Assembly: GCA_043757265.1 (NCBI GenBank)
Contig: JAYUQP010000018.1
Location: forward strand, 27,620 to 91,619
Source: Bdellovibrionales bacterium
Lineage (GTDB): Bacteria > Bdellovibrionota > Bdellovibrionia > Bdellovibrionales > JAGQZY01
Length of the DNA stretch: 64,000 bases
Direction: 5' to 3'
The notes beneath the pieces are model-generated. The model was not told where the DNA came from and made no database searches. It worked only from the letters and a program-made list of their open reading frames with translations. The position numbers were made by a program, and so were the translations under genes. This document shows, one piece after another, positions 1 through 64,000 of the stretch (positions within the stretch are counted from its first letter, which is position 1; the number at the start of each line of letters is the position of its first letter).

Positions 1-868
1 TCTCTAAACCAGCATGCAGTTTTTGCGTGGCATCGCCTTCTTCCAAAACATCGTCGTACTCAATGGTAAAAGTGCCGCGCGTGTATTTGCTCCAAATTGG
101 AAAAACTGCAAGCGCTACATCTAAAGTCATTGGCACTTTGGTTGGCGTGCCGGTTGTAAGATAGTCACGCATGCCGCTACTCATGTTGAAAGACGTGTCG
201 CCGATATCTTTCATCATTACGCTCAGTGTTGGTAGCCAGTCGGTCGGTGACGACAAACTTACACCGAGGTCTCCGCCAAATCCCGCGCCTTGCACGGCTA
301 AGGATTTCATGTCCAAGAAGTTTACCGAAGGATCCACCGTTCCAATGTATTGCACGCGGTCCACCCAACGGCCAGCAGCTCCCATTTTGATTACGCCACC
401 ATAAAAACTTTTGTTGAATCCAAATACACCCACCCAATCGTAGACATAATTGACATCAAGACGTTGAGTTGTACTGGAACGAATCGCCGTGACTTCTTCT
501 TTGAGTAAAACTCCAAAACCATAATGGCGATCAACGTAAGAGGGAAAAAGTTGTGTGCGTACAAAGTAACGTTGATCCAAATTCGTAGCAAGTTCACGAT
601 AGATCTCGGCGATATTCGAGGAATTAAAGGCCAAATCTTGCACAGTGTTTATACTTTTTTCGTTTGTAGTGATCTCAGGATCGATGAGAGTTATGTAGGG
701 AACGCGCAGTCGACCTAATCCGATAGGATTTAGCAACAATGACGTTTCATCGTTTACAACCGCAACCGAGGCTCCCCCCATTCCCATCTGTCGAATACCT
801 TGATAGAAATCAGCTTGAGCCTGCGACCACGTTAAACCTAAAATACTGAGAATTATCAAACACTTCAT
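1..868 (-). CDS. Outer-membrane beta-barrel protein, 3' end cut by the window edge (paralog of 2884..4029)
   Basis: Not in the ORF track because it runs off the window. My manual minus-strand translation from the ATG at 866-868 stays open to position 1: MKCLIILSILGLTWSQAQA/DFYQGIRQMGMGGASVAVVNDETSLLLNPIGLGR...QKLHAGLE. It has a signal peptide. It shares the MGMG-x-A-x-VAV-x-D[DE]...NP-x-G motif and the LHAGLE motif with the 381-aa ORF at 2884..4029. Confidence 0.7.
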   Translation of the reverse strand, partial: MKCLIILSILGLTWSQAQADFYQGIRQMGMGGASVAVVNDETSLLLNPIGLGRLRVPYITLIDPEITTNEKSINTVQDLAFNSSNIAEIYRELATNLDQRYFVRTQLFPSYVDRHYGFGVLLKEEVTAIRSSTTQRLDVNYVYDWVGVFGFNKSFYGGVIKMGAAGRWVDRVQYIGTVDPSVNFLDMKSLAVQGAGFGGDLGVSLSSPTDWLPTLSVMMKDIGDTSFNMSSGMRDYLTTGTPTKVPMTLDVALAVFPIWSKYTRGTFTIEYDDVLEEGDATQKLHAGLE

Positions 869-996
869 GTCTCAATTTAGTATCTCTTATGTTGCGATAA
901 AAAGCGTTTCAGAGAGAGAAAATTAGACGTTGGATCAGTGTTCTTATTGCCGTTGTAGTACGATAAAGTTGTACACACTCTGAAGGAGCATTTCGA

Positions 997-1662
997 ATGA
1001 AAAAGTGGTTGTGCCTGTTAGCTGTTAGTTGTGTTTTTATTGGTTGCGAAGAAAAAGAAGACGACCAAATCTACTCAGCTCAAATCTGCCTCAACACGGC
1101 AACAGCAGGAACTGTTGATGATTGCCTGGCAAAAATTGACGGTGTCTCTTCGTCCAGGGCTTACGTACTGAGATGTTCAGCAGAATTTATTCGTGCCAAT
1201 ATCACGACCTCTAAAATTGTCGCTGCCATTACGAATATCGAAGCCAACGGAGCGGGCAATACAGTGGACCCGACCATTGAATTCTACAATCAGTTTAGCT
1301 TTGCCTCGACCGCGTCTGCAGATGTGGCAGTGACCAACTGTACAGCCAGCGGCTCCGAAGGTTTAAAGCTTCTTGCACTCACCGCAAAAACTGCCACGGT
1401 GATTAAATATGATGTGTTAAATGGAACTTTAGATTCGGTTACCATTGGGTTCCTCGTTCCATCAGCGGCCAATCCTGCAGATTTGCAAGCCATTGGTACA
1501 TCCGTTTTACTTATGCATCCCATTGCATGTGGTGAAGGTGGTTCCTTGAAAAATACCGAAGTTTGCGACAACATCAATGCGGCGATTTTGAGCTCCGGTG
1601 GTAACCCACAAGCTATTGGCGAAGCCTATTTGAATTCATTAAAAAATCCCAACAGCAATTGA
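997..1662 (+). CDS. Hypothetical lipoprotein
   Basis: 221-aa ORF. GAAGGAG Shine-Dalgarno about 8 nt upstream of the ATG. Signal peptide with lipobox (MKKWLCLLAVSCVFIGC). I recognise no family. Confidence 0.65.
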   Translation: MKKWLCLLAVSCVFIGCEEKEDDQIYSAQICLNTATAGTVDDCLAKIDGVSSSRAYVLRCSAEFIRANITTSKIVAAITNIEANGAGNTVDPTIEFYNQFSFASTASADVAVTNCTASGSEGLKLLALTAKTATVIKYDVLNGTLDSVTIGFLVPSAANPADLQAIGTSVLLMHPIACGEGGSLKNTEVCDNINAAILSSGGNPQAIGEAYLNSLKNPNSN

Positions 1663-1685
1663 TGCACGAACGTGAATTCAAACGT

Positions 1686-1753
1686 CAACCTGAGTGCGCA
1701 CTTCGAAGAATTTTATTGCTGCAATTGTGACGGTACGAGTTCCTTCGCTGCGC
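1686..1753. repeat. REP-like hairpin (degenerate copy of the element at 57954..58012)
   Basis: tccttcgctgcgctcaggatgac (1731-1753) is identical to 57991-58013. A degenerate inverted partner, cctgagtgcgcacttcgaagaa, lies at about 1688-1709. Confidence 0.55.
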
Positions 1754-1786
1754 TCAGGATGACTGATGGGTGATTGGCCATTTAGG

Positions 1787-1819
1787 AAAAAAAGCCAAGG
1801 GTTTGACCTTGGCTTTTTT
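1787..1819. terminator. Bidirectional rho-independent terminator between the lipoprotein gene and rpsD
   Basis: aaaaaaagccaagg-gtttga-ccttggctttttt: a GC-containing stem flanked by an A-run on one side and a T-run on the other, sitting between convergent genes. Confidence 0.65.
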
Positions 1820-1854
1820 CGTTTTCTCTGAATTTTAAAATTAAACGCTGCCGT

Positions 1855-2487
1855 TTAAACGCTTCTGAGAGAGTAGTATTCCGCAAACAAATTCGCAGAG
1901 AATGGGAATGGGAAGAATTCCGTTCCAGGAATGGACTTCACTTTCGCTACATCTTTTCCTGCAACTTCAGATCTTTCGATGTAATCTGGAAGTTCGAGGC
2001 GCGGAGATTGTTTTGATTTTAAATAGCACTGGTGTTGATAAGAATCTTCTCTCAACGAAACCGTGTCATTCAATCTTACTACTACCGAACCAACAGTCAC
2101 CTTCTTGCCATTCACGAGAACATGACCATGGCTCACCATTTGACGGGCAGACATGATACTAGGAGCAAAACCGGCTCTAAAAACAAAATTATCAATCCGC
2201 AGCTCTAAACGACCCGCTAATTGACTAATCCAGTTTTTGTCGGCGCTACCTTTTTGCGCGTCACGGATAAAGCGACGCAGCTGTTTTTCGCGAAGCCCGT
2301 AGTGAAACATGACTTTTTGTTTCTCTTCGAGCTGAAGGGCGTAGTTCGAAAACTTTTTACGCTTGTTTCCATGCTGTCCAGGAGGATAAGGACGTCGTTC
2401 TAGGGCACCGGCTTTTCCAAGTCCGGGAAGTTCTACCCCAAGTCGTCTTTGAATTCTGAAACGAGCACGTCTTTTTTCTGATGCCAT
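1855..2487 (-). CDS. rpsD: 30S ribosomal protein S4
   Basis: 210 aa. The N-terminus ARFRIQRRLGVELPGLGK...RRPYPPGQHG and the S4 domain are unmistakable. The gene appears monocistronic. Confidence 0.97.
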   Translation of the reverse strand: MASEKRRARFRIQRRLGVELPGLGKAGALERRPYPPGQHGNKRKKFSNYALQLEEKQKVMFHYGLREKQLRRFIRDAQKGSADKNWISQLAGRLELRIDNFVFRAGFAPSIMSARQMVSHGHVLVNGKKVTVGSVVVRLNDTVSLREDSYQHQCYLKSKQSPRLELPDYIERSEVAGKDVAKVKSIPGTEFFPFPFSANLFAEYYSLRSV

Positions 2488-2701
2488 TACATACCTTTCA
2501 TTAACTGCAACCGGCTTAATTTCGGCGCAGATTTACGGAAGGGTCTGTATCCCATAAAAGCTGATAAAACGTCAACTCTTAGGCAGGCTATTTTAGAGGA
2601 AACCAAATACGGTAAGAAGCGCATGGAATCTGACCTCCATGCGAGAAATCCGTAGCAGCAAAAAAACGCCATTTTCAACAAATTAGAAGCTTTTAGCCTG
2701 T

Positions 2702-2789
2702 CAGATCGCGTATATTACCGGAAAAGGTACTTGGTACCTTTTTTCAAGAAACGGTACCAAGTACCTTTTCCGGCAATATACGCGATTTG
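2702..2789. repeat. 88-bp palindromic element (37-bp arms, 2 mismatches) containing two GGTAC-TTG-GTACC cores
   Basis: cagatcgcgtatattaccggaaaaggtacttggtacc (2702-2738) pairs with ggtaccaagtaccttttccggcaatatacgcgatttg (2753-2789). The loop is 14 nt. Confidence 0.9.
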
Positions 2790-2883
2790 AGCAGCTGAAA
2801 ATTTCGATCGCCCTCGAAGCAAGGGCCATTCATCTGAAGTCCAGAGCCTCGTTTACAAACCAAACTTAGCTGCGGTCCACCTT

Positions 2884-4029
2884 TTAAAAATCGATACTGG
2901 CAGTGGCCATGTAAACTCGATCTTCCTTTTTCTGCGCGGATGTACCCACTTCGCGACCAAAAGTCGAAACATCAAGTTTAAAAACCCACATCTGACCGGT
3001 AAAGCCAGCAGTCCAATACATTTGGTTCATCCCCACTCGCCAGCCACCCTTCCACCAGGAGAACATTTCCCAGTTGAACTCGAGCCCGGCATGAAGACCC
3101 TTTTCGATGGTCCAATTGGGGTGCAAAATATCACGTACATCGATCGCCAGCTGCGTCGACCAGAGCCACCATTTTGGCATCTTGAACGCAGTTCCCACAT
3201 CGATCACGCGATGAAGTTTTTCAGGGTCTCCGTTTTTATCATCAGAGTAGAGACCCAAGTTTGAAAAGTAACCGTAATCCAAAATATTTCGAATATTCAT
3301 TCCCACTGAAGGCTGCAAGTAGCTAAAAAATCCCGAGCTGTATTCGGGAGCCTGCCAGAGCATTCCAAAATCAAAGTCCGCAGTCAGCCCTTCATTGCTA
3401 TCTTCCGCCTCCAGTACTTTTCCGGTTTGGATATCAACAAGGTTCACAATCTTATCTAAGTGACCACGGTAAATAAGCTTTGCTGTCGCTCCAAGATCAA
3501 ATCGGCCATACTGGATTTTTTTAACGTTCCAGGCGCGTGAGTATGCGAGCGTGGTGTCTTGAAAAGCCACTAAATTGACGGACGGGCCCACACTCCGTTG
3601 TAAGCCCATTTCAACAGTGACGTCTGCCGGTATAAACGCCAATGACCATCGCGGAGTGGCCCAAATAAATCCCAAAGATGGAGCGCGCAATGAATAGTGT
3701 TCGCCGTATTTTGACTCGATAAGATCCGCAATTTCTTGCGTGGTCGCGTTTTCCGCTGCATCAAGATCGTCCATAAAATCTTTCACATCGGGATCTCCTC
3801 CCGCCTTGAGAAAAAAATTCATCTTGCGCTCAGTTTTGCGTGCACTTCCTGCTGGATTATAAAACAAAGCATTTTCGTCGTCTGCCACGGCGACGTGGGC
3901 GTTACCCATTCCCATCGCTCGCGTCGACATAAATTGTTGGTGAATTCCAAAATACAAAGCTTCTTGGGCCATTGATGTTCTAACGCCGAAATAAGTAATT
4001 GCGAATATGATAAAAATCCAACGAAACAT
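2884..4029 (-). CDS. Outer-membrane beta-barrel protein (unknown family; PorV/TraF-like N-terminal motif)
   Basis: 381 aa with a signal peptide. Motif RAMGMGNAHVAVADDENALFYNPAG. Alternating beta-strand pattern. C-terminal aromatic residue (...ASIDF), typical of OMP beta-signals. Confidence 0.75.
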   Translation of the reverse strand: MFRWIFIIFAITYFGVRTSMAQEALYFGIHQQFMSTRAMGMGNAHVAVADDENALFYNPAGSARKTERKMNFFLKAGGDPDVKDFMDDLDAAENATTQEIADLIESKYGEHYSLRAPSLGFIWATPRWSLAFIPADVTVEMGLQRSVGPSVNLVAFQDTTLAYSRAWNVKKIQYGRFDLGATAKLIYRGHLDKIVNLVDIQTGKVLEAEDSNEGLTADFDFGMLWQAPEYSSGFFSYLQPSVGMNIRNILDYGYFSNLGLYSDDKNGDPEKLHRVIDVGTAFKMPKWWLWSTQLAIDVRDILHPNWTIEKGLHAGLEFNWEMFSWWKGGWRVGMNQMYWTAGFTGQMWVFKLDVSTFGREVGTSAQKKEDRVYMATASIDF

Positions 4030-4133
4030 CGCTCACGTCCTTGTGCTGTTTGAAAAGGTATCAAGTATTTAGAGGGCATGCGATGAATTACAAAACTATT
4101 CTAGACAGTTTTTTAATTCACCGCATCCCCTCT

Positions 4134-4151
4134 AGGTACTTGGTACCTTTT
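4134..4151. promoter_or_regulatory. Solitary copy of the aGGTACTTGGTACCtttt motif in a divergent promoter region, followed by a TATAAT box at 4157-4162
   Basis: An exact 18-nt match to the core of the 2702-2789 palindrome. TATAAT lies 6 nt upstream of the ATG at 4169, and no Shine-Dalgarno sequence is visible. Confidence 0.3.
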
Positions 4152-4168
4152 AAGAGTATAATAGATTT

Positions 4169-4789
4169 ATGACGAAACAACTTTTTCTTGTCGTACAACT
4201 AGGCATTTGTTTGTATTCAGCAGATCTAATCGCAAAGCCGCCGACTGACACCGTTTATGTAGCGCCTTCACCGAAAGAAGAAACTCCCGCGCCCCCGACG
4301 AAGGAAGTGGATTTACAACAATCAGGACTTGATCCTGATCAGCCCGTGAGCTCCCCTCCAAGCGCCCCGACCTATCATTTAGAACCGCGCCCGAGCGTGA
4401 CTTTTGCACTCAGTCGCGGATACGAAGTTTCGGAAGAAGACCACAGCGGTTGGTTTGGATTTCATGCAGCTCCATGGATGACGGCAACAACGCGATTTCA
4501 ACTTGGCGTTGATTTGCATGAAGATATTGGGTGGATTCAAGCGGCCGCTCACTCGCTTCCAACGCGCAATCTATACCGGCTTTACTGGGGCGGTGGAGTC
4601 AGCTTAATTTTTGACAGTGATCGCCAATTGCGTCCGATTGTCGACTTAGACGTTTATCATTTGTTTTTAACTACAGGCTGGGAGTTTCAGCTGCTCGAAA
4701 GGCAAAATGCCCGCTTTGAATTGAGCTTTCATCAGGGGATTGAATCCGCTTATGGAAAAGCTCTGCTCGGTTATACTCTGCAATTCTAA
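4169..4789 (+). CDS. Small secreted/outer-membrane protein with a Pro-rich N-terminal region
   Basis: 206 aa with an N-terminal hydrophobic signal and a Pro-rich linker. The C-terminal ~120 aa have a beta-strand pattern ending ...LGYTLQF (terminal Phe beta-signal). Confidence 0.6.
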   Translation: MTKQLFLVVQLGICLYSADLIAKPPTDTVYVAPSPKEETPAPPTKEVDLQQSGLDPDQPVSSPPSAPTYHLEPRPSVTFALSRGYEVSEEDHSGWFGFHAAPWMTATTRFQLGVDLHEDIGWIQAAAHSLPTRNLYRLYWGGGVSLIFDSDRQLRPIVDLDVYHLFLTTGWEFQLLERQNARFELSFHQGIESAYGKALLGYTLQF

Positions 4790-4792
4790 ATT

Positions 4793-4890
4793 AAGGTACG
4801 GCGAAAAAAACATCACGCCCTTTTCTTATTGTACACAAAATCTCCGGTCCGATTCAGGCTTTAAAAAGCTTTTAATTTTTCGCCGTGCTT
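4793..4890. repeat. Short palindromic intergenic element beginning AAGGTACGG (related ends to 37522 and 42395)
   Basis: aaggtacggcgaaaaa (4793-4808) pairs with tttttcgccgtgctt (4876-4890). It lies directly after a stop codon, between convergent genes. Confidence 0.45.
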
Positions 4891-4905
4891 ACAAAACAAG
4901 CCCAT

Positions 4906-5499
4906 CTAAAGATGTGGAAGAATGGCCAAAACATTATTTTTTAACTCATCAAGAGTGCCATTGTTTTCGATGACAAAATCGGCCTGACGTACTTTCTCGC
5001 TCATCGAAAGCTGTGCAGAAATTCTTTGTACAGCTTCCTGTTCGCTCAACCCGTTACGTTTTATTAGACGCTGCTTTTGCGTTTGTGTGTCGCAGGTAAC
5101 AACGATGATTTTATTAAAATTATTTTGCATATTCTTTTCGAACAACAAGGGCACATCGTAAAATGCTAGCCTTTGGCCTGCATCGGCTAAAGTTTTCTTA
5201 ATGGCGGCAACTTGCAAGCGCACAAAAGGGTGGACGATAGAGTCCAGTTTGAGGCGCAAATCTTTATTTGCAAAAATCTTCTGCCCTAAAATGACTCGAT
5301 TTATATGCCCCTCTGGTGCAATAATATCCTGACCAAAGGTCTGTACTATTGTTTTGAAAACGGGACTCGACGGGACCAAAGCCTGGTGTGCAATCTGGTC
5401 CGCATCCACCACAGGGAGGCCCTGATTTTTTAAAATTTCGGCGACTGCTGATTTGCCAGTGGCGATGCCACCCGTTAGTCCAATCCATTTCATAATCAC
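4906..5499 (-). CDS. coaE: Dephospho-CoA kinase
   Basis: 197 aa. P-loop IGLTGGIATGKS followed by VVDADQIAH, the typical CoaE N-terminus. Confidence 0.9.
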   Translation of the reverse strand: MIMKWIGLTGGIATGKSAVAEILKNQGLPVVDADQIAHQALVPSSPVFKTIVQTFGQDIIAPEGHINRVILGQKIFANKDLRLKLDSIVHPFVRLQVAAIKKTLADAGQRLAFYDVPLLFEKNMQNNFNKIIVVTCDTQTQKQRLIKRNGLSEQEAVQRISAQLSMSEKVRQADFVIENNGTLDELKNNVLAILPHL

Positions 5500-5572
5500 G
5501 TCATAATCATCGATAAAAACTCATATTTCTGGCGATTTGAGCCGATAGTGAAAGAGTAAAAGAGGACCGCAC

Positions 5573-7462
5573 TTGGCACAAGAAAAATTTGAAAGATTTG
5601 GAAATTACATCCTTCTCGAAAAACTTGCCGCTGGCGGGATGGCCGAGATTTATCTTTCAAAAAAGTTAGCAGCCGAAGGCCTACAAAAGTTTGTGGCGGT
5701 TAAAAGAATCCTCTCTCAGCATTCAAACTCCGAAGACTTTATCAGAATGTTTAAAGATGAAGCCAAGATTGCAGTGAATCTATCGCACAGTAACGTGGTT
5801 GGCATTCACGATTTTGGTGTCGAAACGAAGCAACTTTACTTAGTGATGGAATATGTCGAAGGAAAAAATCTCCGACAAATTCTCAATCGTCTCAAGCAAC
5901 TCAACAAACGCCTTTCTGTAAGTCACATTGTTTATGCCACAAAGATGATCGCAGCAGGACTCGATCACGCCCATCGCTTGATCGATGCAACAACCGGTCA
6001 ACCCCTGAACATTATACATCGTGATATGAGTCCGCAAAACGTCATGGTGAGTTTTGAAGGCGAAGTAAAAATCATCGATTTTGGTATCGCGAAATCAACC
6101 ACCCAAGAAGAAAACACCCGAGTGGGAACGCTTAAAGGCAAATTTGGCTACATGAGTCCCGAACAAGTGGACGGCCTCGAAGTCGATGCCCGAACAGACA
6201 TCTTTGCCCTAGGAATTATGCTTTGGGAAATGCTGAGCGAACAGAGACTATTTCTGAGCAACAACGAAATGACCACTCTGCGTAAAATCCGTGACTGTAA
6301 AATTCCAAGCTTACGACAAATCGATCCAAATATTCCCATCGAATTAGAAAAGATTGTGAACAAAGGACTCACGCGTAATAAAACTCAGCGCTATCAAACG
6401 GCCGCTGAGCTACAAAAAGATCTGCAAAGTTTTTTGAATCGGTACAATCCCGACTTTTCGAGCCAAGATTTTAGTGAGTTTATCAAAGAAACTTACGCCG
6501 AAGAAATCATCGACGCTCGTAAGCGCCAGGTGGCCTATTCGAAAATTGACATTCCACAGGTCGTGGAGCCCCAGCATGAACGGTACAGTCCACGTTCTGA
6601 AGCGATAACACAATCCATGACATTCTCAAGAAACACGACCGAAAAAATGAACTTTGAGGATTTAAAAATTGAGCGACTCGGAATTGTCACGCAGCCGTCA
6701 ATTCCTGCACAAATCCCAGTTACGCAACTTGGCGAAATGAGCGAATCCCACCTTAGTGTAAGTAAGGCTCCAAACTTTTCGGGCTTAGGTACCAGCGCAA
6801 CCCGAGAGGCTGCAAACACCAAGAAAACCGGCTCTGGGATAAAAGTGCAATATGCCCCGGAGAACAATTCGTCGACTCTGTTTGGGGCTATTTTCTTGAT
6901 GTTTGCAATTGGCATCGGCGGTTTCGGTGTCATCAACGAAATGCGTCCGTATTTAGTTGCTAAACCTTGTGCTCAACTTCAATCCATCGGTTTTCCTCTC
7001 ACCTGCCATCAAGAAGGAGCCGGGCAATCACAGATGGCTTCCAAAATTCAGCCCATTCTAAAAGTTACAAGTGATCCCATCGGGGCACATATTTACATCA
7101 ACAACAAAGCCACAAATCAAATGACACCGGCCGAAGTTGAGCTTGATGGGAGTAAGCCATTTACGCTTTCTTTATCGTTGGGCGGATATAAGAGCGAGTC
7201 CCGCCATTACAACGGTCTTCCCCCGGGCAATTTTTTATCATTAAAGCTGACTAGCATACCTTCTGGTTCAATCGTCGTGCGCGTTGTCGGAGGCGAAGCC
7301 TTTTTGGGGAAACGCAAACTTCGAAATGGCGAAAAACTCGTCGTTGATGCCAACAAAGAAGTTGTGCTGACTACTGTCAACCCCATTTCCGGTACCAGCA
7401 AGGAAACGCGCGTGAAGGTAGATATTAACGAAACCAAAGAAGTTATCCTGTCGCCCAGATAG
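5573..7462 (+). CDS. Hanks-type Ser/Thr protein kinase with a TM segment and C-terminal PEGA-like beta-sandwich domains
   Basis: 629 aa with a TTG start and AGAGGA Shine-Dalgarno. Kinase motifs VAVKRIL, HRDMSPQNVMV, DFGIAK and GYMSPEQ. TM segment LFGAIFLMFAIGIGGFGVI. The C-terminus (SDPIGAHIYINNKATNQMTPAEVEL) resembles PEGA. Confidence 0.9.
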   Translation: MAQEKFERFGNYILLEKLAAGGMAEIYLSKKLAAEGLQKFVAVKRILSQHSNSEDFIRMFKDEAKIAVNLSHSNVVGIHDFGVETKQLYLVMEYVEGKNLRQILNRLKQLNKRLSVSHIVYATKMIAAGLDHAHRLIDATTGQPLNIIHRDMSPQNVMVSFEGEVKIIDFGIAKSTTQEENTRVGTLKGKFGYMSPEQVDGLEVDARTDIFALGIMLWEMLSEQRLFLSNNEMTTLRKIRDCKIPSLRQIDPNIPIELEKIVNKGLTRNKTQRYQTAAELQKDLQSFLNRYNPDFSSQDFSEFIKETYAEEIIDARKRQVAYSKIDIPQVVEPQHERYSPRSEAITQSMTFSRNTTEKMNFEDLKIERLGIVTQPSIPAQIPVTQLGEMSESHLSVSKAPNFSGLGTSATREAANTKKTGSGIKVQYAPENNSSTLFGAIFLMFAIGIGGFGVINEMRPYLVAKPCAQLQSIGFPLTCHQEGAGQSQMASKIQPILKVTSDPIGAHIYINNKATNQMTPAEVELDGSKPFTLSLSLGGYKSESRHYNGLPPGNFLSLKLTSIPSGSIVVRVVGGEAFLGKRKLRNGEKLVVDANKEVVLTTVNPISGTSKETRVKVDINETKEVILSPR

Positions 7463-7514
7463 CGCACTGATCAAACTCTTCCACTCGTAACAGGTTCGTG
7501 CTAGCCTTCGAGGC

Positions 7515-9548
7515 ATGAATCTACAATCCTTTTCACTCAGCAACGGCCTCCCTCATAATGCGATCCCTTTTAATCAAATAAAAAATGATGAGTTTGCAAG
7601 CCTCATTCAAGGCGGAATCGCAGAGGCAAAAACTGCGATTGCAAAAATTAAAAGCCAGCGAGCTGTTCCTGATTTTTCAAATACCATTGAAGCCTTGGAG
7701 TTTGTTTCGTTGTCACTCGAACGAGCCTCAGGAGTGTTTTTTAATCTCATGCATTGTTGCACAAGCCCCGAAATCGATGCACAGGCTGATCAAATATCAG
7801 CCATGTTGGCAGAGCACGGGAACGATATTCAGCTGGATGACGTTTTATTTTCAAAAGTAAAAGTTGTTTATGATCAACGCGGAGATTTAAATCTTTCTTC
7901 CGAACAACAGATGCTTCTTAAAAAATATTACGAAGATTTCGCACGCAATGGCGCATTGTTGAACACTGAGCAAAAGAATCAATTGCGAGAACTCGACAAA
8001 GAGCTTGCCCAAATCACTCCGCGCTTTGGTCAGAATCTTTTGAAAGCCACAAATGCGTTTTCTTTAAAAATCAAAAATGTGAAAGACTTGGAAGGTCTGC
8101 CCGACAGCGCAATCAAAGCTGCGCAGGAAACGGCAAGGGAAAATGGCACTCCTGAGGAATGGCATTTTACCCTGCATGCACCAAGTCTTATGCCTTTTAT
8201 GACCTACGCGAGCCAACGCGATCTGCGCCAACAAATGTGGACGGCGTCAAATCAACGTGCGTACCTAGGGGAATTTAGCAACACGGCACTTTGTGAGCGT
8301 CTTGCCACATTGCGTGCCGAGCGCGCTCAACTTCTTGGGTATAAAACCCATGCCGATTTTGTGCTCTCACGCCGCATGGCTAAAAACTCCACTACTGTTC
8401 GAAATTTTATAGACCAACTGCTCACCCCTTCGATGGCCGCAACAAAAAGAGAGATTGCAGATATTCGAAAATTAGCCCAAGAGCTCGAGCAAGTTTCGGA
8501 AATCATGCCCTGGGATTTTGCTTACTACTCCGAAAAACTTAAAGAAAAACTTTATAACTTTAGCGAAGAGGACTTGCGTCCTTACTTTCAAATGGAAAAA
8601 TGTTTAGAAGGAATTTTTCAGCACGCACAAAAACTTTTTGGACTTACATTTAAAGCGAATGACCAACTGCCAGTTTATCATCCCGACGTCAAACCCTTCG
8701 AGGTCCACGACGCCAATGGTTTTGTTGGACTACTGTACTTTGATATGTTTCCCCGTGCCAACAAGCGCGGCGGTGCGTGGATGACAACGTTTTTAGATCA
8801 GGGTTCTGATGGTAAAACACTTTACCGCCCGCATGTGAGCATCGTTTGTAATTTTTCGAAACCTACGCAAGAAGAACCGTCCCTGCTTACCTTTGGCGAA
8901 GTGCAAACTCTGTTTCACGAATTTGGCCACGCGCTACACAGCCTGCTTTCCAATTGCACCTATCCAAGCATTGCGGGCACAAATGTCCTTTGGGATTTTG
9001 TGGAACTGCCCTCACAAATCATGGAAAACTGGGCGCTCGAAAAAGAAACGCTCTCGTTATTTGCCTCGCATTATAAATCGGGCGAACAGCTTCCAGACAA
9101 TCTTTACACACAACTGAAAAAGAGCAAAAACTTTAATGCGGGCTTTGCAAGCTTTCGCCAGCTCAGCTTTTGCCTGCTAGATCTCGCGTGGCACGATGTG
9201 AAACCGGGTACTGCGCTGAGCACTTCGACACTTGAAGACTCGGTTCTTGCTCCCCTCGCTGTATTGCCACGCATTGAAGGCACTAATTTTTCTGTGACGT
9301 TTTCGCATATTTTTGCCGGAGGATATTCGGCGGGTTACTACAGCTACAAGTGGGCTGAGGTGTTAGATGCCGATGCGTTTGAAGCCTTTCTTGAAGAAGG
9401 CGTTTACAACAAAGACGTGGCGCAAAGATTTCGCGACAACATCTTAAGTCGCGGTGGCACCGAGGATCCCGATGTTCTCTATCGCAACTTCCGCGGCCGC
9501 GATCCGGACCCCAAGGCTTTGCTTCGCCGATCCGCTTTGATTCCGTGA
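7515..9548 (+). CDS. dcp: M3-family zinc metallopeptidase (peptidyl-dipeptidase Dcp-like / oligopeptidase A-like)
   Basis: 677 aa. HEFGHALH zinc motif in the expected position. Length and N-terminal helical region are typical of M3A. I cannot distinguish Dcp from OpdA with certainty. Confidence 0.85.
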   Translation: MNLQSFSLSNGLPHNAIPFNQIKNDEFASLIQGGIAEAKTAIAKIKSQRAVPDFSNTIEALEFVSLSLERASGVFFNLMHCCTSPEIDAQADQISAMLAEHGNDIQLDDVLFSKVKVVYDQRGDLNLSSEQQMLLKKYYEDFARNGALLNTEQKNQLRELDKELAQITPRFGQNLLKATNAFSLKIKNVKDLEGLPDSAIKAAQETARENGTPEEWHFTLHAPSLMPFMTYASQRDLRQQMWTASNQRAYLGEFSNTALCERLATLRAERAQLLGYKTHADFVLSRRMAKNSTTVRNFIDQLLTPSMAATKREIADIRKLAQELEQVSEIMPWDFAYYSEKLKEKLYNFSEEDLRPYFQMEKCLEGIFQHAQKLFGLTFKANDQLPVYHPDVKPFEVHDANGFVGLLYFDMFPRANKRGGAWMTTFLDQGSDGKTLYRPHVSIVCNFSKPTQEEPSLLTFGEVQTLFHEFGHALHSLLSNCTYPSIAGTNVLWDFVELPSQIMENWALEKETLSLFASHYKSGEQLPDNLYTQLKKSKNFNAGFASFRQLSFCLLDLAWHDVKPGTALSTSTLEDSVLAPLAVLPRIEGTNFSVTFSHIFAGGYSAGYYSYKWAEVLDADAFEAFLEEGVYNKDVAQRFRDNILSRGGTEDPDVLYRNFRGRDPDPKALLRRSALIP

Positions 9549-9740
9549 GTTTTTTAAATTAACGGCGTCATTGAGGTGAGGCGAATCCGCTTTGCGGATC
9601 TGCGCTTCACAAGTTTCGCTGGGGATGCGCCTTTAGGCGAAAACAGGAAGAATGGCTGCCTTAAAAATGGGCAGCAACGCCGTCTGTAAATCGCACTTCC
9701 GCTTTACTATTTGGGGACCACGTCCTACTCTGGCTTTCGT

Positions 9741-10595
9741 ATGAAGATTCAAAATGTTGCCATCATTTATCGAGATAAAACGCCGCGCGCAAAGTCCCTT
9801 GCTAAGGACGTTTGCGAGTGGCTTAAGAGTAAAAAAATAAATGTGTTCTTCCAAAAAGGCGAAGCCACCCATAAAGACGCCAAAATAATTGATACGCCTG
9901 CGCAGATGAAGAACCTGCACCTCGTTTTAGTTTTAGGTGGCGATGGCACCTATCTTGAGGCCGTGCGTTTTTTAGGCGACCAGCAGGTGCCTGTTTTGGG
10001 TGTCAACCTGGGTTCGCTTGGTTTTTTAACCGAGAATCGTGTGGACGAAGTTTATGAGGTTCTTGAAAGCGCTCTTAACGGAAAAATGAAAAAAGAACCT
10101 GTGGCTTTGATGAGTGTGCAGGTAAAAACAGACAAGGTGCAAAAGTTTATCGCGCTCAATGACATTGTTATCGAACGTGGACAGAGCACTCACCTTCTTA
10201 ACATTGGAATGTACTGGGATGGCGATCTCGTAACCGAAACCAAAGCGGATGGCATGATTATCTCTACCCCCACTGGGTCCACCGCTTATAACTTGGCAGC
10301 TGGCGGTCCCATCCTTCAGCCGAATGTACATGCCATTGTGGCGACTCCGATTTGCCCCCACAGTTTGACTTCGCGGCCTATTATTTTTCCGGATGATAAG
10401 ACTCTGTCCGTAAAAATTCTCGGACAGAAACGCGCTGGCACTTTGTCCATCGACGGACAACGAAGAGCGGACATCAATGAAGATTGTGAAATTTTAATTC
10501 AGCGCCACAAGTTGGAGCACATTGTATTGCGTAAGGCCTCACATAACTTTTTTTCGCTTTTACGCGAGAAACTTAAATTTGGAGAACGAGATTAG
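9741..10595 (+). CDS. nadK: NAD kinase
   Basis: Motifs VLGGDGTYL, NDIVI and ADGMIISTPTGSTAYNLAAGGPI. The track ORF begins at a TTG (9711). I prefer the ATG at 9741 (MKIQNVAIIY...), but the start is uncertain. Confidence 0.9.
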   Translation: MKIQNVAIIYRDKTPRAKSLAKDVCEWLKSKKINVFFQKGEATHKDAKIIDTPAQMKNLHLVLVLGGDGTYLEAVRFLGDQQVPVLGVNLGSLGFLTENRVDEVYEVLESALNGKMKKEPVALMSVQVKTDKVQKFIALNDIVIERGQSTHLLNIGMYWDGDLVTETKADGMIISTPTGSTAYNLAAGGPILQPNVHAIVATPICPHSLTSRPIIFPDDKTLSVKILGQKRAGTLSIDGQRRADINEDCEILIQRHKLEHIVLRKASHNFFSLLREKLKFGERD

Positions 10596-10671
10596 CCGAG
10601 GCGCAGGCTGAGAGCAAAAGGCGCAGCTAGATGCCGAGGCGACGGCCGAATGCAAAAGGCGCAGCTAGATT
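10596..10671. repeat. Tandem direct repeat, 2 x 38 bp, between the nadK stop and the recN RBS
   Basis: ccgaggcgcaggctgagagcaaaaggcgcagctagatg is followed by ccgaggcgacggccgaatgcaaaaggcgcagctagatt. The second copy abuts AGGAGAGAA-ATG of recN. Confidence 0.85.
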
Positions 10672-10680
10672 AGGAGAGAA

Positions 10681-12372
10681 ATGCTAGTAGAGCTTAAGGT
10701 TTCAAATTTCGCAATCATCGATCAGATTCAGCTGGAGTTTGGTACCAACCTCAATATCATCAGCGGAGAGACCGGGGCTGGGAAGTCGGTTATCGTCCGT
10801 GCTCTCGGCCTTTTGATGGGAGCCAAGTCGCAAACCGAGGACGTGCGCGAGGGGCTCGAGCAATCTGTGGTCGAAGGACACTTTGATCTATCAAGTCGAA
10901 AAGATATTTTAAGCTCGCTCAAAGAGTTTGGAATCACCTCGTCCGAACAGGAACTTCTTGTTCGTCGGATCATCAGCCGGGATGGAAAAAATCGTGTTTA
11001 TATTAACGGCCATCTTTCCACTCTGGCAGACTTAAAAAACATCGTAGCTCCTATGGTCGAAGTCACGGGGCGAGGCACACCACTCATCGAAGTGACCAGC
11101 CAGAGCGAAAATAAAAACCTTCTCTCTTCGCAATACCACCTCGATATGCTCGATCAATTTTGTAAAACTTGGGAATTGCGTAAAAAGGTTCACAGCTTAT
11201 TTTCGCGAATTCAAAATATCGAAGACTCGATCCAAGATTTACGAAATTCTTCGCGCGACCGCAGTCAGCGAGTTGATTTTATTAAGTTTCAAATTGATGA
11301 GATTTCTAGTTTGGAATTGAACGCCGAAAAAGATGCGGACTTAGAAGATCGATTGAAAATTCTAAAAAATCAAAGTTCTCTAACGTCCTTTTATCATAAC
11401 TCGATTGAGGTTCTTGAAGGAGATAGCTCAAGCGTGCTGTCACTTCTCGATAAGGTTATTAAATCAGCAACGAACCTCAAGCACCGGCCCGAGGTGATTG
11501 AAAAATCAATTCAGGACCTGCAATCGGCCAAACAACTGGTTTCCCAAGCAGCTTTTGATATTAACCAGCTGGCCCAGCAAACTCTCGACGAGGGCGAACT
11601 GGATACGCTGGAATCTCGTCTCTCCGACATTCGTCGTCTGCAAAAAAAGTTTGGTCCTCTCGTACACGATATACTCAAAGCCTACGAAGAGATGAAGAGC
11701 GAACTGGATACATTGGAAAATAGCGATGAAAAAATTGCTCAGCTGGAAATAGAAAAAAAAGCTATCACAGTAGAACTGTCACCTGTTTTGCAAAAACTTT
11801 CTCAGCAACGGGCGAAAGGTTCCAATAAATTATCAGACCTCGTAAATCAGGAGCTTGCTGAATTAAATATGAAAGGCGTGCTGTTTTCGATCAGTACCGA
11901 GACCGTTGCGGTCAACGGGACCGGCCAGGATTCAGTGATGTTTGCCATTCAGAACGGGGCAAAGGGCGAGCAGAGGCCCTTACAAAAATCGGCAAGCGGT
12001 GGAGAATTGAGTCGTATCCTTTTATCGTTAAAAGTTGCCGTCGGAGAAATCGATTCGCCGCGCACATATCTTTTTGACGAAGTGGATACTGGAGTTAGCG
12101 GACCCACAGCGCAAAAAGTGGGGAAAAAACTAAAAGAGATCGCGCACGGACAGCAGGTTATTTGTATAACTCATTTACCTCAGGTTGCATCATACGCTGA
12201 TCAACATTATTTTATTTCTAAAAAGTCCGTTAAGGGTCACATGAACATGACAGCTGTTGCACTTCAGGGAAAAGAACGGGTTGAAGAGATTGCTCGACTA
12301 ATTTCGGGGGAAAAGTTGAGCTCTACAAGCCTTGCCCACGCCAAACAGTTGTTGAGTGACGCTCGCGCTTGA
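10681..12372 (+). CDS. recN: DNA repair protein RecN
   Basis: 563 aa. N-terminal Walker A GETGAGKS, a long coiled-coil middle, and C-terminal SGGELSRILL plus FDEVDTG (SMC-like signature and Walker B). Confidence 0.95.
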   Translation: MLVELKVSNFAIIDQIQLEFGTNLNIISGETGAGKSVIVRALGLLMGAKSQTEDVREGLEQSVVEGHFDLSSRKDILSSLKEFGITSSEQELLVRRIISRDGKNRVYINGHLSTLADLKNIVAPMVEVTGRGTPLIEVTSQSENKNLLSSQYHLDMLDQFCKTWELRKKVHSLFSRIQNIEDSIQDLRNSSRDRSQRVDFIKFQIDEISSLELNAEKDADLEDRLKILKNQSSLTSFYHNSIEVLEGDSSSVLSLLDKVIKSATNLKHRPEVIEKSIQDLQSAKQLVSQAAFDINQLAQQTLDEGELDTLESRLSDIRRLQKKFGPLVHDILKAYEEMKSELDTLENSDEKIAQLEIEKKAITVELSPVLQKLSQQRAKGSNKLSDLVNQELAELNMKGVLFSISTETVAVNGTGQDSVMFAIQNGAKGEQRPLQKSASGGELSRILLSLKVAVGEIDSPRTYLFDEVDTGVSGPTAQKVGKKLKEIAHGQQVICITHLPQVASYADQHYFISKKSVKGHMNMTAVALQGKERVEEIARLISGEKLSSTSLAHAKQLLSDARA

Positions 12373-12386
12373 ACGGATTTCTTTGA

Positions 12387-12444
12387 GAGTCAGCCATTGC
12401 CACTGACTTCGCTGTTCAAAGAGTCAGCCATTGCCACTGGCTTC
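12387..12444. repeat. Tandem duplication (34-bp period) spanning the 3' end and stop codon of lpxH
   Basis: gagtcagccattgccactgActtc (12387-12410) and gagtcagccattgccactgGcttc (12421-12444). The second copy encodes the terminal ...SQWQWLTL* of lpxH. The first is a non-coding duplicate just downstream. Confidence 0.85.
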
Positions 12445-13150
12445 CGTGTTTGCGAAGTAGACGGCAGCCATCATCCCAACTTCCAAGATTGTAGCTAGTC
12501 ATTTTCTGCCCGCCTACAATAAACGTGGTTTCATCACGTAAATGCACGTGTCCCGTAACAATGGCTTGAAAAGGTCGTTCAGCAAAGACTTTGTTTGCAT
12601 GATTGTGAATGGTTTTTAGAATTCTTTGCGGATCCCGCAAGGAGTTTGTATATGCACGACTTGTTTTGCTCATGGTCCTACCAAGCCATGCAATAAAAAA
12701 TCCGGGCAGATAGAGGGCAATGGCCGTCATCACCGGGGTACGTAATAACCAGCGTAAAAATAAGTAACCTTTGTCGTCGGGATCCATTTGGTCGCCGTGC
12801 TCAACGCGCACGATTTCGTCGCCCATGTGAAAATACTCAGGATCGCTATGCACGATAATGCTGAGATCATCTTGCCAAAATTTTTTGAGGTGTAAATCAT
12901 GGTTACCCTCGAAATAGTGAATTTCCGAGCCTAAAGAGATCAATTTTTGCAGCTCTTCAATGAGCGGTTTGTATTTTTGAATAAAGTAATCGTGCTTGCC
13001 TATCCAAAGGTCAAAAATATCACCAACTAAAAATATAATTGATTGTTTTGCCTGGGACTCGAGGGAAATAAAAAAGCGCAGAAGAGTCTGCGCTTGGTCG
13101 TCATTCATATCTCTCAGATGTAAATCCGAGAGAAAATAATAACTTTTCAT
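12416..13150 (-). CDS. lpxH: UDP-2,3-diacylglucosamine pyrophosphatase (LpxH-type metallophosphoesterase)
   Basis: 244 aa. Motifs FLSDLHL, VGDIFDLWIG, GNHD and GHVH. Length and order of motifs match LpxH. Its start overlaps the ftsZ stop (TAATG). Confidence 0.85.
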   Translation of the reverse strand: MKSYYFLSDLHLRDMNDDQAQTLLRFFISLESQAKQSIIFLVGDIFDLWIGKHDYFIQKYKPLIEELQKLISLGSEIHYFEGNHDLHLKKFWQDDLSIIVHSDPEYFHMGDEIVRVEHGDQMDPDDKGYLFLRWLLRTPVMTAIALYLPGFFIAWLGRTMSKTSRAYTNSLRDPQRILKTIHNHANKVFAERPFQAIVTGHVHLRDETTFIVGGQKMTSYNLGSWDDGCRLLRKHGSQWQWLTL

Positions 13151-14691
13151 TACATCCCGTCCTGAGACTCCTCATTGCGCTGCTTGCGGCGCAAATAAGT
13201 AGGGACATCCAAATTTGACTGATCGAAAGGTGAGCTCAAATCCGCAGCGGCTCTTGCCGCATTGTGATCTAGGCTCATTTCCATGCTCAGCTGCTCAGTG
13301 GGTAGCTCTTTTTGTTTTAATGCCTGTTCGCGATAAGCTTTTGCTTTTGCGATCAACATATCACGCGAGTTTGCCGCCGCTGCATGAGCTGCTGCCTCGG
13401 CCTGATATTGCGCATTTGATGTGTCTATCGGTGCAGGCATCTCTTCAACAGTCGCTGTTGGAATCGCCATCGGAGTTGCTACAGGAGCCGCACCTGGATG
13501 GGCCATCGGCGCCGCAATCACAGAATTTACCGCGGTATTTGCTACGATCGGTTGATACATGTGTGCCGGCTGTGGAATAGGTGGCATTGGCTGTTGTGCA
13601 ATTGCCTGCGGTGGAACCGGTTGCTGATACTGAGGTTGATAATACTGTGGTGGTTGCTGTGACTGCGTTACGTAAATCGGTTGCTGCTGCTGAGCCTGGT
13701 ATGAGTAATGCTGGGGCACCCCCAATTTTACCTGATCCACACCAAATCCAGTTGCAATCACAGTGACGCGAACTTCGTCGCCAAGAGTTTCGTCAATCAC
13801 AGCCCCAAAAATGATTTCCGCCTCTTCGTGGGCAGCTTCGGTGATCAATGTTGATGCTTCGTTCACTTCGTGAAGGCTTAGATCTCTACCGCCCGTCACG
13901 TTAATGATAATTCCAGTAGCTCCATCAATCGAAATGTTTTCAAGAAGCGGCGATGAAATGGCTGCTGTTGCAGCTTCCACAGCGCGATTTTCACCGGTAG
14001 CTGATCCTGTTCCCATAATAGCCATGCCTTGCGTCGACATTACGGTGCGAATATCTGCAAAATCGAGGTTGATCAAACCGCGAATATTAATAAGATCAGA
14101 AATTCCCTTTACAGCCTGAAGTAAAACTTCATCAGCTTTGCGGAACATGTCTAGTAAAGATGTTTTTTCGTGCGAGATCGAAAGGAGCTTTTGGTTTGGA
14201 ATGACAATCAGTGTATCAACACTCTCGCGCAATTCGTTAAGACCACCAAAAGCGTGGCGCATTCTCTTTTTGCCCTCGAAGCTAAATGGCTTTGTGACCA
14301 CGCCAATTGTAAGAGCTCCTAGTTCTTTCGCGATCTTTGCAACGATCGGTGCTCCGCCAGTTCCTGTTCCGCCGCCCATACCAGCAGTTACAAAAACCAT
14401 GTCTGCGCCTTCAAGGGATTCTACAATATCATTGTAGGACTCAATAGCTGCGCGTTTTCCAACTTCAGGATTTGCGCCCGCTCCCAATCCTCGCGTGAGC
14501 TCTTTCCCAAGCTGTATTTTATTTTGTGCCTTATGCGCTTCAAGAGCTTGCCGATCTGTGTTTGCAACAACGAACTCCACCCCTGTAAGGCCGCCCTCGA
14601 TCATCGTTGTTACAGCGTTATTTCCGCCCCCACCAACGCCAATAACTTTGATTGTCGCGCCAATATTTACGTTTTCTTCTAACTCAAACAT
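13150..14691 (-). CDS. ftsZ: Cell division protein FtsZ (long Q/P-rich C-terminal linker)
   Basis: 513 aa. Tubulin signature [10 protein letters not shown] and N-terminal [15 protein letters not shown]-terminal peptide [15 protein letters not shown] Shine-Dalgarno upstream. Confidence 0.97.
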
Positions 14692-14708
14692 AGGTTCCCC
14701 TTTGTTGC

Positions 14709-15941
14709 TTATAATAAATTCTCAAAATAATTTTTGACCCTTTTCAAAGTTTCTTTAAAAGTGTCCAACGAAAACTCGCCAGTTTCAAAGTTTTGCCGAA
14801 CTCTGGCGTGCTGCAAAAGACCCACTGTCACCGACATTGCAGGACCTTGGGCCAGTGGATTCGTTGATAAGACATTGGTCAAACCACCACGGCGAACTGG
14901 AATATCAAATGTAAACTCGCCAAGTTCAGCTAAGCCCGGCAACTGACTTCCGCCGCCAGTTAACACCAAGCCGCCTTTGATGTGACTAAGCAAGCCCTCA
15001 TCATTCAATTTACGCAAAATCAGGCCCAGAGTTTCTTCGGCACGCGCCTCGAGAATTTCAGCAACGAGTTTAGATGCAACGATCTGAATGCCCTCGCCTT
15101 TGAGCGATTCCACTTCGACTTGTTCATCGTCGCTGATCAAATCAACCAGCGCCGCTCCATTGTTCTTTTTAATTTTCTCTGCCGCTGCCTGAGGTGTTCT
15201 TAGTCCCACGGCCAAATCATTGGTAAAGTGCGACCCGCCGATCGGCAATGTCTGACAAAGGGTCATTTTACCCTCTTTGAACACGATAAGTTGGGTCATC
15301 GCGCTACCAATATCGACCACGGCAATCCCCATTTCGCGATCATCAGCGGTCAGGAGAACTTCGCTACTGGCAATGGGCTGCGGAACAAATTCGATAATGT
15401 TTATTTTTGCTTGAGCGGCACAATCGCGAATGGTCTGCATGGTTTTTTTAGCGCCGATGATTAGCTGCGAATGAATTTCTACAGATGCTGCTTTTTGACC
15501 CACTGGTGATTTTGATTGTTTCTGACTGCCTAATTTGAAAAAGTGGGGTGCATGGTGAAGGATTTGCCGGTCGTTCCGCAGCGGCACTAATTCCTCGGCC
15601 ACTTTTTTTACAAGCTCAATATCCTTGGCACTCACTGTCTTTTTGATGGAAAGTACGCCTTTTGCGTAAAGGCTTTCGAGCGTGATGTCGGCTACGGAAG
15701 CATACACATCGCTGATAATCACATTTTGAGTCAGTTCCAGTTCGTTTTTGATTTTTTGAATGGCAGTGGTGATTTCGCGTGCATCGATGATCTGGCCTTG
15801 ATGAAGACCTTTGTGTGCAACTTGGGCTACGGAAACGATTTCTAATTTCTCACCAGAAATACGCCCCAAAGCCATAACCACTTTGGATGAACCGACTTCA
15901 AGACTTGTAAAATATTGCTCTTTCTCTTTCGACATCCGCAT
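14709..15941 (-). CDS. ftsA: Cell division protein FtsA
   Basis: 410 aa with an actin-like ATPase fold. Motifs [18 protein letters not shown] and [11 protein letters not shown]. Lies between ftsQ and ftsZ. Confidence 0.95.
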
Positions 15942-16001
15942 CCTTGGATTTGCCTACTATACGAACAATACTGTCCATTAGTAGAGCATCTATACCTTAG
16001 C

Positions 16002-16745
16002 CTACGAATGCTTACGCAGCCTGACAAGAACTTTTTTTGCAAAGCTCGCATCGATGACGCGCCATTTTTGATTTTGACTTTCCAAATACTTTAAGACGTT
16101 TGCAACACGTTTTGCTTTTAAGTAGACATCGCCGTGACCTAAAACGATTTCGCCTTCGACGCCGTCACTCATCTCGAGAACCAAACCTTGCGCGTCACTC
16201 CAATCAATCTCGGCCACCTCAGATTTAGAAATGACACCTTCGTTGGGAATCAATTGGTAATGCTCAATAATCTTTTTTCTAACAATTTCGTTTTTTAAAA
16301 AAATTGAATTCCGTACAAATGGAACGTCAGGAGCATGCACTAAATCCATGAGTGGAAGAAGCGAGCCATCTTCGGTTGCAGCACGCACTCTTTTTTTGCC
16401 TTCAAAAAACACCAAGACTACAGTTTTTAGAAGAAGTTTTACTTCGACCCGGTCAGGCCACACTCTCTCCACGCTGACTGATTGTACGCTGGGATCTTCT
16501 AACAGATTGCGACGGATTTCCTTAAGTGGAACTTGCCAAAGATTTTTATCTTTGTAAGCAAGAAATCGAACTAACCATTTTACTTGGGTCTGGCGCAACA
16601 TTTCGGGATGCCACTGGTCGCCCGTCACCGATACCTGGACATCATGAAATGCAAAAATCGTCTGATCAAAATGAAAAATATACGCCGTCATACTCAACAC
16701 GCTCAAAACCGAAGCAGCAATAAATATCTTTACAGATTTCGACAT
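16002..16745 (-). CDS. ftsQ: Cell division protein FtsQ (POTRA domain)
   Basis: 247 aa with a single N-terminal TM and a POTRA-like region (VQVSVTGD...). Position immediately upstream of ftsA. Confidence 0.8.
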   Translation of the reverse strand: MSKSVKIFIAASVLSVLSMTAYIFHFDQTIFAFHDVQVSVTGDQWHPEMLRQTQVKWLVRFLAYKDKNLWQVPLKEIRRNLLEDPSVQSVSVERVWPDRVEVKLLLKTVVLVFFEGKKRVRAATEDGSLLPLMDLVHAPDVPFVRNSIFLKNEIVRKKIIEHYQLIPNEGVISKSEVAEIDWSDAQGLVLEMSDGVEGEIVLGHGDVYLKAKRVANVLKYLESQNQKWRVIDASFAKKVLVRLRKHS

Positions 16746-16897
16746 AGTAATAGAATAATTTTGAAATCTTAAAAAAACAACGAAACCTCGGGTATGATCT
16801 CATTTGCCTGGACTATTGCGAAGAAAACGGCACGAAAATAGGCGAGAAACAATAGTCTAGGAAAAGCAGAGCACACCTGAGACTTTAAGGATTTTCT

Positions 16898-18031
16898 ATG
16901 CTTTCGATTTTCTGTATTATTTTTCTTTTTGCGCACACGTCCTTTGCAACGGGGCCGGCAACGGAGTTCGCATTTAGTGTGCAAGAAGAAACAAGTCTTT
17001 GGCAGCAACAGGTGCAAAAATTTCTGGCTGACAATCCGCAAGCTCAGCTTCTCACTCACGAGTCTTTACAAGCACTCTTTTTGCCCGCTAAAACTTCCGA
17101 CGCACCATTATTCATATTGTCATCGGGAATTCATGGCGCCGAAGCTTATGCCGGCGGCGCTTTGCAAAGGCTCTTTTTACAACAGTGGCAACTCACACCA
17201 AGAACCAGCGGACTCTTAATGATACACATCCTAAATCCCCACGGGTTTTCTCACTTTCGCCGTACCAATGCCTACAATGTTGATTTGAACCGCAACTTTT
17301 TTGTAGAGCCGCTACCAAACAATCAGGAATATAGAAATATGCAAACTTTGTTGGAACCAAATGCGCCAGCCTCCACATCGTTCCTTTCGAAATGGAATTT
17401 CTTTGTAAAAGTGGGTTGGTATTATTTGATGAATGGAAAAAAATCGATTCTCAATACGCTCGCTGGTCAAAGTCATGCTCCGAAAGGTTTGTATTTTTCG
17501 GGAACCGAAACACAAGCCGAAACTGTCGTCGTACAAAATTGGATTTTGCAGATCGCTAAAGACTTTTCCACAGTTTTACATATAGACCTCCACACCGGCT
17601 TCGGAGAGCGCGGAAAATTGCATTTTTATGGAAGCGAAGACTTTCGCCAGCCAGAACAAATTAAATCTCTTCAGAAGGTTTTCCCACACGTCAGAATTGA
17701 TACCGCTCATAATGCCGATTTTTATCCAACCCATGGAAATTTTATCGATTGGACCTGGAAAGCCTTACCGGAAAAAAAAATCATTCCCATGGTCTTCGAA
17801 TTTGGAACAAAAGACAGCCAAACCCTGCTGGGTGGAATGGAATCTTTCTGGATATCGGTGATCGAAAACCAAGGCTTTCATTTTGGATATAAAACAGACG
17901 AAGACAAACAAAACACCCGCGTGCTTTTTGAATCGTTGTTTAATCCCCAGGACGAAGCTTGGCGGAGGGCTGTACTTGAACAAGGCCAGGAAGCATTGAC
18001 CGAAGCCCTGCGGAACCTCGAAAAGAATTAG
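16898..18031 (+). CDS. Secreted M14-like zinc carboxypeptidase family protein (DUF2817-type)
   Basis: 377 aa with a signal peptide (MLSIFCIIFLFAHTSFA). Metal-ligand-like motifs GIHGAEAY (HxxE), DLNRNF and IDLHTGFG. Confidence 0.75.
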   Translation: MLSIFCIIFLFAHTSFATGPATEFAFSVQEETSLWQQQVQKFLADNPQAQLLTHESLQALFLPAKTSDAPLFILSSGIHGAEAYAGGALQRLFLQQWQLTPRTSGLLMIHILNPHGFSHFRRTNAYNVDLNRNFFVEPLPNNQEYRNMQTLLEPNAPASTSFLSKWNFFVKVGWYYLMNGKKSILNTLAGQSHAPKGLYFSGTETQAETVVVQNWILQIAKDFSTVLHIDLHTGFGERGKLHFYGSEDFRQPEQIKSLQKVFPHVRIDTAHNADFYPTHGNFIDWTWKALPEKKIIPMVFEFGTKDSQTLLGGMESFWISVIENQGFHFGYKTDEDKQNTRVLFESLFNPQDEAWRRAVLEQGQEALTEALRNLEKN

Positions 18032-18369
18032 AGTTATTCATTCCTTTAAGTTCTCTAGTAAATATTGGCCATTATTTCAATTGGCCCATCGCATTTCGTT
18101 TCAACTGGTGATAAAAAAAGTTTACGGGTTTTTATATCTTTTAGCTGGGCTGTGTTTGAATTTCGTTCTTGCTCTGGCAACTCTTGCACACTTTAAAAGT
18201 TCCGGCGGCCTAGGCTGTTTGTGAGTGTTACGCTTTCGACGATGTGTGTTTTCAAAACCTATTCTTTTTCGAAAAAAAATCAAAATCAGACCGTTCGGTA
18301 AGCACACTTGCTGATGTCGTGGCGGTTTGCCATGCTCTATGACCAACCGCCAACGTCAGTGCAATTTAA

Positions 18370-18693
18370 TTACATTCGCTCGGCAGGAACAATATAGCTC
18401 TGGAAGAAATCATCTTGGAAAACTTTTCCACTAAGACAAACTTCTTCGCCATCGACAAGGGCGTTAATAATTTGCGACGCCTTTTCGATATTATTGAAAT
18501 CGCCCGATGCCACGATTTCGTAAGTTTCGAACGCGGGCAAAAAGTCGCCAGCCGGCACTTCGAGTTTGTAAACCATCACTGTTGCCATCCCATTTGAAGA
18601 TTCGATTCTTACGGTTCCGCACAGTGGCTCATTCGCGCTCGCGTACACGTTTATTGAAGCCAAAAACACTATTACTACTGACATTATTTTCAT
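18370..18693 (-). CDS. Small secreted protein, unknown function
   Basis: The track ORF is 124 aa. An internal start gives MKIMSVVIVFLASINVYA/SANE..., a clean signal peptide. I recognise no family. Confidence 0.5.
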   Translation of the reverse strand: MKIMSVVIVFLASINVYASANEPLCGTVRIESSNGMATVMVYKLEVPAGDFLPAFETYEIVASGDFNNIEKASQIINALVDGEEVCLSGKVFQDDFFQSYIVPAERM

Positions 18694-18879
18694 ATCCCCT
18701 CCCAAGGTTGCAGATGTAGTATAGATAAAAAAAAGCTTTAGCAACGCCTCTACGAAAGCGGCCGTACACTTTGTAAAGTTGCTAAGGCCCTAACAGAACC
18801 CTGATGTTCGTAAATTCCCCTTGTCTCCAGTCTGTCCGTCACGGAGGCCTATTTAACATGGCACAATACCTGCACCAAC

Positions 18880-20490
18880 TTGACCGAGAATGGAAAAAGA
18901 ATTGCGGTTCGCTTGAATTTATTTTGGAGTCTTTTGTTCAGTACTTATCTTGTTGAAGACTGGGCCATCGTTGCAAGTTTGCTTGCTATTGCAGAGGGTA
19001 AGATCTCTTGGGGCGCGGCTTACGCTGCCTGCTTTTTTGGAATTTTAAGTGGTGATATTTTGCTCTACTTGCTGGGAAGATCCGCGAATATTTCTCCATG
19101 GCTGATGCATTGGTCTCTTTTTCAGAAAGTGCGCACTTTTATTAAAGAACCACGTCACCTCAATGCCATTGGGTGGGCCATCATTGTGGCCAGGGCTGTG
19201 CCTGGTACTCGATTTGTTACTTACACTGGAGCGGGGCTTGTCGCCTATTCTGCATGGCGATTTTTTATTTTAATTCCTCTTGCTGTCGCGGCCTGGGTGC
19301 TTCTCGCCTTTACCGGCGGTGGCGCCCTTCTTCAGTTGATTTCGACCCATTGGTTTTTTGGGTTGATGGTACTCCTGTCGACGTTCACTTTTCTACGAAT
19401 TCTAGTGCCAGTGCTTATTGACCCTTGGAATCGCAAATCGCTCATGCACACTTGGCGGCGCTGGTTTATTTTTGAATTCTGGCCTGCATGGTTCGCCTAC
19501 GCACCTCTTGTTCCGTATTATATTTACCTCTCCATCAAAAACGGCAGCGTATTTCATCCGTTCTACGCGAACCCAAGTATTCTTAACGGCGGACTCATTG
19601 GCGAAGCCAAGTGGGATATCCTTGGATATTTAGACCCTAAGGATCCCGCCACTTTGACAGTGATAAACATTCCCGCGGCCGCCCAATTCGAAAAAATAAA
19701 GACAAGGCTTGTGGAAAATTATTTTGAGTTTCCCTTAATTTGTAAGCCAAATGTCGGGCAACGCGGATTTGCCGTGCGGATCATTAAAAACTGGGAAGAG
19801 CTTGAGTCTTACGCCGAACATGCAAACTTTGATTTTTTGATTCAGCAAAAAAGCCGGTTTCGCCGCGAGGCCGGGATTTTCTACATCCGCCGACCTGGTG
19901 AGGACGTGGGCGAGATTTGCTCGATCACAGATAAGGATTTTCCGTTTGTTGTGGGCGACGGAAAAACAAAGCTAGGTGACCTCATTTTAAATGACCGTCG
20001 AGCCCGCATCATCGCTCCTATTTATTTTGGTCGACATCGTAAGGCTCTTGAAAAAATAATTGCTGCCGACGATGTTTTTTATCTTTCTGAGTGCGGAAAT
20101 CATTCCCAAGGAGCTATTTTTATAGATGGTCAGCATTTGCGCAGCGAGCCCCTGCGGAAACGCATCGATCAACTGGCTCATCGGTTACCACATTTTTATT
20201 TTGGACGTTTTGATGTGCGCTACAGAGATCATGAAAGTCTGATGCTTGGCCATGATTTTGAAATTGTTGAGATCAATGGTGCTGGAGCCGACATCACCCA
20301 CATCTACGATGAACACACCAAAGTTCGTGAAGCTTACCGAGTGATGTTTGGCCAGTGGCGTTCTTTGTTTGAAGTCGGCAAAGCCGCCCGCGCCATCCAT
20401 GGTGCTACGGCCTTGGTCGACACTCGCGCTTTCTTAAAGGAGTGCTTACGAGTGAATCTTCGCAAAAATGATTTATCAGTATCGACTTAG
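18880..20490 (+). CDS. Fusion protein: N-terminal DedA/VTT-family membrane domain plus C-terminal ATP-grasp ligase-like domain
   Basis: 536 aa. The N-terminal ~200 aa are polytopic, with DedA-like FGILSGDILLYLLGR and ARAVPGTRFVTYTGAG. The C-terminal part has ATP-grasp-like ICKPNVGQRGFAVRII and FEIVEINGAGADITHIYD. The TTG start is uncertain. Confidence 0.7.
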   Translation: MTENGKRIAVRLNLFWSLLFSTYLVEDWAIVASLLAIAEGKISWGAAYAACFFGILSGDILLYLLGRSANISPWLMHWSLFQKVRTFIKEPRHLNAIGWAIIVARAVPGTRFVTYTGAGLVAYSAWRFFILIPLAVAAWVLLAFTGGGALLQLISTHWFFGLMVLLSTFTFLRILVPVLIDPWNRKSLMHTWRRWFIFEFWPAWFAYAPLVPYYIYLSIKNGSVFHPFYANPSILNGGLIGEAKWDILGYLDPKDPATLTVINIPAAAQFEKIKTRLVENYFEFPLICKPNVGQRGFAVRIIKNWEELESYAEHANFDFLIQQKSRFRREAGIFYIRRPGEDVGEICSITDKDFPFVVGDGKTKLGDLILNDRRARIIAPIYFGRHRKALEKIIAADDVFYLSECGNHSQGAIFIDGQHLRSEPLRKRIDQLAHRLPHFYFGRFDVRYRDHESLMLGHDFEIVEINGAGADITHIYDEHTKVREAYRVMFGQWRSLFEVGKAARAIHGATALVDTRAFLKECLRVNLRKNDLSVST

Positions 20491-20544
20491 CCAAGACTTC
20501 GATGAGTTCTATATAAAATTGGCCATTTTTTAGTATCCACGAGT

Positions 20545-21438
20545 TCAGCGACCTAAAAAAATATACTCGGTCTCAAGCTCGACGCCGTTGTGAGCTTTCA
20601 CTGTGGCTTGTACATGCAGTCGAACGCTTTCGATATCCTTGGCTGTGGCGCCGCCTATGTTCACAATAAAATTAGCATGCTTTTCTGAAACCTGCGCGCC
20701 ACCCACTTGATAGCCTTTGAGCCCACACTCTTCAATCAGCCGTCCTGACTTATTTCCTGGAGGGTTTTTAAAAACCGAACCGCAACTTGGCAAGTGCAAT
20801 GGCTGCGTCGCCATTCGTCGCTTGTTGCTCTCTTGCAGTCGCTTTAGCACAGTATCATCAGCAGGTTCTTCCCACGTAATCCCAACACGAGTGATAATTC
20901 CAGGCTGCCAGCCATTTGTTTTTCGATAGAGCCACTGCAGGTCTGATTTGTTTTTACGAACAATATTGAACTCTTGCGATGACAGATCAACCCACTCCAC
21001 CCACTCCACAATTTCGCAAAATTCTTTGGGATGAATTTCATGTCCCACACCTGCGTTCATCACCACACCACCACCTACATCACCGGGAAGGCCTGCTAAG
21101 AAAATGGCTGCGCTTTGTCGTTGTTTGATGAAAACTTTCAACAACTCAGATTTCGGCATCCCAGCCTGGCATACCGCGCTTGTCTTATCACCTGCGATGT
21201 CCACGCTTTCAATCTTTGCAAATTTCGTTAACAGAATGACCAAACCCGCAACACCGTCGTCGCTGACGAGCACATTACTTCCACCACTTAGCACAGTTAC
21301 CGGCATTTTTTTGTCGCGCGCCCACCGACACGCTTTTTGAATGTCTTGAACGGATTCTGGAAACACTGCCCAGTCCGCGCTCCCGCCCACTTTCCACCAA
21401 GTGTGCTCCGCTAATTTGTAATTCTGTTTAAATTCCAT
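20545..21438 (-). CDS. murB: UDP-N-acetylenolpyruvoylglucosamine reductase
   Basis: 297 aa. FAD-binding domain (WKVGGSADW, LSGGSNVLV). C-terminal SCGSVFKNP and GGAQVSEKHANFIVN. Confidence 0.93.
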   Translation of the reverse strand: MEFKQNYKLAEHTWWKVGGSADWAVFPESVQDIQKACRWARDKKMPVTVLSGGSNVLVSDDGVAGLVILLTKFAKIESVDIAGDKTSAVCQAGMPKSELLKVFIKQRQSAAIFLAGLPGDVGGGVVMNAGVGHEIHPKEFCEIVEWVEWVDLSSQEFNIVRKNKSDLQWLYRKTNGWQPGIITRVGITWEEPADDTVLKRLQESNKRRMATQPLHLPSCGSVFKNPPGNKSGRLIEECGLKGYQVGGAQVSEKHANFIVNIGGATAKDIESVRLHVQATVKAHNGVELETEYIFLGR

Positions 21439-21462
21439 TTACGCTCCTTTTATACCAAATGG

Positions 21463-21676
21463 GCTTTTGAGATTTCTACATGGATATTTTGAATTTGAGA
21501 TCTTTCTTTTTATGACCTCTGTTGAGCGGCCCCCCGGAACGAGCTTGCTCGTGAACGAGCGCGAAGCGCGTGGGGACTTGGACGCGATCGCGAAGCGACA
21601 ACAGTTGAGACACGGAGGTCGTGTCATAAAAAGGAAGATCTCAAATTCAAAATAGCCACGCAGAAATTCCCAAAAG
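21463..21676. repeat. 214-bp palindromic element filling the murC-murB spacer (about 54-bp AT-rich arms, about 100-bp GC-rich centre)
   Basis: The left arm gcttttgagatttctacatggatattttgaatttgagatctttctttttatgac (21463-21516) pairs with 21623-21676. The inner 31 bp have 1 mismatch; the outer part has a few mismatches and a 1-nt indel. The centre contains sub-palindromes cgagcttgctcg, gcgcgaagcgcg and gcgatcgc. Confidence 0.9.
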
Positions 21677-21687
21677 CGTTTGTACAC

Positions 21688-23022
21688 CTAAATGAAATCG
21701 TAAAATTTGTTAACGTCGCCGGCGCCAAAGCACACTAAAACATCTCCTAGTTTGCATTCTTTGGTCAAAAGTTTTCGGGCCGTTGCAAACTCTCCAACCC
21801 ACTCTCCACGCCCGCCTTCGATCTCCGTTGCCAGTCTTTGCGCCGTGATGCCTTCGATGGGTTTTTCGCCAGCGGCATAAACTTCCATCAACCAAACTCT
21901 TTCGGCCACCGAGAAGGACTGAGTAAAATCTTTCCAGCAGGTTTGAGTTCGCGAATAGCGGTGCGGTTGAAATAAGACGTATATCTTTTGCGTAGGATAT
22001 TTCTCGCGAAAGGCTTGAAGCGTGGCTTTGACCTCGGTGGGATGATGTCCATAATCATCGTAAATTAAAACACCGTGTTTTTCGCCGCGAAGCTGAAAGC
22101 GTCGGTCTACACCTTTAAACAGGCCTACTCCGCGCAAACAGTCGTCCCACGGGACATCAGCAAAGTGACTGGCAATGACTGCGGAGAGTGCATTTAGGGC
22201 GTTGTGCCGTCCGGAGACTTGCAGCTTCATCTCGCCTAGGTTTTCTCCAAGCTTATCAAAAACAATATAGTTTCCATCTTTGCCTTCAAGATAGTAATCG
22301 TTGTTTTTGTTCATTCCGTAATAAATGATTTTTTTTGGAAAATCCTGATAGATCTCGCGAATGATGGGATCATCTCCGCAAACTACGGCTGCTCCGTAGA
22401 ATGGAACCTTTAAGGCAAATTCGTAAAAGGCTTTTTTGAGAGCGTCCATGGACTTGTAGTAGTCCAAATGGTCGTTATCGATATTTGTTATGATGCATAT
22501 CTCATGATTCAAACGCGAAAAACTGCCATCGCTCTCGTCGGCCTCGGCAATCATCCACGCCCCTTTACCTAAAAGCGCAGTGGACTTGATTAAATCCAAA
22601 CGACCGCCCACGGCAATGGTCGGCTCTTGCTGAGCATGTACAAAAATGGATGACGCAAAACTTGTGGTTGTGGTTTTTCCGTGGGTCCCTGCAATGGCAA
22701 GGCCTCGCTTCAAGTTCATAATCTCGGCGAGCGCCTCGGCGCGGGGGATTCTTGGAATGGCTCTACGCTTGGCCTCAAGCATTTCAGGATTGTCGCTTTT
22801 GACCGCGCTCGAATAAACCACCACATCACAGTTTTGGATATTTTCTGCTTTATGACCAAAATAAATTTTCACGCCCAATGATTGTAATCTTTTTGTCTGA
22901 TCGTTTTCCTTCATGTCGGTGCCAGAAACTGTAGCCCCCATTTTGTGCAACAGCTCGGCAAGGCCCGACATACCGATGCCGCCAATACCCAAAAAATGGA
23001 ATTGCGAGTTTGCAAATTTCAT
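21688..23022 (-). CDS. murC: UDP-N-acetylmuramate--L-alanine ligase
   Basis: 444 aa. HFLGIGGIGMSGLA N-terminus, GTHGKTTTT P-loop, Mur ligase central and C-terminal domains. ATGA overlap with murG. Confidence 0.95.
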   Translation of the reverse strand: MKFANSQFHFLGIGGIGMSGLAELLHKMGATVSGTDMKENDQTKRLQSLGVKIYFGHKAENIQNCDVVVYSSAVKSDNPEMLEAKRRAIPRIPRAEALAEIMNLKRGLAIAGTHGKTTTTSFASSIFVHAQQEPTIAVGGRLDLIKSTALLGKGAWMIAEADESDGSFSRLNHEICIITNIDNDHLDYYKSMDALKKAFYEFALKVPFYGAAVVCGDDPIIREIYQDFPKKIIYYGMNKNNDYYLEGKDGNYIVFDKLGENLGEMKLQVSGRHNALNALSAVIASHFADVPWDDCLRGVGLFKGVDRRFQLRGEKHGVLIYDDYGHHPTEVKATLQAFREKYPTQKIYVLFQPHRYSRTQTCWKDFTQSFSVAERVWLMEVYAAGEKPIEGITAQRLATEIEGGRGEWVGEFATARKLLTKECKLGDVLVCFGAGDVNKFYDFI

Positions 23023-24137
23023 AAATTCATTTCCTTAATCAAAGTCTGGGCAATGGTTTGAGTGGATTTGGAAAAATCAAAATTTTCCAAATTTTTTTTC
23101 ATGCTGTCTAGTTTTGTTGGATTCTGCAAAAGACTTTGAAGCAGCTGATGAAGTTCTTCTGGATTAAGATCTTTTTGCTCTAGCAAGTAAGCGCCTTGTC
23201 GATCCACAATCACCTTTGCATTCTTAAACTGATGGTTATCTGCCGCGGTTGGAAGCGGAATAAAAATAGCTGGTTTCCGGCATGAAATCACTTCGGCTAC
23301 AGTGCTCGCACCTGAGCGGCAAATTACGACATCAGCACGTTGAAGTTCCTGTGGCATATTATGAATGTACTCAACCAGCTCGATTTTTTCGGACAAAACG
23401 CCGTACTCTGTTTTCATTCGCTCATAATCGCGAGCGCCCGTTTGATGTTTGATCGAAAGCTGATCTAAGATTTCTGGATAAGTTTTTAAGTATTTTAAAA
23501 AACCGTCATTGATAGCGCGAGCACCCTGGCTGCCACCAAAAACCAACAATCGAGGGCGACCGCCCTGCGCCGCCGTTGAGTTTGCAGGGCCACTCAAGTT
23601 TTCATTGCTCTGAAAAAATTCCGCACGCACCGGCATCCCAGCTTCGATGATATTGGCCGAAGCCAAAAACTTTTTTGCCTCAGCAAATACAATAAAATTT
23701 GTATCCACCCATCGGGCTAGCCACCGGTTTGTAAGCCCAGGATAGGCGTTTGCTTCCCAGAGCGCGGTTTTAGCCCCTAAGAGTTTCGCAATCGCAATGA
23801 AGGGACCCGAAGCAAATCCACCCACTCCCAGTACCAATTGCGGACGAATTTTTAAAAAGATCCAAGCGGCATGGAATAGCGAAAACGGCATCTGAAAGGT
23901 TGTTTTCAGTTGTTGCCACCGCCCTACTGAGGAGTGCAGTCGGCCGATCTGAATCAAATGAAATGGATACGAGTATTGCGCCCATATTTTTTCTTCGAGG
24001 CCACCTTGCGCTCCTACAAAATGAATTTGCAATTGAGGGTTTTGTTTTAGGAGAGCTTGCGCGATAGCGAGACCGGGATAAATATGGCCTCCAGTACCGC
24101 CACCTGTAATTACAATGGTTTGCGTACTCATTGTCAT
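23019..24137 (-). CDS. murG: UDP-N-acetylglucosamine--N-acetylmuramyl-(pentapeptide) pyrophosphoryl-undecaprenol GlcNAc transferase
   Basis: 372 aa. GGGTGGHIYPGLAIA N-terminal motif and C-terminal CRSGASTVAE. Confidence 0.95.
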   Translation of the reverse strand: MTMSTQTIVITGGGTGGHIYPGLAIAQALLKQNPQLQIHFVGAQGGLEEKIWAQYSYPFHLIQIGRLHSSVGRWQQLKTTFQMPFSLFHAAWIFLKIRPQLVLGVGGFASGPFIAIAKLLGAKTALWEANAYPGLTNRWLARWVDTNFIVFAEAKKFLASANIIEAGMPVRAEFFQSNENLSGPANSTAAQGGRPRLLVFGGSQGARAINDGFLKYLKTYPEILDQLSIKHQTGARDYERMKTEYGVLSEKIELVEYIHNMPQELQRADVVICRSGASTVAEVISCRKPAIFIPLPTAADNHQFKNAKVIVDRQGAYLLEQKDLNPEELHQLLQSLLQNPTKLDSMKKNLENFDFSKSTQTIAQTLIKEMNL

Positions 24138-24183
24138 TCCTCCTTGAATAGAATCAGGAATAAGCGATTGAGATGAACTTTTA

Positions 24184-25296
24184 TTAACTACGACACTGCC
24201 GTTGGATGTTCAATAAGATTCCAAAAAGGACACACGACATTACCAAGGAAGCACCTCCATAACTGAGGAATGGAAGGGTAAGGCCCTTCGTTGGCAACAG
24301 TCCTAAAACCACGCCTGTGTTGATCATTACCGAGTAGGCAAAACACACAACAAGGCCGAGCGAAAGCACTTTAAAAAAAAGAGAGTCCACCCGATGCGCA
24401 ATTTGCAAACCGCGAACAACTAAGTATCCATAGGCGAGCATGAGTGTAAAAAAACCTAAAAAACCCAACTCTTCGCCAAGCACTGCTAATGTAAAATCGG
24501 TGTGTGCTTCGGGTAAAAAGAACAGTTTTCCCTGACCATCTCCCAAGCCGGTTCCCAAAAGCCCGCCTGAGTTAAAGGTGAGCATACTTTGAATCACCTG
24601 AAAACCTTTTCCGTTGGGATCTTGCCACGGATCGATAAAGGTCATCAATCGCGCTTTACGGTAAGGCACACTCATTACGAGGAAGTAGAACAAGGGCATT
24701 GCAAGCACGGTGGCCGCAGCTAAGTATTTCCACGGAAAACCAAAAACAAAAATCACTGTGGCAATAACCAAAATGCACATGGTGAACGAACCAAAATCAG
24801 GCTGCCGCATAAAAATCACTAGAGGCAGAATAATTGTTAATGCGCGCACGACCCATTTCCAGCGCCCGAGTCTCTCTTGGTCATAAGCAAAAAAAATCGC
24901 TAACAAAAATGGTAATGCCACTTTATAAATTTCGCAGGGTTCGATCCGCACACCCATCAATCCAGGAAGCCAGCGCGTAGATCCGCCGACTCTTATGCCG
25001 ATGCCAGGAACGATTGTTAAAAAAAGGGCGATGATAGCTAAAGGTGCAAGGTAAATACCGAGCACTTCAATCCAGCGGCTAGGCGCGCGCCATAAACCAA
25101 TGAGCGTTACGAACCCGAGCAGTGCAAAAACAACTTGGCGCTTAAAAAAATAAAGACCGTCACCAAACTTTTCGTGCGCAAAGATAAAGCTTGAGGAATA
25201 CACTTGGATCAAACCGAAAACGATGAGCGCAAAAACAACGAGCAGCACTTCTTGTGATTTGTCTTTCAACATTTTGTCATTGTCCCACGCTCTCAT
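24184..25296 (-). CDS. ftsW: SEDS-family peptidoglycan glycosyltransferase FtsW
   Basis: 370 aa, about 10 TM segments. Motifs QPDFGS, EAHTDF and LPFLSYGG. Position between murD and murG. Confidence 0.92.
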   Translation of the reverse strand: MRAWDNDKMLKDKSQEVLLVVFALIVFGLIQVYSSSFIFAHEKFGDGLYFFKRQVVFALLGFVTLIGLWRAPSRWIEVLGIYLAPLAIIALFLTIVPGIGIRVGGSTRWLPGLMGVRIEPCEIYKVALPFLLAIFFAYDQERLGRWKWVVRALTIILPLVIFMRQPDFGSFTMCILVIATVIFVFGFPWKYLAAATVLAMPLFYFLVMSVPYRKARLMTFIDPWQDPNGKGFQVIQSMLTFNSGGLLGTGLGDGQGKLFFLPEAHTDFTLAVLGEELGFLGFFTLMLAYGYLVVRGLQIAHRVDSLFFKVLSLGLVVCFAYSVMINTGVVLGLLPTKGLTLPFLSYGGASLVMSCVLFGILLNIQRQCRS

Positions 25297-25345
25297 TGAG
25301 GCTGTCTAGAGAGAGTATCTCCCTAGACCAAAGCCCATGAGCACA

Positions 25346-26005
25346 CTATGGATAGTGCGCTGAAACTGCACGAACAATGCGATCACACATGATCTCATAG
25401 CCGTCATCGTTTGGATGAAACTGATCAGCCATTTTAGAGGCGTCATTCCACAACCCATCCATCCCATTAACAATGATGGCTCCATTTTCCCGGGCTACTT
25501 GCGCCATATCTTGCAGTCGCTTTGCAGCGGCCGGATCGTATGGCGGGTTAAGAGCTAAATATACAACAACAGCCCCGGCTGTTTGAAATTGAAGAATAAT
25601 GCGCTTGAGTTCGCGAACACTCTTGTCCGCAGGATAGGAACCGGGAGTGTAATACTCAGAAATCGCGTCGTTTCCACCGGTGCTGATAAAGGCAAGTTTA
25701 GGCGGTCGGTTGAGATAAAAAGGAACGTTGTCGACAAGCTCGTCTGTTTTTAATCCTGGGATTCCATAACTCGAAACCGTCGCACCAGAAAACTCGTTTT
25801 CCAAACACGCAGCGGGCGTGTAAACAAAATCTACGGATCCTGATCCATGGGCCAAACTATCGCCCATCACATGAATTCTACCCGCTCCAGGCTTTGAGTT
25901 TGTTATTTTTGGCCCCGTGTCCGTGGCGGCGTCTTCCGAGCTTGAACACCCGGCAATTAGAGATGCAAACACTAGCGAATAAAAAAGATTATTTATAATT
26001 TTCAT
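25346..26005 (-). CDS. SGNH/GDSL-family hydrolase lipoprotein
   Basis: 219 aa with lipobox LIAGC. Block I HVMGDSLAHG, block III STGGNDA, block V DQFHPNDDGY (DxxH). Confidence 0.8.
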   Translation of the reverse strand: MKIINNLFYSLVFASLIAGCSSSEDAATDTGPKITNSKPGAGRIHVMGDSLAHGSGSVDFVYTPAACLENEFSGATVSSYGIPGLKTDELVDNVPFYLNRPPKLAFISTGGNDAISEYYTPGSYPADKSVRELKRIILQFQTAGAVVVYLALNPPYDPAAAKRLQDMAQVARENGAIIVNGMDGLWNDASKMADQFHPNDDGYEIMCDRIVRAVSAHYP

Positions 26006-26169
26006 GATTCTCCCCCTTTAGAAAATTAAAGGGAGCATAGCAGTGACGTTTTAATTTAAAAGTCGCAGCGCAAAATTCACCTATCCAAGTCTAGTAGAGG
26101 CAAAAAGATGAGGGACTTATTGGAACCGGACTTGTGGCGATTGGACTCGCGAAGAATACTGGAAGGAGC

Positions 26170-27558
26170 ATGACGATATTTTTTATTTTCATTCTCTCAC
26201 TATCTTCTTACGCTCAGCAACCCGCCCCTGCAGCTTTTGACTGTCGCCAGGGAATGGTGGAATTTGGTGGCGCTCCCAATCGGGGAGTTGCCAATCGACA
26301 ACCCCTTTGCACTCAAGATCCAGGGCGAATGGTGGCTGAACTCAAACAAGCAATCACGCAGTACCTTTGCCTTTACCACGCGGATCTTGAGTGTTTACAG
26401 AAAAACCAGGCTTTTTTGGCATCAAGAAGAAACCAACAGGGCAACTTTGCACAGGACTTTGAAAGAATGGTCGGCAGTCAGTATTTGAACTCTTGGCTGC
26501 GAAATTCGAACAATCACTACTACCATCCGGGTCTTGCTTCCGAATCATCTCTCTTTCCCGACGAAACCCAGCAAAACAGTGGGATCACCACGGATGTGGT
26601 GCAAATCCTCGCGAACTTTGTCCCTGGCGGCGTGGCAAGACTCGCTAGCATTGGCACATCCGTTTTTGGAACTTTTCAAACCATGGGACGTTCGTCCACG
26701 GGTACCGATCCGGGCAACGACTGCACAATTCCCAGAAACAGGTTTATCAATGCGCAGCCCGTACCCGACTCACGGGGTTCAGCAAGTAAGATTTGCTCCC
26801 CAAGCTATAACTTCAATTCCAATCCTGTTGCAGACTTTCTCAAGCAGGATCCGCAACTCCAAGCAACGGGTTTGGTTTGCGCGGATGTTTGCCTCTACTA
26901 TGCCCAACTTCTTAGCCATATGAATCTTGCCAATTTGCAGATCCTTGGAAGCGTGATGCCTATTTTCAGTCAACGCCCCCAGTGCCTTGCGGGGGGCAGA
27001 GCAAGTTTCAGTTTCTGCGCCATGAGAGAAAGCTTAGGAGGGTTTAGCGGAGACGTGAACTGGAACTGCCTGGACAACCGAGGCCAGCATATTTCGCACA
27101 CAGGCCGCATGGTGCTTCCTCTCGAATGGAGTGTCACAACCGATCTGATCGCCCGAAGCGAAGTTCAAGCCACTGTGAGCCCCACCTACAATCTGGATTC
27201 AGATAGAGTCACCATGCGAGTGCCCACTATTCCCCGCATGCGAGCCGGAGCAAGCCCCCCTGCCGCCGTGGCTGCACCCATCGGTGGGCTTGCATCATAC
27301 GAGACCCGTGAAGGAATCACGCTTCGCGATGCCTTCCACCGCACTCAATATGCCATTGGTAGCGGGCCACAGGTACCACTTTTATCGCTGCGCGGTGACC
27401 CTGCTCTTCGAGGAATGGGTATTGCTTCCGCCGTTGTTTCGGGTTGTTGCTCTGTGCCCGAGCCAAATCGCGAACAATGTTTACGAGCTCTGCCCACCAC
27501 CGAAATGTATCGCCCGCGGGACCGCAACGAAGAAACAGCAATCCCTACAAATAATTAA
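26170..27558 (+). CDS. Secreted cysteine-rich protein, unknown function
   Basis: I chose the ATG at 26170 because GGAAGGAG lies 2-9 nt upstream. Signal peptide MTIFFIFILSLSSYA/QQ. About 16 Cys are spread through ~460 aa. I recognise no family. Confidence 0.6.
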   Translation: MTIFFIFILSLSSYAQQPAPAAFDCRQGMVEFGGAPNRGVANRQPLCTQDPGRMVAELKQAITQYLCLYHADLECLQKNQAFLASRRNQQGNFAQDFERMVGSQYLNSWLRNSNNHYYHPGLASESSLFPDETQQNSGITTDVVQILANFVPGGVARLASIGTSVFGTFQTMGRSSTGTDPGNDCTIPRNRFINAQPVPDSRGSASKICSPSYNFNSNPVADFLKQDPQLQATGLVCADVCLYYAQLLSHMNLANLQILGSVMPIFSQRPQCLAGGRASFSFCAMRESLGGFSGDVNWNCLDNRGQHISHTGRMVLPLEWSVTTDLIARSEVQATVSPTYNLDSDRVTMRVPTIPRMRAGASPPAAVAAPIGGLASYETREGITLRDAFHRTQYAIGSGPQVPLLSLRGDPALRGMGIASAVVSGCCSVPEPNREQCLRALPTTEMYRPRDRNEETAIPTNN

Positions 27559-27935
27559 AAGTTGAAGCCTTGGTACTCGCAATCCGCCTTCAGATCTACA
27601 AGACGCTCTTGAGAAATTTCGCTGCACTCTTGTATCGAAGACAAAATTACTTCTACGAGCGTGCAATAATCGGCCTTTTCCTGGTAAGGCGGCGGATACC
27701 AGCTTGTATCTTGGAGGTTAGTTCGAATGATATAACGGAGCTGCAAAAAATTTTCTGCTCGTGAAGGAGTGAGCCGGTGGGGCTCAATGAATCTTTCCAC
27801 GTTTTCATTGTCTAAACAGATAAGATCTGTAAGAAACTCCGCTTCGACTTCCAAGCCATTGGTAAGAAGTACGCGATCGGCAAAGACGACCGAAGTGGTA
27901 AAAGACAATATAAGAAACAGAGCGAAAAGCTTCAT
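27555..27935 (-). CDS. Small secreted protein (4 Cys), unknown function
   Basis: 126 aa with signal peptide MKLFALFLILSFTTSVVFA. Its 3' end overlaps the convergent gene by 4 nt (TTAA). Confidence 0.5.
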   Translation of the reverse strand: MKLFALFLILSFTTSVVFADRVLLTNGLEVEAEFLTDLICLDNENVERFIEPHRLTPSRAENFLQLRYIIRTNLQDTSWYPPPYQEKADYCTLVEVILSSIQECSEISQERLVDLKADCEYQGFNF

Positions 27936-28121
27936 ACAAACCTCTTTGCCTCACTCTTATAGTAAAGAACTGCCCGTTAATCCTGCTATTTATATGCCCG
28001 TGAAAAATCACCACTACTGTTGATGTTTTGATCAGTATTTACGTAGCACCCTACCGTTAAATCGATAGGCAAGCTGGCTTTCGCTTTAGCGCTGGAGCTC
28101 GCGTCTTACTCGCTCCTCAGC

Positions 28122-29510
28122 TTACTTAAAACTAGTTACGATGTCTTTGTAGTAGTTTCCGCGCTCAACATAGCTATCAAACATATCGAAGCTTGAGCAA
28201 CCTGGTGAAAGCAGAACTGTGTCGCCGATGCGCGACTTTTGATAAGCAATTAACACAGCTTCCTCGAACGTGCCGATCAAATAGGTTTCGCAGTAGTCGC
28301 CGATATCACGGTTGATGCGCTCTTTAGCCTCGCCCACAAGGATCAGTGACTTTACTTTTTTACGGACCATGTCGCGCAAAGATTCATAACTTAGGTTGGT
28401 GTCTTTTCCACCCATAATTAAGATAACGTTTTCTTCGAACGCATCTAGTGCGCGTTTGACGGCGTGCACGTTGGTGGCTTTGGAGTCGTTAAAGAACTCC
28501 ACTCCGCCCACGCGTCGAATATATTCGAGACGGTGTGGAATGCCTTTGAAGCTGTTAATCACACTGACGATGGCTTCGCTAGTAGCGCCATGCTCACGAG
28601 CTGCGAGGATCGCTGCCATCATATTTTCTACAGAGTGCTTTCCACGGGCGCGCATGCCTTTGATACTTAGGGATTCGATGTCAGGGCCTGTGCGCACACG
28701 GAGCTCGTCTGCGATGTTCACGATCCCGCCGATGTTCATGATCTGCGGTTCAAGAGCGGCTTTGCGAGAGAAATAAAAAATTCGACCGCGTTGAACCGCT
28801 GGATCCCGCGCTAGCTCAATCACCGCGTTGTCGTCGGCATTAAGAATGCTGGTCGTCGTGGGGTTGGTGTTTGCAAAAATGCGCCTTTTTGCATTGATGT
28901 AATCTTCCATGGACTTGTAACGATCCAAATGATTTTCGGCCAGGTTTGTAAATACCACATTTTTCGGATTAAATTTTTCGCAATGTTCGAGTTGAAAACT
29001 CGAAACTTCGAGAACTAAGACTTGCGCTTTCTTTCCAGAAGCAACGTACTCGATCACCGGAGCCCCATAGTTGCCACCAATCCACGCATCAATACCCGAC
29101 TCTTTTAACATTTTGTGCATAAGATAGGTCGTTGTGGTTTTGCCGTTAGTTCCAGTGATCGCAATGACGGGTTCTTTGATAAACCAGTTTGCAAATTCGA
29201 ATTCGCCGGTGACCTTTACGCCATTATGGCGAGCATAATCAAAGATTTTTAGCTGCGGAGAAACTCCTGGGCTTAGAATAATTAGATCTTGCTCGATGAA
29301 TTTTTTTGGCGTGTGGCCGCCCAAGTCGTATTCCAACTGAAGGCTTTCGATCTGCTCTAACGAATTCGATAACTCAGCTTTTGATTTGTGATCCGACACC
29401 GTCACCTTGGCGCCTTTTTCCACAAGGAAGCGCACTAACGCCACTCCTGATTTTGCCAGGCCAATCACCATGATTTTTTTATCTTTTAACTCAGAAACTT
29501 CGCTAAACAT
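28122..29510 (-). CDS. murD: UDP-N-acetylmuramoylalanine--D-glutamate ligase
   Basis: 462 aa. N-terminal Rossmann VIGLAKSGVA, GTNGKTTTT P-loop, Mur ligase domains. Position after mraY. Confidence 0.95.
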   Translation of the reverse strand: MFSEVSELKDKKIMVIGLAKSGVALVRFLVEKGAKVTVSDHKSKAELSNSLEQIESLQLEYDLGGHTPKKFIEQDLIILSPGVSPQLKIFDYARHNGVKVTGEFEFANWFIKEPVIAITGTNGKTTTTYLMHKMLKESGIDAWIGGNYGAPVIEYVASGKKAQVLVLEVSSFQLEHCEKFNPKNVVFTNLAENHLDRYKSMEDYINAKRRIFANTNPTTTSILNADDNAVIELARDPAVQRGRIFYFSRKAALEPQIMNIGGIVNIADELRVRTGPDIESLSIKGMRARGKHSVENMMAAILAAREHGATSEAIVSVINSFKGIPHRLEYIRRVGGVEFFNDSKATNVHAVKRALDAFEENVILIMGGKDTNLSYESLRDMVRKKVKSLILVGEAKERINRDIGDYCETYLIGTFEEAVLIAYQKSRIGDTVLLSPGCSSFDMFDSYVERGNYYKDIVTSFK

Positions 29511-29513
29511 TTT

Positions 29514-30590
29514 TTACCTCAATTTTAATGTACTTAAACACAATACAGCCAATAGAATCGCGACAATCCAAAATCGCGCGATGATTTTTGTTTCATCAAG
29601 ACCTTTTAATTCAAAATGATGATGGATCGGCGCCATCCGAAACACCCGTTTGCCAGTGAGTTTAAAAGACGCCACCTGCATAATCACCGACACCGCTTCG
29701 ACCACGAACACGCCACCGAGTACCACGAGTAAAAGCTCGTTGTGAGTGAACACTGCCATGACTCCTAAAAACCCACCAATGCTTAAACTTCCCACGTCTC
29801 CCATGAACACCTGCGCCGGGTACGCGTTAAACCACAAAAAACCCAGTCCTGCAGCCATCATCATCGCCGCAATGGGTGTGAGTTCAGCCGCTTGCTGAAT
29901 AAATGGAATTTGCAAATAATGCGCAATTTGCGAATGGCCAGAAACATAGGCAAAAATTGCGAGGGTTCCAGCCGCGATGATCACCGGCACAATGGCAAGA
30001 CCATCTAAACCGTCAGTGAGATTTACCGCATTGGCGGCGCCCACGATAACGGTTGCGCCGAAAAAAATGTAATACCAACCCAGGTCGATCTGCAGTCCTT
30101 TAAAAAAGGGAATGGGAACGATTGTGGAGAATTGAAAGTACTGAATCAAAACTGCAAGCACTGCACCTGCCAGAGCGTATTCTAAACCTAGTCGCACTTT
30201 TCCTGGAAGACCTTTGCTGTTTTTTTTGCTGATTTTTAAATAATCATCGATGTAGCCCACAAGTCCAAATCCCAAAGTAACCACTAGCGTTCCAATCACG
30301 AGCGGATTTGTAAGATCCAGCCAAAGCAATGAAGGGATTATAAGACTTAAAAGAATAAGGCCGCCACCCATTGTTGGTGTTCCCGCTTTTCTTTGATGTG
30401 ACTGAGGTCCATCGTTTCGAATCGACTGACCCATCTGCAAACGTTGCATGCTTTGAATAAAATAGGGGCCCCATAGCAAACACAAAAAGAAGGACGAGAA
30501 AAAAGCAATAAACGCACGGAATGTGATGTAGCGAAAAATATTAAAAAAAGAAATTTGATCTGATAAAGAATAAAGCCACTGGTAAAGCAT
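29514..30590 (-). CDS. mraY: Phospho-N-acetylmuramoyl-pentapeptide transferase
   Basis: 358 aa, polytopic. Motifs [20 protein letters not shown] and MGDVGSL, with HHHFE near the C-terminus. Confidence 0.97.
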
Positions 30591-30598
30591 GTTTTGTC

Positions 30599-32068
30599 TT
30601 ACTTTGTTGTAAAATTTTTGGGCCCAAGACCAACAAGCACTTTCTCAAGCGCGCCGCCTCGCGATCCCTTTATAACCACCAAAGTTTTATTATTTAGCAT
30701 ACTTTTTAATTTCAAAGCAAGAGAATCTTCGTAACTATCCGATATGAATAGATTTTTACCGCTTTTTGCAGCCTCAAATCCAGCCTTAAAATGAGCTTGC
30801 GACGCGCCGGCAAAGTAGCACTCGTGGATGGGGGAGGATGCGATGTTTTTTCCAAGTTCAAAATGCTCGGCCGATGCCTGCTCACCGAGTTCGCGCATCT
30901 CACTAAAAATGCCAATCATTTTTTGATCGGCTTTGGCCACTGATGGAAGATTGCTAATCAGCGCTGCAAAACTATCGGGATTGGCATTGTAGGCATCAAA
31001 CAGAGCCTGTGCCCCCGAATGCAACATCACCCATTGGTTTCGCCCCCAGCCGGTTTGACATTTTTCAAGTTGGGAAAAAATGACCTCAACTTTTACGTCT
31101 GCAAGCAGAGCCAAACTGCTCGCCGTCATCAGGTTGAGCACATTCTGTGCGCCGAACAACGGAATCATCAAAGTTTGTTCGTAATTATAAAGGCGGCAGT
31201 GAATTTTCAATCCGCCGACTTCACTTGAAAAAAGTCTAAACTCCACATCGGATTCTGCTGTTCCAAATGTGATCGTGCGTGAAAAATTATCTTTAAGCCT
31301 TGCGTGCATGTCAGCTGTGCGTGGGTCGGCTAAATTAAACGCCGCCTTCGTCGATTTTGGAAGATCTTGATAGATCTCCTCTTTGGCTTTAGCGATTCCC
31401 TCAACAGTGCCAAAATGTTCGATGTGGGCGCGCCCCACATTATTCACCACAACGATATTTGGCTGCGCAATTCGGCATAGATCTGTTATCTCGCCCGCAT
31501 GATTCATTCCCATTTCGAGCATGGCGACTTCATGTTCGGGGTTTAACTTTAAAAGCGTAAGCGGCAATCCCCAATGGTTATTAAAACTGCCCTCATTTTT
31601 GAGCGTGCAGAACTGTCCCTCAAGCAATGTTGTTGCGAAATCTTTCACTGTGGTCTTCCCATTACTGCCAGTCACCGCAATCACCGTTTTGCCCCACTTC
31701 TCACGCCAAAACTGTGCGAGATTCTGTAAAGCCTTCAACGTGTCATCGACTTGGATCCACGTGGTCTTTGTTAAAAGTGGCGCATCGTCTACCGTCCATT
31801 CGTGAGAAATGATGGCGCTAGCTCCATTTTCCACAGCTTGCATTATGTACTGGTGTCCATCATGGGTATCGCCTTTTAGCGCGATAAAAATTTTACCTCG
31901 CACATCTTTGCGCGAATCAGTAACAATCTCGGAAAATTCATTTCCATGCTGACTTCGAAGTTTTCCACCAGTGCCACGAACTAAGTCGTCAGTACTCAAC
32001 CCGACACTCAACCCGACACTCAACTCGCTACTCAATCCAAGACCCATTCCGCCACTCGACCCATTCAT
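30599..32068 (-). CDS. murF: UDP-N-acetylmuramoyl-tripeptide--D-alanyl-D-alanine ligase (with repeat-containing N-terminal extension)
   Basis: 489 aa. GSNGKTT P-loop and [21 protein letters not shown] overlap with the murE stop. The first ~26 aa ([25 protein letters not shown]) are encoded by 12-nt tandem repeats. Confidence 0.93.
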
Positions 32069-33570
32069 AAGGTATCCTTTTCTAATAACGACTTCATTTT
32101 CTCGAAGTCACTAAATGGCAGCGTTGAATCGCCGATGATTTGATAATCCTCATGTCCTTTTCCGGCGATTACCAAAATATCTTCAGCGTGGCTCAGATCG
32201 AGCGCTTTTCGAAACGCGCGCTCTCGGTCCACTTCGGAATACGTGTTGGCTGGCGAAGAGCCACCGGCTAAAATTTGATTTATTATATTTTGTGGATCTT
32301 CCGAGCGCGGATTGTCAGAGGTGACCACGGAGTGTGTGGAATATTTTTGCGCCATTTGCATCATGAGGGGGCGCTTTCCCTGATCGCGATCGCCGCCGCA
32401 GCCAAACACGGTGATTAACTGGGCGGATGGTGCTTTGATATTTGAAACTGCTTGCAGAACTTTTTCTAAAGCATCGGGTGTGTGCGCGTAATCGATAAAA
32501 ACATGACGTCGGTGCTTGTTTGGAACGCGCTGTAGGCGACCCGGCACACCGTTGAATTGCTGAAGCGCAAGCTTGCAAGTCTCTTGCGTGATACCCAGGC
32601 AGCGCGCAACGGCAATCGAGCCCACGCAGTTTGCCACATTGTGTTCGCCGATCATGGATGTTTTATACTTGGTTGTTTTGTTTGCGCTGGAATTTTTTCC
32701 GCCGGAGGTTTTTTCCCGTATCTCAAACTGCATTCCATCTACGGTGGCTTGTAAAATCTTAAACGTGAAGTCGCAGTCATCTGTCTGCCCAAAGGTCAGT
32801 TTTTGCGCACGGCGGTCCACCCGAACGCTTTTCACCTTTGCATCGTCCGCATTCAAAATCGCGAACACATCGCCCTCTTGCTTAAGGTGATCGGTGAAAA
32901 GTTTTTGCTTACTTTCGAAGTAGTCATCCATCGTTGGATGATAATCCAAATGATCTCGCGTAAAGTTTGTAAACAACGTAATGTCAAATTGCGTGGGTAC
33001 ACGTTTTTGTTTCAAACTATGGCTCGAAACTTCCATCACGTAACTTTTGGCACCAAAAAAAATAAAATCCTGCAGTCGCTGATAAAAGGTCGCCGCGTCG
33101 GGAGTGGTAAGAGAACTTTTCCAAGTATGGTTTTTAAAATGATGATCAATGGTGCCCATCACTCCGCAGGGGACCTGTGCCCAGTTGAGGATCTGCTCGA
33201 TCATATAACTGGAACTGGTTTTTCCGTTGGTTCCGGTGATTCCTACAGAGATTAATTTTTCTTCGGGATGAGCGTAAAATTCGGAAAGCACGGACGCATA
33301 GGCAAGCGCAGAATCGAGAACTTGGACAGTGACACCTTTAAAGTCTGATGGGATTTTTTGTGGGGCCTCTACCACTACGGCGCAGGCGCCTTGATCGATG
33401 GCCTTTTGCAAATAATTGTGCCCGTCGCTGCTTACACCTTTGATCGCCACGAAGACAAACCCGGGCTCAACTTTGCGTGAGTCCGATGTCACCCCTTTTG
33501 GCACAAAATCAGGTGATATTTGCTGCCAGTCGATTTTTCCAAAGAATGTGAGAAGGTTTTTAAGTGTCAT
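32065..33570 (-). CDS. murE: UDP-N-acetylmuramoyl-L-alanyl-D-glutamate--2,6-diaminopimelate ligase
   Basis: 501 aa. GTNGKTS P-loop and TSDSRKVEPGFVFVAIKG. DNPR motif (TSDNPRSEDP), typical of meso-DAP-adding MurE. Confidence 0.95.
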   Translation of the reverse strand: MTLKNLLTFFGKIDWQQISPDFVPKGVTSDSRKVEPGFVFVAIKGVSSDGHNYLQKAIDQGACAVVVEAPQKIPSDFKGVTVQVLDSALAYASVLSEFYAHPEEKLISVGITGTNGKTSSSYMIEQILNWAQVPCGVMGTIDHHFKNHTWKSSLTTPDAATFYQRLQDFIFFGAKSYVMEVSSHSLKQKRVPTQFDITLFTNFTRDHLDYHPTMDDYFESKQKLFTDHLKQEGDVFAILNADDAKVKSVRVDRRAQKLTFGQTDDCDFTFKILQATVDGMQFEIREKTSGGKNSSANKTTKYKTSMIGEHNVANCVGSIAVARCLGITQETCKLALQQFNGVPGRLQRVPNKHRRHVFIDYAHTPDALEKVLQAVSNIKAPSAQLITVFGCGGDRDQGKRPLMMQMAQKYSTHSVVTSDNPRSEDPQNIINQILAGGSSPANTYSEVDRERAFRKALDLSHAEDILVIAGKGHEDYQIIGDSTLPFSDFEKMKSLLEKDTL

Positions 33571-33798
33571 TTTTCAGCTTTATCCTACTGAATAAAGCCC
33601 AGTAGAGTCACCGCCGATCGCCGATTACGACGAGGTGTGCTAAAATTCCATGTGAATTCAAAGGGTTACATTTTGCGAGTTGAAACCGTCGCTGGTTCCG
33701 TAATTGCAAAACACGCAGAGACTCTTCGGGTTGAAAAATTCGCAGGGATCTTTCGGTGAGGAATTAGAGTTCCTGGCCGAAAACGAAAGGCTGTACGT

Positions 33799-34524
33799 AT
33801 GTTCCGCTCCGCTCACACATTGCTTTATTGCATGCTGACTCTTTTAGGTTCGGCTTGCACACATCGACCGGATACCGCTAAGACTCGCTCCGTTGTCGTT
33901 GAGACCTCGCAGATTGAAAATCTGAATCAAGCATCCGCTCAGCTGAAAAACCTCAAACAAAGTTTAGTGCGTCTACGTGTGAGCCGCGGGTCGGGCGATG
34001 ATTCTTTTGGTACTGGATTCTTTTATAAAAACCGAAATCTTTTAGTAACAGCACTCCACACTTTTGAGGGCCACGCTTGCCTTAATACGGAGGCCTGTGA
34101 AATCATTATCGGTCGAGTGGAAAACGCGACGACCGTAAAGGAAGTTAAGGTCCTCGCAAAAATCGCGCTTAAAGATCCAACGTCAGATCTGGTGTACTTC
34201 GAAATTAGAGATTCCTCGCAGCTTGCAGACGTTATTCCGCTGCAAAAATCTTCTCCCTCAGCCAAAGAAAAAATGACCGCGGTCGGCTTTTATCAGGATT
34301 CGCAAAGTCTGACCTTCTCGCACGGCATTCAACAGCGCTCCACCAAAATCAGCACTGCTCTCGGGGTGCAGCAAGAAACAGTCACAAACATCATAGTTAG
34401 TCAGGGTTTTAGCGGTGCCCCCGTTGTGAACACCAAGGGCGAAGTGATCGGCGTTGTATCGTCGTATCACCCTCTCGTCACCAACAAAGAGATCGGCATC
34501 GCCCGCTTTGTTGATTTGAACTAG
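33799..34524 (+). CDS. Trypsin-like (S1/chymotrypsin fold) serine protease lipoprotein
   Basis: 241 aa with lipobox LLGSAC. His region GTGFFYKNRNLLVTALHTF. Ser region GFSGAPVVNTKGEVIGVVS. Confidence 0.75.
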   Translation: MFRSAHTLLYCMLTLLGSACTHRPDTAKTRSVVVETSQIENLNQASAQLKNLKQSLVRLRVSRGSGDDSFGTGFFYKNRNLLVTALHTFEGHACLNTEACEIIIGRVENATTVKEVKVLAKIALKDPTSDLVYFEIRDSSQLADVIPLQKSSPSAKEKMTAVGFYQDSQSLTFSHGIQQRSTKISTALGVQQETVTNIIVSQGFSGAPVVNTKGEVIGVVSSYHPLVTNKEIGIARFVDLN

Positions 34525-34557
34525 TTAATTTGAACGAGTTGATTTGTTTCAACAGAC

Positions 34558-35703
34558 TTACTTATTAACTCTTGCCCGGTCTTGTAAATCGCGAAGTCTA
34601 CGAACTTCCACCTCGGGCAGGACCATCCCGCGAGATCCACTATTTTTCATAATAAGGCTTTCGTTCAAACGATTCACACATCGAGTAGCGATGGCGGAAT
34701 GAGGAAGGGTGTCTACACAAAGTTCGTAATAAAAATCGGATAGATCCCAAAAACCGCCCACGGTAAAGTATTCGTAAACACGTCCTAAAATATAGTAGCT
34801 CTCTGCGATCCCGGCTACGTCCTTTTCCTGCGAGAGACCTTCATGAATCATTAAAGCAGCGACAATAGCTTGTACAAATTGGGTTTCGTTAATTTCGAAG
34901 GAACTTTTTTTCACTCCCAAAGCTTTTTTTGCGCTCTGCAGATTATGTGGAATATTTTTATAGTTTTTTGCCCAGTAGGTGAGGTCTCTTTTCCAGGCAT
35001 TTAAGTTTTCCTGGAAATACTGTGACAAATTTTTATTTCCAGTCTGCTGAGAAATAAAAAGGTTTGCTTCGTTGAATTGCGACTGACCACGAACGGCGAC
35101 GAGTAAATAGTATTTTATATCTTGTTCGCGGAGCAACGTGAGGTTGTCCTGCGGACTTGATCGTTCTACATGCTGAACCAAAGTTGCTTTGGCTTTATCA
35201 TATTGGCGCATGGCCACATAAATCTGGGCTTTTTCGTAGGGTTCAAGGACATAGCTATCAATATTAAATTTATTCCAAAAAAGATGCTGCGGACCAGTCG
35301 GTATGCGTGTGTGACATTGAAAGCAGTATTTTGCCGACTGTTTTAATAGATTTTGTGCATAAATGGTTTTACCTAATTGGAAGTAAGACAACGAGCGCGA
35401 CGCAATTTCTTTGAGGTTTTCTAATCCCTTAACCATCAGAGGATCAGTTCCGTAAAGCTGTTTCGCCTTTTCCGGAGAAATTTGGTGTATATTTTTGCGG
35501 AAGTCTTCGATCTTTTTTTGAATCTCCTGCTTGTTTATGGGATTCTGAAATTTATTCTCGCTATAAACAAACGGAATCAGTTCTTCGAAGGACTGTGCTA
35601 ACTTTTGCATCTCCGTGGACCACGAAGTCGCATCTGGTGCGGTTTTGGGGTTTTGGCAAGCGGCGGTTACAATAATCATGAGACTGCACAAAAGCTTATT
35701 CAT
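34558..35703 (-). CDS. Helical lipoprotein with a single CXXCH motif (possible c-type heme site), unknown family
   Basis: 381 aa with lipobox VTAAC. Sequence AKYCFQCHTRIP contains C-F-Q-C-H. The rest is predicted helical and TPR-like by composition. Confidence 0.55.
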   Translation of the reverse strand: MNKLLCSLMIIVTAACQNPKTAPDATSWSTEMQKLAQSFEELIPFVYSENKFQNPINKQEIQKKIEDFRKNIHQISPEKAKQLYGTDPLMVKGLENLKEIASRSLSYFQLGKTIYAQNLLKQSAKYCFQCHTRIPTGPQHLFWNKFNIDSYVLEPYEKAQIYVAMRQYDKAKATLVQHVERSSPQDNLTLLREQDIKYYLLVAVRGQSQFNEANLFISQQTGNKNLSQYFQENLNAWKRDLTYWAKNYKNIPHNLQSAKKALGVKKSSFEINETQFVQAIVAALMIHEGLSQEKDVAGIAESYYILGRVYEYFTVGGFWDLSDFYYELCVDTLPHSAIATRCVNRLNESLIMKNSGSRGMVLPEVEVRRLRDLQDRARVNK

Positions 35704-36332
35704 AAACTCCTTTAGATGACAACATTGGACACCCTACATCTGATTGTTTGCAATAACACACAGTTTCTTCGAAAACTTAGTCCGTGTTAAAAGAAGCTAT
35801 TTCAAGAATATTAAACTTGCACATCTCTTTTTCCTCATTCTATTTCTGAATGCGTTTAAGAATTTTTGCCTCGTGACTCACGAGTTTTTGGCGAATGAGT
35901 CAGCGATCTTTCCTGGATAATGACATTAGACCAGAAAAAAAAAGCTCCTATTCATTTGGAGAATGGATGTGCTCTAGCTTTTACATGATTCGACGGTGGT
36001 TGTTTATCAACGGGGGACCGGACTATCAAGATGGGTGTTTTGGGGGCCAAAAAGTGATTACAGACGTAAAGAGTCTTTTGCGGAATATTAATGCTCAAAT
36101 AAGTTCGAACCCCGCTGACACGATGAAATTCTAAACTGAAACAAGATTGGCACAACTCCTTGGGGAACTGGACATTTTATAAAAGGGCTTCGACGAGATT
36201 CGCCCAGCCTACGAACCTCAGTATCCCTTTAGAAAGTATTAAAGACATTATTTATGGATTTGAGCACTTTCGAATGAAATGCTCAAATATTTCAATTAGG
36301 AACTTTTAAATTTTCCTGCTATCGTTTGTAGA

Positions 36333-37523
36333 ATGAAAACAATTAAAAATTCAATCGCGTTACAAATTTTTCTGGCTGTGATCCTAGGCGTAGTTGTTGG
36401 TCTTTGGGCGCCGGGCGAACATTTAGCCATCTTTACGAAGCTTGCTAAGATGATTTTGCACTGGGTGCGTTTGATTGCTGGGCCGTTTTTATTTTTCTCT
36501 GTGGTTCTTTCTTTGTTACAAATCCAAGCGAAATGGTCTTCAGGAATTAAACTGATCGGTATAGCACTTTTCAACACAGCTTTGGCACTGGTAATCGGCA
36601 TCACAATGACCATGGTTTTTTTAAACGACATTTCTATTCCCCTCCCAGCTGAGACGAAAACCGAAAAGCCGGTGGCCACACTCAGCACAGATGGCTGGGT
36701 GCAAACGCTCAGTCCTGAAAGTTTATTTGCACCACTGGTTAAAAATGAAATTCTTTTGATTGCGCTTCTTTCGCTCCTGGTTGGGTTGGCGGCTAGACAG
36801 GCCTTTAAAGAACAACCCGATACGTTAAAAAAAATCGCATTTGGCTTCGAAGCCGTTCGCAGTATTTTAGAACAAATGCTGTTATGGATTTTAAAAATTA
36901 TTCCGCTGGCTGTATTTTTAGTAATTGCAGGATCCGTCGCGCAGTATGGGTTTGACGTTTTTTCGAAACTTGCAATGTACGTAGCCGTAGTAGTAAGTGC
37001 ACTCGCGTTGCAATGTATTTTGGTGTATGGGACCTGGATAGTGGCTGTGGTAAAAATTCCGATGCGCCGTTTTTGGCAAGAAGCCAAGGGCCCGTTGATT
37101 TACGCTCTCGGAATCAATTCGAGCCTGGCGACGCTTCCCCTCACACTGAAGGCCCTCAAGCAGCTTCGAGTATCGGATAGCGCCGCCTCATTGGGTGCCG
37201 GTGTTGCGACCAATCTAAATAACGATGGAATCGTTCTTTATGAAGCCTCGGCAATATTTTTTATTGCGCACTTACATGGTTTACAGTGGGACCTTTGGCA
37301 AATGATCACGGCAGCACTTGCGTGCGTCGTCGCAGCCGTGGGTATCACGGGCGTTCCCGAAGCAGGATTTATTTCGCTCACGGTAGTCGTCACGAGTTTA
37401 GGCCTGCCCATGGAAACGCTTCCGCTGTTACTATCAGTAGATTGGGTCATGGCCCGCCTGCGCTCGTGCGTAAATGTGCTTAGCGATATGACCCTCGCCA
37501 TCGTTCTTGACCACTTCGAGTAA
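36333..37523 (+). CDS. Dicarboxylate/amino acid:cation symporter (DAACS/SLC1 family)
   Basis: 396 aa, polytopic. N-terminus LQIFLAVILGVVVG. Motifs TSSSAT-like INSSLATLP, and VATNLNNDGIVLYEA and ITGVPEAGFISL. Confidence 0.88.
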   Translation: MKTIKNSIALQIFLAVILGVVVGLWAPGEHLAIFTKLAKMILHWVRLIAGPFLFFSVVLSLLQIQAKWSSGIKLIGIALFNTALALVIGITMTMVFLNDISIPLPAETKTEKPVATLSTDGWVQTLSPESLFAPLVKNEILLIALLSLLVGLAARQAFKEQPDTLKKIAFGFEAVRSILEQMLLWILKIIPLAVFLVIAGSVAQYGFDVFSKLAMYVAVVVSALALQCILVYGTWIVAVVKIPMRRFWQEAKGPLIYALGINSSLATLPLTLKALKQLRVSDSAASLGAGVATNLNNDGIVLYEASAIFFIAHLHGLQWDLWQMITAALACVVAAVGITGVPEAGFISLTVVVTSLGLPMETLPLLLSVDWVMARLRSCVNVLSDMTLAIVLDHFE

Positions 37524-37712
37524 GGTACGGACACACTTTTGGGACTCACTGCATATAGAAAAGGAACTGGATTGTCCGATGCCAGGTCCTGTTTATGTCC
37601 GAGTGGGACGCTTCCGAACATAAACAGGACCTGGCACCGGAGACCGTATACCGTTTAAGGTACGCCGTTCCTTTTCTTTATGCAGTGAGTCCCAAAAGTG
37701 TGTCCGTACTTT
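37522..37712. repeat. 191-bp nested palindromic element (44-bp outer arms plus 26-bp inner hairpin) filling a convergent intergenic region
   Basis: The outer arm aggtacggacacacttttgggactcactgcatatagaaaaggaac (37523-37566) pairs with 37668-37711 (2 mismatches). The inner stem ccgatgccaggtcctgtttatgtccg pairs with cgaacataaacaggacctggcaccgg. The element starts inside the symporter stop codon and ends 3 nt from the cfa stop. Confidence 0.9.
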
Positions 37713-37714
37713 AC

Positions 37715-38890
37715 TTAAACCGGGGCGATCCAGTATTGGCTGACGCTGATTCGTTGCGCGCGGAACGCACCCTCGCAGTAGCTGAGATACAAATTCCATA
37801 GGCGAATAAATCGGTCGTCAAAACCCATGGCCCGTACATGCGGCAGAGCATTCATAAAATTCTCGCGCCATAACTTGAGCGTATGTGCATAATCCAAACC
37901 AAACTCATAGGAGTCGTATACAGCCAGTCCGTTTTGTTCACTCACCTTGGCAACAGCTTTGTCAGTCAAAAGCATTCCTCCCGGGAAAACCGATTGCTGA
38001 ATAAAATCTGTCCCTTTTTTGTAAGAGTAAAAAAGATCTTCGCGAATCGTGATTCCTTGAATGGCTGCCTTTCCTTTTTCTTTCAAAGATGATCGCATTT
38101 TTGAGAAAAAGGCATTCCAATACTGTTCGCCCACCGCTTCGATCATTTCGATGGAGACCACTTTGTCGTAGCGTCCAGAGATATCGCGGTAATCTTGTTG
38201 AATCACATTGACGTGGTCTTTCATGTTTAATTTTTCAATTCTCGTTTGGTTATAGCGGATCTGTTCCGGGGAATTTGCCACCGCCGTTACTTTGCAACCA
38301 GTACGCTCAATGGCACGGCTGAAAAACCCGCCCCAGCCACAACCAATTTCTAAAAGATGATCTCCTGATTTGATTTCTAAAGAATCAATAATCTGATCGT
38401 ACTTTTGGTTTTGCGCCTCTGCTAAACTCTGCTTCTCGTCTTTGAAAATTGCGGCTGAGTACGTCATGGATTGGTCGAGCCATAGACTATAAAACTCATT
38501 GCCTAAGTCGTAATGAGCCATAATATTCTTTTTCGCACCTTTGCGATTGTTGCGATTTAAAAAGTGGTGGACTTTCGAAGCGATGGTGCCGTACCACGAC
38601 CCGTAGATGACTTTAGCTAAATCTTGATCGTTGCGGCACGCCCACTCCACAAGCGCCGCCACATCATCAACCACCATAAGCTCGTCGACAATCGCCTCGG
38701 CCAAACCGATATCACCTTTGCTAAAAAGCAAATCGAGCGCCGTCCAATTTTTGAGATGCACATGAATGCGGGGCAAGCCTTCTCCGTACTGGTCGCGGCT
38801 CCCATCGGGCAATATTATGTCGAGTGTTCCATGCTTTGCGTTTTTGAGGACTTTGAGGAACATTTGTCCACGGAATGATGGGGCTTTCAT
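37715..38890 (-). CDS. cfa: Cyclopropane-fatty-acyl-phospholipid synthase family SAM-dependent methyltransferase
   Basis: 391 aa. SAM motif LLEIGCGWGGF and HYDLGNEFY upstream, with C-terminal YLSYCEGAF. These are classical CFA/mycolic acid methyltransferase motifs. Confidence 0.88.
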   Translation of the reverse strand: MKAPSFRGQMFLKVLKNAKHGTLDIILPDGSRDQYGEGLPRIHVHLKNWTALDLLFSKGDIGLAEAIVDELMVVDDVAALVEWACRNDQDLAKVIYGSWYGTIASKVHHFLNRNNRKGAKKNIMAHYDLGNEFYSLWLDQSMTYSAAIFKDEKQSLAEAQNQKYDQIIDSLEIKSGDHLLEIGCGWGGFFSRAIERTGCKVTAVANSPEQIRYNQTRIEKLNMKDHVNVIQQDYRDISGRYDKVVSIEMIEAVGEQYWNAFFSKMRSSLKEKGKAAIQGITIREDLFYSYKKGTDFIQQSVFPGGMLLTDKAVAKVSEQNGLAVYDSYEFGLDYAHTLKLWRENFMNALPHVRAMGFDDRFIRLWNLYLSYCEGAFRAQRISVSQYWIAPV

Positions 38891-39636
38891 TTTGTGACCT
38901 CCTTATGAGGTGGTGAAGGTTTAGAGTGAAAACGAATTCTACGAATCCATAATTTAAATGCTTGGTAATGTATTCGGAGAACCACCAAAGGCGTAATCCA
39001 TCCGTATTTGAAAAAAAGACTAAAAAAACCGTGCTGAGCAAGCGGCGTGAGATTGCCATTTACCCACGTCGCGAGACGAATTGATCCATTTGGATTGTAG
39101 TAGTTGATGTCGATTTTTATGCGACTTGGGCAAAACTGAAAACGAAATTTGTAAAATCCATCCACCGGGAAAAATGGCGACACATGAAATACTTTTTCTG
39201 AAGTATACCATTCAGAATCCGAAATACCTTGCGGAGGATTGATAAAATAAAAGTGACGTTCGCCAAAAGTGTTGTGAACTTCTACTAAAATAGCGTCGAG
39301 CTTAAAGTTTTTATAACAACACCAAAAAGTTACCGGATTGAATGCATAGCCAAACATACGCGGCATTGAATAAAGCCAAATTTTCTCGGGCTCGTAGCTG
39401 CATTGAACTCTGAGGAAGTCTTTAGCCGCCGTCGCGAGCGGTTGAGACGTTTGATTGAGATAATCTTCCGTTTTGAATGAAAGCAGACCAAAAAACTTTT
39501 TGCGTAAAACATTTAAAAAGTCGTTTTCCTTTTCACAATCAACGAAAACAAAAAAAGTAGGATAGCGAAATTTCGACTTAATGCCCTCTTTGCGGCTATG
39601 GTAAACAAAACCTTGGCTAAGCTTTAGACTACTCAT
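38887..39636 (-). CDS. DUF1365 family protein
   Basis: 249 aa. The N-terminus GFVYHSRKEGIKSKFRYPTFFVFVD fits the DUF1365 G-x-V-x-H-x-R...F-x-Y pattern. ATGA overlap with cfa, and an 8-nt overlap with the upstream flavoprotein gene. Confidence 0.8.
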   Translation of the reverse strand: MSSLKLSQGFVYHSRKEGIKSKFRYPTFFVFVDCEKENDFLNVLRKKFFGLLSFKTEDYLNQTSQPLATAAKDFLRVQCSYEPEKIWLYSMPRMFGYAFNPVTFWCCYKNFKLDAILVEVHNTFGERHFYFINPPQGISDSEWYTSEKVFHVSPFFPVDGFYKFRFQFCPSRIKIDINYYNPNGSIRLATWVNGNLTPLAQHGFFSLFFKYGWITPLVVLRIHYQAFKLWIRRIRFHSKPSPPHKEVTK

Positions 39637-40888
39637 TCGTCACCGTCCACGGAGTTGTAACCCCGAGCATCTCAGCCACCTGAACAGCGCTCAATAATCC
39701 GTCCTCGTGAAATCCATAACGGGTCCATGCCCCGGCATAATATACTCCACCATTTCCTTGAATTGAAGGCAGAAGGCGCTGAGCGCGAATAGCGGCTTGG
39801 TTAAACTGTGGATGCGAATAATCAATCTCACGCTGATAATCTTTTATTTCCGTTGCGGGGTTTAAGGTCAAAAAATAATCTTTCTTGCTCGGCAGCTTCT
39901 GCAGCTCATTCAGATGGTAGGTTAAGGAGACTTTGCTGCTTTCGCCACTGGCATCTCCATAAACGTTCCATGCAGACCAGCAGCGTTTTGTCCGTGGCAT
40001 TAATTCTTCGCGGTTGTGCAGGTAAGCCTTATTCGCCTCGTAGCAAATGGCCGAAAGGACGTTTTTCTCCTCAGCAGATTGATCCTTGAGAATCTTTGCG
40101 GTGATCGGCGCGTGAGTGGCAAGAACAACGCGGTCGAATTCGAAAGATTCCCTCGGAGTTTTTAAAAACACTTTGTTAACTGCTCGTTGAACATCGACGA
40201 CCGGAGACGATAGATGAATGTGTTTAATTTGCGCTGAGGCTTTTTTAACGTACTCAATACTTCCATTTTTTACAGTTCTCCAAACGGGGCGGTTGTTTAC
40301 TTGCAAAAGTTTATGGTTGATAAAGAAGGTTAAAAATGTGGACGCCGGAAACTCAAGCATCTTGTTTTCTGGCGTCGACCAAATGGCAGCACCAATCGGC
40401 AGAAGATAATCTGTTTTAAACACGTCCGAATATTTTCGAGCCTTTAGCATTTCACCCAGCGTCCAGGCATGGCGAAGCGCCGATTGGCGGTTCGTCTCAG
40501 CCTCTTTTCCGAAGCGCAAGATTTCTAAAAGCATTTTATAAAAACTGAGTTTAAATAAATTTTTTCGCTGGCCAAAAATCGTATTTAAATTTCCGCCACT
40601 CCACTCGAGATTTTTTTGCAAAACCTGAATGGATAGTGACATGCTTGAGTCTATGGTTTCAACATTGAGATGTTTGAAAAATTGTGTGAGGTGTGGATAC
40701 GTCAATTCGTTGTAAACCAAAAAACCGGTATCCATGGGTATGCTTCGTTCAGATTCGTTCATCTCAACTGTATGGGCATGTCCGCCGAGGCGAGAATCCG
40801 ACTCAAAAAGATGCACTTCGTGTTGCTTTGAAAGGAGCCATGCTGCGCCTATTCCGCTTATGCCTGAGCCAACCACTGCTATTTTCAT
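39629..40888 (-). CDS. FAD-dependent oxidoreductase (amine-oxidase / phytoene-desaturase-like)
   Basis: 419 aa. Dinucleotide-binding N-terminus MKIAVVGSGISGIGAAWLL...LFESDSRLGGH. It is the first gene of the three-gene operon. Confidence 0.85.
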   Translation of the reverse strand: MKIAVVGSGISGIGAAWLLSKQHEVHLFESDSRLGGHAHTVEMNESERSIPMDTGFLVYNELTYPHLTQFFKHLNVETIDSSMSLSIQVLQKNLEWSGGNLNTIFGQRKNLFKLSFYKMLLEILRFGKEAETNRQSALRHAWTLGEMLKARKYSDVFKTDYLLPIGAAIWSTPENKMLEFPASTFLTFFINHKLLQVNNRPVWRTVKNGSIEYVKKASAQIKHIHLSSPVVDVQRAVNKVFLKTPRESFEFDRVVLATHAPITAKILKDQSAEEKNVLSAICYEANKAYLHNREELMPRTKRCWSAWNVYGDASGESSKVSLTYHLNELQKLPSKKDYFLTLNPATEIKDYQREIDYSHPQFNQAAIRAQRLLPSIQGNGGVYYAGAWTRYGFHEDGLLSAVQVAEMLGVTTPWTVTNE

Positions 40889-40969
40889 GGTTTTATTCCA
40901 TTCGTATTAATGTCACACATGCTGACATTAAATCATTGATCTTTTAAAAGAGGAAGTGCAAAATAACTT

Positions 40970-41593
40970 ATGGCTCAGATTAAGAAAAGTATAAACGAAT
41001 GCACAACAACGAAACGAAAGTATAATAATTCGTCACGGGCCGAAAAATCGACGCAAACTCAGAAGGCTATTATCGAAGCATTGATCGAACTACTGGTCGA
41101 ACGTCGAGGCGGCGATGTGCAGCTTCAGGATGTGGCAAAAAGAATCGGAATCACTCAACGAACTATCTTTCGCTTTTTCAAAGATAAAAAAACACTGCAT
41201 GAAGCGATGGATACCTACCTTTTGGGTTACCTTCAATCGAGCACCGAGCAGATGGAAACACTTAGCTTTATCGGCTTTGCAAAAAACGCCTTTAAACTTT
41301 TTGATCATCATGAATCTCTCACCATGGCTTATGTTCTTTCGCCTTTTGGTCAAGAAGCCCGAGCGTTGCTACGAAAAAAATTAACGCATTTAATGATTGC
41401 GCGGATTGCTGCCGAGAAAAAAATCAATATGAATCCACAGATTTTAAAACGCTTAGCTCTTGTGACCTGTTTAGTGAATGCAAAAATTTGGTATGATCTG
41501 CGTGAAGATTTTGGATTCAACGGCGAAGAAATGGGCGAAGCCGTTGATTGGGCCCTGCAAAAACTAATACATAGCTGCGAGGAAAACATATGA
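40970..41593 (+). CDS. TetR/AcrR family transcriptional regulator
   Basis: 207 aa. N-terminal HTH LQDVAKRIGITQRTIFRFFKDKKTL. Divergent from the flavoprotein-DUF1365-cfa operon. Confidence 0.85.
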   Translation: MAQIKKSINECTTTKRKYNNSSRAEKSTQTQKAIIEALIELLVERRGGDVQLQDVAKRIGITQRTIFRFFKDKKTLHEAMDTYLLGYLQSSTEQMETLSFIGFAKNAFKLFDHHESLTMAYVLSPFGQEARALLRKKLTHLMIARIAAEKKINMNPQILKRLALVTCLVNAKIWYDLREDFGFNGEEMGEAVDWALQKLIHSCEENI

Positions 41594-42396
41594 TACGAAG
41601 AAATTTTTTGATTTTGACTTTGGTGCTCTCTGCTGGCATTTTTTTTGGCTGCGCGAGTCTTTTACATGCGAACAGGTATGATGTAAAAAAAGACGTCGCG
41701 TTCAAGACCGTCGAGGGTTTAACTCTAACAGCTGATTTGTACATTCCCAAACAAGGAAATAATCGTCCTGCAGTGGTGGTGGTTCACGGTGGATCGTGGG
41801 CGAAACGCAGCGGCGATATGGAAAGTCTCTGCAAAGATCTTGCTGCTGAGGGATTCGTTGCAATGAACGTGACGTATCGACTTGCTCCGCAGAACCTATA
41901 CCCAAAGGCTTTGGATGACGTGCGTGATGCTGTCACATGGCTCAAAAATAATTCACCCCGACTGAAGGTGGATGCAAAAAATATCTCGATTTGGGGTTAT
42001 TCCTCGGGCGCTCACCTGTCATTGCTCACAAGCCTGGATGGCACTCTCGGCATCAAGGCTGTCGTAGCTGGTGGAACGCCAGCGAATCTGACAGCGTGGC
42101 CCAACTCGCCGCTCGTGAAAACATTTTTGGGCGCAACCTACGCGGAGGCTCCGCAACTTTGGGAAAAGGCTTCGCCCGTGTTCAACGTGACCGATAATTC
42201 GCCGCCAGTCTTTTTATATCACGGCGCCTGGGACAGCCTTGTTGAACCTGAACAAATGGACATGATGGCTGAAGCATTGCGGAAAAAGAATCGCGAAGTA
42301 ACAACCTACCGCGCGCCGTTTTTTGGCCATATCGCAGTTTACTTATTCAGCTTCTCGTCCGTAAATCAGGGAATCGAATTCATCAAAGCGCACTAA
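41590..42396 (+). CDS. Alpha/beta hydrolase lipoprotein (esterase/lipase-like)
   Basis: 268 aa with lipobox FFGC. Oxyanion-region VVVHGGSW and nucleophile elbow GYSSGAH (GxSxG). ATGA overlap with the TetR gene. Confidence 0.8.
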   Translation: MIRRNFLILTLVLSAGIFFGCASLLHANRYDVKKDVAFKTVEGLTLTADLYIPKQGNNRPAVVVVHGGSWAKRSGDMESLCKDLAAEGFVAMNVTYRLAPQNLYPKALDDVRDAVTWLKNNSPRLKVDAKNISIWGYSSGAHLSLLTSLDGTLGIKAVVAGGTPANLTAWPNSPLVKTFLGATYAEAPQLWEKASPVFNVTDNSPPVFLYHGAWDSLVEPEQMDMMAEALRKKNREVTTYRAPFFGHIAVYLFSFSSVNQGIEFIKAH

Positions 42397-42589
42397 GGTA
42401 CGGAAAGACTTTTGGAACTCCGTTTGTTGGACTTCTAAATTTGAAATCGTTCTTTTGATGAGAAGATCCTCCTTGGCTCATTTGCTTTCGTTCCACGATC
42501 GTATCTCGGACAATCCGGTGCCAGGTTCTGTTTGTGTCCGGAGACGTGGTGCCCGGACACAAACAGGACCTGGCACCGGATTGTCCGGA
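42395..42589. repeat. 195-bp intergenic element related to 37522..37712 (same 5' end and same inner hairpin family)
   Basis: It starts aaggtacggaaagacttttggaactc (compare aaggtacggacacacttttgggactc). It contains a 35-bp stem: cggacaatccggtgccaggttctgtttgtgtccgg pairs with ccggacacaaacaggacctggcaccggattgtccg. It lies between the convergent hydrolase and ftsI stops. Confidence 0.85.
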
Positions 42590-42590
42590 G

Positions 42591-44507
42591 TCATTCTAAA
42601 TAGACTTTAAGTTTTTTGTCGTCAGTCCATGCTTCGCCGACGGCGGGAGATGTTTTAACGACGCGGCCTTTGCGGCCCACGAGATTTAAATCCACTTTTT
42701 CTTTTTGTACGAAGCGAAGCACATCGCGAAGGGCCCAGCCTTTCATCTCCGGAACAAAACCTTCGCCCTCGGCGCCTGCGAGAACTTCATGAACTTCTGT
42801 GCGTGGCTTAATCAAGTCCTCCACTGCAAACTGCACTGGCGCGAGACCTCGCTTGTTAATTGCATAATGGGCAATCTTTGCAAAAATCGGAGCTGCAGTT
42901 TCTGCCCCGTAGTATCCGTTATTCCTGGGATTATCCACCACGACATAAATTAAAAATTCGGGATCATTGGCAGGTAAAAATCCTATGAAACTCGAGATGT
43001 ACTGTCCCTTCAAATATCCCCGGCCATTGGGATCTACTTTTTGCGCAGTCCCCGTCTTACCTGCAACTGGGAATCCCCGCACGCGGGCCGATTTACCGGT
43101 GGCTGTTTCGGCAGTGGCCGCGACAAGCATCATTTTAACTCTCTCAGCTTCCTTTTCCGAAAGAACACGGCCGAGAGTGCGCTCCTGCGCGGCTTTTCCA
43201 TCTAAGATTTCTTTTTGCGATTTGACTAAAATCGGTCGCTGCAAAACTCCCTTATTAGCAATGGCGGCGTAGGCATTTGCCATTTGCAAAGCTGTTACGG
43301 CCACACCGTGACCAAAAGAGATATTCGCCTTATGATGATCGCGCCATGGAGGAGTTAGTAAAATTCCTTTAGACTCCCCTGGCAAATCAATACCGGTTTT
43401 TTCGCCGAAACCAAATTTTTTATATTCGCTAAAAATTTGTTGATCTTTCATCTTCAGCGAAATTTTCGAAATACCAACATTGGACGAGTTTGCTAAAACT
43501 TCGGTGGTAGAAAGTTTTTCGTAAGTATGTTGCGCATCAGATTCGCGAATCATTCGCTTATCGATTTCGATCTGCCCGGTAGATGTATCAATCACCGAAT
43601 TGCCTTGGATGATTCCGTTTTTAAGAGCGGCGGCCAAGAACATGGTCTTCATGGTGCTGCCGGGTTCGTAAACATCAGTCGAAATACGATTTCGTCGAGA
43701 CTCTTTACTGGCACCGCCCGCATTGTTAATATCAAAGTCAGGAAGCGAAGCCATAGTCAGGATCTCACCCGTTTTCGGGCTCATAACCACGGCCCATGCG
43801 GCCTCGGCATTATGATGCAAGATTGCCTTTTTGAGTTCTTGCTCGGTGTAGTACTGCAAATCGGCGTCGATGGTTAAATACACATCTTCACCGTCCCGAT
43901 TTTGCATAAACAGCCAACCGTCTTCAACGAGAAATCGGCCGCGCGCATCTTTTGGTAAGTTCATCACTTTTTCTTCGGCACTTAAGCGCGCATCATAGCG
44001 TGCTTCGATACCCTCAAGACCGTGTCCGTCCGCTCCCACAAAACCAATGGTGTGCGCCATAAGATTTTTGTTCGGGTAAACACGTTTGAATTCATCTTTG
44101 AAGCCTAGGCCTTTTTCGTTGAGCGCTAAAATTTTCTTTTTCGTATTTTCGTCGAGCAAACGTTGCATCCAAACAAAACGCGAGTTTTTTTTAGTTAATT
44201 TTTTATAAATAGTTTTTTGCGAGAGTGGAAGAATCTGCGACATTTTTTTTGCCAAGCGCCGCGGCGTTTTAATTAAGAGCGGGTCGGCAAAGAGCGAGGA
44301 TGAAGGCACCGAGATTGCAAGTTCTTGGCCGTTCCGATCAAAGATGTCTCCCCGCTTGGAATAAAGCTTTACGATTCTTTGATATTGTTTTTGGCTGGCG
44401 AGATCCAAATTATGACTAGGATACAACTGAATTTGCAAACCGCGAAAAACTAGTAATGACCAGATTGCGAAAAACCAGATGAGGAGAATAGATAAACGAT
44501 GCTTCAT
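42591..44507 (-). CDS. ftsI: Peptidoglycan D,D-transpeptidase FtsI (class B PBP) with a C-terminal PASTA domain
   Basis: 638 aa with an N-terminal TM. Motifs STMK (GSTMKT), SSN (NSSNVG) and KTGT (GKTGTAQ). The last ~60 aa (VPEMKGWALRDVLRFV...GRVVKTSPAVG) look like a PASTA domain. Confidence 0.93.
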   Translation of the reverse strand: MKHRLSILLIWFFAIWSLLVFRGLQIQLYPSHNLDLASQKQYQRIVKLYSKRGDIFDRNGQELAISVPSSSLFADPLLIKTPRRLAKKMSQILPLSQKTIYKKLTKKNSRFVWMQRLLDENTKKKILALNEKGLGFKDEFKRVYPNKNLMAHTIGFVGADGHGLEGIEARYDARLSAEEKVMNLPKDARGRFLVEDGWLFMQNRDGEDVYLTIDADLQYYTEQELKKAILHHNAEAAWAVVMSPKTGEILTMASLPDFDINNAGGASKESRRNRISTDVYEPGSTMKTMFLAAALKNGIIQGNSVIDTSTGQIEIDKRMIRESDAQHTYEKLSTTEVLANSSNVGISKISLKMKDQQIFSEYKKFGFGEKTGIDLPGESKGILLTPPWRDHHKANISFGHGVAVTALQMANAYAAIANKGVLQRPILVKSQKEILDGKAAQERTLGRVLSEKEAERVKMMLVAATAETATGKSARVRGFPVAGKTGTAQKVDPNGRGYLKGQYISSFIGFLPANDPEFLIYVVVDNPRNNGYYGAETAAPIFAKIAHYAINKRGLAPVQFAVEDLIKPRTEVHEVLAGAEGEGFVPEMKGWALRDVLRFVQKEKVDLNLVGRKGRVVKTSPAVGEAWTDDKKLKVYLE

Positions 44508-44510
44508 ACT

Positions 44511-44807
44511 CTACTTTACAGCGACAGTGCCTTGGCCGGCCACACGAATAATTTGTCCCTGTTTTGCGTTTTGAAAAGTGAGTTGTGTGGTGGCAATTTT
44601 TCGGACGCGCTCGGGGCTTGTCATCTTGGCTAAGCTCACCATACCAAGGCGCTGCCTTTGAGTAGCGCGCTTCTCTTTTTCGGCGAGATCCAACAGAACA
44701 TATCCCATCCGACGATTTTCCATTTTTACGTAAACGATTGCAAAGAGTGACAACAGAAGAATAAAAACGCTCACAAACGGTTTTATATTTTCACTCATTT
44801 TTTTCAT
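44511..44807 (-). CDS. ftsL: Cell division protein FtsL-like
   Basis: Small bitopic protein (TM FVSVFILLLSLFAIVYV) between rsmH and ftsI. I chose the ATG at 44807 because GGAGG lies 5 nt upstream. This start overlaps rsmH by 17 nt. Confidence 0.7.
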   Translation of the reverse strand: MKKMSENIKPFVSVFILLLSLFAIVYVKMENRRMGYVLLDLAEKEKRATQRQRLGMVSLAKMTSPERVRKIATTQLTFQNAKQGQIIRVAGQGTVAVK

Positions 44808-45687
44808 CCGACCTCCGTAAAAATCCGCGTAACTTCGCACTCCGAGATCGAGGATTCAACTTCTGCTCCTCATCGCTGGCGACAATTACCTTCTTATTAA
44901 TACGATACCCGAACTCTTCATGATCCTTAAAGATATTTTTAGCAATCCGATCCTCCAGCGAGTGAAACGTCATCACCACGAGCACTCCGCCCGGGACTAA
45001 AGCCTGGATCATGCGCGGCAAACTCTCTCGCACACTCTCGAGCTCCTGATTGACTCGCAACCGAAGTCCCAAAAAATACTGAGTGGCTGGGTGTTTGCCT
45101 TTCTGTCGCCAGCCCTCAATACGCTCAATCAAGCCCGCAAGTTGAAGTGTGGTTGTAAATGGCTTCGTTTGTCGGTCAAATAAGATGGCGCGAATCACGC
45201 GATACGGGCTATGAACTTCGCCGTAATTTTTAAAAATATCGATGAGGTCCTCCTCATCCCATTCGTTGATCATGGTAGCCGCGGAAATTTTCTGATTTTG
45301 GTTCATCCGCATGTCTAAAGGTCCATTGTGATAAAAGCTAAAGCCGCGCTCAGGATTATCAAGTTGGGGCGAACTCACTCCAAGATCTAGTAACATCAAA
45401 TCGAACAGCTCCTGATTTTGTTCGGTGAATTTCGCAAACGTTCCATGGAACATGGTGAGGCGTTTTGGAAATAGCGGCTCGATGATCTTTTCGCCGTGTT
45501 CGATGGCCGTTAAATCCTGATCCACCCCCACAACGTGCAGATTTGGAAATTTTCGCAACAGTTCCGAGGTATGACCCCCGCGCCCGAAGGTGCCATCGAG
45601 CATTTTGCGTGGATCTGGTGGCCCGGCCTTAAACAGTTCGATAATTTCATTTAACATGACGGGAACGTGCAAATTGGATTCTGACAT
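44791..45687 (-). CDS. rsmH: 16S rRNA (cytosine1402-N4)-methyltransferase
   Basis: 298 aa. HVPVML N-terminus, DGTFGRGGHT, DLGVSSPQLD and FHSLEDR motifs. Confidence 0.95.
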   Translation of the reverse strand: MSESNLHVPVMLNEIIELFKAGPPDPRKMLDGTFGRGGHTSELLRKFPNLHVVGVDQDLTAIEHGEKIIEPLFPKRLTMFHGTFAKFTEQNQELFDLMLLDLGVSSPQLDNPERGFSFYHNGPLDMRMNQNQKISAATMINEWDEEDLIDIFKNYGEVHSPYRVIRAILFDRQTKPFTTTLQLAGLIERIEGWRQKGKHPATQYFLGLRLRVNQELESVRESLPRMIQALVPGGVLVVMTFHSLEDRIAKNIFKDHEEFGYRINKKVIVASDEEQKLNPRSRSAKLRGFLRRSDEKNE

Positions 45688-45825
45688 TTTTTGATTTTAC
45701 GCTCGCTTACAAACGAAGTCAGTTAGACCATAGGCGAGGAGCGTCAACTCTCTTTAGCCCATCACAAAACAGTATGTTAGTCTGTTTTTAGGGCTTGTTT
45801 TCATTTTGCCATAGTAAGGATCTTT

Positions 45826-46761
45826 ATGATTAAGTGTCCAAAATGCGACTTTGAACAGCCAGAAGATATCTATTGCGCCCAATGCGGCGTTAATATGAAA
45901 AATTTTGTGCCGCCAAAAAAATCCCTTATTATTTCCCTATTCACAAATCAAGCCTTGGTGGTTGGCATTTTATTTTTGGGCATTATCATCTTTGTTTTGT
46001 ATGACTATGCACTTTCTAAAAAGCCAAAAGCCGCAACTGTGGCTACATTTACCAAGCAAACTAGTGAGCGAATCGAAGGTCCCGAATCCGAGACTCCTTC
46101 CAGCTATAAACCACAGATCGAACCCCAACAGACGCAACCGACGGAAGCACCTGTAACAGAGAGCCAACCCACCCCGGCAGCGCGTAGCGTTCGAGAAGCT
46201 CCCGCAGCCGCTACTGTTGCTACAAAATCGGCCTTACAGGTTTCGTTCTATCAAATCTCGCGAAGCCTCCTTGCTGAAATCCAAAAAGAAACCAACGCAA
46301 GCCCGTTTAATGGGGACGGTTTCGGTGGAGTTGTTTCTAAAAAGCGACTGGCGGCTCTGCGAAAAAATCCCGATTTAAAATCCATTTCCACCAATCGCTA
46401 CAAGCTCGATGGACTTCCGATAAGTATCTTTAAAGGACAAAAAAGCGGAGAGTCCGCAAAGAGCATTGGACTTTATTTTCAGATAAACCCTTTAAAAAAT
46501 GACACCACTTCCACGCAGATCGAAGTGAAAAGTTGGGGCAGTCTAAAGATGCAAGAAAACGATGAAAATCTCTTTACTAGCGAAATGACCCTCAACAGCC
46601 ATTATGCGGCGATGATTGCAGGATTTTTGCCAAAAGATAAGGTTTTTGGCGACGAAGAGAAATCAATTTTCGAGTCTGATCGCGCGCTTAAGATTTACAA
46701 CATGGAAGACTTTTGGAACGGTGAAGTTGATTTAATCATGTTTGTTGAACTTCCGGATTGA
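45826..46761 (+). CDS. Zinc-ribbon membrane protein with a Pro/Thr-rich linker, unknown function
   Basis: 311 aa. N-terminal CPKCDF...CAQCG zinc ribbon, one TM, a P/T/Q-rich linker and a ~170-aa C-terminal domain. Divergent from rsmH. Confidence 0.6.
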   Translation: MIKCPKCDFEQPEDIYCAQCGVNMKNFVPPKKSLIISLFTNQALVVGILFLGIIIFVLYDYALSKKPKAATVATFTKQTSERIEGPESETPSSYKPQIEPQQTQPTEAPVTESQPTPAARSVREAPAAATVATKSALQVSFYQISRSLLAEIQKETNASPFNGDGFGGVVSKKRLAALRKNPDLKSISTNRYKLDGLPISIFKGQKSGESAKSIGLYFQINPLKNDTTSTQIEVKSWGSLKMQENDENLFTSEMTLNSHYAAMIAGFLPKDKVFGDEEKSIFESDRALKIYNMEDFWNGEVDLIMFVELPD

Positions 46762-46779
46762 GCAAGATATAACGCCTCC

Positions 46780-47571
46780 ATGGGGTACAAGTCTTGCGAA
46801 ATTGAGCACCGTTATCCAGCCACCGTGCATATTCTGCGACACCCAACTATCAACTCACTGCTTACAAAACTCTGCTCCCCCGAAACATTGCAACCCGAGT
46901 TTAATCGCTTGGTGGCAACCATTTACAGCACGCTCTTTATCGAAGCAATCAACAACGAATGGCCGCGGGTGGCTGTGAAAAGTGCCACACGCATGACGTC
47001 TGCTCATCCCCAGTGTTTTTACACTGGCGAAGTTTTAGATAATAAACAAAAAGCAGTGATTGTTGATATCGCTCGCGCAGGAATGTTACCCAGCCAAGTG
47101 GGGTTCGATTTACTCTGCCACACAGTCAATCCGCATCTCGTGCGCCAAGATCACATTTTCGCCTCCCGCGTAGTCAATGCCCAAAACAGCGTGACGGGCA
47201 CTGATCTTGCTGGATCTAAAATTGGCGGCGATGTGACAGATTCCATTGTGATCCTTCCTGACCCCATGGGGGCTACGGGTTTGTCATTATCCACGGTTCT
47301 TGATCACTACAAAAAACATGTGCAGGGCCCGGCAAAAAAGTGGATCGCCGTTCATTTGATAATCACGCCCGAGTACATCCGCCAGCTCACGCAAACTCAC
47401 CCTGATGTAATTATTTATACGGTCCGCGTAGATCGTGGACTTTCCAGCGAGTCGGTTTTAAAAACAATACCAGGCGAGCGCTGGGCTGACGAGCGTGGCT
47501 TAAACGATCAACAATATATTGTGCCTGGCGCTGGTGGCGTCGGTGAATTGATAAGTAACTCATTTGTATAA
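46780..47571 (+). CDS. upp: Uracil phosphoribosyltransferase family protein (long form)
   Basis: 263 aa. PRPP-binding ILPDPMGATG and C-terminal YIVPGAGGVGE, matching the UPRTase signature YIVPGLGDAGDR. Confidence 0.78.
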   Translation: MGYKSCEIEHRYPATVHILRHPTINSLLTKLCSPETLQPEFNRLVATIYSTLFIEAINNEWPRVAVKSATRMTSAHPQCFYTGEVLDNKQKAVIVDIARAGMLPSQVGFDLLCHTVNPHLVRQDHIFASRVVNAQNSVTGTDLAGSKIGGDVTDSIVILPDPMGATGLSLSTVLDHYKKHVQGPAKKWIAVHLIITPEYIRQLTQTHPDVIIYTVRVDRGLSSESVLKTIPGERWADERGLNDQQYIVPGAGGVGELISNSFV

Positions 47572-47584
47572 AAAAGGGGAAACC

Positions 47585-48115
47585 ATGGTGCCATTAAAAC
47601 TTTCAAAGCTCATCGACGAAAAAACTCTGCAGGAACGCGTAAAGCAATTGGGAGCGCAGATCACCAAGGACTTCAAAGGCGAAGACGTTGTCGCGATTTG
47701 TATTTTGAAAGGCTCCTACATGTTTTACTCCGATCTCATCCGCGAAATCGACGCTAATGTTACCTGCGAGTTTTTTGGCGTTTCAAGTTATCACGGCGAC
47801 ACACAATCTTCCGGCGAAGTGAAAGTGACGTTGGATCTTACGAATCCACTTGAGGGCAAAAACGTTCTGCTAGTAGAAGACATTGTGGATTCCGGACTAA
47901 CTATGACGTACTTAAAAACCTGTCTGTTGGCACGTCAGCCTAAAACTCTAAAAACTGTTTCGTTGCTGGTAAAGCCCGATGCCATGAAAGCCGATGTACA
48001 GTTGGATTACTTTGGCTTCGAAATCAAAAACGAATTCGTCGTAGGCTACGGTCTCGATTATCAAGAGCTGTACCGCAATCTTCCCTACATCGCCAAAGCC
48101 GATAATTTAAATTAA
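47585..48115 (+). CDS. hpt: Hypoxanthine(-guanine) phosphoribosyltransferase
   Basis: PRPP motif VLLVEDIVDSGLTM and FVVGYGLDY. I chose the ATG at 47585 with AAGGGGA upstream. Confidence 0.92.
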   Translation: MVPLKLSKLIDEKTLQERVKQLGAQITKDFKGEDVVAICILKGSYMFYSDLIREIDANVTCEFFGVSSYHGDTQSSGEVKVTLDLTNPLEGKNVLLVEDIVDSGLTMTYLKTCLLARQPKTLKTVSLLVKPDAMKADVQLDYFGFEIKNEFVVGYGLDYQELYRNLPYIAKADNLN

Positions 48116-48129
48116 TCACCTTTGTTTTT

Positions 48130-49488
48130 TTAAAAAGTGCCGTGGCGAAGGATGTTGTCGAAAACGTCGCGGACTTGGCTGTCGTATTTAGTTGGGCCAT
48201 TGTACATAAACACGAATGCCTTTTGCTCACCATTTTTTTGATAGTATCCAGCAAGGCCGATAATTCCGTCCAAGTAGCCTGTCTTCGCACGCACTTCGGT
48301 GGTTTTGTCTTTTAAGCGTTTTTTGAGCGTGCCGTCCACACCCGCAATAGGCAGCGAAATCAAGAACTCTGGAAAAATCGCAGGCTGAGAGCGAAGGCCC
48401 ACTAACAACTGACCTAGATCCTGCGCTCGAAACTTATTGTCATGAGAAAACCCAGAAGGATTTTCAAAAACGAAATTCTTTTCTTTCCAACCGTTAGCGA
48501 CCAACCATTGACGAATTCGCGCTACACCTTTTTTGAGTGTGGCAGGTTTTTGTGGTGAAAGTGCTTTGGTGAGCATCTCAGCCACGTAGTTATTCGAAAA
48601 CTTTGCCATGTCCGTCACTATCTCGCGCAGGGATTTGCTTTTAAAGGTCACAAGCAATTGCGCAGTGGTGGGCGGTGATTTTTTTTCCACCGTTCCGCTG
48701 TATTCGATCCCTTGCTGGTTGAGAAATTTTTTAAAATTTTCGCCAGCCCAATAGTCAGGGTGAGAAATACTTTTGTAAATTACTTGCTCCACAGCGCCCA
48801 AAGCTATGGTGCCGCTCACTATCACCACGTCGTGTTTTTTTTGCGATCGACGCTCCACCCGCAAATCGGTTTTCGAGCCCGTCTTCACCTGATTTTTTAA
48901 CTCAATGTAGTCATTTTGTGGGTCGGCGTACACCACTGCTGCTTCGGCTTTTTTTCCGGGACGAACAAATATATTTACAGAATTCCAATTGAACGAAAGA
49001 GCTGCCACGGGGGCGTCGTAGGCTCTGTCCACGCGCACACTTTGCCGTGAGTCGGAAAAATACTCCTCGTCGAACAAGGAACTATCAACGTAAAGCTGAC
49101 CCTTAAGGGACTTTATCCCCGTGCGCTTGAGCTCGTTGACGATGGCCCAATAGTTTTCCGAAACCAACGAGGGATCTCCACCGCCTTGAAGGTAAAGGTC
49201 GCCTTTGAATTCGGACCCAGAGATCAGTTCCGACGCCCACACGCGGGTTTCGAATTGATGACCCAACCCCAGCTCGCCAATAACAGCTGCGGCTGTGGGA
49301 ATCTTACTAAGCGATGCCGGCGTCATAAGCACATCGGCGTTGTGCGTCCACGTTGTCTTTTCGCCTTCCATCCACACGGCGAAATGCTTTACGGGAATCT
49401 GGCTCCGCCGCAATATTCCGTCAATGGGCTCGGCACTCACGTTGATACTAATAAAGAATGTGAGCGCGATGAAAGCATATTTTGCCAT
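48130..49488 (-). CDS. dacB: D-alanyl-D-alanine carboxypeptidase/endopeptidase, PBP4 family (S13)
   Basis: An internal start gives the signal peptide MAKYAFIALTFFISINVSA. SxxK motif PASLSKI. The C-terminal KTG motif (VRAKTGYLDG) and ~450-aa size are typical of PBP4/DacB. Confidence 0.85.
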   Translation of the reverse strand: MAKYAFIALTFFISINVSAEPIDGILRRSQIPVKHFAVWMEGEKTTWTHNADVLMTPASLSKIPTAAAVIGELGLGHQFETRVWASELISGSEFKGDLYLQGGGDPSLVSENYWAIVNELKRTGIKSLKGQLYVDSSLFDEEYFSDSRQSVRVDRAYDAPVAALSFNWNSVNIFVRPGKKAEAAVVYADPQNDYIELKNQVKTGSKTDLRVERRSQKKHDVVIVSGTIALGAVEQVIYKSISHPDYWAGENFKKFLNQQGIEYSGTVEKKSPPTTAQLLVTFKSKSLREIVTDMAKFSNNYVAEMLTKALSPQKPATLKKGVARIRQWLVANGWKEKNFVFENPSGFSHDNKFRAQDLGQLLVGLRSQPAIFPEFLISLPIAGVDGTLKKRLKDKTTEVRAKTGYLDGIIGLAGYYQKNGEQKAFVFMYNGPTKYDSQVRDVFDNILRHGTF

Positions 49489-49548
49489 GAATATAATTAT
49501 GCCCGATCCCCTCTTGGCATTACAACATTTATTAGCTAAGCTTTTGGA

Positions 49549-51093
49549 GTGATAATTTCGGGACGTTGGCTGATTCATATTTTACTATTTTGTGCGTTTG
49601 TCTTCACGCTGACAAATTGTAAAAAGCGTTCGCAAACTTCACCCGACACCGTTGTAATCGGAATTCCAGCAGTACCTCCCACGCTCGATCCAAGAATTGC
49701 ACGAGATTCAATTGGCAGTAATGTACGCAGTCTTATTTTCACATCCCTTGTGCGAGTGATTACCGAAACCCCAACTTCGCCAATCAGCATTCAGGGCGAC
49801 CTTGCAGAGTCTTGGACGTATAAAAATAATGTTTATCATTTTAATCTGAAGCCGGGGCTCACCTTTTCGGACGGCGCGGCTATGACCGGCAACGATATTG
49901 AGTTCTCGTTTGCTGAATATCAGAAAGACTCTTGCCCGTTTTCTCCAGCCTTTAAGAAAATAAAAAAGGTTGTCGCTAAATACGATGGGGCCGAACATTT
50001 TGTCGATATTACCGTGGACCGTTTTGAAAGCACTTTTTATCTCGATCTAGCCATTGTTCATATGTTGCCAAAAAAAATTGTTCAGGCTCACGACAAAGAT
50101 TTTTACGAGCACCTTGTTGGTTCGGGTGCGTTTGAGTTGGTCACCGCTACTGACAATGAGCTTCTGCTGAAAGCACGGGCGAATCATTATCGAGCGCCGA
50201 AGATTAAAAAGCTTCAATTGAAAGTCATACGCGACGACAACACGCGGTTTCAGAAATTGTACAAAGGATCTGTGGACCTCGTACAAACCGATATTCCACT
50301 TTCTAAAATGGCAGTTTTTAAAAGTTCACCCCGCTTTGATGTGTACGACATGCCCGGCGCGAATGTGACCTACCTGCTATTTAATTTGCGTGATCCATTG
50401 TTAAAGCGAAAAGAAGTGCGCGCCGCCATCAACTACGCCATTAACCGCGCGGAGATTATCAAATACAAGCTTGAAGGCTACGCCACACCTGCAAGCACGT
50501 TTGTGATTCCGAGCACTCCCTATTACGATGCCACAATTCAACTTCCTAACACCGATATCCAAAAGGGCATCGAATTGTTGAAAGATCTGCCAAAGCCACT
50601 TGAGCTAGAACTCAAAACCTCCAACCAAAAACATGCCATCGAAAACGGTCGCATTCTCGCTCATCAGATCGAAAAAATTGGAATTTCGGTCCGCATGAAA
50701 AGTTTCGAATGGGGAACCTATTACGACGATATCTCAAAAGGTAATTTTCAACTGGCCACCATGCGCTTTGTGGGCATTTGGGACCCCGATCAGTACCGCC
50801 TGGCGTTTCATTCCGAACAGGTTCCACCCAAGGGAGCGAATCGCGCATTTTACATCAATCCGCAATTTGATGCACTGTTAGTGCAGGGACAGCAGATTGA
50901 AAACGTAGAGCAGCGCGTACAGCATTACAAACAGATACAAAAAATTATTTTGGCGGATATGCCAGTTCTCCCGCTGTGGTACGACCAGTATGTGGCGGTG
51001 GTTAATAAACGCATTAAGAACTTTGTGCCTTCGCCACTTGGTGGATTTCAGTTTGTTTTTAACATTGAGAAGGAATTGGAAAAAAATGAATAG
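49549..51093 (+). CDS. ABC-transporter family-5 (peptide/nickel type) substrate-binding lipoprotein, orphan
   Basis: 514 aa with lipobox LTNC. The overall pattern is OppA/DppA-like (LDPRIARDS..., GSGAFELV, DLVQTDIP). There are no permease or ATPase genes nearby. Confidence 0.82.
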   Translation: MIISGRWLIHILLFCAFVFTLTNCKKRSQTSPDTVVIGIPAVPPTLDPRIARDSIGSNVRSLIFTSLVRVITETPTSPISIQGDLAESWTYKNNVYHFNLKPGLTFSDGAAMTGNDIEFSFAEYQKDSCPFSPAFKKIKKVVAKYDGAEHFVDITVDRFESTFYLDLAIVHMLPKKIVQAHDKDFYEHLVGSGAFELVTATDNELLLKARANHYRAPKIKKLQLKVIRDDNTRFQKLYKGSVDLVQTDIPLSKMAVFKSSPRFDVYDMPGANVTYLLFNLRDPLLKRKEVRAAINYAINRAEIIKYKLEGYATPASTFVIPSTPYYDATIQLPNTDIQKGIELLKDLPKPLELELKTSNQKHAIENGRILAHQIEKIGISVRMKSFEWGTYYDDISKGNFQLATMRFVGIWDPDQYRLAFHSEQVPPKGANRAFYINPQFDALLVQGQQIENVEQRVQHYKQIQKIILADMPVLPLWYDQYVAVVNKRIKNFVPSPLGGFQFVFNIEKELEKNE

Positions 51094-51973
51094 ACCACTT
51101 ATTCTCTGCATCGACGACGACATTCATATTCTCGAAGCCTTGCAAAGAGATTTACGTCAGTCATTTGATATCGCGCTTGCTACCAATTTTTCTGATGCTC
51201 AAAAAGCATTTGCACAAAAAATTTCTATCGTGATCTGTGACTACAATCTCAAAACAACGAATGGCTTAGAAATACTGAATTGGGTCAAGGACACCCACCC
51301 GCAAACCCTGCGCGTTCTCCTCACTGGCGAAGTGGGCCTTACAGATATTTCAAGCGCCATGGAATCAAATCTGATTCACAAATTTATTCTCAAGCCGTGG
51401 GAGCCCGATCTTTTGCGGCTGCATATGCGTGAGGCCGAAAGCACCCTGCGACTTTTAAATGAGCGCGATAAATTTAAAGAGCTTTCCATTACCGATCCAG
51501 TAACCGAGCTTACAAACCATCGGTTTTTTCAAGAGAAACTACGCATTGAAATCCAAAAAGCCAAACAAACCAAAACCGCAGTGTCGCTAATTATGATTGA
51601 TGTGGATCATTTCAAAATTCTTAATGATCAGTTTGGTCACCCCCGGGGTGACCAAATACTTTCCCTGCTAGCGCAAAAGCTGGCGGGCGAAATGAAACCC
51701 AATTACTCGCTGTCGCGCTATGGTGGCGAGGAATTTGCGGCGATCCTTCCGAAAACACCTTCCGACTTTGCTTTTGCATTTGCAGAAACCCTGCGCACCT
51801 CGGTAAGTCATATCCCATCTCTGCAGTTTCGATTAAGCATCAGCCTGGGCGTCGCAAGCTATCCCGAGCACGGTCTAGACGCCGACGAGATCGTCGCCGT
51901 GGCAGACCAGGCGCTTTACCTTGCGAAAAAGCAGGGACGCAATATGACCGTCATCGGGCAAGACATCGCTTAG
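51086..51973 (+). CDS. Response regulator receiver domain - GGDEF diguanylate cyclase
   Basis: I chose the start at ATG 51086 (MNRPLILCIDDD). REC residues DDD, VICDYNL, LLTG and KFILKPW are present. GGDEF domain with active-site RYGGEEF; I see no RxxD I-site. 8-nt overlap with the SBP gene. Confidence 0.9.
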   Translation: MNRPLILCIDDDIHILEALQRDLRQSFDIALATNFSDAQKAFAQKISIVICDYNLKTTNGLEILNWVKDTHPQTLRVLLTGEVGLTDISSAMESNLIHKFILKPWEPDLLRLHMREAESTLRLLNERDKFKELSITDPVTELTNHRFFQEKLRIEIQKAKQTKTAVSLIMIDVDHFKILNDQFGHPRGDQILSLLAQKLAGEMKPNYSLSRYGGEEFAAILPKTPSDFAFAFAETLRTSVSHIPSLQFRLSISLGVASYPEHGLDADEIVAVADQALYLAKKQGRNMTVIGQDIA

Positions 51974-51984
51974 TGATTCTGCCG

Positions 51985-52320
51985 ATTTATTTTTGAATCC
52001 TCGGGAAATGGAAAACCTCTTTTTCCAAACGCGTCCATCCTGGACTCACTTGCAAGACGAAACTTCCTGTTTGCAAGAGGTTTGAAAAAAAGAGATTTTC
52101 CATTTCCCAAGTATCCAAAAATAAATCCAAAAGTGCGAACTGAATAGCTCTAACCTCGTATAATAAAAACGGGTCTGGGTGGGAGAATCTGCCTGGGCTT
52201 TCTCAACTCTCAGCAAATGTGAAATGGTATTTTTTTAAACCTCTTGCAAACAGGACGTTTCGCTTTGCAAGTGAGTCCAGGATGGACGCGTTTAAAAAGA
52301 ACTTCTTTCCACTTCTTTCT
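51985..52320. repeat. Composite nested inverted-repeat (MITE/BIME-like) element
   Basis: 40-bp TIRs B (51985-52024) and B' (52087-52126) flank a 65-bp core A (52027-52091). An inverted, ~90% identical core copy A' lies at 52230-52293, flanked by degenerate B-like sequence. A TATAAT box is at 52159-52164 in the spacer. Confidence 0.85.
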
Positions 52321-52402
52321 TAATTAGGAATGAGCCTAGCACTGCGTCCAGTAGGACCTTTTAATGTTTTACCGATTTTGCCAAATCTTTTATTCTAAAT
52401 GA

Positions 52403-53377
52403 ATGAAAAAGCACGAATGGTTCTATGTCCTCGCCCCGATGTTCTGCACGGTAGCAATTGATCAGCTCACCAAGTGGTGGGCACTGGGACTTGCTGGCAC
52501 TCTCCAATACGGTCCTCTTGGTTTTGCCTTGCACTTTAACAAGGGCGCCATGCTTGGATTATTTTCAAGTCTTCCACCGATTTTAAGAATAGTCTCTCTT
52601 TCCACGGGTGGTGCGTTTTTACTTTTTACGTTTGTGATCATTCAATATTTGCTACCCATCAAATCGCTTCTTCTGAGAGTGGGCATGTCCACTCTTATGG
52701 GGGGGATCATTGGCAACGTGATCGATCGCACAATCCAAGGCTACGTGATTGATTTTATTTACTTTCAGGTGGGCAGCTGGCACTCGCCGGTGTTGAATCT
52801 TGCAGATGCTCTGCAGTGGGTGGGTTACATTTGCTTGGTAACCGCACTGTTAAAGGATGGCGAGCTGTTGTGGCCACAAAAGAATATTCGCAAATACTAC
52901 TGGATCAATCCCGCGTTTCAGTTGCGATATTGTTTCACGCTGATGTTTATCGGTTTAGGATTTGGTTTGATCGCCGGTGTGTTTAGCTATACCTTTTTGC
53001 GCTTTATGGTTGTGGACCTAATTGGAAACAATCAAAAGCTTTTGGATCAGTTTTTAATTCCTTTTGTACAAACATATACGGCATTTACTCTGGCGTTTGG
53101 TGCTTTTTTGTTTCTCATCGGTCGTACTCTTTCGCATCGTGTGGCTGGACCCGTTTATGCCTTTGAGCGCTTTGTAAAAAACTTTATCTCTGGCAAACCG
53201 CAAAAATTGAAACTTCGCAAAAGCGACGAGTTTTCACAATTGGAAAGTTTATCGCAAATGATGATGGACAATATGGCTGTGATTGAAAAATCAGAGCGCG
53301 AGATTGTTCCGATTCTCCCAAAAGGCTCGGCAAATCCCGGCCTCTCCGACCACCCAAATGTTGCTCAGGTCGGCTAA
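52403..53377 (+). CDS. lspA: Lipoprotein signal peptidase II fused to a C-terminal 2TM + HAMP-like extension
   Basis: 324 aa. Residues 1-155 carry LspA motifs IDQLTK, FNKGAMLGLF, GGIIGNVIDR and VIDFIYF...LNLADA (both catalytic Asp). Residues ~165-324 add two TM helices and HRVAGPVYAFERFVKNFISGKPQKLKLRKSDEFSQLESLSQMM, which is HAMP-like. Confidence 0.85.
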   Translation: MKKHEWFYVLAPMFCTVAIDQLTKWWALGLAGTLQYGPLGFALHFNKGAMLGLFSSLPPILRIVSLSTGGAFLLFTFVIIQYLLPIKSLLLRVGMSTLMGGIIGNVIDRTIQGYVIDFIYFQVGSWHSPVLNLADALQWVGYICLVTALLKDGELLWPQKNIRKYYWINPAFQLRYCFTLMFIGLGFGLIAGVFSYTFLRFMVVDLIGNNQKLLDQFLIPFVQTYTAFTLAFGAFLFLIGRTLSHRVAGPVYAFERFVKNFISGKPQKLKLRKSDEFSQLESLSQMMMDNMAVIEKSEREIVPILPKGSANPGLSDHPNVAQVG

Positions 53378-53443
53378 CTGAGACTCACCCGTTCAGTATT
53401 GAAGTAAAGCTTTACCGACGTATTGGAGTAAAGCTTCTCAGCT

Positions 53444-53731
53444 TTACCTTCGCATTCGCATTCTATTACCCACATAGCCTTTTTCGGCGAGGACTTTATT
53501 TTTGTCGGGGGTATTGCTGACTGCGTGGTTATCATCCTTCGTTGTCGGTGGGACTTTAATATCGATAGATTCATTTCGTCCCTCATGGAGAGAATTGGCA
53601 CGGCGAGCTTGCATCGTTCTCCCTATGCGGTTGTTACCTCGATCGCCGGCGGCGTATCCCGAGGCATCGTCTTCAGGTCCGCAGTAGGTCTCTTTTGGAA
53701 TTCTTAGATTTGGAATTTTTGGATCTGGCAT
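53444..53731 (-). CDS. Small hydrophilic protein, unknown function
   Basis: An AAGGAG Shine-Dalgarno lies 7 nt upstream of the ATG at 53731 (MPDPKIPNLRIPKE...). 95 aa, charged, with no TM. Coding status is unproven. Confidence 0.4.
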   Translation of the reverse strand: MPDPKIPNLRIPKETYCGPEDDASGYAAGDRGNNRIGRTMQARRANSLHEGRNESIDIKVPPTTKDDNHAVSNTPDKNKVLAEKGYVGNRMRMRR

Positions 53732-54029
53732 TAATGGTCTCCTTGTTTGTTTCAACACTTTAGAACGGTATTGTTAACGTTTGATATAGCAAATCAAAAG
53801 CAACATTCTTGCCACGTTCTAGAATGCTTTAGTTCGGTCTCACGAAATGAGTCGTAGAAATTTTCCCCACGAACCGCCTTAGCTGAGTATTTTCCCAGAA
53901 TAACGGGAGTCCAATACGTGAAGAAATCTAAACACTGGTTAATTTGACTTCGCAATTTGCAAATTTTAGACTTTCGGTGGTCTTCGTAATTATAACGGTT
54001 AGATCTTTTCGCTCCCAGATAAGGAAAGC

Positions 54030-55268
54030 ATGCACGACAACTCATTCTGGTATCTTACCATTGGTATTGTTTTAGGTTTGATGTCGGTGATTTCTAATAA
54101 AATCGAAAAGCTTCCGATCTCAAGCTCGATCATTTATTTTATAATTGGAATTTTTCTTGGACCTTGGGGATTAGGAAAAGTCGATATCAGTTTTCGCGAC
54201 AACACACGTCTGCTGGAGGTAGTTGCCGAAATAGCGGTGCTGATCTCGGTGTTTGCTGCGGGGCTAAAACTCAAAATTCCAACTGAAACAAAAAAATGGT
54301 TCCTGGCTCTGCAACTAGCGACGGTGTCCATGATTTTTATGATTGCTGGAATTTCGCTGTTCAGCATCACCATGCTTGGGCTCTCTACTGCGTCAGCAAT
54401 TCTATTGGGTGCTATCCTAGCTCCAACAGACCCGGTGCTCGCCTCGGCCGTTCAAGTAAAAAGTCCTGAAGACAGCGATTGGCTTCGATTCAATCTGAGT
54501 GCGGAGGCTGCGCTTAACGACGGCACGGCATTCCCATTTGTTATCCTCGGGCTCGGCCTCCTGGGCCTCGAGTCTGTCGGAAGCACCGGCTGGGAGTGGT
54601 TGCTGGTGGACGTATTGTGGGCGATTTCTGGCGCTGTATTTGTTGGAATTATTTCGGGCATCGCCGCAGCTCAGGTGATCGCCTACTACCGCGATAGATC
54701 GTCGGGCAACGCCATCTTCGAAGACCTATTTAGTTTGGGCTTTTTGTGCACCGTCTACGCAGCGTCGGTTTTTTTACACACCTACGGTTTCGTGGCCTGC
54801 TTTTTTGCAGGACTGGCTTTTCGCAGAGCGAACAATATTTTTGAAGACTCAAGTCAACGGCAACTTCCAAAAACCACAAAGAATGTTTTACTTTTTAATG
54901 AGCAATTGGAACGTTTGGTAGAATTTTTAGTTGTTATTGCTCTTGGGATTATGATCTCGAATATCGAAATTGGCTGGCGGGAATTTCTTCTAGCCATCGT
55001 TATCTTCTTTGTGATTCGACCCCTTTCCATTCTGCTACTCGTTTTGCCGGGCTCACTCGAATTGAAATGGAAACGGATTGCACTGATGTCATGGTTTGGC
55101 GTGCGCGGCGTAGGGTCGATCTATTACCTAGCGTTTGCTCTAAACCACGGACTAAAAACAGGAGCGCAGCAGTTTACAAATCAGGTCGTCGTGGTCGTCG
55201 CCTTCTCAATTCTCCTGCACGGATTAACATCAGGACCGCTGATGAAGTGGTACGAGGCCGATAAGTAG
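54030..55268 (+). CDS. Cation:proton antiporter (CPA1 / Na+/H+ exchanger family)
   Basis: 412 aa, about 11 TM. Motifs GAILAPTDPVLA and ESALNDGTAFPF-like (AEAALNDGTAFPF) are typical of the NhaP/CPA1 family. Confidence 0.85.
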   Translation: MHDNSFWYLTIGIVLGLMSVISNKIEKLPISSSIIYFIIGIFLGPWGLGKVDISFRDNTRLLEVVAEIAVLISVFAAGLKLKIPTETKKWFLALQLATVSMIFMIAGISLFSITMLGLSTASAILLGAILAPTDPVLASAVQVKSPEDSDWLRFNLSAEAALNDGTAFPFVILGLGLLGLESVGSTGWEWLLVDVLWAISGAVFVGIISGIAAAQVIAYYRDRSSGNAIFEDLFSLGFLCTVYAASVFLHTYGFVACFFAGLAFRRANNIFEDSSQRQLPKTTKNVLLFNEQLERLVEFLVVIALGIMISNIEIGWREFLLAIVIFFVIRPLSILLLVLPGSLELKWKRIALMSWFGVRGVGSIYYLAFALNHGLKTGAQQFTNQVVVVVAFSILLHGLTSGPLMKWYEADK

Positions 55269-55323
55269 TTTTCTGGTCAGTAATTTTCTGGCAAAATCTT
55301 GAAAAGTAATGTTTAGCCAATAA

Positions 55324-57099
55324 CTACGGATTGAGCTTTTTAAGACGAGCCATCATAGGCTCGATCTCTTCGAATCCGGTGAGAGTAAGATCTTTAACCA
55401 CTGTGCCGTTTTTATCAATAAATACGATTGTTGGTAGGCCGTAGACTTCATACCTCTTTTGCAGATCTGCAAGTTCTGGAAAATTTTCGCTGGCGTCGAC
55501 TTTTAAGAGCACAAAGTCTTTTGTAGCTTGAACAAACTGAGGCTTGGTAAACGTTTTTTCATCAAGCTCAATACACGCTGCGCACCAGTCGGCAAAAAAA
55601 TCGATGATGACGGGCTTTCCTTGCGCTTTTGCTTTGGCGAGCGCTTCGCCTGAGTAGTAGGTCCACCCATTTTTTAGCGCCGCTTTTTGCACCTCTCCCG
55701 CAGTGCGAGAGGCTGGTAACTTTAAAACAATCGGGCTTAAAACCATCAGCACGCAAAATACAAACGGCATGTAATGCCAAAACTTATGATCCACCTTTGG
55801 ATACACCTTAGCGATAAAGATAAATACCGCCGCAGCTGCCATGAGCGATAAGCAGATTAAAAACCAAGCTTCTGGTAAAAGAGGCTTGATGTAATAAAGC
55901 GCAACACCCAGCATGGTTGTACCTAGCACAAACTTAACCACGTCCATCCACGGGCCCGAGCGCGGAAGCTTTTTGAAGTACGAGCTGAATGTTCCCAAAA
56001 ATAAAAATAACATTCCCATACCCATAGCAAAGGTAAACAACAGCCAAAAACCAAGCACCATGTTTTGCGTCTTAGCGATATAGGCAAGTACGCCCACTAG
56101 CACAGGACCCACACAGGGACTCGCTACAATGCCGGCGATCAGACCAGAAGAGAATGCGCCCATATAGCCACGATTGTCGGTGGCGGTTTCTAGGCGACGG
56201 CTGATAAAATGCGGAAGACGAATTTCGAAATAGCCGTAAATACTCAACGCCATTAAAACAAAAATGACAACGAAGCCTAAGACCACAGGCTGATAGCTCA
56301 GAGCCTGACCAAACAGGGCCCCCGTTTTTGCGGCCACTACACCGAGTAGCGAATAGGTGGCCGAGATGCCTAGCACATAGACCAAACTTAAACTAAACGC
56401 CTGAGCCTTAGATAATTGCGATGCGCGGGCACCGATCACAGCCAGCGTGATGGGAATAAGGGGATACACACAGGGCGTGAGCGAAGTGAGAAATCCAAAG
56501 ACAAAGATAAGCACAAACGCCCACAGCAGGTTCTTTGAAATCTGCTGCTCGATCATTGAAGAGTCATTTACTGACGAGTTATTTACCGACACGTCATTTA
56601 CTGACGAGTCATTGGCTAAGGATTTTTTTTCGACTCTTGATTCAATGTTTAGCGGGAGTTTTACCTCAAGCTTGATCGGCGGCGAACAGTACTTGGTTGT
56701 GCAAGCGATGTATTCCAAATCCATGGCGAAGGTTTTTAATGGCAGTTCAATATCTTTTGGAATTTCGGCAAAAAAATCAAGCTTGGCTGTTTTTTGTAAA
56801 CCGCGGTGCTGCTTTCCCGAAAAATCAATAAACTCCACAAGTGGAGTCAATTGCAGTCCACCTAAAGCCATTCCGTCTGGCTCAAGGGGAAAAAGTTTAA
56901 GTTTATCCTCGTAAACCGAAAACCCTTGGTTGATGGCCACATCGATGGAAACCGTAATCCGACTTCCCGGTTTTATTTCCAGTGGCGATACGCGGGCCGA
57001 GGTCACCTTCATCGGTCGAGCGTCGTCAGACGGCGCAATGTCCAGAGCGTGAGTTGCACTGCCAAAAAGAAACAACGTTAAAATTAAAAGTGCTTTCAT
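55324..57099 (-). CDS. dsbD: Thiol:disulfide interchange protein DsbD
   Basis: N-terminal periplasmic alpha domain, a central CcdA-like TM domain (LTPCVYPLIP, ASPCVGP) and a C-terminal thioredoxin FFADWCAACIEL. I chose the ATG at 57099 (MKALLILTLFLFGSATHA); the track start is 57111. Confidence 0.9.
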   Translation of the reverse strand: MKALLILTLFLFGSATHALDIAPSDDARPMKVTSARVSPLEIKPGSRITVSIDVAINQGFSVYEDKLKLFPLEPDGMALGGLQLTPLVEFIDFSGKQHRGLQKTAKLDFFAEIPKDIELPLKTFAMDLEYIACTTKYCSPPIKLEVKLPLNIESRVEKKSLANDSSVNDVSVNNSSVNDSSMIEQQISKNLLWAFVLIFVFGFLTSLTPCVYPLIPITLAVIGARASQLSKAQAFSLSLVYVLGISATYSLLGVVAAKTGALFGQALSYQPVVLGFVVIFVLMALSIYGYFEIRLPHFISRRLETATDNRGYMGAFSSGLIAGIVASPCVGPVLVGVLAYIAKTQNMVLGFWLLFTFAMGMGMLFLFLGTFSSYFKKLPRSGPWMDVVKFVLGTTMLGVALYYIKPLLPEAWFLICLSLMAAAAVFIFIAKVYPKVDHKFWHYMPFVFCVLMVLSPIVLKLPASRTAGEVQKAALKNGWTYYSGEALAKAKAQGKPVIIDFFADWCAACIELDEKTFTKPQFVQATKDFVLLKVDASENFPELADLQKRYEVYGLPTIVFIDKNGTVVKDLTLTGFEEIEPMMARLKKLNP

Positions 57100-57125
57100 A
57101 ATAATCCCCATGATACAAGATTCGC

Positions 57126-57944
57126 ATGATCACGACCAGTATAAATTCTATTTTTATCGGCTTTGACACAGAGACCACCGGCCGCTACCCCATCGAATCT
57201 GAGATCTGCGAAATCGCCGCGGTTAAATATCTTAACGGTCAAATCATCGATAAATTTCAGTCACTCATCAAGCCAATCCGGCCAATGGGTGAAGAAGTGA
57301 TCAAAATACATGGGATCACGAACGAAATGGTGCAAGATGCGCCGCCGATCAAAGATGTGCTCCCACAGTTTCACAAATTTATACAAGATGGCACGCTGGT
57401 CGCCCATCACGCCCCGTTTGACATGGGGTTTATCTCTGTGGGCTTTGAAGCTATGGGACTTGAGCTTCCGTCGAAGCCGGTGATTTGTAGCAGCCGTCTG
57501 TCACGAAATGTGATCACCGATTCTAAAAACCACCGTCTGCAAACATTGATTCCGCACTTAGGTATCCCGCAAGGCACTGCTCATCGCGCTTTTGATGATT
57601 CCACAGCGTGTTTGGATGTGGCATTGCACTGTTTTGAAAAGGCGCAGTTAACAACACTTGATGCGATTTTCGAAATGCAAGGCGGAGCTCTCTATTGGAA
57701 AGACTATTCCATGGATGAGCTTAAATTTAAAACCAAAAGTTTAGGAATACTCATTGAGGCAATGTACCTGCGTACGCGAGTTCGCATGACTTACCTCAAT
57801 GGTTCCAAGCCCGGTCGCGAACGGGTCATTGAACCCATCGGCCTTGTGCGCTCCCCTGACGGAGACTTCTTCGTCGCCTACGATGACAGCCCCATCGCCA
57901 AGCGCTTTTACATCAGCAAGCTTGGCGAGGTTTCTAAAATTTAA
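57126..57944 (+). CDS. DEDDh 3'-5' exonuclease (DnaQ/epsilon-like) with a C-terminal WYL-like domain
   Basis: 272 aa. Exo I FDTETTG, Exo II HHAPFDMGF, Exo III HRAFDD. The C-terminal ~70 aa (RVRMTYLNGSKPGRERVIEPIGLV...FFVAYDD...KRFYISKL) fit the WYL-domain pattern. Confidence 0.82.
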   Translation: MITTSINSIFIGFDTETTGRYPIESEICEIAAVKYLNGQIIDKFQSLIKPIRPMGEEVIKIHGITNEMVQDAPPIKDVLPQFHKFIQDGTLVAHHAPFDMGFISVGFEAMGLELPSKPVICSSRLSRNVITDSKNHRLQTLIPHLGIPQGTAHRAFDDSTACLDVALHCFEKAQLTTLDAIFEMQGGALYWKDYSMDELKFKTKSLGILIEAMYLRTRVRMTYLNGSKPGRERVIEPIGLVRSPDGDFFVAYDDSPIAKRFYISKLGEVSKI

Positions 57945-57953
57945 CATAGCCTT

Positions 57954-58012
57954 CGTCCTGAGCGTAGCGAAGGATCTCACATACTCAGATCCTTCGCTGC
58001 GCTCAGGATGAC
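57954..58012. repeat. REP-like hairpin between convergent genes
   Basis: cgtcctgagcgtagcgaaggatc (57954-57976) pairs with gatccttcgctgcgctcaggatgacg (57988-58012). One arm recurs at 1731-1753. Confidence 0.8.
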
Positions 58013-58063
58013 GGGTGGATGCAAGGGATGACGGAGGGTGCGCTCGGACTGACAGCTCACCGA

Positions 58064-60208
58064 TTACTTATTGATGCTTTCAAGCCAAACTAAAAACGCA
58101 TACTCATCGGCGATTTCGCGGGTGCGGGAGAAACGGCCTGTCACACCGCTGTGGCCTGCGCCCATTTCGGTTTTCATCAGAATGAGAGTATTTGCCTCAT
58201 TGTTTTCGCGAAGCTTCGCCGCCCACTTTAAGGGCTCCCAGTATTGCACTTGAGAGTCGTGGTAGCCGGTTGTGATCAGCAAATGGGGATACTTTTGAGC
58301 CGTCACGTTATCGTAGGGCGAATAACTTTTGATGTAGGTATATGCCTTCTTTTCATTGGGATTTCCCCACTGTTCATACTCGCCCGTCGTTAGTGGAATA
58401 GTCGCGTCAAGCATCGTGGTAAGCACATCTACAAACGGAACCGCGGCATGCACACCGTGATACAGATCAGGACGAAGATTCATCACTCCGCCCATAAGTA
58501 AACCACCGGCGCTTCCTCCCTGCATGTACACGTGACCTGGTTTTCCATAACCAGCCTTTAACAAAAATTCTGTGCTATCGATAAAATCAGTGAACGTATT
58601 TTTTTTGTGCATCAGGCGACCTTTTTCGAACCAGTCGCGCCCCAACTCCTGTCCACCGCGAATGTGAGCGATGGCGTATACAAACCCACGATCAAGCAAA
58701 CTGACGACATTCGGCCGAAACTGAGCTTCCATAGAAATCCCATAGGATCCGTAGCCGTAAACAAGCAGAGGATTTTGTGCGGCTTTAAAAAGATCCTTTC
58801 GAAAAACTATAGAGATGGGAATTCGCGATCCGTCTTTTGCCTTTGCCCAGGCTCGTTCGGAGGAATACTTTTTTGCGTCGTAAGTGGGAATTTCTTTTTG
58901 TTTTATTAACACCGATTTTTGTGTTTTTACGTTGTAATCAAAAACTGCGTCGGGCTGAACGAGCGAGCTGTAGGCATAGCGCAAAATAGAAGTGCTGTAC
59001 TCTTCGTTTAGACCGATTCCGGCCAAGTAGACAGGATCTTTAAAGCCAATGAGGGTTTTCTTTTTGTCTTTGCGGTTCCGAATTTCAATCTGGGTTAAAC
59101 CCTTCTCCCGAGCTTCGGTGGCAAGAAATGATTCGAAGATGGCAAACGATTGCAAATAAACCGTCTTTCGATGAGCAACAACCTCGCCCCACGAGTTTTT
59201 GCTCACTTTTCCATAGGCAGTTTTCATCAGCCGAAAGTTAACGGCTTTCCAGTTTGTTCGAATATAAAAGCCATCGCCGCCGTCTTCTAAATCGTACTCA
59301 TGGTTTCTCTCCCGCTTCAGAAAAATTTTAAATTCCTCTGTGGGGCGATCTGCCGAGGCATACAAATACTCTGAGCTATTCACGCTGCTTGTTTCGATAA
59401 ATATAGTTTTTCCGTTGAGAGATTTACCAACGCCAACGTTAAATATTTCATCTTTCTCGTGGAAAACTTCGGTGGACTTATTGGCATCAAGCGCATAGCG
59501 GAAAACTTTTTCGGAGCGCAAGGTATCGGGATGTTGTTGACTGTAAAACCCGGTGTTGTTGTCGTTGGCCCATGTCCAACTTCCGGTGGTGTTTGCAATT
59601 TTTTGTTTTAAGATTTCGCCAGTTTTTAAATCTTTAAAATGAATTGTGTAAAAACGTCGCCCTACATCATCGACGATAAAAGCTAGTAGCTCGTGGTTGG
59701 TGGAGATGTCAGCCACCCCCGCAGAGAAATATTTTTTCCCTTGTGCAAGAACATTGATATCAAGGAGCACTTCCTCCGTTGCCGTGAGCGATCCTTTTTT
59801 TCGACAATAAATAGCGTACTCTTTGCCCTTCTCGTAGCGCGTATAATAAAAGTAGCCACCCTTGCGGCTGGGGGCGGATGAATCGTCTTCCTTAATTCGC
59901 GCCTTCATTTCGCGAAAAAGAATATCGGCCGTTGGCTTGCTCGGAAGTAGATTCGCTTTGGCGTATTCGTTTTCTGCATTCAATTGCTTTAGAACGTTTT
60001 CGCTGTCGCGTTCGCGCATCCAAAAGTAGGGATCGGTGCGAACATCACCGTGCAGTTTCATTTCATGGTTTATTTTTTGAGCAATCGGTGGGGCTTGATT
60101 TTTTGCTTTCATCGTTTGACAAGATAGCAAAAGGACCGCGCCACTGAACAGCATTAATACCTGACGCACTGTAAGCCGCGACGCAGAGTTTGGTGAAAAT
60201 AGGGACAT
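58064..60208 (-). CDS. ptrB: S9A prolyl-oligopeptidase-family serine peptidase, oligopeptidase B-like (lipoprotein/secreted)
   Basis: 714 aa. Signal sequence with LLLSC. N-terminus DPYFWMRERDSENVLKQLNAENEY and catalytic-Ser motif GGSAGGLLMG. The beta-propeller plus alpha/beta-hydrolase size fits. Confidence 0.88.
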   Translation of the reverse strand: MSLFSPNSASRLTVRQVLMLFSGAVLLLSCQTMKAKNQAPPIAQKINHEMKLHGDVRTDPYFWMRERDSENVLKQLNAENEYAKANLLPSKPTADILFREMKARIKEDDSSAPSRKGGYFYYTRYEKGKEYAIYCRKKGSLTATEEVLLDINVLAQGKKYFSAGVADISTNHELLAFIVDDVGRRFYTIHFKDLKTGEILKQKIANTTGSWTWANDNNTGFYSQQHPDTLRSEKVFRYALDANKSTEVFHEKDEIFNVGVGKSLNGKTIFIETSSVNSSEYLYASADRPTEEFKIFLKRERNHEYDLEDGGDGFYIRTNWKAVNFRLMKTAYGKVSKNSWGEVVAHRKTVYLQSFAIFESFLATEAREKGLTQIEIRNRKDKKKTLIGFKDPVYLAGIGLNEEYSTSILRYAYSSLVQPDAVFDYNVKTQKSVLIKQKEIPTYDAKKYSSERAWAKAKDGSRIPISIVFRKDLFKAAQNPLLVYGYGSYGISMEAQFRPNVVSLLDRGFVYAIAHIRGGQELGRDWFEKGRLMHKKNTFTDFIDSTEFLLKAGYGKPGHVYMQGGSAGGLLMGGVMNLRPDLYHGVHAAVPFVDVLTTMLDATIPLTTGEYEQWGNPNEKKAYTYIKSYSPYDNVTAQKYPHLLITTGYHDSQVQYWEPLKWAAKLRENNEANTLILMKTEMGAGHSGVTGRFSRTREIADEYAFLVWLESINK

Positions 60209-60370
60209 TGTTGCAGCTCCTGGTTACGATGGAGCGTTTGATACTGCTCTCATGAATGCCGGAGCTTTGAAAAAAACTCCTATTGATAACGGAGCTTAAA
60301 TTAGAAGCTATTTATGTTGAAGGCAAGGTTTTAGCTTTAGGCCGGAGGCTAATCAGGCCGGAGGCCAATT

Positions 60371-60817
60371 TTAATAGCTCGCGCGGCTTTCAAGGATCTC
60401 AAGAGATTTATCGAGAACCTTCATCTCAATAAATCGGGCACGGTTTCGCGGGTCGATGGAACCACGTCGAATTTTCGAGTCTACGTAGCCTATCACTTGC
60501 TGCTTAAAGTGAAAACGCTCCCGCGAGGTTAAACCTTTTAATGGTCCGAAAGGACTGAATAGCTCATTGATGGCTGCGGCGTGCGAACTTGCAAGTCGAC
60601 GGCCTTTCACTTTTGATCCTGTTCGAACAGATTGCCCGTGATTGGGTTTAATGATCTTAATAAGGCTGACTTTTGAGGGATCCAATTTCACATGCTCTGC
60701 GTGATAGCGTGGTCTCGGCTTCGCAGTGTAGGATTTAAAAATCAACGCTCCGGCCAAAAGTATTCCAACGAAACTGGTCGAAAAGATAGCGCCGTGCCAC
60801 AAGCTTTGTGCTTTCAT
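60371..60817 (-). CDS. Membrane-anchored hypothetical protein
   Basis: 148 aa with one N-terminal TM (AIFSTSFVGILLAGALIF) and a G-rich Shine-Dalgarno upstream. I recognise no family. Confidence 0.5.
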   Translation of the reverse strand: MKAQSLWHGAIFSTSFVGILLAGALIFKSYTAKPRPRYHAEHVKLDPSKVSLIKIIKPNHGQSVRTGSKVKGRRLASSHAAAINELFSPFGPLKGLTSRERFHFKQQVIGYVDSKIRRGSIDPRNRARFIEMKVLDKSLEILESRASY

Positions 60818-60969
60818 TTTTTCCCCCCGGAAAATCTATGGAAAGACTTTTTCAAGACTTTCCATCTAGACTTTCGGCACCCTCGACCAAAGACTTGAGG
60901 TGAATTCGGAAAAAACATCTATTATCTCGACACGATACACTGTTCGACTCAACTTGAAACAGCCCCAGC

Positions 60970-61002
60970 TTAAAAATAAATACCCCTCTGAGAACAGAGG
61001 GG
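60970..61002 (-). terminator. Rho-independent terminator of the 61034..62329 gene
   Basis: On the minus strand: cccctctg-ttct-cagagggg followed by tatttattttt. Confidence 0.65.
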
Positions 61003-61033
61003 CGGGGTGCGGATGGATTGCAATTGAATAGGG

Positions 61034-62329
61034 TCAGTGGACTGTGCCGTTTGTAGATTCGGCAAACAAGGTGCTTTTATGAATCAAGTATTCAATGGCT
61101 GATTTTACCTTATACTTAGCATTTCCCATTTGAGCATACACCTGCTGAACTCGTCGCAAACGCGGTTCTGCAAAACGCCCAAGACTTGCAATGTCTAATT
61201 GCTCACCTTCTTTTTCGACTCGATAAATCAGCTGCTCTTCTTGAAACTTTGGCATTACTTCGATTCTGGCGACGAATGCTCTTTCCACTGCATCTGGAGT
61301 CGGAGTGATCTGCAAAGGCAACAACCTATCCACTTCAGCTCTTGGCACCACGTACAGTAGTCGTAAACCTGGAGTCTGAAGATAACCATGCTCCCATGTT
61401 TTTATCATAGCTTGGGACTCCTCCATTTTAAGTCCAGCCGCAACCAAAGATTGCACCAAATAACTGCGAATGGTCATCGGGTCCACCACAAGCTGCGGTA
61501 ACGTTGCTGGCTTGTTCTCCATCATCTGTTGCAAATGCCGAGTTGCAATCATAAAGCCTTTTTTGCTTTGCACGCTGTCAGTTGGCACAGGCAGCATTTG
61601 CGTGTGTCCTTGTTCATTCACTGCGATTAAAAAAAGCGCCGCAGGAACATCTGCTCCTTTTGCCTGAATCTTTAAGTGCAAACTGTCGGACGTGATGGCC
61701 ACTCTCGGCTGAAACCTACCAATCCCACGATAAAAAATAAATTTCTCGCGCTCACCATTTGTGCTTACGATTTGGCTCATTGTTTTTCTCGCGTGGATAT
61801 AAATGTTATTTGCATCCACATGCGGCACTTTGCCTTCGGTTTCAGCAGAAATTTTGACATCAAACGTTGCTGTTCCATTGCGAATCGACACGAAATCGGT
61901 GTTCATTTTAGGTGAACTCGAAATAGGAGCTGGATACGTCTCGGTAATCACGCCCTCTGGAAAATCCACCTTCACCTGCACACGTCGATCGAGGCTCGAA
62001 GGAGTTCCATAAAAATAAATAACGGGAGTCTCCATTTTTTGCGTGATCAGATTGTGTTGAAAAGTGTTTATCGAAAAACATCCCTTGAACATGCACGGTT
62101 CAAGGGCGGGATTTGCGGGTACAATGATAGGATTTTCCGGCCCTGTTTGCGTCTCTCCAAAGCCATGCACAAAATCGGGAAGTTTTTCGTCTTCGTGATA
62201 GAGGCCGTGCTGCGAAATTCCATCGGACCCAACAAGAGACGTGAACGTCCCCCATTCATGGGCCTCAAATTTGGCCTGGGCCTGCGTCATCATCATTGTG
62301 AACAGTAAAAATGCTATGTAGGGTTTCAT
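61034..62329 (-). CDS. Secreted protein of unknown function
   Basis: 431 aa with signal peptide MKPYIAFLLFTMMMTQAQA and an N-terminal KFEAHEWGTFTS motif. Terminator downstream. Divergent from a LysR regulator gene. Confidence 0.6.
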   Translation of the reverse strand: MKPYIAFLLFTMMMTQAQAKFEAHEWGTFTSLVGSDGISQHGLYHEDEKLPDFVHGFGETQTGPENPIIVPANPALEPCMFKGCFSINTFQHNLITQKMETPVIYFYGTPSSLDRRVQVKVDFPEGVITETYPAPISSSPKMNTDFVSIRNGTATFDVKISAETEGKVPHVDANNIYIHARKTMSQIVSTNGEREKFIFYRGIGRFQPRVAITSDSLHLKIQAKGADVPAALFLIAVNEQGHTQMLPVPTDSVQSKKGFMIATRHLQQMMENKPATLPQLVVDPMTIRSYLVQSLVAAGLKMEESQAMIKTWEHGYLQTPGLRLLYVVPRAEVDRLLPLQITPTPDAVERAFVARIEVMPKFQEEQLIYRVEKEGEQLDIASLGRFAEPRLRRVQQVYAQMGNAKYKVKSAIEYLIHKSTLFAESTNGTVH

Positions 62330-62401
62330 AACCCTCCTTTCATGTTGAGCCCTCTAACAGAGAGCACCAACAGAATTAGCGTTGGTCATCGTAAAATAAA
62401 A

Positions 62402-62416
62402 TTGAATTATTATCAA
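62402..62416. promoter_or_regulatory. Candidate LysR-type T-N11-A box in the divergent promoter region
   Basis: ttgaattattatcaa (TTGA-N7-TCAA dyad, T-N11-A spacing), 21 nt upstream of the LysR gene start. Confidence 0.25.
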
Positions 62417-62436
62417 TAACTGTTAACTAAAAGGTT

Positions 62437-63318
62437 ATGGACATTCAAAGACTTCAATACTTTATAACTGTGGCACAAACTCAAAACCTGCGCGAGGCCA
62501 GTGAAATTCTCTCGGTCACACCGCCCGCACTTTCCAAGGCAATGAAGGTTCTCGAAGAAGAGCTTTCTGTTTCCCTCTTCGCACGCGATGGCCGTGGAAT
62601 CCGACTGACCGACACAGGAAAACGTCTTTTAAAAACCGCCCCCCGCATCCTCAAGGATCTTTTTGATTTGCGTGACAATTTACAAAAACAAAAAGATTCC
62701 GTCTCATCCGTGCGCATTGGCACGTTCGAAGTTTTTTCTACGTATTTTTTATCTTTTCTCAAAGTACTCGACTGGGAAAGCACGCCCATGGAACTGCATG
62801 AATTTTTACCGGGCGAAATTGAGCGCTATTTATTAAATGGGGATATTGATTTTGGAATCTCCTATATGCCAATTCCCGATCCGCAGTTGGATTATTTAAA
62901 AGTAACCGCAATCGAAATGGGCGTTTACACTCGTCAAGGAGCCTTTAAAAATGTTCCACAACAAGAACTTCCGTTTGTTGTCCCAGTGATGCCTCTGCAG
63001 GGAGTTCCTACAAAAGTGCGTGGGCTTGATGGCTGGCCAGACGACGCCTATCCGCGCAAGGTTCTTCACCAAGTGACACTCATGGAGTCGGCACTCGAGC
63101 TCTGCCGACAGGGACGTGTGGCTGGTTATTTTCCGGCTTTTATTATCAACGAGCACAATCGTCGCTTCCGCGATGAATATCATCTCGAACGCCGTCGAAG
63201 CCCTTATTCAAGCCGCATCTGTAAGGCCGATGTTTATATTGTAAAACGAAAATCTAGCGAAGAATCTAAAACCATCAAGCAGATGGCAAAAGCCATCCGC
63301 TCGGTTTGTCAGTCTTGA
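62437..63318 (+). CDS. LysR family transcriptional regulator
   Basis: 293 aa. N-terminal wHTH MDIQRLQYFITVAQTQNLREASEILSVTPPALSKAMKVLEEEL, followed by a substrate-binding domain. Confidence 0.9.
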   Translation: MDIQRLQYFITVAQTQNLREASEILSVTPPALSKAMKVLEEELSVSLFARDGRGIRLTDTGKRLLKTAPRILKDLFDLRDNLQKQKDSVSSVRIGTFEVFSTYFLSFLKVLDWESTPMELHEFLPGEIERYLLNGDIDFGISYMPIPDPQLDYLKVTAIEMGVYTRQGAFKNVPQQELPFVVPVMPLQGVPTKVRGLDGWPDDAYPRKVLHQVTLMESALELCRQGRVAGYFPAFIINEHNRRFRDEYHLERRRSPYSSRICKADVYIVKRKSSEESKTIKQMAKAIRSVCQS

Positions 63319-63334
63319 TTGTCAGGCTTGATTA

Positions 63335-64000
63335 TTAGAGACTATAACAACGATCAAACGTGAGTGACTCTGAATCGTCTCCGATGGCAATTGTCCCTGT
63401 ACCGCAACCTGTGATTACCACAGAAGTGGCTTTGCCGTCCGAGCAGGAGCCTGCCCAACTACCCGAGGTGGCGCAATTGCATGTGGAGGCCCAAGTCACG
63501 TTTGTCGGAACATAGTTGCATATCACTCCCGACAAGTTGTTGGTGACTCGCAGTTGCCCGCCAGTCATCACACGATCTGTGCGCGAGGTTCCTGTCACTG
63601 TGATGTTAGATGTTGTATCGGCGGTGTAATCAAATAATGTTTGGCTGGCAAGAGTGAACACCCGGCGGATGCCTGCATTGGATAAAGTAAAATTTCCTGC
63701 TGTAACCCTGGTAATTCTTTGACCAGTTGCTATTTTAGAAACTGTAAGCACCGCTCCTCGCCGTCCTGTTACCGTAAAATTCGGCTCGCGATCCACCATG
63801 TCTCCATCACTATCGATGACACAGGCGGCATCACTAAAGTTCAAAGCGATATTTCCGGTGAATGTTGCGCTACCGATAGTGCATCCCGATAGATCACGCA
63901 CTTTTTGTGAAGCTGCACAGGCCGTAAAAGTCGTATCCTTGCATGCCACGGCTTGCGCTGTTGGCAACAGGCCCAAGGAATTTAAAAATAACAGCGCAGC
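63335..64000 (-). CDS. Secreted Cys/Thr/Gly-rich beta-rich protein, 5' end outside the window
   Basis: The reading frame stays open upstream of the track start to the window edge (...AALLFLNSLGLLPTAQA/VAC...), so a signal peptide continues beyond 64000. About 12 Cys. I recognise no family. Confidence 0.55.
   Translation of the reverse strand, partial: AALLFLNSLGLLPTAQAVACKDTTFTACAASQKVRDLSGCTIGSATFTGNIALNFSDAACVIDSDGDMVDREPNFTVTGRRGAVLTVSKIATGQRITRVTAGNFTLSNAGIRRVFTLASQTLFDYTADTTSNITVTGTSRTDRVMTGGQLRVTNNLSGVICNYVPTNVTWASTCNCATSGSWAGSCSDGKATSVVITGCGTGTIAIGDDSESLTFDRCYSL

Follow-up and report, generated by a model that had tools for sequence, protein, structure and literature searches.

Probable erosion of the dcw cluster into four blocks in an uncultured Bdellovibrionales bacterium

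The dcw cluster is among the most conserved bacterial gene arrangements, and lineages that break it reveal which of its links are dispensable. In E. coli, it is transcribed largely from Pmra and internal promoters, with a single terminator. How, then, is one to read a locus in which the cluster is interrupted three times by unrelated genes? We addressed this question in a window of 64 kb (the whole stretch of DNA analysed) from a Bdellovibrionales bacterium and compared it with 80 loci of relatives (numbered with the prefix L; MurD identity 67-98%).

The ORF map and Pfam matches located 14 of 14 dcw genes, all on the minus strand and in canonical order (Table 1), so that the window shares with the clusters of E. 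coli (mraZ...ftsZ-lpxC) and B. subtilis the same 14 core genes, order and orientation. As in canonical clusters, the blocks are internally tight or overlapping (the murE-murF-mraY-murD spacers are -4, 8 and 3 bp). Unlike them, the window lacks mraZ and ddl and has three interruptions totalling 15.6 kb, in which 14 unrelated ORFs on mixed strands separate four blocks; the cluster is thus not contiguous. The initial annotation had described canonical order within the blocks, gaps of about 9, 2.8 and 3.8 kb and islands with genes on both strands. Pfam and NCBIfam identities and the ORF map bear this out, the gaps measuring exactly 9,020, 2,825 and 3,799 bp. Since the interruptions carry genes on both strands, an E. 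coli-type transcription arrangement should not hold in the window, and a single dcw transcript would, on reasonable grounds, be impossible. Two genes of island 2 (126 aa, SGNH) do share the dcw strand. Promoter and terminator consensus scans gave no signal above that of shuffled sequence.

NCBIfam scores exceeded curated cut-offs for MurE (509 bits), MurF (362), MurD (425), MurC (490), FtsW (339.5), MraY (399.5), MurG (279) and MurB (290), and Pfam supports RsmH, FtsI, FtsA, FtsZ and the POTRA domain of FtsQ. The putative FtsL was identified by position, size and a weak Pfam match only; a 98-aa orthologue occupies the equivalent position in L086-L088. A lipid-A gene follows ftsZ in both the window and E. 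coli, LpxH-like in the former and lpxC in the latter. The LpxH-like protein matches NCBIfam LpxH models at E 3e-31, below the cut-off, and its gene also directly follows ftsZ in L033, L046 and L049. The PBP4 endopeptidase previously placed outside the cluster is indeed present as a Peptidase_S13 protein.

Table 1. Coordinates of the dcw blocks, interrupting islands and palindromic elements in the window.
Feature	Position	Strand	Basis or remark
PBP4	48130-49578		Pfam Peptidase_S13; 2.4 kb from rsmH
rsmH (mraW)	44791-45687	-	First gene of block 1; Pfam Methyltransf_5, E 6e-86
Putative ftsL	44511-44840	-	Block 1; position, size, Pfam FtsL E 0.009
ftsI (class B PBP with PASTA)	42591-44507	-	End of block 1; Pfam Transpeptidase, PBP_dimer, PASTA; NCBIfam
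Gap ftsI/murE (island 1)	33571-42590	mixed	
elB, palindromic, ~197 bp	42394-42590		Between BD-FAE stop and ftsI stop; sequence comparison
Island 1 variable module	37716-42393	mixed	Pfam
BD-FAE alpha/beta hydrolase (esterase)	41590-42396	+	Pfam; variable module
TetR	40970-41593	+	Pfam; variable module
FAD amine oxidase	39629-40888	-	Pfam; resembles ufaM, ufaO, ufaD set
DUF1365	38887-39636	-	Pfam; resembles ufaM, ufaO, ufaD set
CMAS	37715-38890	-	Pfam; resembles ufaM, ufaO, ufaD set
elA, nested palindrome, 197 bp	37519-37715		Between SDF and CMAS; sequence comparison, folding
Island 1 older core	33799-37523	mixed	Pfam
SDF symporter	36333-37523	+	Pfam; island 1 core
381-aa lipoprotein-like protein	34558-35703	-	Island 1 core
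S1 protease (Trypsin_2)	33799-34524	+	Pfam; island 1 core
Block 2	28122-33570	-	NCBIfam above cut-offs
murE	32065-33570	-	Block 2
murF	30599-32068	-	Block 2
mraY	29514-30590	-	Block 2
murD	28122-29510	-	Block 2
Island 2 (murD/ftsW)	25297-28121	mixed	Three genes
126-aa exported protein	27555-27935	-	Island 2
474-aa Cys-rich exported orphan	26134-27558	+	Island 2
SGNH (GDSL) lipoprotein	25346-26005	-	Pfam; island 2
Block 3	20545-25296	-	NCBIfam above cut-offs; junctions tight in relatives
ftsW	24184-25296	-	Block 3
murG	23019-24137	-	Block 3
murC	21688-23022	-	Block 3
elC, palindromic, 210 bp	21465-21674		murC/murB spacer; sequence comparison
murB	20545-21438	-	Block 3
Island 3 (murB/ftsQ)	16746-20544	mixed	Three genes; canonical ddl slot
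DedA/VTT + ATP-grasp fusion, 536 aa	18880-20490	+	AlphaFold2/Foldseek; island 3
124-aa exported protein	18370-18744	-	Island 3
DUF2817, exported, M14-like	16898-18031	+	Pfam; weak MpaA and AstE matches
Block 4	12416-16745	-	Pfam
ftsQ	16002-16745	-	Block 4
ftsA	14709-15941	-	Block 4
ftsZ	13150-14691	-	Block 4
LpxH-like metallophosphoesterase	12416-13150	-	Block 4; 1-nt overlap with ftsZ stop

The interrupted order of the window is not shared in identical form by its relatives. Many species of the order have a contiguous cluster, fully so in L049 (complete chromosome), L033, L046 and L071, and the claim of accessory insertion therefore survives the synteny comparison. Tight and interrupted cases number 25 and 19 at ftsI/murE, 22 and 44 at murD/ftsW, and 5 and 24 at murB/ftsQ, FtsQ being so poorly conserved that some 'partner not found' scores at the latter may reflect a missed FtsQ. 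The corresponding counts are 69 and 0 at mraY/murD, 34 and 1 at murC/murB, and 38 and 2 at murG/murC (inter-block versus intra-block junctions, pooled Fisher p = 5e-35). On a neighbour-joining tree built from two proteins, at least 7, 13 and 5 independent state changes are required at ftsI/murE, murD/ftsW and murB/ftsQ, respectively. The murF/mraY junction, intact in the window, is fairly often broken in relatives (of 62 cases, 8 carry insertions and 3 are open, open scores being limited by the 10-kb flank and contig ends); consequently, the four-block scheme is a tendency, not a rule. The inserted content at shared broken junctions is almost never the same: 245 of the 386 gap ORFs of relatives are singletons, the 129 ORFs from closed gaps match 82 Pfam families, and island content differs even from that of relatives with 92-98% identical FtsI or MurD. 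Among the inserted ORFs of relatives, an HNH-endonuclease ORF was seen at four different junctions, and a phage integrase once.

In line with what Megrian and colleagues reportedly found in 2022, the dcw cluster would have been ancestrally contiguous, with lineage-specific losses of mraZ and ddl as well as cluster splits. Compared with phylum-level surveys, this order shows a finer-grained erosion, at species level, in which the same junctions were reused at least 5-13 times for unrelated cargo.

Both mraZ and ddl had been described as missing from the cluster. Neither has a Pfam match among the window ORFs of at least 100 aa, and six-frame tblastn of the window with MraZ and Ddl queries from E. 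coli, B. subtilis and relatives returned noise only. The absence of mraZ before rsmH is thereby upheld, and the search of the window for overlooked copies, named beforehand as a check on the claim, found none. Only 138 bp separate rsmH from a divergent 311-aa gene, which leaves no space for mraZ. As for the murB-ftsQ slot, it holds no Ddl orthologue, as stated, but a divergent ATP-grasp domain had been overlooked there. Since mraZ is kept immediately upstream of rsmH in 13 related loci and ddl between murB and ftsQ in six, that is, in their canonical slots, the state of the window is derived. Pfam Dala_Dala_lig was found in 3 of the inserted ORFs scanned from relatives. In five relatives murB abuts ftsQ with neither ddl nor the fusion gene between them, so species of this order commonly have ddl away from the cluster. 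As MurF is intact, D-Ala-D-Ala should still be made, and we infer that a ddl gene lies elsewhere in the genome.

Could the island genes be conserved and functionally integrated in an extended dcw cluster peculiar to this lineage and fixed long ago? The exported hydrolases listed in the initial annotation (S1, alpha/beta hydrolase, SGNH, M14-like) were all recovered by Pfam, and 8 of the 14 island proteins carry N-terminal signal or lipoprotein-like sequences, as judged by eye. Orthologues of the S1, 381-aa and SDF genes adjoin murE in all members seen of the clade to which the window belongs (L001-L005, L087, L088), DUF2817, weakly similar to the murein-peptide amidase MpaA, also fills the murB/ftsQ slot in L001, L004 and L006, and PBP4 is nearby in relatives too. 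Beyond this genus-level clade, however, the junctions are tight or filled with unrelated genes. Within it, murD/ftsW spacing takes values of 62, 150, 497, 2,411, 2,825 and 6,465 bp, and island 2 is absent from L003 (62 bp) and L004 (150 bp). Not even the closest relatives conserve the DedA-ATP-grasp gene, the 474/126-aa pair or the CMAS module at these positions. Four other genes replace the fusion gene and the 124-aa ORF in L001, where CMAS is also found, and genes for a trypsin and an FGE-sulfatase replace the window's variable module in L088 (FtsI 92%); L087 and L088 share S1 and SDF with the window, the remaining island-1 genes being different. Synteny thus already largely refutes an ancient fixed arrangement, which we regard as quite unlikely. 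The genus-level conservation of parts of islands 1 and 3 argues for layered mosaics, not three single events.

Recent horizontal acquisition from distant donors through mobile elements would fit the dissimilar islands of close relatives and the HNH-endonuclease and integrase ORFs inserted in relatives, as well as a 5-kb module of island 1 with a palindromic repeat in direct orientation at either end. It would also fit the borderline tetranucleotide profile of island 2 (r 0.80 versus a 5th percentile of 0.81), whose 474-aa gene reaches 52% GC. Yet the window contains no integrase, transposase, tRNA or Rfam match, a window-wide Pfam scan upholding the earlier statement on integrases and transposases, and GC, GC3 and codon usage of the island genes resemble those of dcw and flank genes (p 0.1-0.9; 0.5-0.9 against the core); composition profiling leaves island 2 alone as borderline. 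Among the hallmarks of genomic islands, variable presence among close relatives was observed; atypical composition and an integrase, transposase or tRNA site were not. Moreover, full-length homologues of the 474/126-aa pair (a family of 14 representatives) are confined to the genus, where they sit elsewhere in the chromosome, as at a non-dcw locus in the genome of L003. Distant donors are therefore unlikely. The term accessory, used in the initial annotation, holds in the sense of variable content among relatives, and not in that of recent foreign DNA, because island composition matches the core. An artefact of assembly or binning is scarcely conceivable: the window and most of the relatives' loci come from MAGs, and the contig of L002's genome ends right after ftsI, but L081, assembled independently by Logan, is identical in sequence across block 4, island 3 and murB (recN-lpxH-like-ftsZAQ-DUF2817-...-murB), and orthologous islands with the same flanking genes occur in L001, L087 and L088.

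A further possibility is that the loss of ddl is only apparent, the fusion protein of island 3 replacing Ddl functionally or acting on lipid-linked peptidoglycan precursors. The position of its gene is that of ddl in the six relatives mentioned above, and a search that covered the window plus about 9 kb of additional flank yielded no ddl. In a confident AlphaFold2 model (pLDDT 86), the C-terminal 290 residues would adopt an ATP-grasp fold, like Ddl, the cyanophycin synthetase G domain and GshF. Foldseek returned 146 PDB matches at E <= 1e-3, the top 50 being all ATP-grasp enzymes; those at E 1e-7 to 1e-5 include dozens of Ddl structures as well as cyanophycin synthetase and GshF. As the ATP-grasp-type invariant motifs K, R-x-D and E-x-N are also kept across 35 homologues, the protein is a predicted member of the ATP-grasp superfamily. 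Where Ddl has its N-domain, however, the fusion has a DedA/VTT multi-helix membrane domain, its sequence similarity to Ddl is negligible, with only a weak match to RimK (E 0.014), and its gene lies on the strand opposite to the cluster. An assignment as Ddl orthologue was rejected: the protein has no Dala_Dala_lig Pfam or NCBIfam Ddl match, and hhalign against the Ddl profile aligned 36 columns at 30% probability. Its uncharacterised family comprises more than 500 full-length homologues, with no dcw linkage in the two contexts examined; L001 lacks the gene at murB/ftsQ, and so do the five relatives with abutting murB and ftsQ. We consequently find a replacement of Ddl highly improbable. It is also very unlikely that the fusion works as an amino-acid ligase tethered to the membrane, with lipid-linked cell-wall precursors as its substrates, or supplies D-Ala-D-Ala; if it did, a non-canonical enzyme would have taken the place of the canonical cytoplasmic Ddl in this lineage.

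We consider it likely that the window holds an eroded dcw cluster of an uncultured member of the Bdellovibrionales (Pseudobdellovibrionaceae), with islands drawn from its own gene pool. The ancestor of the order would have had a contiguous mraZ-rsmH-ftsL-ftsI-murE-murF-mraY-murD-ftsW-murG-murC-murB-ddl-ftsQ-ftsA-ftsZ cluster. In the window lineage, this cluster would have lost mraZ and ddl, and three insertion-tolerant junctions would have gathered unrelated genes, by relocation or exchange between relatives rather than from distant donors. The islands would be mosaics with fast turnover that play no functional part in the division machinery and combine older, genus-level cores (S1/381-aa/SDF near murE; DUF2817 near ftsQ) with species-specific modules (a furan-fatty-acid-like cassette with TetR and esterase; the 474+126-aa pair; the DedA-ATP-grasp gene). 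The four blocks most likely form separate operons with their own promoters. The fragmentation is real but is ordinary cluster erosion. The order offers a natural experiment, in which breaks recur at the same three or four junctions, which then fill with unrelated genes, while the mraY-murD, murG-murC-murB and ftsQ-ftsA-ftsZ links rarely or never break, a pattern that maps minimal co-expression modules. It provides useful background for studying how Bdellovibrio-like predators grow and divide in their unusual way, without revealing a new mechanism; only the palindromic repeats and the DedA-ATP-grasp family might be worth more work.

The cassette in island 1 resembles the furan fatty acid genes ufaD-ufaO-ufaM of Rhodobacter sphaeroides (RSP1091-1090) and R. 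palustris (RPA2571-2569), in which UfaO, 250 aa long, belongs to DUF1365 (PMC7380195). As in these loci, genes for an FAD amine-oxidase-like protein, a DUF1365 protein (249 aa) and a CMAS-type SAM methylase are adjacent and overlapping on one strand, a likeness at the level of Pfam gene families. Unlike the ufa loci, they sit in a dcw island with TetR and esterase genes.

The palindromic, MITE-like repeats had gone unmentioned in the initial annotation. Copies of elA, elB and elC were sought in the window and the relatives' loci. In elA, 49-nt outer arms (96% complementary) enclose an inner hairpin, and these arms recur in L001 at 695-731 and 856-879. The elB element, which contains an 81-nt hairpin, folds as RNA at -73.5 kcal/mol (z -11), and homology of the window to L088 stops exactly at elB: the non-homologous segment begins with the left end of elA (37519/37520) and closes with the right end of elB (42590/42601). 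The 37519-42590 module is thus bounded by related elements, while the other island boundaries are free of repeats. Like REP, BIME and MITE elements, the three are small (197-210 bp), non-coding, modular and exclusively intergenic, with nested hairpins, long terminal inverted repeats and related copies, and close relatives differ in whether they carry them; unlike the named families, they have no Rfam or known-family match. No target-site duplication emerged from the strongly diverged empty-site alignment. At least one module boundary coincides with such repeats, which may promote rearrangements, and the three dcw junctions might conceivably be real recombination hot spots maintained by them; the repeats could also be mere intergenic passengers. 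At murC/murB, elC enlarges the spacer to 249 bp, compared with 30-52 bp in L001, L002 and L004, and L003 carries a different palindrome at that site.

All dcw genes of the window lie on the minus strand, and the set is complete and in canonical order. RsmH, FtsI (with a PASTA domain), the four Mur ligases, MraY, FtsW, MurG, MurB, FtsQ (with a POTRA domain), FtsA and FtsZ were identified with Pfam, and MurE, MurF, MurD, MurC, FtsW, MraY, MurG and MurB scored above the curated cut-offs of NCBIfam equivalog or subfamily models, bearing out the block order of the initial annotation (rsmH-ftsL-ftsI, murE-murF-mraY-murD, ftsW-murG-murC-murB and ftsQ-ftsA-ftsZ). Genes within a block overlap or are 3-60 bp apart, the sole exception being the murC-murB spacer, which the palindromic repeat elC swells from ~30-50 bp to 249 bp. 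The three gaps, first estimated at about 9, 2.8 and 3.8 kb with genes on both strands, measure 9,020, 2,825 and 3,799 bp and hold 14 ORFs in both orientations; eight of the encoded proteins have a signal-peptide or lipobox-like N-terminus, as judged by eye. The exported hydrolases were likewise recovered as Trypsin_2/S1, BD-FAE alpha/beta hydrolase, GDSL/SGNH and DUF2817 (M14-like, with weak MpaA and AstE similarity) proteins, as was the neighbouring PBP4 (Peptidase_S13), 2.4 kb upstream of rsmH. At the other end, the LpxH-like gene shares 1 nt with the ftsZ stop codon and is also found directly 3' of ftsZ in three relatives (L033, L046, L049), so that a lipid-A gene occupies the slot that lpxC holds in the E. 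coli cluster. Genes for a prolyl oligopeptidase, an M3 oligopeptidase and a Ser/Thr kinase carrying a PEGA-like domain lie in the window flanks. A protease-rich gene content is typical of Bdellovibrio-like genomes.

Positions of the features discussed, in window coordinates
Feature	Position	Strand	Remarks
Ser/Thr kinase with PEGA-like domain	5573-7462	+	flank
M3 oligopeptidase	7515-9548	+	flank
dcw cluster	12416-45687	-	canonical order
LpxH-like metallophosphoesterase	12416-13150	-	NCBIfam LpxH models E 3e-31, below cut-off
Island 3 (murB-ftsQ)	16746-20544		
Ddl-like match, 53 aa	18327-18479		E 0.05; rejected
DedA/VTT and C-terminal ATP-grasp fusion, 536 aa	18880-20490	+	weak N-terminal VTT/DedA match
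elC	21465-21674		palindromic MITE/REP-like, intergenic
Island 2 (murD-ftsW)	25297-28121		
474-aa and 126-aa gene module	26134-27935		convergent
Island 1 (ftsI-murE)	33571-42590		
elA	37519-37715		palindromic MITE/REP-like, intergenic
FAD amine-oxidase-like, DUF1365 and CMAS genes	37715-40888	-	mutually overlapping
elB	42394-42590		palindromic MITE/REP-like, intergenic
FtsL (putative)	44511-44840	-	position, size, weak Pfam match
GGDEF-lspA inverted repeat	52027-52090 and 52230-52293		intergenic
Prolyl oligopeptidase S9	58064-60208	-	flank

A MurD scan of the genome collection yielded 80 species-level loci (MurD identity 67-98%), all from Bdellovibrionales, Pseudobdellovibrionaceae or Bdellovibrionota MAGs according to their record titles, and an FtsI scan of metagenomes returned one locus of 3.8 kb. 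The nearest relative, L001, shares ~75-81% DNA identity with the window and hence represents a different species of the same genus. An assembly artefact as the origin of the interruptions is ruled out by L081, an independent Logan contig identical to the window from recN to murB. When window proteins were placed on all loci by tblastn, several species proved to have contiguous clusters and gap content was almost never common. The rsmH-to-ftsZ cluster is uninterrupted and followed by the LpxH-like gene in L033, L046, L071 and the closed chromosome L049 (OZ244239.1); mraZ lies immediately 5' of rsmH in 13 loci, and a canonical ddl, confirmed by Pfam, lies between murB and ftsQ in 6. Together, these observations indicate that the ancestral state was canonical and that of the window is derived.

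The window was initially described as having neither mraZ nor a canonical ddl, and this holds across the 64 kb. No ORF of at least 100 aa matched the Pfam MraZ or Dala_Dala_lig families, and six-frame tblastn of the window with the MraZ and Ddl of E. coli, B. subtilis and relatives gave only noise, as did a search for pseudogene remnants of either gene. Neither gene was found in the ~9 kb beyond the window ends, reached through rpsD and LysR look-ups. A 53-aa Ddl-like match was rejected because none of the conserved Ddl residues is present in it and a stop codon interrupts it. Upstream of rsmH there are just 138 bp before a divergent 311-aa gene; mraZ is missing throughout the window's clade, whose members retain the same upstream genes (the 311-aa gene, UPRTase, PRT and PBP4). 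As MurF is intact, D-Ala-D-Ala is still required, and we infer that a ddl resides elsewhere in the source genome.

The accompanying claim that no Ddl-like ORF occupies the murB-ftsQ slot stands at the sequence level and needs qualification at the level of fold. The fusion protein encoded there has no Ddl match in Pfam or NCBIfam (a weak RimK match has E 0.014) and hhalign aligned it with a Ddl profile over 36 columns at a probability of 30%; by sequence it is therefore not a Ddl. Its AlphaFold2 model (35 homologues, pLDDT 86) predicts that a helical membrane domain precedes an ATP-grasp domain. Foldseek against the PDB returned cyanophycin synthetases and GshF on top (E 1e-7), with dozens of Ddl structures ranking after them at E 1e-5. 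The uncharacterised family comprises more than 500 full-length homologues of ~525 aa; the two examined have neighbourhoods unrelated to dcw, and the gene is absent from this position in L001. We treat its place in the ddl slot as a coincidence and consider a cell-wall-connected role highly improbable.

Taken together, the data reveal four conserved, tightly packed blocks and variable, native-looking insertions at recurrent junctions; the junction census of the loci follows.

Junction census (tight, <400 bp) and minimum state changes on a neighbour-joining tree of MraY and MurD
Junction	Tight	Interrupted or partner absent	State changes
ftsI-murE (broken in window)	25	19	at least 7
murD-ftsW (broken in window)	22	44	at least 13
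murB-ftsQ (broken in window)	5	24	at least 5
murF-mraY (intermediate)	51	11 interrupted	11
ftsW-murG (intermediate)	38	7 interrupted	6
murE-murF	54	3	2
murG-murC	38	2	1
murC-murB	34	1	0
mraY-murD	69	0	0
ftsQ-ftsA	11	1	
ftsA-ftsZ	8	0	

Gap ORFs number 386, with 245 singletons and a largest family of 9 members. The 129 from closed gaps match 82 distinct Pfam families (for example catalase, penicillin amidase, scramblase, FeoB, two-component systems and arginine deiminases), and one phage integrase is also among them. An HNH-endonuclease ORF of ~370 aa (L033 6911-8029 and three other loci) occurs at four dcw sites (murF-mraY twice, murD-ftsW and 3' of murB), which suggests a mobile gene targeting intergenic sites of dcw. 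One sister clade (L015, L016, L018, L019, L006) has a conserved ftsW-murG insertion of 2-3.6 kb encoding DDAH/arginine-deiminase-type and Porphyromonas-type peptidyl-arginine deiminase proteins.

Island 1 is composite. The S1 protease and SDF symporter genes adjoin murE throughout the window's clade, accompanied by a 381-aa protein in the closest relatives L001 and L088, and the ftsI-proximal part differs among relatives. It contains CMAS, DUF1365, amine oxidase, TetR and BD-FAE genes in the window, trypsin, FGE-sulfatase, CBS and Macro genes in L088 (FtsI identity 92%), and TrkA, TrkH and heme-oxygenase-like genes in L087, from the genome of L004. DNA homology between the window and L088 ends at the ftsI stop (42601) and restarts at 37520, so that the non-homologous segment starts with elA and ends with elB. 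By Pfam, the three overlapping genes of this segment, which lie beside a divergent TetR regulator and the BD-FAE esterase, match in families and order the ufaD-ufaO-ufaM genes known from furan fatty acid formation in bacteria (PMC7380195).

Island 2 is young. The murD-ftsW spacing is 62 bp in L003, 150 bp in L004 and 497 bp in L002; L001 has 2,411 bp there with SGNH alone in common with the window, and L005 6,465 bp of other genes. Two exported proteins of the island, one Cys-rich and of 474 aa, the other of 126 aa and encoded convergently, make up a conserved gene pair, whose counterparts (37% identity each, likewise convergent) lie at a non-dcw locus of the congeneric L003 genome (L092 10001-11823) and whose family has just 14 representatives among 1.84 billion. 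In island 3, DUF2817 is common to the window, L001, L004 and L006, and the segment between murB and DUF2817 comprises 41 bp in L006, ~0.7 kb in L004, four unrelated genes in L001, and the DedA-ATP-grasp gene with a 124-aa ORF in the window.

In GC, GC3 and codon-usage deviation, no difference was seen between island genes and those of dcw or the flanks (p 0.1-0.9). In tetranucleotides, island 2 alone lies slightly under the 5th percentile of equal-length random segments. Pfam, tRNA and Rfam scans of the window detected no integrase, transposase, tRNA or Rfam family, in agreement with the initial annotation as regards the first two. With this core-like composition, the inserted DNA looks native to the lineage, and relocation or exchange among relatives is a more likely source than distant transfer.

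The break-up of dcw is thus real, and its earlier reading essentially right. Our literature search retrieved no published description of dcw arrangement in the Pseudobdellovibrionaceae and nothing relevant on Bdellovibrio and mraZ. That dcw clusters fragment and lose mraZ and ddl is known, as Megrian et al. 2022 (cited in PMC12283558) reportedly described, and the window is a further, well-resolved example of this kind of genome erosion. Promoter and terminator consensus scans (12-47 kb) gave sites no more numerous than in shuffled sequence and hence do not delimit transcription units. We propose that each block would be an operon with its own promoter, the second possibly including the 126-aa gene, the third possibly SGNH, and the fourth running from ftsQ to the LpxH-like gene. 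Junctions would tolerate insertion because they coincide with borders between co-translated modules, and with mraZ lost, the first promoter would no longer be under MraZ control.

The repeats elA, elB and elC are related, modular, ~200 bp each and all inside the dcw region, at one module boundary and within one block. The first two are related nested palindromes of ~197 bp in direct orientation that bound the 5-kb species-variable module, and the elB hairpin right after ftsI has a predicted folding energy of -73.5 kcal/mol. The repeats may terminate transcription or stabilise RNA, and may provide substrates for rearrangement. The outer arms of elA are found in L001 too, and L003 carries a different palindrome at the murC-murB site. 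A further inverted repeat (64 nt, arms 94% identical) lies between the GGDEF and lspA genes, and its core shares 82% identity with L001 755-837, directly downstream of CMAS.

Follow-up and report, generated by a model that had tools for sequence, protein, structure and literature searches.

Characterized DedA/VTT proteins, such as YqjA and YghB of Escherichia coli, UptA of Bacillus subtilis and TMEM41B/VMP1, are stand-alone proteins implicated in the translocation of lipids or lipid carriers; members such as UptA flip undecaprenyl phosphate. The ATP-grasp ligases that act on peptidoglycan precursors include Ddl and the enterococcal D-Asp ligase. MprF, together with the hydrolases AcvB, PA0919 and AhyD, is an aminoacyl-phosphatidylglycerol synthase-flippase, which, with aminoacyl-tRNA as donor, esterifies phosphatidylglycerol. 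Amide-extended head groups, Orn-taurine and Gly-Ser, are also known (PMC12493201). In the synthesis of cerilipin by Gluconobacter cerinus, a taurine:ornithine-lipid transferase forms an amide on the ornithine-lipid carboxyl in an ATP-dependent manner, and its gene is unknown (PMC12971839). Our literature search retrieved no paper that brings together DedA or VTT and ATP-grasp, nor any that connects ornithine lipid to DedA, in keeping with the statement of the initial annotation that no function has been described for the fusion protein presented here.

The window, a 64-kb stretch of a Bdellovibrionales genome, harbours three genes between murB and ftsQ of its dcw cluster. They encode a DUF2817/M14-like zinc peptidase that is exported, a secreted singleton of 107 aa and a DedA/VTT–ATP-grasp fusion of 536 aa. 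The three ORFs were found where the initial annotation had placed them, as follows:

16002–16745, minus strand: ftsQ, left flank of the gap (POTRA_1, 5e-9, and FtsQ_DivIB_C)
16898–18031, plus strand: DUF2817/M14-like zinc peptidase, 377 aa (Pfam DUF2817, 4.7e-50)
18054–18077: left copy of a 24-nt imperfect direct repeat (repeat search)
18370–18744, minus strand: orphan ORF for a small secreted protein (18370–18693, 107 aa, from the ATG at 18693)
18880–20490, plus strand: DedA/VTT–ATP-grasp fusion, 536 aa (ORF list, Pfam, AF2)
18880–19419, plus strand: DedA/VTT membrane domain of the fusion, residues 1–180 (VTT_dom, 8e-7, at 30.0 bits for a cut-off of 33.9; PF09335 on homologues)
19420–19644, plus strand: membrane-proximal linker, residues 181–255 (motifs W-R-x-x-x-F-E-F-W-P and NP…GG-IGE-K-W)
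19645–20490, plus strand: predicted ATP-grasp amide-ligase core, residues 256–536 (AF2, Foldseek, PDB profile search)
20508–20531: right copy of the 24-nt direct repeat (repeat search)
20545–21438, minus strand: murB, right flank of the gap (MurB_C, 1.3e-35, and FAD_binding_4)

The fusion is genuine and not a frameshift or assembly artefact, because 530 homologues, nearly all of ~525 aa and full length, were collected and the family is present at 203 genomic loci. Full-length homologues are found in Bdellovibrionota, Verrucomicrobiota, Planctomycetota and Acidobacteriota. The database start of the protein is an alternative TTG at 18934, yielding 518 aa (P0001), and the motifs KPNVGQRGFAVRII and EIVEINGAGAD were confirmed in its sequence. 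Larger, Rosetta-stone fusions also exist, α/β-hydrolase–DedA–ATP-grasp and TANGO2–α/β-hydrolase–DedA–ATP-grasp, and the ATP-grasp domain alone makes up 2,332 representative clusters.

The DedA/VTT nature of the N-terminal half was borne out by the VTT_dom and PF09335 matches. Helical hydrophobic segments are found in both model and sequence, and the homologue alignment revealed E26, D27, G58, D59, R105, P108, G109 and R111 to be invariant. The fusion thus shares with the DedA/VTT family a polytopic helical domain, the acidic pair and the R-x-x-P-G-x-R motif. As these charged signature residues are invariant in two-domain and tri-domain forms alike, the DedA domain looks functional. Simple rules for membrane topology disagree between these two forms. 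The linker is similarly conserved (E199, F200, W201, P202, Y207, P209, P232, G238, G241, E242, K244 and W245), and the DedA-less short forms P0181 and P0193 start at this segment and hence retain it.

For the C-terminal half, the AF2 model (pLDDT 89.7), Foldseek and the PDB profile search agree on an ATP-grasp carboxylate-amine ligase, as had been proposed. Foldseek matched it to the ATP-grasp folds of cyanophycin synthetase (7ta5, 8.7e-8), GshF (3ln7, 1.6e-7) and Ddl (3e-6). By sequence profile, the closest relatives are the G domains of cyanophycin synthetase 2 (3.4e-5 and 1.7e-3), the CphA2 alignment at 3.4e-5 extending from the KP…G-rich loop to E-I-N. On these grounds the domain is modelled as an ATP-grasp ligase that most resembles the RimK type and the G domain of cyanophycin synthetase. 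With the G domains of CphA1/CphA2 and with RimK/GshB it has in common the fold, the KP…G-rich loop and the R-x-D and E-x-N Mg ligands, and it harbours a GDG…L-I lid insert as well as an N-x-x-x-G motif that aligns with A-N-I-S-A-G-G of CphA2. The catalytic residues are invariant (K289, G293-Q-R-G296, R443, D445, E464 and N466). The same chemistry, from acyl-phosphate to amide bond, would be expected of it. Nevertheless, its identity to CphA, RimK and GshB is only ~16% (E values 1e-5 to 1e-3), and it has a membrane-surface segment and a DedA domain in place of their N-terminal pre-ATP-grasp or Mur-ligase-like domain. No Pfam or NCBIfam model covers this half, which gave only faint RimK and CPS-like matches in Pfam.

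Ddl was considered and rejected as the identity of the fusion, in agreement with the initial annotation, since neither the Pfam models of the Ddl N- and C-domains nor any bacterial Ddl model of NCBIfam matched and no Ddl signature was found. It shares with Ddl the ATP-grasp superfamily and, in the present genome, the murB–ftsQ position, but it is membrane-embedded and encoded on the strand opposite to the dcw genes, and at none of 80 genomic loci is the family found in a dcw cluster. The initial annotation had described the gap as the ddl slot. Three genes do sit there, but in this lineage the position does not belong to ddl: none of five relatives, with FtsQ identities from 76% down to 30%, has ddl at this site. 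Relatives keep ftsA and ftsZ downstream of ftsQ, and their murB is 89–60% identical. A tblastn search with E. coli DdlB as the query detected no Ddl anywhere in the 64-kb window.

The DUF2817 gene is the conserved resident of this gap, divergent from ftsQ. Orthologues of 69, 54 and 44% identity occupy the same position in L081, L083 and L084, in synteny with ftsQ and murB and without the fusion. The protein also has weaker Pfam matches to AstE_AspA and Peptidase_M14, and a profile search of the PDB added REP34 and MpaA as weak matches. Among the four orthologues compared, H79/E82/H232, the DLNRN motif and E301 do not vary, and all four begin with a signal-like N-terminus, which is hydrophobic in the protein of the window. 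The small protein likely starts at the ATG at 18693, which is preceded by GGGAGG and yields a signal-peptide-like N-terminus. It is annotated as a gene in an NCBI assembly and forms a singleton cluster, with no Pfam or NCBIfam match and no homologue in the relatives' dcw loci, being unique to the present genome. The cargo at the gap varies among the relatives, where a Peptidase_S9, an Ig-like protein and a 133-aa ORF are found, and only the present genome has the fusion there. Between the DUF2817 gene and murB, the cargo on the side of the fusion and small protein is bracketed by the 24-nt repeats (two matches in the window vs none expected by chance), which are absent from all 172 compared loci. 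Conversely, murB, ftsQ or a DUF2817 gene of the present type adjoins the fusion at 0 of 80 genomic loci. The proposal of a three-gene envelope module was thus not upheld. The dcw location is probably incidental. The fusion does not replace Ddl and seems to form no functional unit with the peptidase or the small protein; it represents a second Bdellovibrionales subfamily (type B), of which a copy has strayed into this variable cargo site. The subfamily, at 60–80% identity, has a context unlike the rest of the family: an HrmI-like diiron oxidase whose start codon overlaps, a methyltransferase in divergent orientation, and a cytoplasmic M14-like protein with an α/β-hydrolase. None of the partners that the family has elsewhere, described below, was found in the 64 kb of the window.

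Elsewhere, the fusion is widespread and has conserved partners, namely olsB/olsA-like, DinB, TANGO2/NRDE, α/β-hydrolase, YHS (seleno)protein, DoxX and CDO-CSAD genes; no peptidoglycan gene is among them. Across 80 metagenomic loci, the recurrent order is olsB-like, olsA-like, DinB_2, TANGO2/NRDE and the tri-domain α/β-hydrolase–DedA–ATP-grasp fusion, on the same strand and tightly packed. Among the loci with enough upstream DNA, which set the denominators, olsA-like genes lie upstream of the fusion in 29/41, DinB in 33/57 and TANGO2 in 19/52; an olsB-like gene is near the fusion in 26/34 whatever its orientation, and in 22/34 it shares the strand. By best NCBIfam match, the olsB-like and olsA-like genes correspond over their full length to OlsB (1e-38 to 5e-40) and OlsA (1e-41 to 6e-46), but they score under the equivalog cut-offs, and the amino acid head group is therefore only putative. 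A Blastocatellales MAG has the same arrangement. In Bdellovibrionota, 11 of 41 loci have an olsB-like gene, in some cases overlapping the fusion or 1–12 bp away, and olsA-like genes are also present. An arginase (1.1e-57), an enzyme that supplies ornithine, is found near the fusion in this phylum and is adjacent in two loci. A conserved divergent neighbour in 23 Bdellovibrionota loci is a fusion of cysteine dioxygenase (1.6e-9, profile vs PDB) and cysteine-sulfinate decarboxylase (1.6e-86 to CSAD), a predicted hypotaurine/taurine synthesis enzyme. The stand-alone hydrolases carry lipoboxes and the fused α/β-hydrolase is preceded by an Arg-rich signal anchor, so both are predicted to be periplasmic; given these export signals, the pathway would span the membrane.

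Within 6 kb of the two-domain forms of Verrucomicrobiota, olsBA-like genes are rare. Two-domain forms are most widely accompanied by a YHS (seleno)protein (38/80 loci) and DoxX (31/80), which a lipid model leaves unexplained and which hint at sulfur or redox chemistry.

Our preferred reading, held tentatively and with somewhat less than even confidence, is that the cytoplasmic amide ligase extends the head group of an aminolipid that the DedA domain translocates. An alternative is that the ATP-grasp domain makes a soluble dipeptide-like or amide metabolite, for instance a low-molecular-weight thiol or a conjugate derived from (hypo)taurine or cysteine, and that DedA exports it to give redox protection in the periplasm; the aminolipid genes would then be co-regulated without sharing the pathway. 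The glutathione-synthetase ATP-grasp of GshF is among the top structural matches, and several conserved neighbours are of a thiol or redox type: the exported YHS (seleno)protein, DoxX, DinB_2, DUF1223, MsrA/MsrB and an ECF sigma/anti-sigma pair. In L090, an ArsC/glutaredoxin-like gene lies 17 bp upstream. Hypotaurine, the predicted CDO-CSAD product, is a known antioxidant. We nevertheless consider this alternative unlikely. In most tri-domain loci the fusion and olsB-olsA-like genes are tightly coupled and share a strand; the protein lacks the soluble substrate domain that ATP-grasp enzymes classically have at the N-terminus; a hydrophobic membrane-surface segment persists next to the ligase core even in short forms without DedA, and a soluble substrate would call for no such segment; and known DedA proteins are implicated in moving lipids or lipid carriers.

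Two other possibilities appear far less probable. In view of its cyanophycin synthetase 2 relatives and its faint RimK match in Pfam, also seen on P0167, the ligase might work at the membrane to extend the C-terminus of a protein or peptide with amino acids, or make a poly-amino acid exported by the membrane domain, with M14, α/β and Ntn hydrolases as processing peptidases. M14-type peptidases and arginase do adjoin the fusion in several and two loci, respectively. However, M14 partners are rare (2/80 genomic and 1/80 metagenomic loci), lipid acyltransferases dominate, no gene for a small peptide or an acceptor protein emerged as conserved, and the Mur-ligase-like M domain of CphA1 is lacking, which makes this very improbable. 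We give least credence to the ligase modifying a peptidoglycan precursor, at the stem peptide of lipid II, or an intermediate linked to undecaprenyl phosphate, with DedA handling the carrier and DUF2817 trimming stems. The position between murB and ftsQ, a faint NCBIfam UptA match (E 0.052), the flipping of undecaprenyl phosphate by UptA, the precedent of Ddl and the D-Asp ligase among ATP-grasp enzymes, and the weak similarity of DUF2817 to the murein peptide amidase MpaA speak for it. Nevertheless, the gene is repeat-bracketed and on the opposite strand, relatives keep DUF2817 next to ftsQ with unrelated cargo, and no peptidoglycan gene is a conserved partner in the 80 genomic and 80 metagenomic loci. 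The peptide-stem or undecaprenyl-linked part of the envelope role first envisaged is therefore unlikely, while a broader role in envelope-lipid modification, for which the initial annotation also left room, is well supported.

The case for an aminolipid ligase and translocator is one of guilt by association, built on the established fold, catalytic residues, spread, operon associations and hydrolase export signals; we infer from them the lipid substrate, the side that supplies the carboxylate and the flipping by DedA. Against it speak the absence of these partners from the window, the differing context of the type-B subfamily, the scarcity of olsBA-like genes near the Verrucomicrobiota two-domain forms, the YHS and DoxX partners, the discordant topology and the sub-cut-off OlsB/OlsA scores. 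Since it needs ATP, the ATP-grasp domain would lie in the cytoplasm, where it would turn a carboxylate into an acyl-phosphate for amide formation with an amine. The conserved membrane-surface segment and DedA/VTT domain would replace the usual N-terminal substrate domain, and the substrate would thus be presented from the membrane. Judging from genomic association, the most probable substrate is the head group of an acyloxyacyl aminolipid that is of the OlsB/OlsA type and resembles ornithine lipid. In contrast with stand-alone DedA proteins, this DedA domain is covalently joined to a ligase, and in many cases a periplasmic α/β-hydrolase is attached as well; its predicted transport role, judging from the operons, points to aminolipids and not to the undecaprenyl phosphate of UptA. 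It would carry the modified lipid across the inner membrane, and the hydrolases, fused or lipoproteins, may remodel or remove the modification. Such a synthase-flippase-hydrolase scheme would be analogous to MprF with AcvB, PA0919 and AhyD, where a cytoplasmic head-group enzyme is fused to a translocator and an exported α/β-hydrolase can reverse the reaction. The fusion has no homology to MprF. It would draw on ATP instead of aminoacyl-tRNA, and the bond formed, probably on an aminolipid, would be an amide.

In the type-A loci of Bdellovibrionota, the amine is likely to be hypotaurine or taurine from CDO-CSAD, which would yield a cerilipin-like lipid. Like the G. cerinus transferase, the family is a predicted ATP-dependent carboxylate-amine ligase, found in olsBA-like operons and, in Bdellovibrionota, beside CDO-CSAD, which makes it a candidate for the ATP-dependent taurine–ornithine-lipid enzyme. 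Most carriers (Planctomycetota and Verrucomicrobiota) have no CDO-CSAD neighbour, and the amine may therefore differ. The fusions appear to form a large, unannotated group of membrane-embedded amide ligases with no function described to date. As the family travels with ornithine-lipid genes, it probably decorates and moves a membrane aminolipid.

The dcw cluster of the window is encoded on the minus strand, in the order murE, murF, mraY, murD, then ftsW, murG, murC, murB, and then ftsQ, ftsA, ftsZ. As reported in the initial annotation, three genes lie between ftsQ and murB, and the motifs quoted there are found in the 536-aa protein. The interval and its borders are composed as follows:

16002-16745, within the minus-strand dcw cluster: ftsQ
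16898-18031, plus strand: DUF2817/M14-like protein of 377 aa (Pfam PF10994, 4.7e-50)
18370-18744, minus strand: small ORF, with a plausible product of 107 aa from the ATG at 18693
18880-20490, plus strand: DedA-ATP-grasp fusion of 536 aa (518 aa from the database start, TTG at 18934)
20545-21438, within the minus-strand dcw cluster: murB

The ATG at 18693 is preceded by GGGAGG, and the corresponding product has a signal-like N-terminus. We obtained the dcw clusters of relatives through FtsQ homologues. Three relatives, with 76, 57 and 41% FtsQ identity, share the succession murC-murB, variable cargo, a divergent DUF2817 gene and ftsQ-ftsA-ftsZ. The cargo comprises a Peptidase_S9 gene with a 147-aa ORF in the first, a gene for an Ig-like protein of 262 aa in the second and a 133-aa ORF in the third. 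More distant Bdellovibrio harbour other, unrelated genes in this gap. In the relatives' clusters retrieved via FtsQ, ddl, the fusion and the small protein are all missing from the murB-ftsQ gap, and the term 'ddl slot' used initially is thus not appropriate for this lineage. Among the 80 genomic loci that harbour the fusion (L001-L080), none has murB, ftsQ or a window-type DUF2817 gene nearby. The survey of distribution and neighbourhoods that the initial annotation called for showed that the fusion is widespread and that its association with murB, ftsQ and DUF2817 is not conserved; the three genes do not co-occur as a module.

The DUF2817 protein has orthologues 69, 54 and 44% identical to it in the relatives with 76, 57 and 41% FtsQ identity, respectively. 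Their genes (L081 5774-6913, L083 5668-6855 and L084 5579-6838, in the dcw loci of relatives) are divergent from ftsQ and adjoin it. Residues H79, E82, H232, the DLNRN motif and E301 are invariant, and the HxxE…H zinc ligands and the catalytic Glu are thus present. The protein is thus an M14-like enzyme conserved next to ftsQ, a lineage-specific member of the dcw neighbourhood that is predicted from its sequence to be exported and catalytically intact. It shows weak similarity to MpaA and REP34, and given the former it may well act on peptidoglycan.

In this lineage, the gap between murB and ftsQ thus accommodates variable cargo, with the exported DUF2817 peptidase as its only conserved resident. 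The fusion, on the strand opposite to the dcw genes, is a passenger unrelated to DUF2817, since the peptidase is kept in relatives devoid of the fusion, the 80 fusion loci lack murB, ftsQ and DUF2817, and the cargo is bracketed by repeats. These form a 24-nt imperfect direct repeat (18054-18077 and 20508-20531, 19/24 identical, containing ATTGGCCAT) that encloses exactly the small ORF and the fusion gene, where no matches are expected by chance. The repeat, which was not found in the 172 fetched loci, may be a footprint of cargo arrival. Scans for promoters and terminators did not exceed the chance level, and alignments of the DNA flanking the cargo with that of relatives were uninformative.

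Other features of the cluster also vary. The murC-murB intergenic region (21440-21690) has 250 bp, versus 18 bp in the relative L081, and consists of a long, almost perfect inverted repeat (arms 21487-21516 and 21623-21652; folding energy -106.6 kcal/mol, z = -9.0). It occurs once in the window and resembles a MITE-type insertion; an ORF of 82 aa (21439-21687) is probably not a real gene. A second interruption separates ftsW from murD (25346-27558). It contains a GDSL-lipase-like gene (25346-26005, minus strand) and a 474-aa ORF with no Pfam match (26134-27558, plus strand); murD and ftsW are contiguous in the relative L084. At the other end, a calcineurin-like phosphoesterase gene (12416-13150) begins at the ftsZ stop codon, with base 13150 common to both, and directly follows ftsZ in 5/5 relatives examined (84-38% identity).

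The assignment of the C-terminal half of the fusion to the ATP-grasp enzymes held up. An AlphaFold2 model built on 38 sequences has a mean pLDDT of 89.7 and a pTM of 0.75. Foldseek searches of the PDB returned 157 matches at E<=1e-3, and all 50 listed are ATP-grasp enzymes. They include cyanophycin synthetase CphA2 (8.7e-8), GshF (1.6e-7) and many Ddl structures (~3e-6), aligned over 230-300 columns. In the alignment of 38 two-domain fusions (A1), the ATP/Mg2+ residues K289-P290, G293-Q-R-G296, R443, D445, E464 and N466 are invariant, as are their equivalents in 31 tri-domain proteins, described below. Nothing significant was found in the PDB with the single sequence; a profile search was needed. 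The A1 profile matched 7ta5 (CphA2, 3.4e-5) and 8fxh (1.7e-3) over ~200 residues, with the catalytic residues aligned to the KP, D and E-I-N of CphA2. The region aligned with CphA2 starts at K-P and the G-rich loop, takes in a GDG…LI lid insert and N-x-x-x-G, and ends at the D and E-x-N magnesium ligands. As this profile similarity is weak, the ligase is best described from its sequence as a distant relative of the cyanophycin-synthetase G-domain/RimK-like clade that belongs to neither family proper. The model is exclusively helical up to about residue 255, and the profile matches to PDB ATP-grasp enzymes begin at ~259-265; the classical N-terminal, Rossmann-like pre-ATP-grasp substrate domain therefore appears in the model to be replaced by membrane segments.

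The N-terminal half appears to be of DedA/VTT type, as initially described. Its match to VTT_dom (PF09335; 30.0 bits, E 8e-7) is just under the gathering score of 33.9, and this signature is precomputed on nearly all homologues and reaches 40-57 bits in the tri-domain relatives. The membrane-embedded acidic residues and the R-x-x-P-G-x-R motif of DedA proteins are essential in Escherichia coli YqjA. In A1 the corresponding residues E26, D27, D59, R105, P108, G109 and R111 are invariant or nearly so, and E335, D336, D368, R416, P419, G420 and R422 are invariant in the alignment of tri-domain proteins (A4).

The absence of Ddl motifs noted in the initial annotation was borne out. Pfam yielded only faint RimK and CPS-like matches to the C-terminal half, with no Ddl model at E<=0.1. 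There was no match to a bacterial Ddl in NCBIfam, in which the only match in that direction was an archaeal pseudomurein ATP-grasp model (E 0.027, 13 bits versus a cut-off of 500). A tblastn search of the 64-kb window with an approximate sequence of E. coli DdlB found nothing, which alone is a weak negative. A typical ddl is a conserved, co-oriented dcw member between murC/murB and ftsQ, whereas the fusion is on the opposite strand and adjoins murB or ftsQ in 0/80 loci. With no Ddl features, no ddl at this site in the relatives retrieved and no conserved module, we reject a replacement of Ddl, and the proposed peptide-stem modification module is not supported. Pfam and NCBIfam scans of the fusion found neither the synthase nor the flippase domain of MprF. 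The likeness to MprF and its hydrolases is one of architecture and logic, not of ancestry.

Protein searches collected 530 homologues of the fusion, almost all of ~525 aa with query coverage of 96-99%; 'membrane protein DedA' is the most specific annotation they carry. When one genome per species was scanned, 203 loci were found, with identities of 40-79% in Bdellovibrionota and 33-38% in Verrucomicrobiota, Planctomycetota and others. The initial annotation had raised the concern of two genes joined by a frameshift or misassembly; hundreds of full-length homologues rule this out, and the fusion is genuine. Searching with just the C-terminal domain gave 2,332 representative clusters of three architectures: two-domain proteins (~525 aa); short proteins (350-430 aa) in which only a hydrophobic 'EFWP' segment precedes the ligase; and proteins of 800-1,100 aa with an N-terminal α/β-hydrolase and, once, a TANGO2 domain as well. 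The α/β-hydrolase-DedA-ATP-grasp form is widespread (P0167 and ~340 relatives), and P0178 (1121 aa) is a TANGO2/NRDE-α/β-hydrolase-DedA-ATP-grasp Rosetta-stone protein. In public sources, the names given to multi-domain forms are limited to 'alpha/beta fold hydrolase' and 'pimeloyl-ACP methyl ester carboxylesterase/DedA'; the tri-domain protein of the cultured planctomycete Saltatorellus ferox bears the former name.

We clustered and HMM-scored the ORFs of the 80 genomic loci, naming them after Pfam and NCBIfam. In type A loci of Bdellovibrionota, genes for an exported YHS (seleno)protein (NF041384, 2e-33), a DoxX protein and a 546-aa protein are divergent from the fusion gene. On this divergent side, the loci often encode in addition an olsB-like GNAT, a lipoprotein α/β-hydrolase, an ECF sigma/anti-sigma pair and an olsA-like acyltransferase, and in some of them olsB-like, arginase and olsA-like genes directly follow the fusion gene, 1-12 bp apart. 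In the 546-aa protein, a cysteine dioxygenase is joined to a cysteine-sulfinate decarboxylase (CDO-CSAD). The CDO part matches Bacillus subtilis CDO in profile searches (1.6e-9) and retains the His triad and the H-x-Y motif, and the CSAD part matches mammalian CSAD (1.6e-86) better than GADL1 and GAD and far better than DABA decarboxylase. Such proteins of 540-570 aa are encoded beside the type A fusion gene in L004 (3187-4827) and 22 other Bdellovibrionota loci, and they are predicted to constitute a one-polypeptide hypotaurine/taurine pathway. In Verrucomicrobiota, the order is YHS, DoxX, DinB_2, fusion, TANGO2/NRDE, with junctions that overlap or are of 1-12 bp. Across phyla, the two-domain fusion is most widely accompanied by the YHS (seleno)protein (38 of the loci L001-L080) and DoxX (31); we found no paper mentioning this pair.

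An independent sample of 80 metagenomic loci of the tri-domain form revealed a recurrent, tightly packed operon on one strand, composed of olsB-like, olsA-like, DinB_2, TANGO2 and fusion genes. Restricting the counts to loci with enough upstream DNA, olsA-like genes are present in 29/41, olsB-like genes in 22/34 on the same strand (26/34 in either orientation), DinB in 33/57 and TANGO2 in 19/52. By simple reasoning, the chance of a single-copy gene lying within 5 kb of another is well under 1%. The best NCBIfam matches of the olsB- and olsA-like genes are full-length ones to OlsB and OlsA (1e-38 to 6e-46), below the equivalog cut-offs. A Blastocatellales MAG similarly has a YHS gene next to olsB-like, olsA-like and tri-domain fusion genes in succession. 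In 13 metagenomic loci, a membrane protein with ferric-reductase-type transmembrane and Rieske [2Fe-2S] domains is encoded upstream of the olsB-like gene (e.g. L127 3809-5618, L119 2664-4483), and the next gene codes for a protein of 255-281 aa that matches no Pfam family. Downstream of the fusion, 12 loci encode a conserved protein of 224-247 aa, for which Pfam likewise has no match.

The window gene belongs to type B, a second Bdellovibrionales subfamily with 60-80% identity; both subfamilies are found in one MAG (L003 and L019). The usual partners of type B are an HrmI-like diiron enzyme, a divergent MTS methyltransferase upstream, and a cytoplasmic M14-like protein with an α/β-hydrolase. 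The start of the fusion gene overlaps the end of that for the heme-oxygenase-like diiron enzyme (L002 5078-6022, L088 2853-3752, L091 6064-6975), a relative of the lysine N-oxygenase HrmI (PDB 9n1a, 1.5e-30). The M14-like proteins are not the DUF2817 protein of the window, to which they are only 21% identical; they are cytoplasmic and devoid of signal peptides. As partners of both types are missing from the window, the substrates of its copy are the least certain part of our interpretation.

Stand-alone α/β-hydrolase partners carry lipoboxes and are homologous to the fused hydrolase domain (1e-14 to 1e-19), which in most tri-domain proteins comes after an Arg-rich, N-in signal anchor. Given these two features, the hydrolase is predicted to be periplasmic, and the ATP-grasp domain would have to be cytoplasmic. 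The system would be active on the two sides of the inner membrane, in keeping with translocation by the DedA domain, whose first helix has a parity that does not agree between architectures. In the proposed pathway, the cytoplasmic ATP-grasp domain would activate a carboxylate at the membrane surface and form an amide on the head group of an OlsB/OlsA-type aminolipid, the DedA domain would flip the lipid, and the periplasmic hydrolases would remodel it. A precedent for such a product is cerilipin, an ornithine lipid with taurine amide-linked to its carboxyl; in Gluconobacter cerinus, this taurine transfer is ATP-dependent (PMC12971839). Gly-Ser and Orn-taurine head groups have also been recognised (PMC12493201). 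Like the cerilipin-type taurine:ornithine-lipid ligase, which is ATP-dependent, the family is a candidate ATP-dependent amide ligase, linked to olsB/olsA operons and to a taurine-forming enzyme. The linkage to ornithine-lipid genes and a taurine source is that of relatives only (olsBA-like operons; CDO-CSAD in 23 Bdellovibrionota loci), not of the window. An alternative is a soluble thiol/redox metabolite instead of a lipid, a reading kept alive by the YHS, DoxX, DinB and NRDE partners of the fusion, for which the lipid proposal does not account. No paper in the literature searched connects ATP-grasp with DedA/VTT or TANGO2, or DedA with ornithine lipid.

The family comprises putative membrane ligase-transporters, so far unannotated, whose link to the chemistry of aminolipid head groups can be tested. 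That it represents the missing class of enzymes that amide-extend aminolipid head groups, including the ATP-dependent taurine (or hypotaurine):ornithine-lipid ligase sought since the 1970s, with the fused DedA domain as a dedicated aminolipid flippase, is a tentative and rather unlikely proposal. More generally, the family is a candidate for dipeptide-type aminolipid head groups. For annotation, the position of a gene within a dcw cluster can mislead, and thousands of proteins of this family are labelled just 'DedA' or 'alpha/beta fold hydrolase', so that the ligase domain goes unrecognised. The family also offers a natural experiment on the transport substrates of DedA domains. If the aminolipid proposal is true, this would be the first case of a gene fusion defining the lipid substrate of a DedA protein, and modified aminolipids of a new and widespread class would come to light in Bdellovibrionota, Planctomycetota, Verrucomicrobiota and Acidobacteriota.

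Follow-up and report, generated by a model that had tools for sequence, protein, structure and literature searches.

A predicted furan fatty-acid cassette with its own TetR gene, bordered by MITE-like repeats, in the dcw cluster of a Pseudobdellovibrionaceae genome

The closest described systems are the ufa genes for furan fatty-acid synthesis. In R. sphaeroides, UfaD corresponds to the FAD protein RSP1091 and UfaO to the 250-aa DUF1365 protein RSP1090; the methyltransferase encoded in the same operon (RSP1089) is dispensable, and the actual UfaM (RSP2144) is unlinked (PMC7380195). These genes are part of the sigmaE/ChrR regulon (RSP1091-1087 and RSP2143-2144), in which FAD, DUF1365 and CFA-like genes stand in a row, and this regulon is tied to oxidative and light stress (PMC3546557, PMC7380195). 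In R. palustris CGA009 the genes RPA2571-RPA2570-RPA2569 are contiguous and correspond to ufaD-ufaO-ufaM (Lemke et al. 2020, PMC7380195). The ufaM, ufaD and ufaO genes are also consecutive in Halomonas, where the in-cluster methyltransferase gives 11-methyl-octadec-12-enoate when expressed in E. coli (PMC12089945). A literature search on Bdellovibrio, covering furan fatty acids and the dcw cluster, returned nothing relevant.

The genome studied here belongs to the Pseudobdellovibrionaceae and contains five genes that most likely form a lipid-modification cassette, whose domain content and gene order point to furan fatty acids, membrane antioxidants, as the likely product. Within the window (the whole stretch of 64,000 nucleotides that was analysed), three of these genes form an operon on the reverse strand. 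The first encodes an FAD amine-oxidase/phytoene-desaturase-like protein, a predicted UfaD-like fatty-acyl desaturase (39629-40888; Pfam Amino_oxidase and NAD_binding_8), the second a predicted UfaO-like DUF1365 protein (38887-39636; PF07103, 3e-63, full length), and the third a CMAS-family SAM methyltransferase predicted to be UfaM-like (37715-38890; Pfam CMAS, 2e-83). Divergent from the operon, on the forward strand, are a TetR-family regulator gene (40970-41593; Pfam TetR_N) and a gene for a predicted lipoprotein alpha/beta-hydrolase esterase of the BD-FAE family (41590-42396; Pfam BD-FAE, 1e-39, also BD-FAE/Abhydrolase_3), whose N-terminal region (…LSAGIFFGC) is compatible with a lipoprotein signal when compared by eye with the PROSITE lipobox rule. 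The reading frames overlap by 4 nt between the methyltransferase and DUF1365 genes, by 8 nt between the DUF1365 and FAD genes and by 4 nt between the TetR and esterase genes. The genes, overlaps and both flanking palindromic elements of the original prediction were all found in place by ORF, Pfam and repeat searches.

The trio is predicted to be the counterpart of ufaD, ufaO and ufaM on the basis of domains, sizes, gene order and residue signature. The DUF1365 protein has 249 aa, against 250 aa in RSP1090/UfaO, and no relative of it was found in the PDB; the FAD protein has 419 aa, against 430 aa in RSP1091, and its top PDB match is the amine oxidase LkcE (7e-34). The same three protein families stand contiguously in the order D-O-M in the window and in R. 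palustris, a comparison made without the R. palustris sequences. The original prediction had tied this neighbourhood to furan fatty acids and to the singlet-oxygen regulon of R. sphaeroides, and this is correct, with the R. palustris genes RPA2571-2570-2569 in the same order (PMC7380195). Differences are also evident. R. palustris belongs to another phylum, and the window differs in having a divergent TetR gene and a lipoprotein esterase. In R. sphaeroides control is exerted by an ECF sigma/anti-sigma pair, whereas the divergent gene of the window is a TetR gene; such a divergent pair, missing at this cassette, is present on a Paracoccus plasmid. The R. sphaeroides operon also has an SDR gene and other genes that are absent here. 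On the other hand, a photolyase gene adjoins the cassette in another Bdellovibrionales locus (L019), as one adjoins ufaM in R. sphaeroides.

By analogy with the characterised pathway, the CMAS-family enzyme would methylate phospholipid-bound cis-vaccenate from SAM to 11-methyl-12-trans-18:1, the flavoprotein would desaturate this product to the 10,12-diene (10t,12t), and the DUF1365 protein would add O2-derived oxygen and complete the furan ring. The end product, 9M5-FuFA, scavenges radicals and singlet oxygen. The esterase would be co-transcribed with the TetR gene, and a lipid-related role is proposed for it.

The divergent spacer contains a candidate TetR operator at 40907-40931, a perfect palindrome of the form TTAATGTCA-N7-TGACATTAA located 19 nt upstream of the start of the FAD gene. 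It is unique in the window (none expected by chance) and is found exactly in five loci, namely the window, three close relatives (L002, L003 and L006) and L011, which is a different genomic site; it recurs in L017 and L018 with one or two mismatches. The TetR gene is kept beside the operon in L011, L017, L018 and L019. With its TetR_N helix-turn-helix domain and the inverted repeat conserved between the divergent genes, the system fits a TetR repressor with a palindromic operator, and TetR would repress the operon at this site until a ligand, probably a lipid, frees it. No sigma-70 promoter was recognisable around the operator in a promoter scan.

The cassette lies in the dcw cluster, between ftsI (42591-44507, reverse strand; profile searches) and murE (32065-33570, reverse strand; NF001126, 509 bits against a cut-off of 373), where the cluster resumes. 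The original prediction had placed the block between these two genes, which holds for its location; as to extent, the gap measures 9.0 kb and contains eight genes, of which the block occupies only the ftsI-proximal 4.9 kb. Towards murE the interruption continues with the palindromic element A, a sodium:dicarboxylate-family symporter gene (36333-37523, forward strand; Pfam) that borders the insertion on this side, then a hypothetical gene and one for a trypsin-like protease. The location had also been called unexpected. It appears less odd now that ftsI and murE are found interrupted in every relative examined, with a gap that grows stepwise across relatives from one gene to four and then to eight to eleven; the cluster is interrupted again at murD/ftsW in this lineage.

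Comparison with relatives indicates that the five genes are one evolutionary unit and that the insertion is old. The same set of five genes recurs in three further neighbourhoods (L011, L017 and L019), which together with the window make four unrelated Bdellovibrionales contexts, and the esterase belongs to it in all four. An empty site is seen in L020 (81% FtsI identity), where ftsI, a small ORF and the symporter gene follow each other with neither cassette nor repeats. These two observations back the proposal that the block was acquired as a unit. Recent acquisition is not supported, since L002, L003 and L006 (about 93% FtsI identity) carry the cassette at the same site, with gene order kept all the way between ftsI and murE, and since the cassette has a core-like composition. 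Cassette proteins in these three genomes are 72-90% identical to those of the window and flanking proteins 83-94%. A compositional anomaly was considered as a mark of recent transfer and rejected, the G+C content of the cassette genes being 0.39-0.49 against a window mean of 0.459±0.023, and their tetranucleotide distance ranking fourth of 51. The tRNA scan found no tRNA, and the block is thus not a tRNA-linked island. The cassette would have entered the ftsI/symporter junction in one piece in an ancestor of the window clade and would have been inherited vertically since.

Element A (37519-37715; arms and folding) is a nested palindrome of 197 nt that lies where the symporter and methyltransferase genes converge. 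Its outer arms measure 49 nt (96% complementary) and its inner arms 27 nt (93%), the latter forming a hairpin with a 13-nt loop at 37575-37641 (palindrome search), and the fold has an energy of -138 kcal/mol (z = -18). The TAA stop of the symporter gene coincides with the first bases of the element, and the protein ends in HFE here against HFEK in L002 and L006. Element B (42394-42590; palindrome and arm searches) is composed of one family arm, a middle part of mosaic make-up and a hairpin; its fold energy is -101.5 kcal/mol (z = -9.4). Its outer arm (42394-42420) begins at the esterase TAA and is identical to the element A arm in 24 of 27 positions; its hairpin (42507-42587; 35-nt arms, 97%) ends 3 nt from the ftsI stop. 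The inner hairpins of the two elements are 82% identical. No match to the search patterns of either element was expected in shuffled sequence, and no further copies were found in the window. The middle of element B resembles positions 21585-21647 (64 nt, 75% identity); the palindrome at 21465-21674 was considered as a member of the arm family and rejected by nhmmer. We also considered the inner hairpins as versions of the conserved junction core of the relatives, an assignment that was rejected: neither the nhmmer profile nor the covariance model of that core recovers more than the ten training copies, and because A and B go undetected, any relation is at best remote. Rfam searches (gathering threshold for the whole window; E-value threshold for 30-48 kb and 51.9-52.4 kb) gave only sub-threshold miRNA-precursor models, which are generic hairpins, and there was no match of element A in PLSDB or of the arm motif in IMG/VR.

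The terminal arms of both elements match a dispersed family defined across loci. In three metagenome contigs they adjoin unrelated genes (NFACT-like, RodA-like and ABC-ATPase), each time at the contig end; an arm fragment ends contig L022, and a Logan contig of the same genome stops inside element A. Each of the four genomes in the window clade has members at both junctions, with interiors that differ between orthologous positions. A TA dinucleotide directly precedes seven of the nine intact arm ends as judged by eye; it may be a target-site duplication or else part of the element. The arms form a dispersed, noncoding, MITE-like family that breaks assemblies and sits at the 3' ends of genes, whose stop codon it often reuses or provides. 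Bacterial intergenic palindromes of the MITE/REP type, such as Correia/NEMIS in Neisseria and ERIC/IRU in enterobacteria, are about 100-200 nt long and noncoding, have long terminal inverted arms and are dispersed near gene ends. They usually lie beside a TA dinucleotide and vary between close relatives, and pairs of them can flank cargo, as in MITE-pair 'integron mobilization units'. The elements resemble these in general description: element A is short and noncoding with terminal inverted repeats, whereas element B has one arm only, and copies occur at unrelated loci (the three contigs and L022). The family differs from them in its mosaic interiors, which vary between genomes, and it has no Rfam, PLSDB or IMG/VR relative. 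No related autonomous element or transposase was seen in the window or the retrieved loci.

The reading we consider reasonably probable is that of a predicted ufa-type cassette with a TetR switch, inserted in one piece long ago and inherited vertically, with MITE-like repeats marking its borders. The original prediction had taken the flanking repeats to suggest that the block was acquired or can be rearranged as a unit; a causal role for the repeats is not supported, as other copies of the cassette lack them and the same arms stand beside unrelated genes. In the explicit form of such a role, a MITE-like pair would have picked up the five genes and brought them into the ftsI/symporter junction, acting as a composite, non-autonomous transposon or through recombination of repeat copies. 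The difference from the empty site consists of element B, the five genes and element A; the repeats coincide exactly with cassette borders set independently from L011, L017 and L019; all four clade genomes have family members at both junctions, the two copies in L006 being 92% alike; and L003 and L006 have gained extra genes at the same junctions. The coincidence of borders and the absence of both repeats from L020 also fit repeat-mediated insertion. Against this, neither arm nor core was found at the cassette borders in L011, L017 or L019, so that the cargo has no second site with the same repeats and a vehicle role is unproven. Element B lacks the outward-facing arm, leaving a composite without matching outer ends; there is no clear target-site duplication around the whole unit, with only GAG on both sides by eye, and no transposase nearby; and arms also occur singly beside unrelated genes. 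Two elements on neighbouring convergent junctions are in themselves not improbable (a chance of about 13/91, with 14 convergent junctions counted). Capture by the repeats is in our view unlikely. We regard as similarly doubtful a wider form, in which the pair delivered a self-regulated lipid cassette into the essential dcw cluster while stop codons and hairpins insulate ftsI and its neighbours; such insulation, if true, would explain why the junction tolerated repeated gene gain.

The identity of the methyltransferase bears directly on the preferred furan fatty-acid reading. The enzyme shares the fold family and two-domain length of E. coli Cfa (PDB 6BQC) and the Lactobacillus enzyme (5Z9O), with 31% identity to true Cfa and the SAM-binding motifs kept. 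It scores under every NCBIfam Cfa equivalog cut-off (238 against 600, 235 against 400 and 200 against 650 bits). The bicarbonate ligands of E. coli Cfa, which we take to be C139, E239, H266, I268 and Y317, correspond to A, E, Q, I and Y in the window enzyme, so that two of five are replaced (A147 and Q278, at the positions of C139 and H266). All of the 120 closest homologues listed are from Bdellovibrionales, and all have S or A at the position of C139 and Q at that of H266. Judged by cut-offs and ligand residues, the enzyme is not a canonical Cfa, the argument from the bicarbonate ligands being our own inference. The nearest proteobacterial homologues are those adjoining DUF1365 genes. Two plasmid-encoded methyltransferases have the same ligand signature and 41-42% identity to the window enzyme, namely the DUF1365-linked one from Paracoccus and the best match in a Cupriavidus plasmid cluster, about 3.7 kb from its DUF1365 gene. 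The plasmid homologues come from uncharacterised organisms.

Position in the operon does not guarantee UfaM activity, because RSP1089 of R. sphaeroides is dispensable and its UfaM is encoded elsewhere. The window enzyme might likewise be an RSP1089-type paralogue, in which case furan synthesis would need a second methylase from another locus, or another modified lipid would be made. The Paracoccus plasmid operon, which is of the R. sphaeroides type (sigma/anti-sigma pair, SDR and TspO), shares the signature S..EA..Q, and in L018 the FAD and CMAS genes are present but DUF1365 is not. Within the 64-kb window there is no sign of a second methylase of the fufM type. This alternative has to be set against R. 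palustris and Halomonas, in both of which the in-cluster methyltransferase is a functional UfaM, and we judge it decidedly unlikely.

A still poorer chance is given to the view that the palindromes are not mobile, having evolved locally as bidirectional terminator or mRNA-stabiliser hairpins. Both elements do lie between convergent genes and begin no more than 3 nt from a stop codon, their folds are extremely stable, and the window has other long intergenic palindromes. However, arms at least 92% identical stand beside unrelated genes in other contigs, where they break assemblies, interiors vary at orthologous positions of relatives, and no T-tract follows the stems; the promoter and terminator scan gave fewer matches than in shuffled sequence, with none at the elements or the operator. 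The elements may have a terminator-like side effect. Least credible of all is the reading of the operon as one for an ordinary cyclopropane fatty-acid synthase and accessory proteins, a reading which the top PDB and NCBIfam matches and the public annotation of homologues as CFA synthase family proteins would favour, but which the far lower scores, the replacement of the Cys139 and His266 equivalents throughout the clade and the translational coupling of the gene to UfaD- and UfaO-type genes, where canonical cfa stands alone, make barely tenable.

The cassette adds a further case to kinds already known and is not a new system, and none of these findings overturns current understanding. Its presence would extend to the Bdellovibrionales the ufaD-ufaO-ufaM pathway, so far demonstrated in only a few proteobacteria, in a compact five-gene form with its own TetR switch, a precisely placed candidate operator and a lipoprotein esterase. 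Such a self-contained unit would be handy for heterologous furan fatty-acid production and for a search for the inducing ligand. The locus also offers a natural series of gene build-up at one junction of the otherwise conserved division and cell-wall cluster, from empty site to cassette to cassette with extra genes, and brings to light a family of palindromic repeats, so far undescribed, at which metagenome assemblies of this group break.

The interval between ftsI (42591-44507) and murE (32065-33570), both on the minus strand, spans 9.0 kb in the window and contains eight genes. Five of them form a cassette enclosed by two palindromic repeats, elements A and B, inside the division and cell-wall (dcw) cluster. 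ORF prediction and domain assignment identified, on the minus strand, an FAD protein of 419 aa (39629-40888), a DUF1365 protein of 249 aa (38887-39636) and a CMAS-family methyltransferase of 391 aa (37715-38890), with gene overlaps of 8 nt and 4 nt. Divergent from this trio is a plus-strand pair with a 4-nt overlap, encoding a TetR regulator of 207 aa (40970-41593) and an alpha/beta-hydrolase (esterase) of 268 aa (41590-42396) with a predicted lipoprotein-type N-terminus. Genes, overlaps and both elements are as the original prediction described them. Three more genes share the gap, encoding a sodium:dicarboxylate-family symporter, a hypothetical protein and a trypsin-like protease; the block bounded by the repeats is thus one half, the one next to ftsI, of a larger interruption.

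The proposed link of the trio with furan fatty-acid synthesis proved correct, and the published pathway and gene order allow it to be sharpened. In Rhodobacter sphaeroides, the CFA-synthase homologue UfaM (RSP2144) methylates vaccenate bound in phospholipid, and the UfaM product is the substrate of the desaturase UfaD (RSP1091), a 430-aa FAD protein (PMC7380195). The genes ufaD (RPA2571), ufaO (RPA2570) and ufaM (RPA2569) are contiguous in Rhodopseudomonas palustris (PMC7380195), and the window operon matches their gene order and size pattern. The flavoprotein is accordingly predicted from sequence to be UfaD and the DUF1365 protein to be UfaO, and UfaM is the most probable identity of the CFA-like protein. 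The latter could instead be of the RSP1089 type, since in R. sphaeroides the position inside the operon belongs to this dispensable methyltransferase, with UfaM encoded elsewhere (PMC7380195). In Halomonas the ufa trio is consecutive and the in-cluster methyltransferase yields an 11-methyl olefin in E. coli (PMC12089945). The window methyltransferase is not a canonical Cfa: its identity to solved CFA synthases is 31%, and it reaches 238 and 235 bits where the equivalog cut-offs are 600 and 400. It carries Ala and Gln at the positions of the bicarbonate ligands C139 and H266 of E. coli Cfa. Ser or Ala plus Gln is found at both changed ligand positions in 120/120 close homologues, as well as in two plasmid methyltransferases with 41-42% identity to the window protein: one from Paracoccus, which follows DUF1365 in its operon, and the best match in a Cupriavidus cluster, separated from the DUF1365 gene there by ~3.7 kb. 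The best match directly adjoins a DUF1365 gene in several other plasmid records. Loss of the bicarbonate site would, we infer, suit a methylase that forms no cyclopropane ring.

Alphaproteobacterial operons of this kind are governed by sigmaE/ChrR, whereas the window cassette is predicted to be under TetR control; on the Cupriavidus plasmid a TetR gene is likewise paired with FAD-DUF1365. The 81-nt divergent spacer holds a perfect palindrome, TTAATGTCA-N7-TGACATTAA (40907-40931), which occurs once in the window, 19 nt upstream of the start codon of the flavoprotein gene. It is exact in every relative with the TetR gene of the comparison, including L011, a locus where the cassette lies at another genomic site and the remaining spacer has diverged. 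Two further loci, L017 and L018, have it with 1-2 mismatches, and L007 has a variant form. This palindrome is a strong candidate for the TetR operator.

The source lineage of the window is Bdellovibrionales / Pseudobdellovibrionaceae. Three species-level relatives (L002, L003 and L006, FtsI identity ~93%) share one order as far as their DNA was fetched (to murE in L002, to the protease in L006 and to the symporter in L003): ftsI, esterase, TetR, FAD, DUF1365, methyltransferase, symporter, hypothetical, protease and murE. Identity to these counterparts is 72-90% for the cassette proteins and 83-94% for the flanking proteins. The composition of the cassette is core-like, with gene GC of 0.39-0.49 against 0.459±0.023 and a tetranucleotide distance ranking 4th of 51. 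As the cassette sits at the same site in all three relatives and is core-like in composition, its insertion is ancient. Elsewhere, the five genes occur together in L011, adjoining formaldehyde-detoxification genes, and in L017, adjoining a beta-lactamase-family gene. In L019 (3073-11127) the cassette has a DNA photolyase gene on one side and, on the other, a short second CMAS gene together with DUF1475 and DUF1295 genes. These L019 neighbours are usual companions in the proteobacterial singlet-oxygen regulon; R. sphaeroides ufaM is co-located with photolyase (PMC3546557). L007 and L009 have the trio without the other two genes, and L018 (6047-9173) has TetR, FAD oxidoreductase and methyltransferase genes with no DUF1365 gene between, a variant that, should the pathway assignment hold, is expected to go no further than the methylated diene. 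The proposal that the block was acquired as a unit is supported by the same five genes at other sites and by an empty site in a relative, L020, but the acquisition is an old one, and the composition of the block is core-like.

The ftsI-murE junction itself has gained genes stepwise, as seen in a series of relatives. In L021 (FtsI 63%), ftsI is followed by the protease and then murE. L020 (FtsI 81%) has a 150-aa ORF, symporter, hypothetical, protease and murE after ftsI, and represents an empty site because it has neither the cassette nor any repeat. The window (100%) and L002 (93%) have eight genes after ftsI, and L003 and L006 (~93%) have extra genes placed exactly on both repeat-bearing junctions. 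These encode, in L003 (12202-13077 and 17813-19769), a 291-aa ORF of no assigned family, a DUF2846 protein and a 390-aa ORF and, in L006 (17224-18510), an erythromycin-esterase-like protein. In L005 (FtsI 78%) different genes follow ftsI, and the contig stops without reaching a murE. Between murD and ftsW the window's dcw cluster is interrupted a second time (25346-27935), by genes for hypothetical proteins of 126 aa (minus strand) and 474 aa (plus strand, GC 0.52) and for a GDSL-family lipase; at that position L021 instead carries a lytic transglycosylase gene. The location of the cassette, originally considered unexpected, is a habit of this lineage, not a singular event.

Element A (37519-37715) has a nested palindromic structure, and element B (42394-42590) consists of one outer arm, a middle unrelated to A and a hairpin; both lie between convergent genes and each starts at a stop codon. 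The TAA of the symporter is the first triplet of A, and the protein ends in HFE before its stop in the window versus HFEK in relatives. The outer arms of A (49 nt) are 96% complementary and the inner arms (27 nt) 93%, with a fold energy of -138 kcal/mol (z = -18). The outer-arm copy of B is 24/27 identical to that of A, and its hairpin, with 35-nt arms, has 82% identity to the inner hairpin of A. This similarity goes beyond shuffles: neither motif was matched in shuffled sequence, and the 64-kb window has no further copies. The middle of B (42438-42501) has 75% identity over 64 nt to 21585-21647, the interior of a long palindrome (21465-21674, 52-nt arms) between murC and murB, which suggests that the intergenic palindromes are mosaics built from shared modules. 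Other long intergenic inverted repeats, at 2686-2805 (57-nt arms, 84%) and 57950-58014 (28-nt arms, 89%), are unrelated in sequence to A and B.

In L002, L003 and L006 the outer-arm profile (consensus TAAAGGTACGGACACACTTTTGGGACTCATTGCATAAAAA) detects copies at both cassette junctions, and these are the sole copies in the DNA fetched from that clade. A JGI metagenome scan revealed three more contigs with the arm motif, always at the very contig end, after an NFACT-like or RodA-like gene or before an ABC ATPase gene. The Logan assembly of the source genome is broken inside element A, contig L022 has an arm fragment at one end, and L004 and L022 both terminate just after ftsI. The arms behave like a repeat dispersed in many copies. 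TA stands directly before most intact arm ends, in our reading often as part of a stop codon, so that insertion could regenerate TAA. PLSDB plasmids and IMG/VR gave no match to the repeat. Element interiors differ between orthologous positions: the centre is a ~60-nt core repeat in L003 and L006 and a CCGGTGCCAGGTCCTGTTT hairpin in the window's A and B, and the L002 junctions have solo arms only. The two junction copies of L006 are 92% alike, about equal to their likeness with the orthologous L003 copies. The conserved core repeat (AAACGCGTCCATCCTGGACTCRCTYGCARGACGAAACNTCCTGTTTGCRAGAGGTYT) sits within variable yet complementary arms, and RNAalifold predicts an outer stem and two hairpins with compensatory changes in 7/26 pairs. 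Rfam has no family matching the core repeat or elements A and B. The core repeat was found in L003 (1841-1925, 11970-12053), L006 (1642-1725, 1829-1913, 11970-12054, 16881-16965), L002 (1951-2034) and L004 (7396-7480); in L003 and L006 it forms the middle of the cassette-junction palindromes. The window's only copies make up an inverted pair (52015-52098, plus; 52222-52305, minus) in a non-coding stretch after a response-regulator/GGDEF ORF.

Delivery of the cassette by the repeats seems unlikely. In its favour, the indel that separates the window from the empty site comprises exactly B + cassette + A, the repeats coincide with the limits of a unit that was defined independently, and repeat-bearing junctions go on gaining genes. 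However, the cassette has no such repeats at three other sites, an outward arm is lacking in B, single arms are found next to unrelated genes, and neither a transposase nor a convincing duplication around the composite was seen. Moreover, at each end of the cassette a gene 3' end meets a convergent neighbour, and this is where the arm family lodges anyway. The window has 14 convergent junctions, for which we calculate a chance of ~0.14 for two elements on neighbouring junctions and of ~0.01 for their coincidence with the two pre-defined borders.

The components are of known kinds throughout: a predicted furan fatty-acid operon, a predicted TetR/operator switch and MITE-like palindromic repeats. 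What is new is the five-gene form with TetR and esterase, its candidate operator and the repeat family itself.
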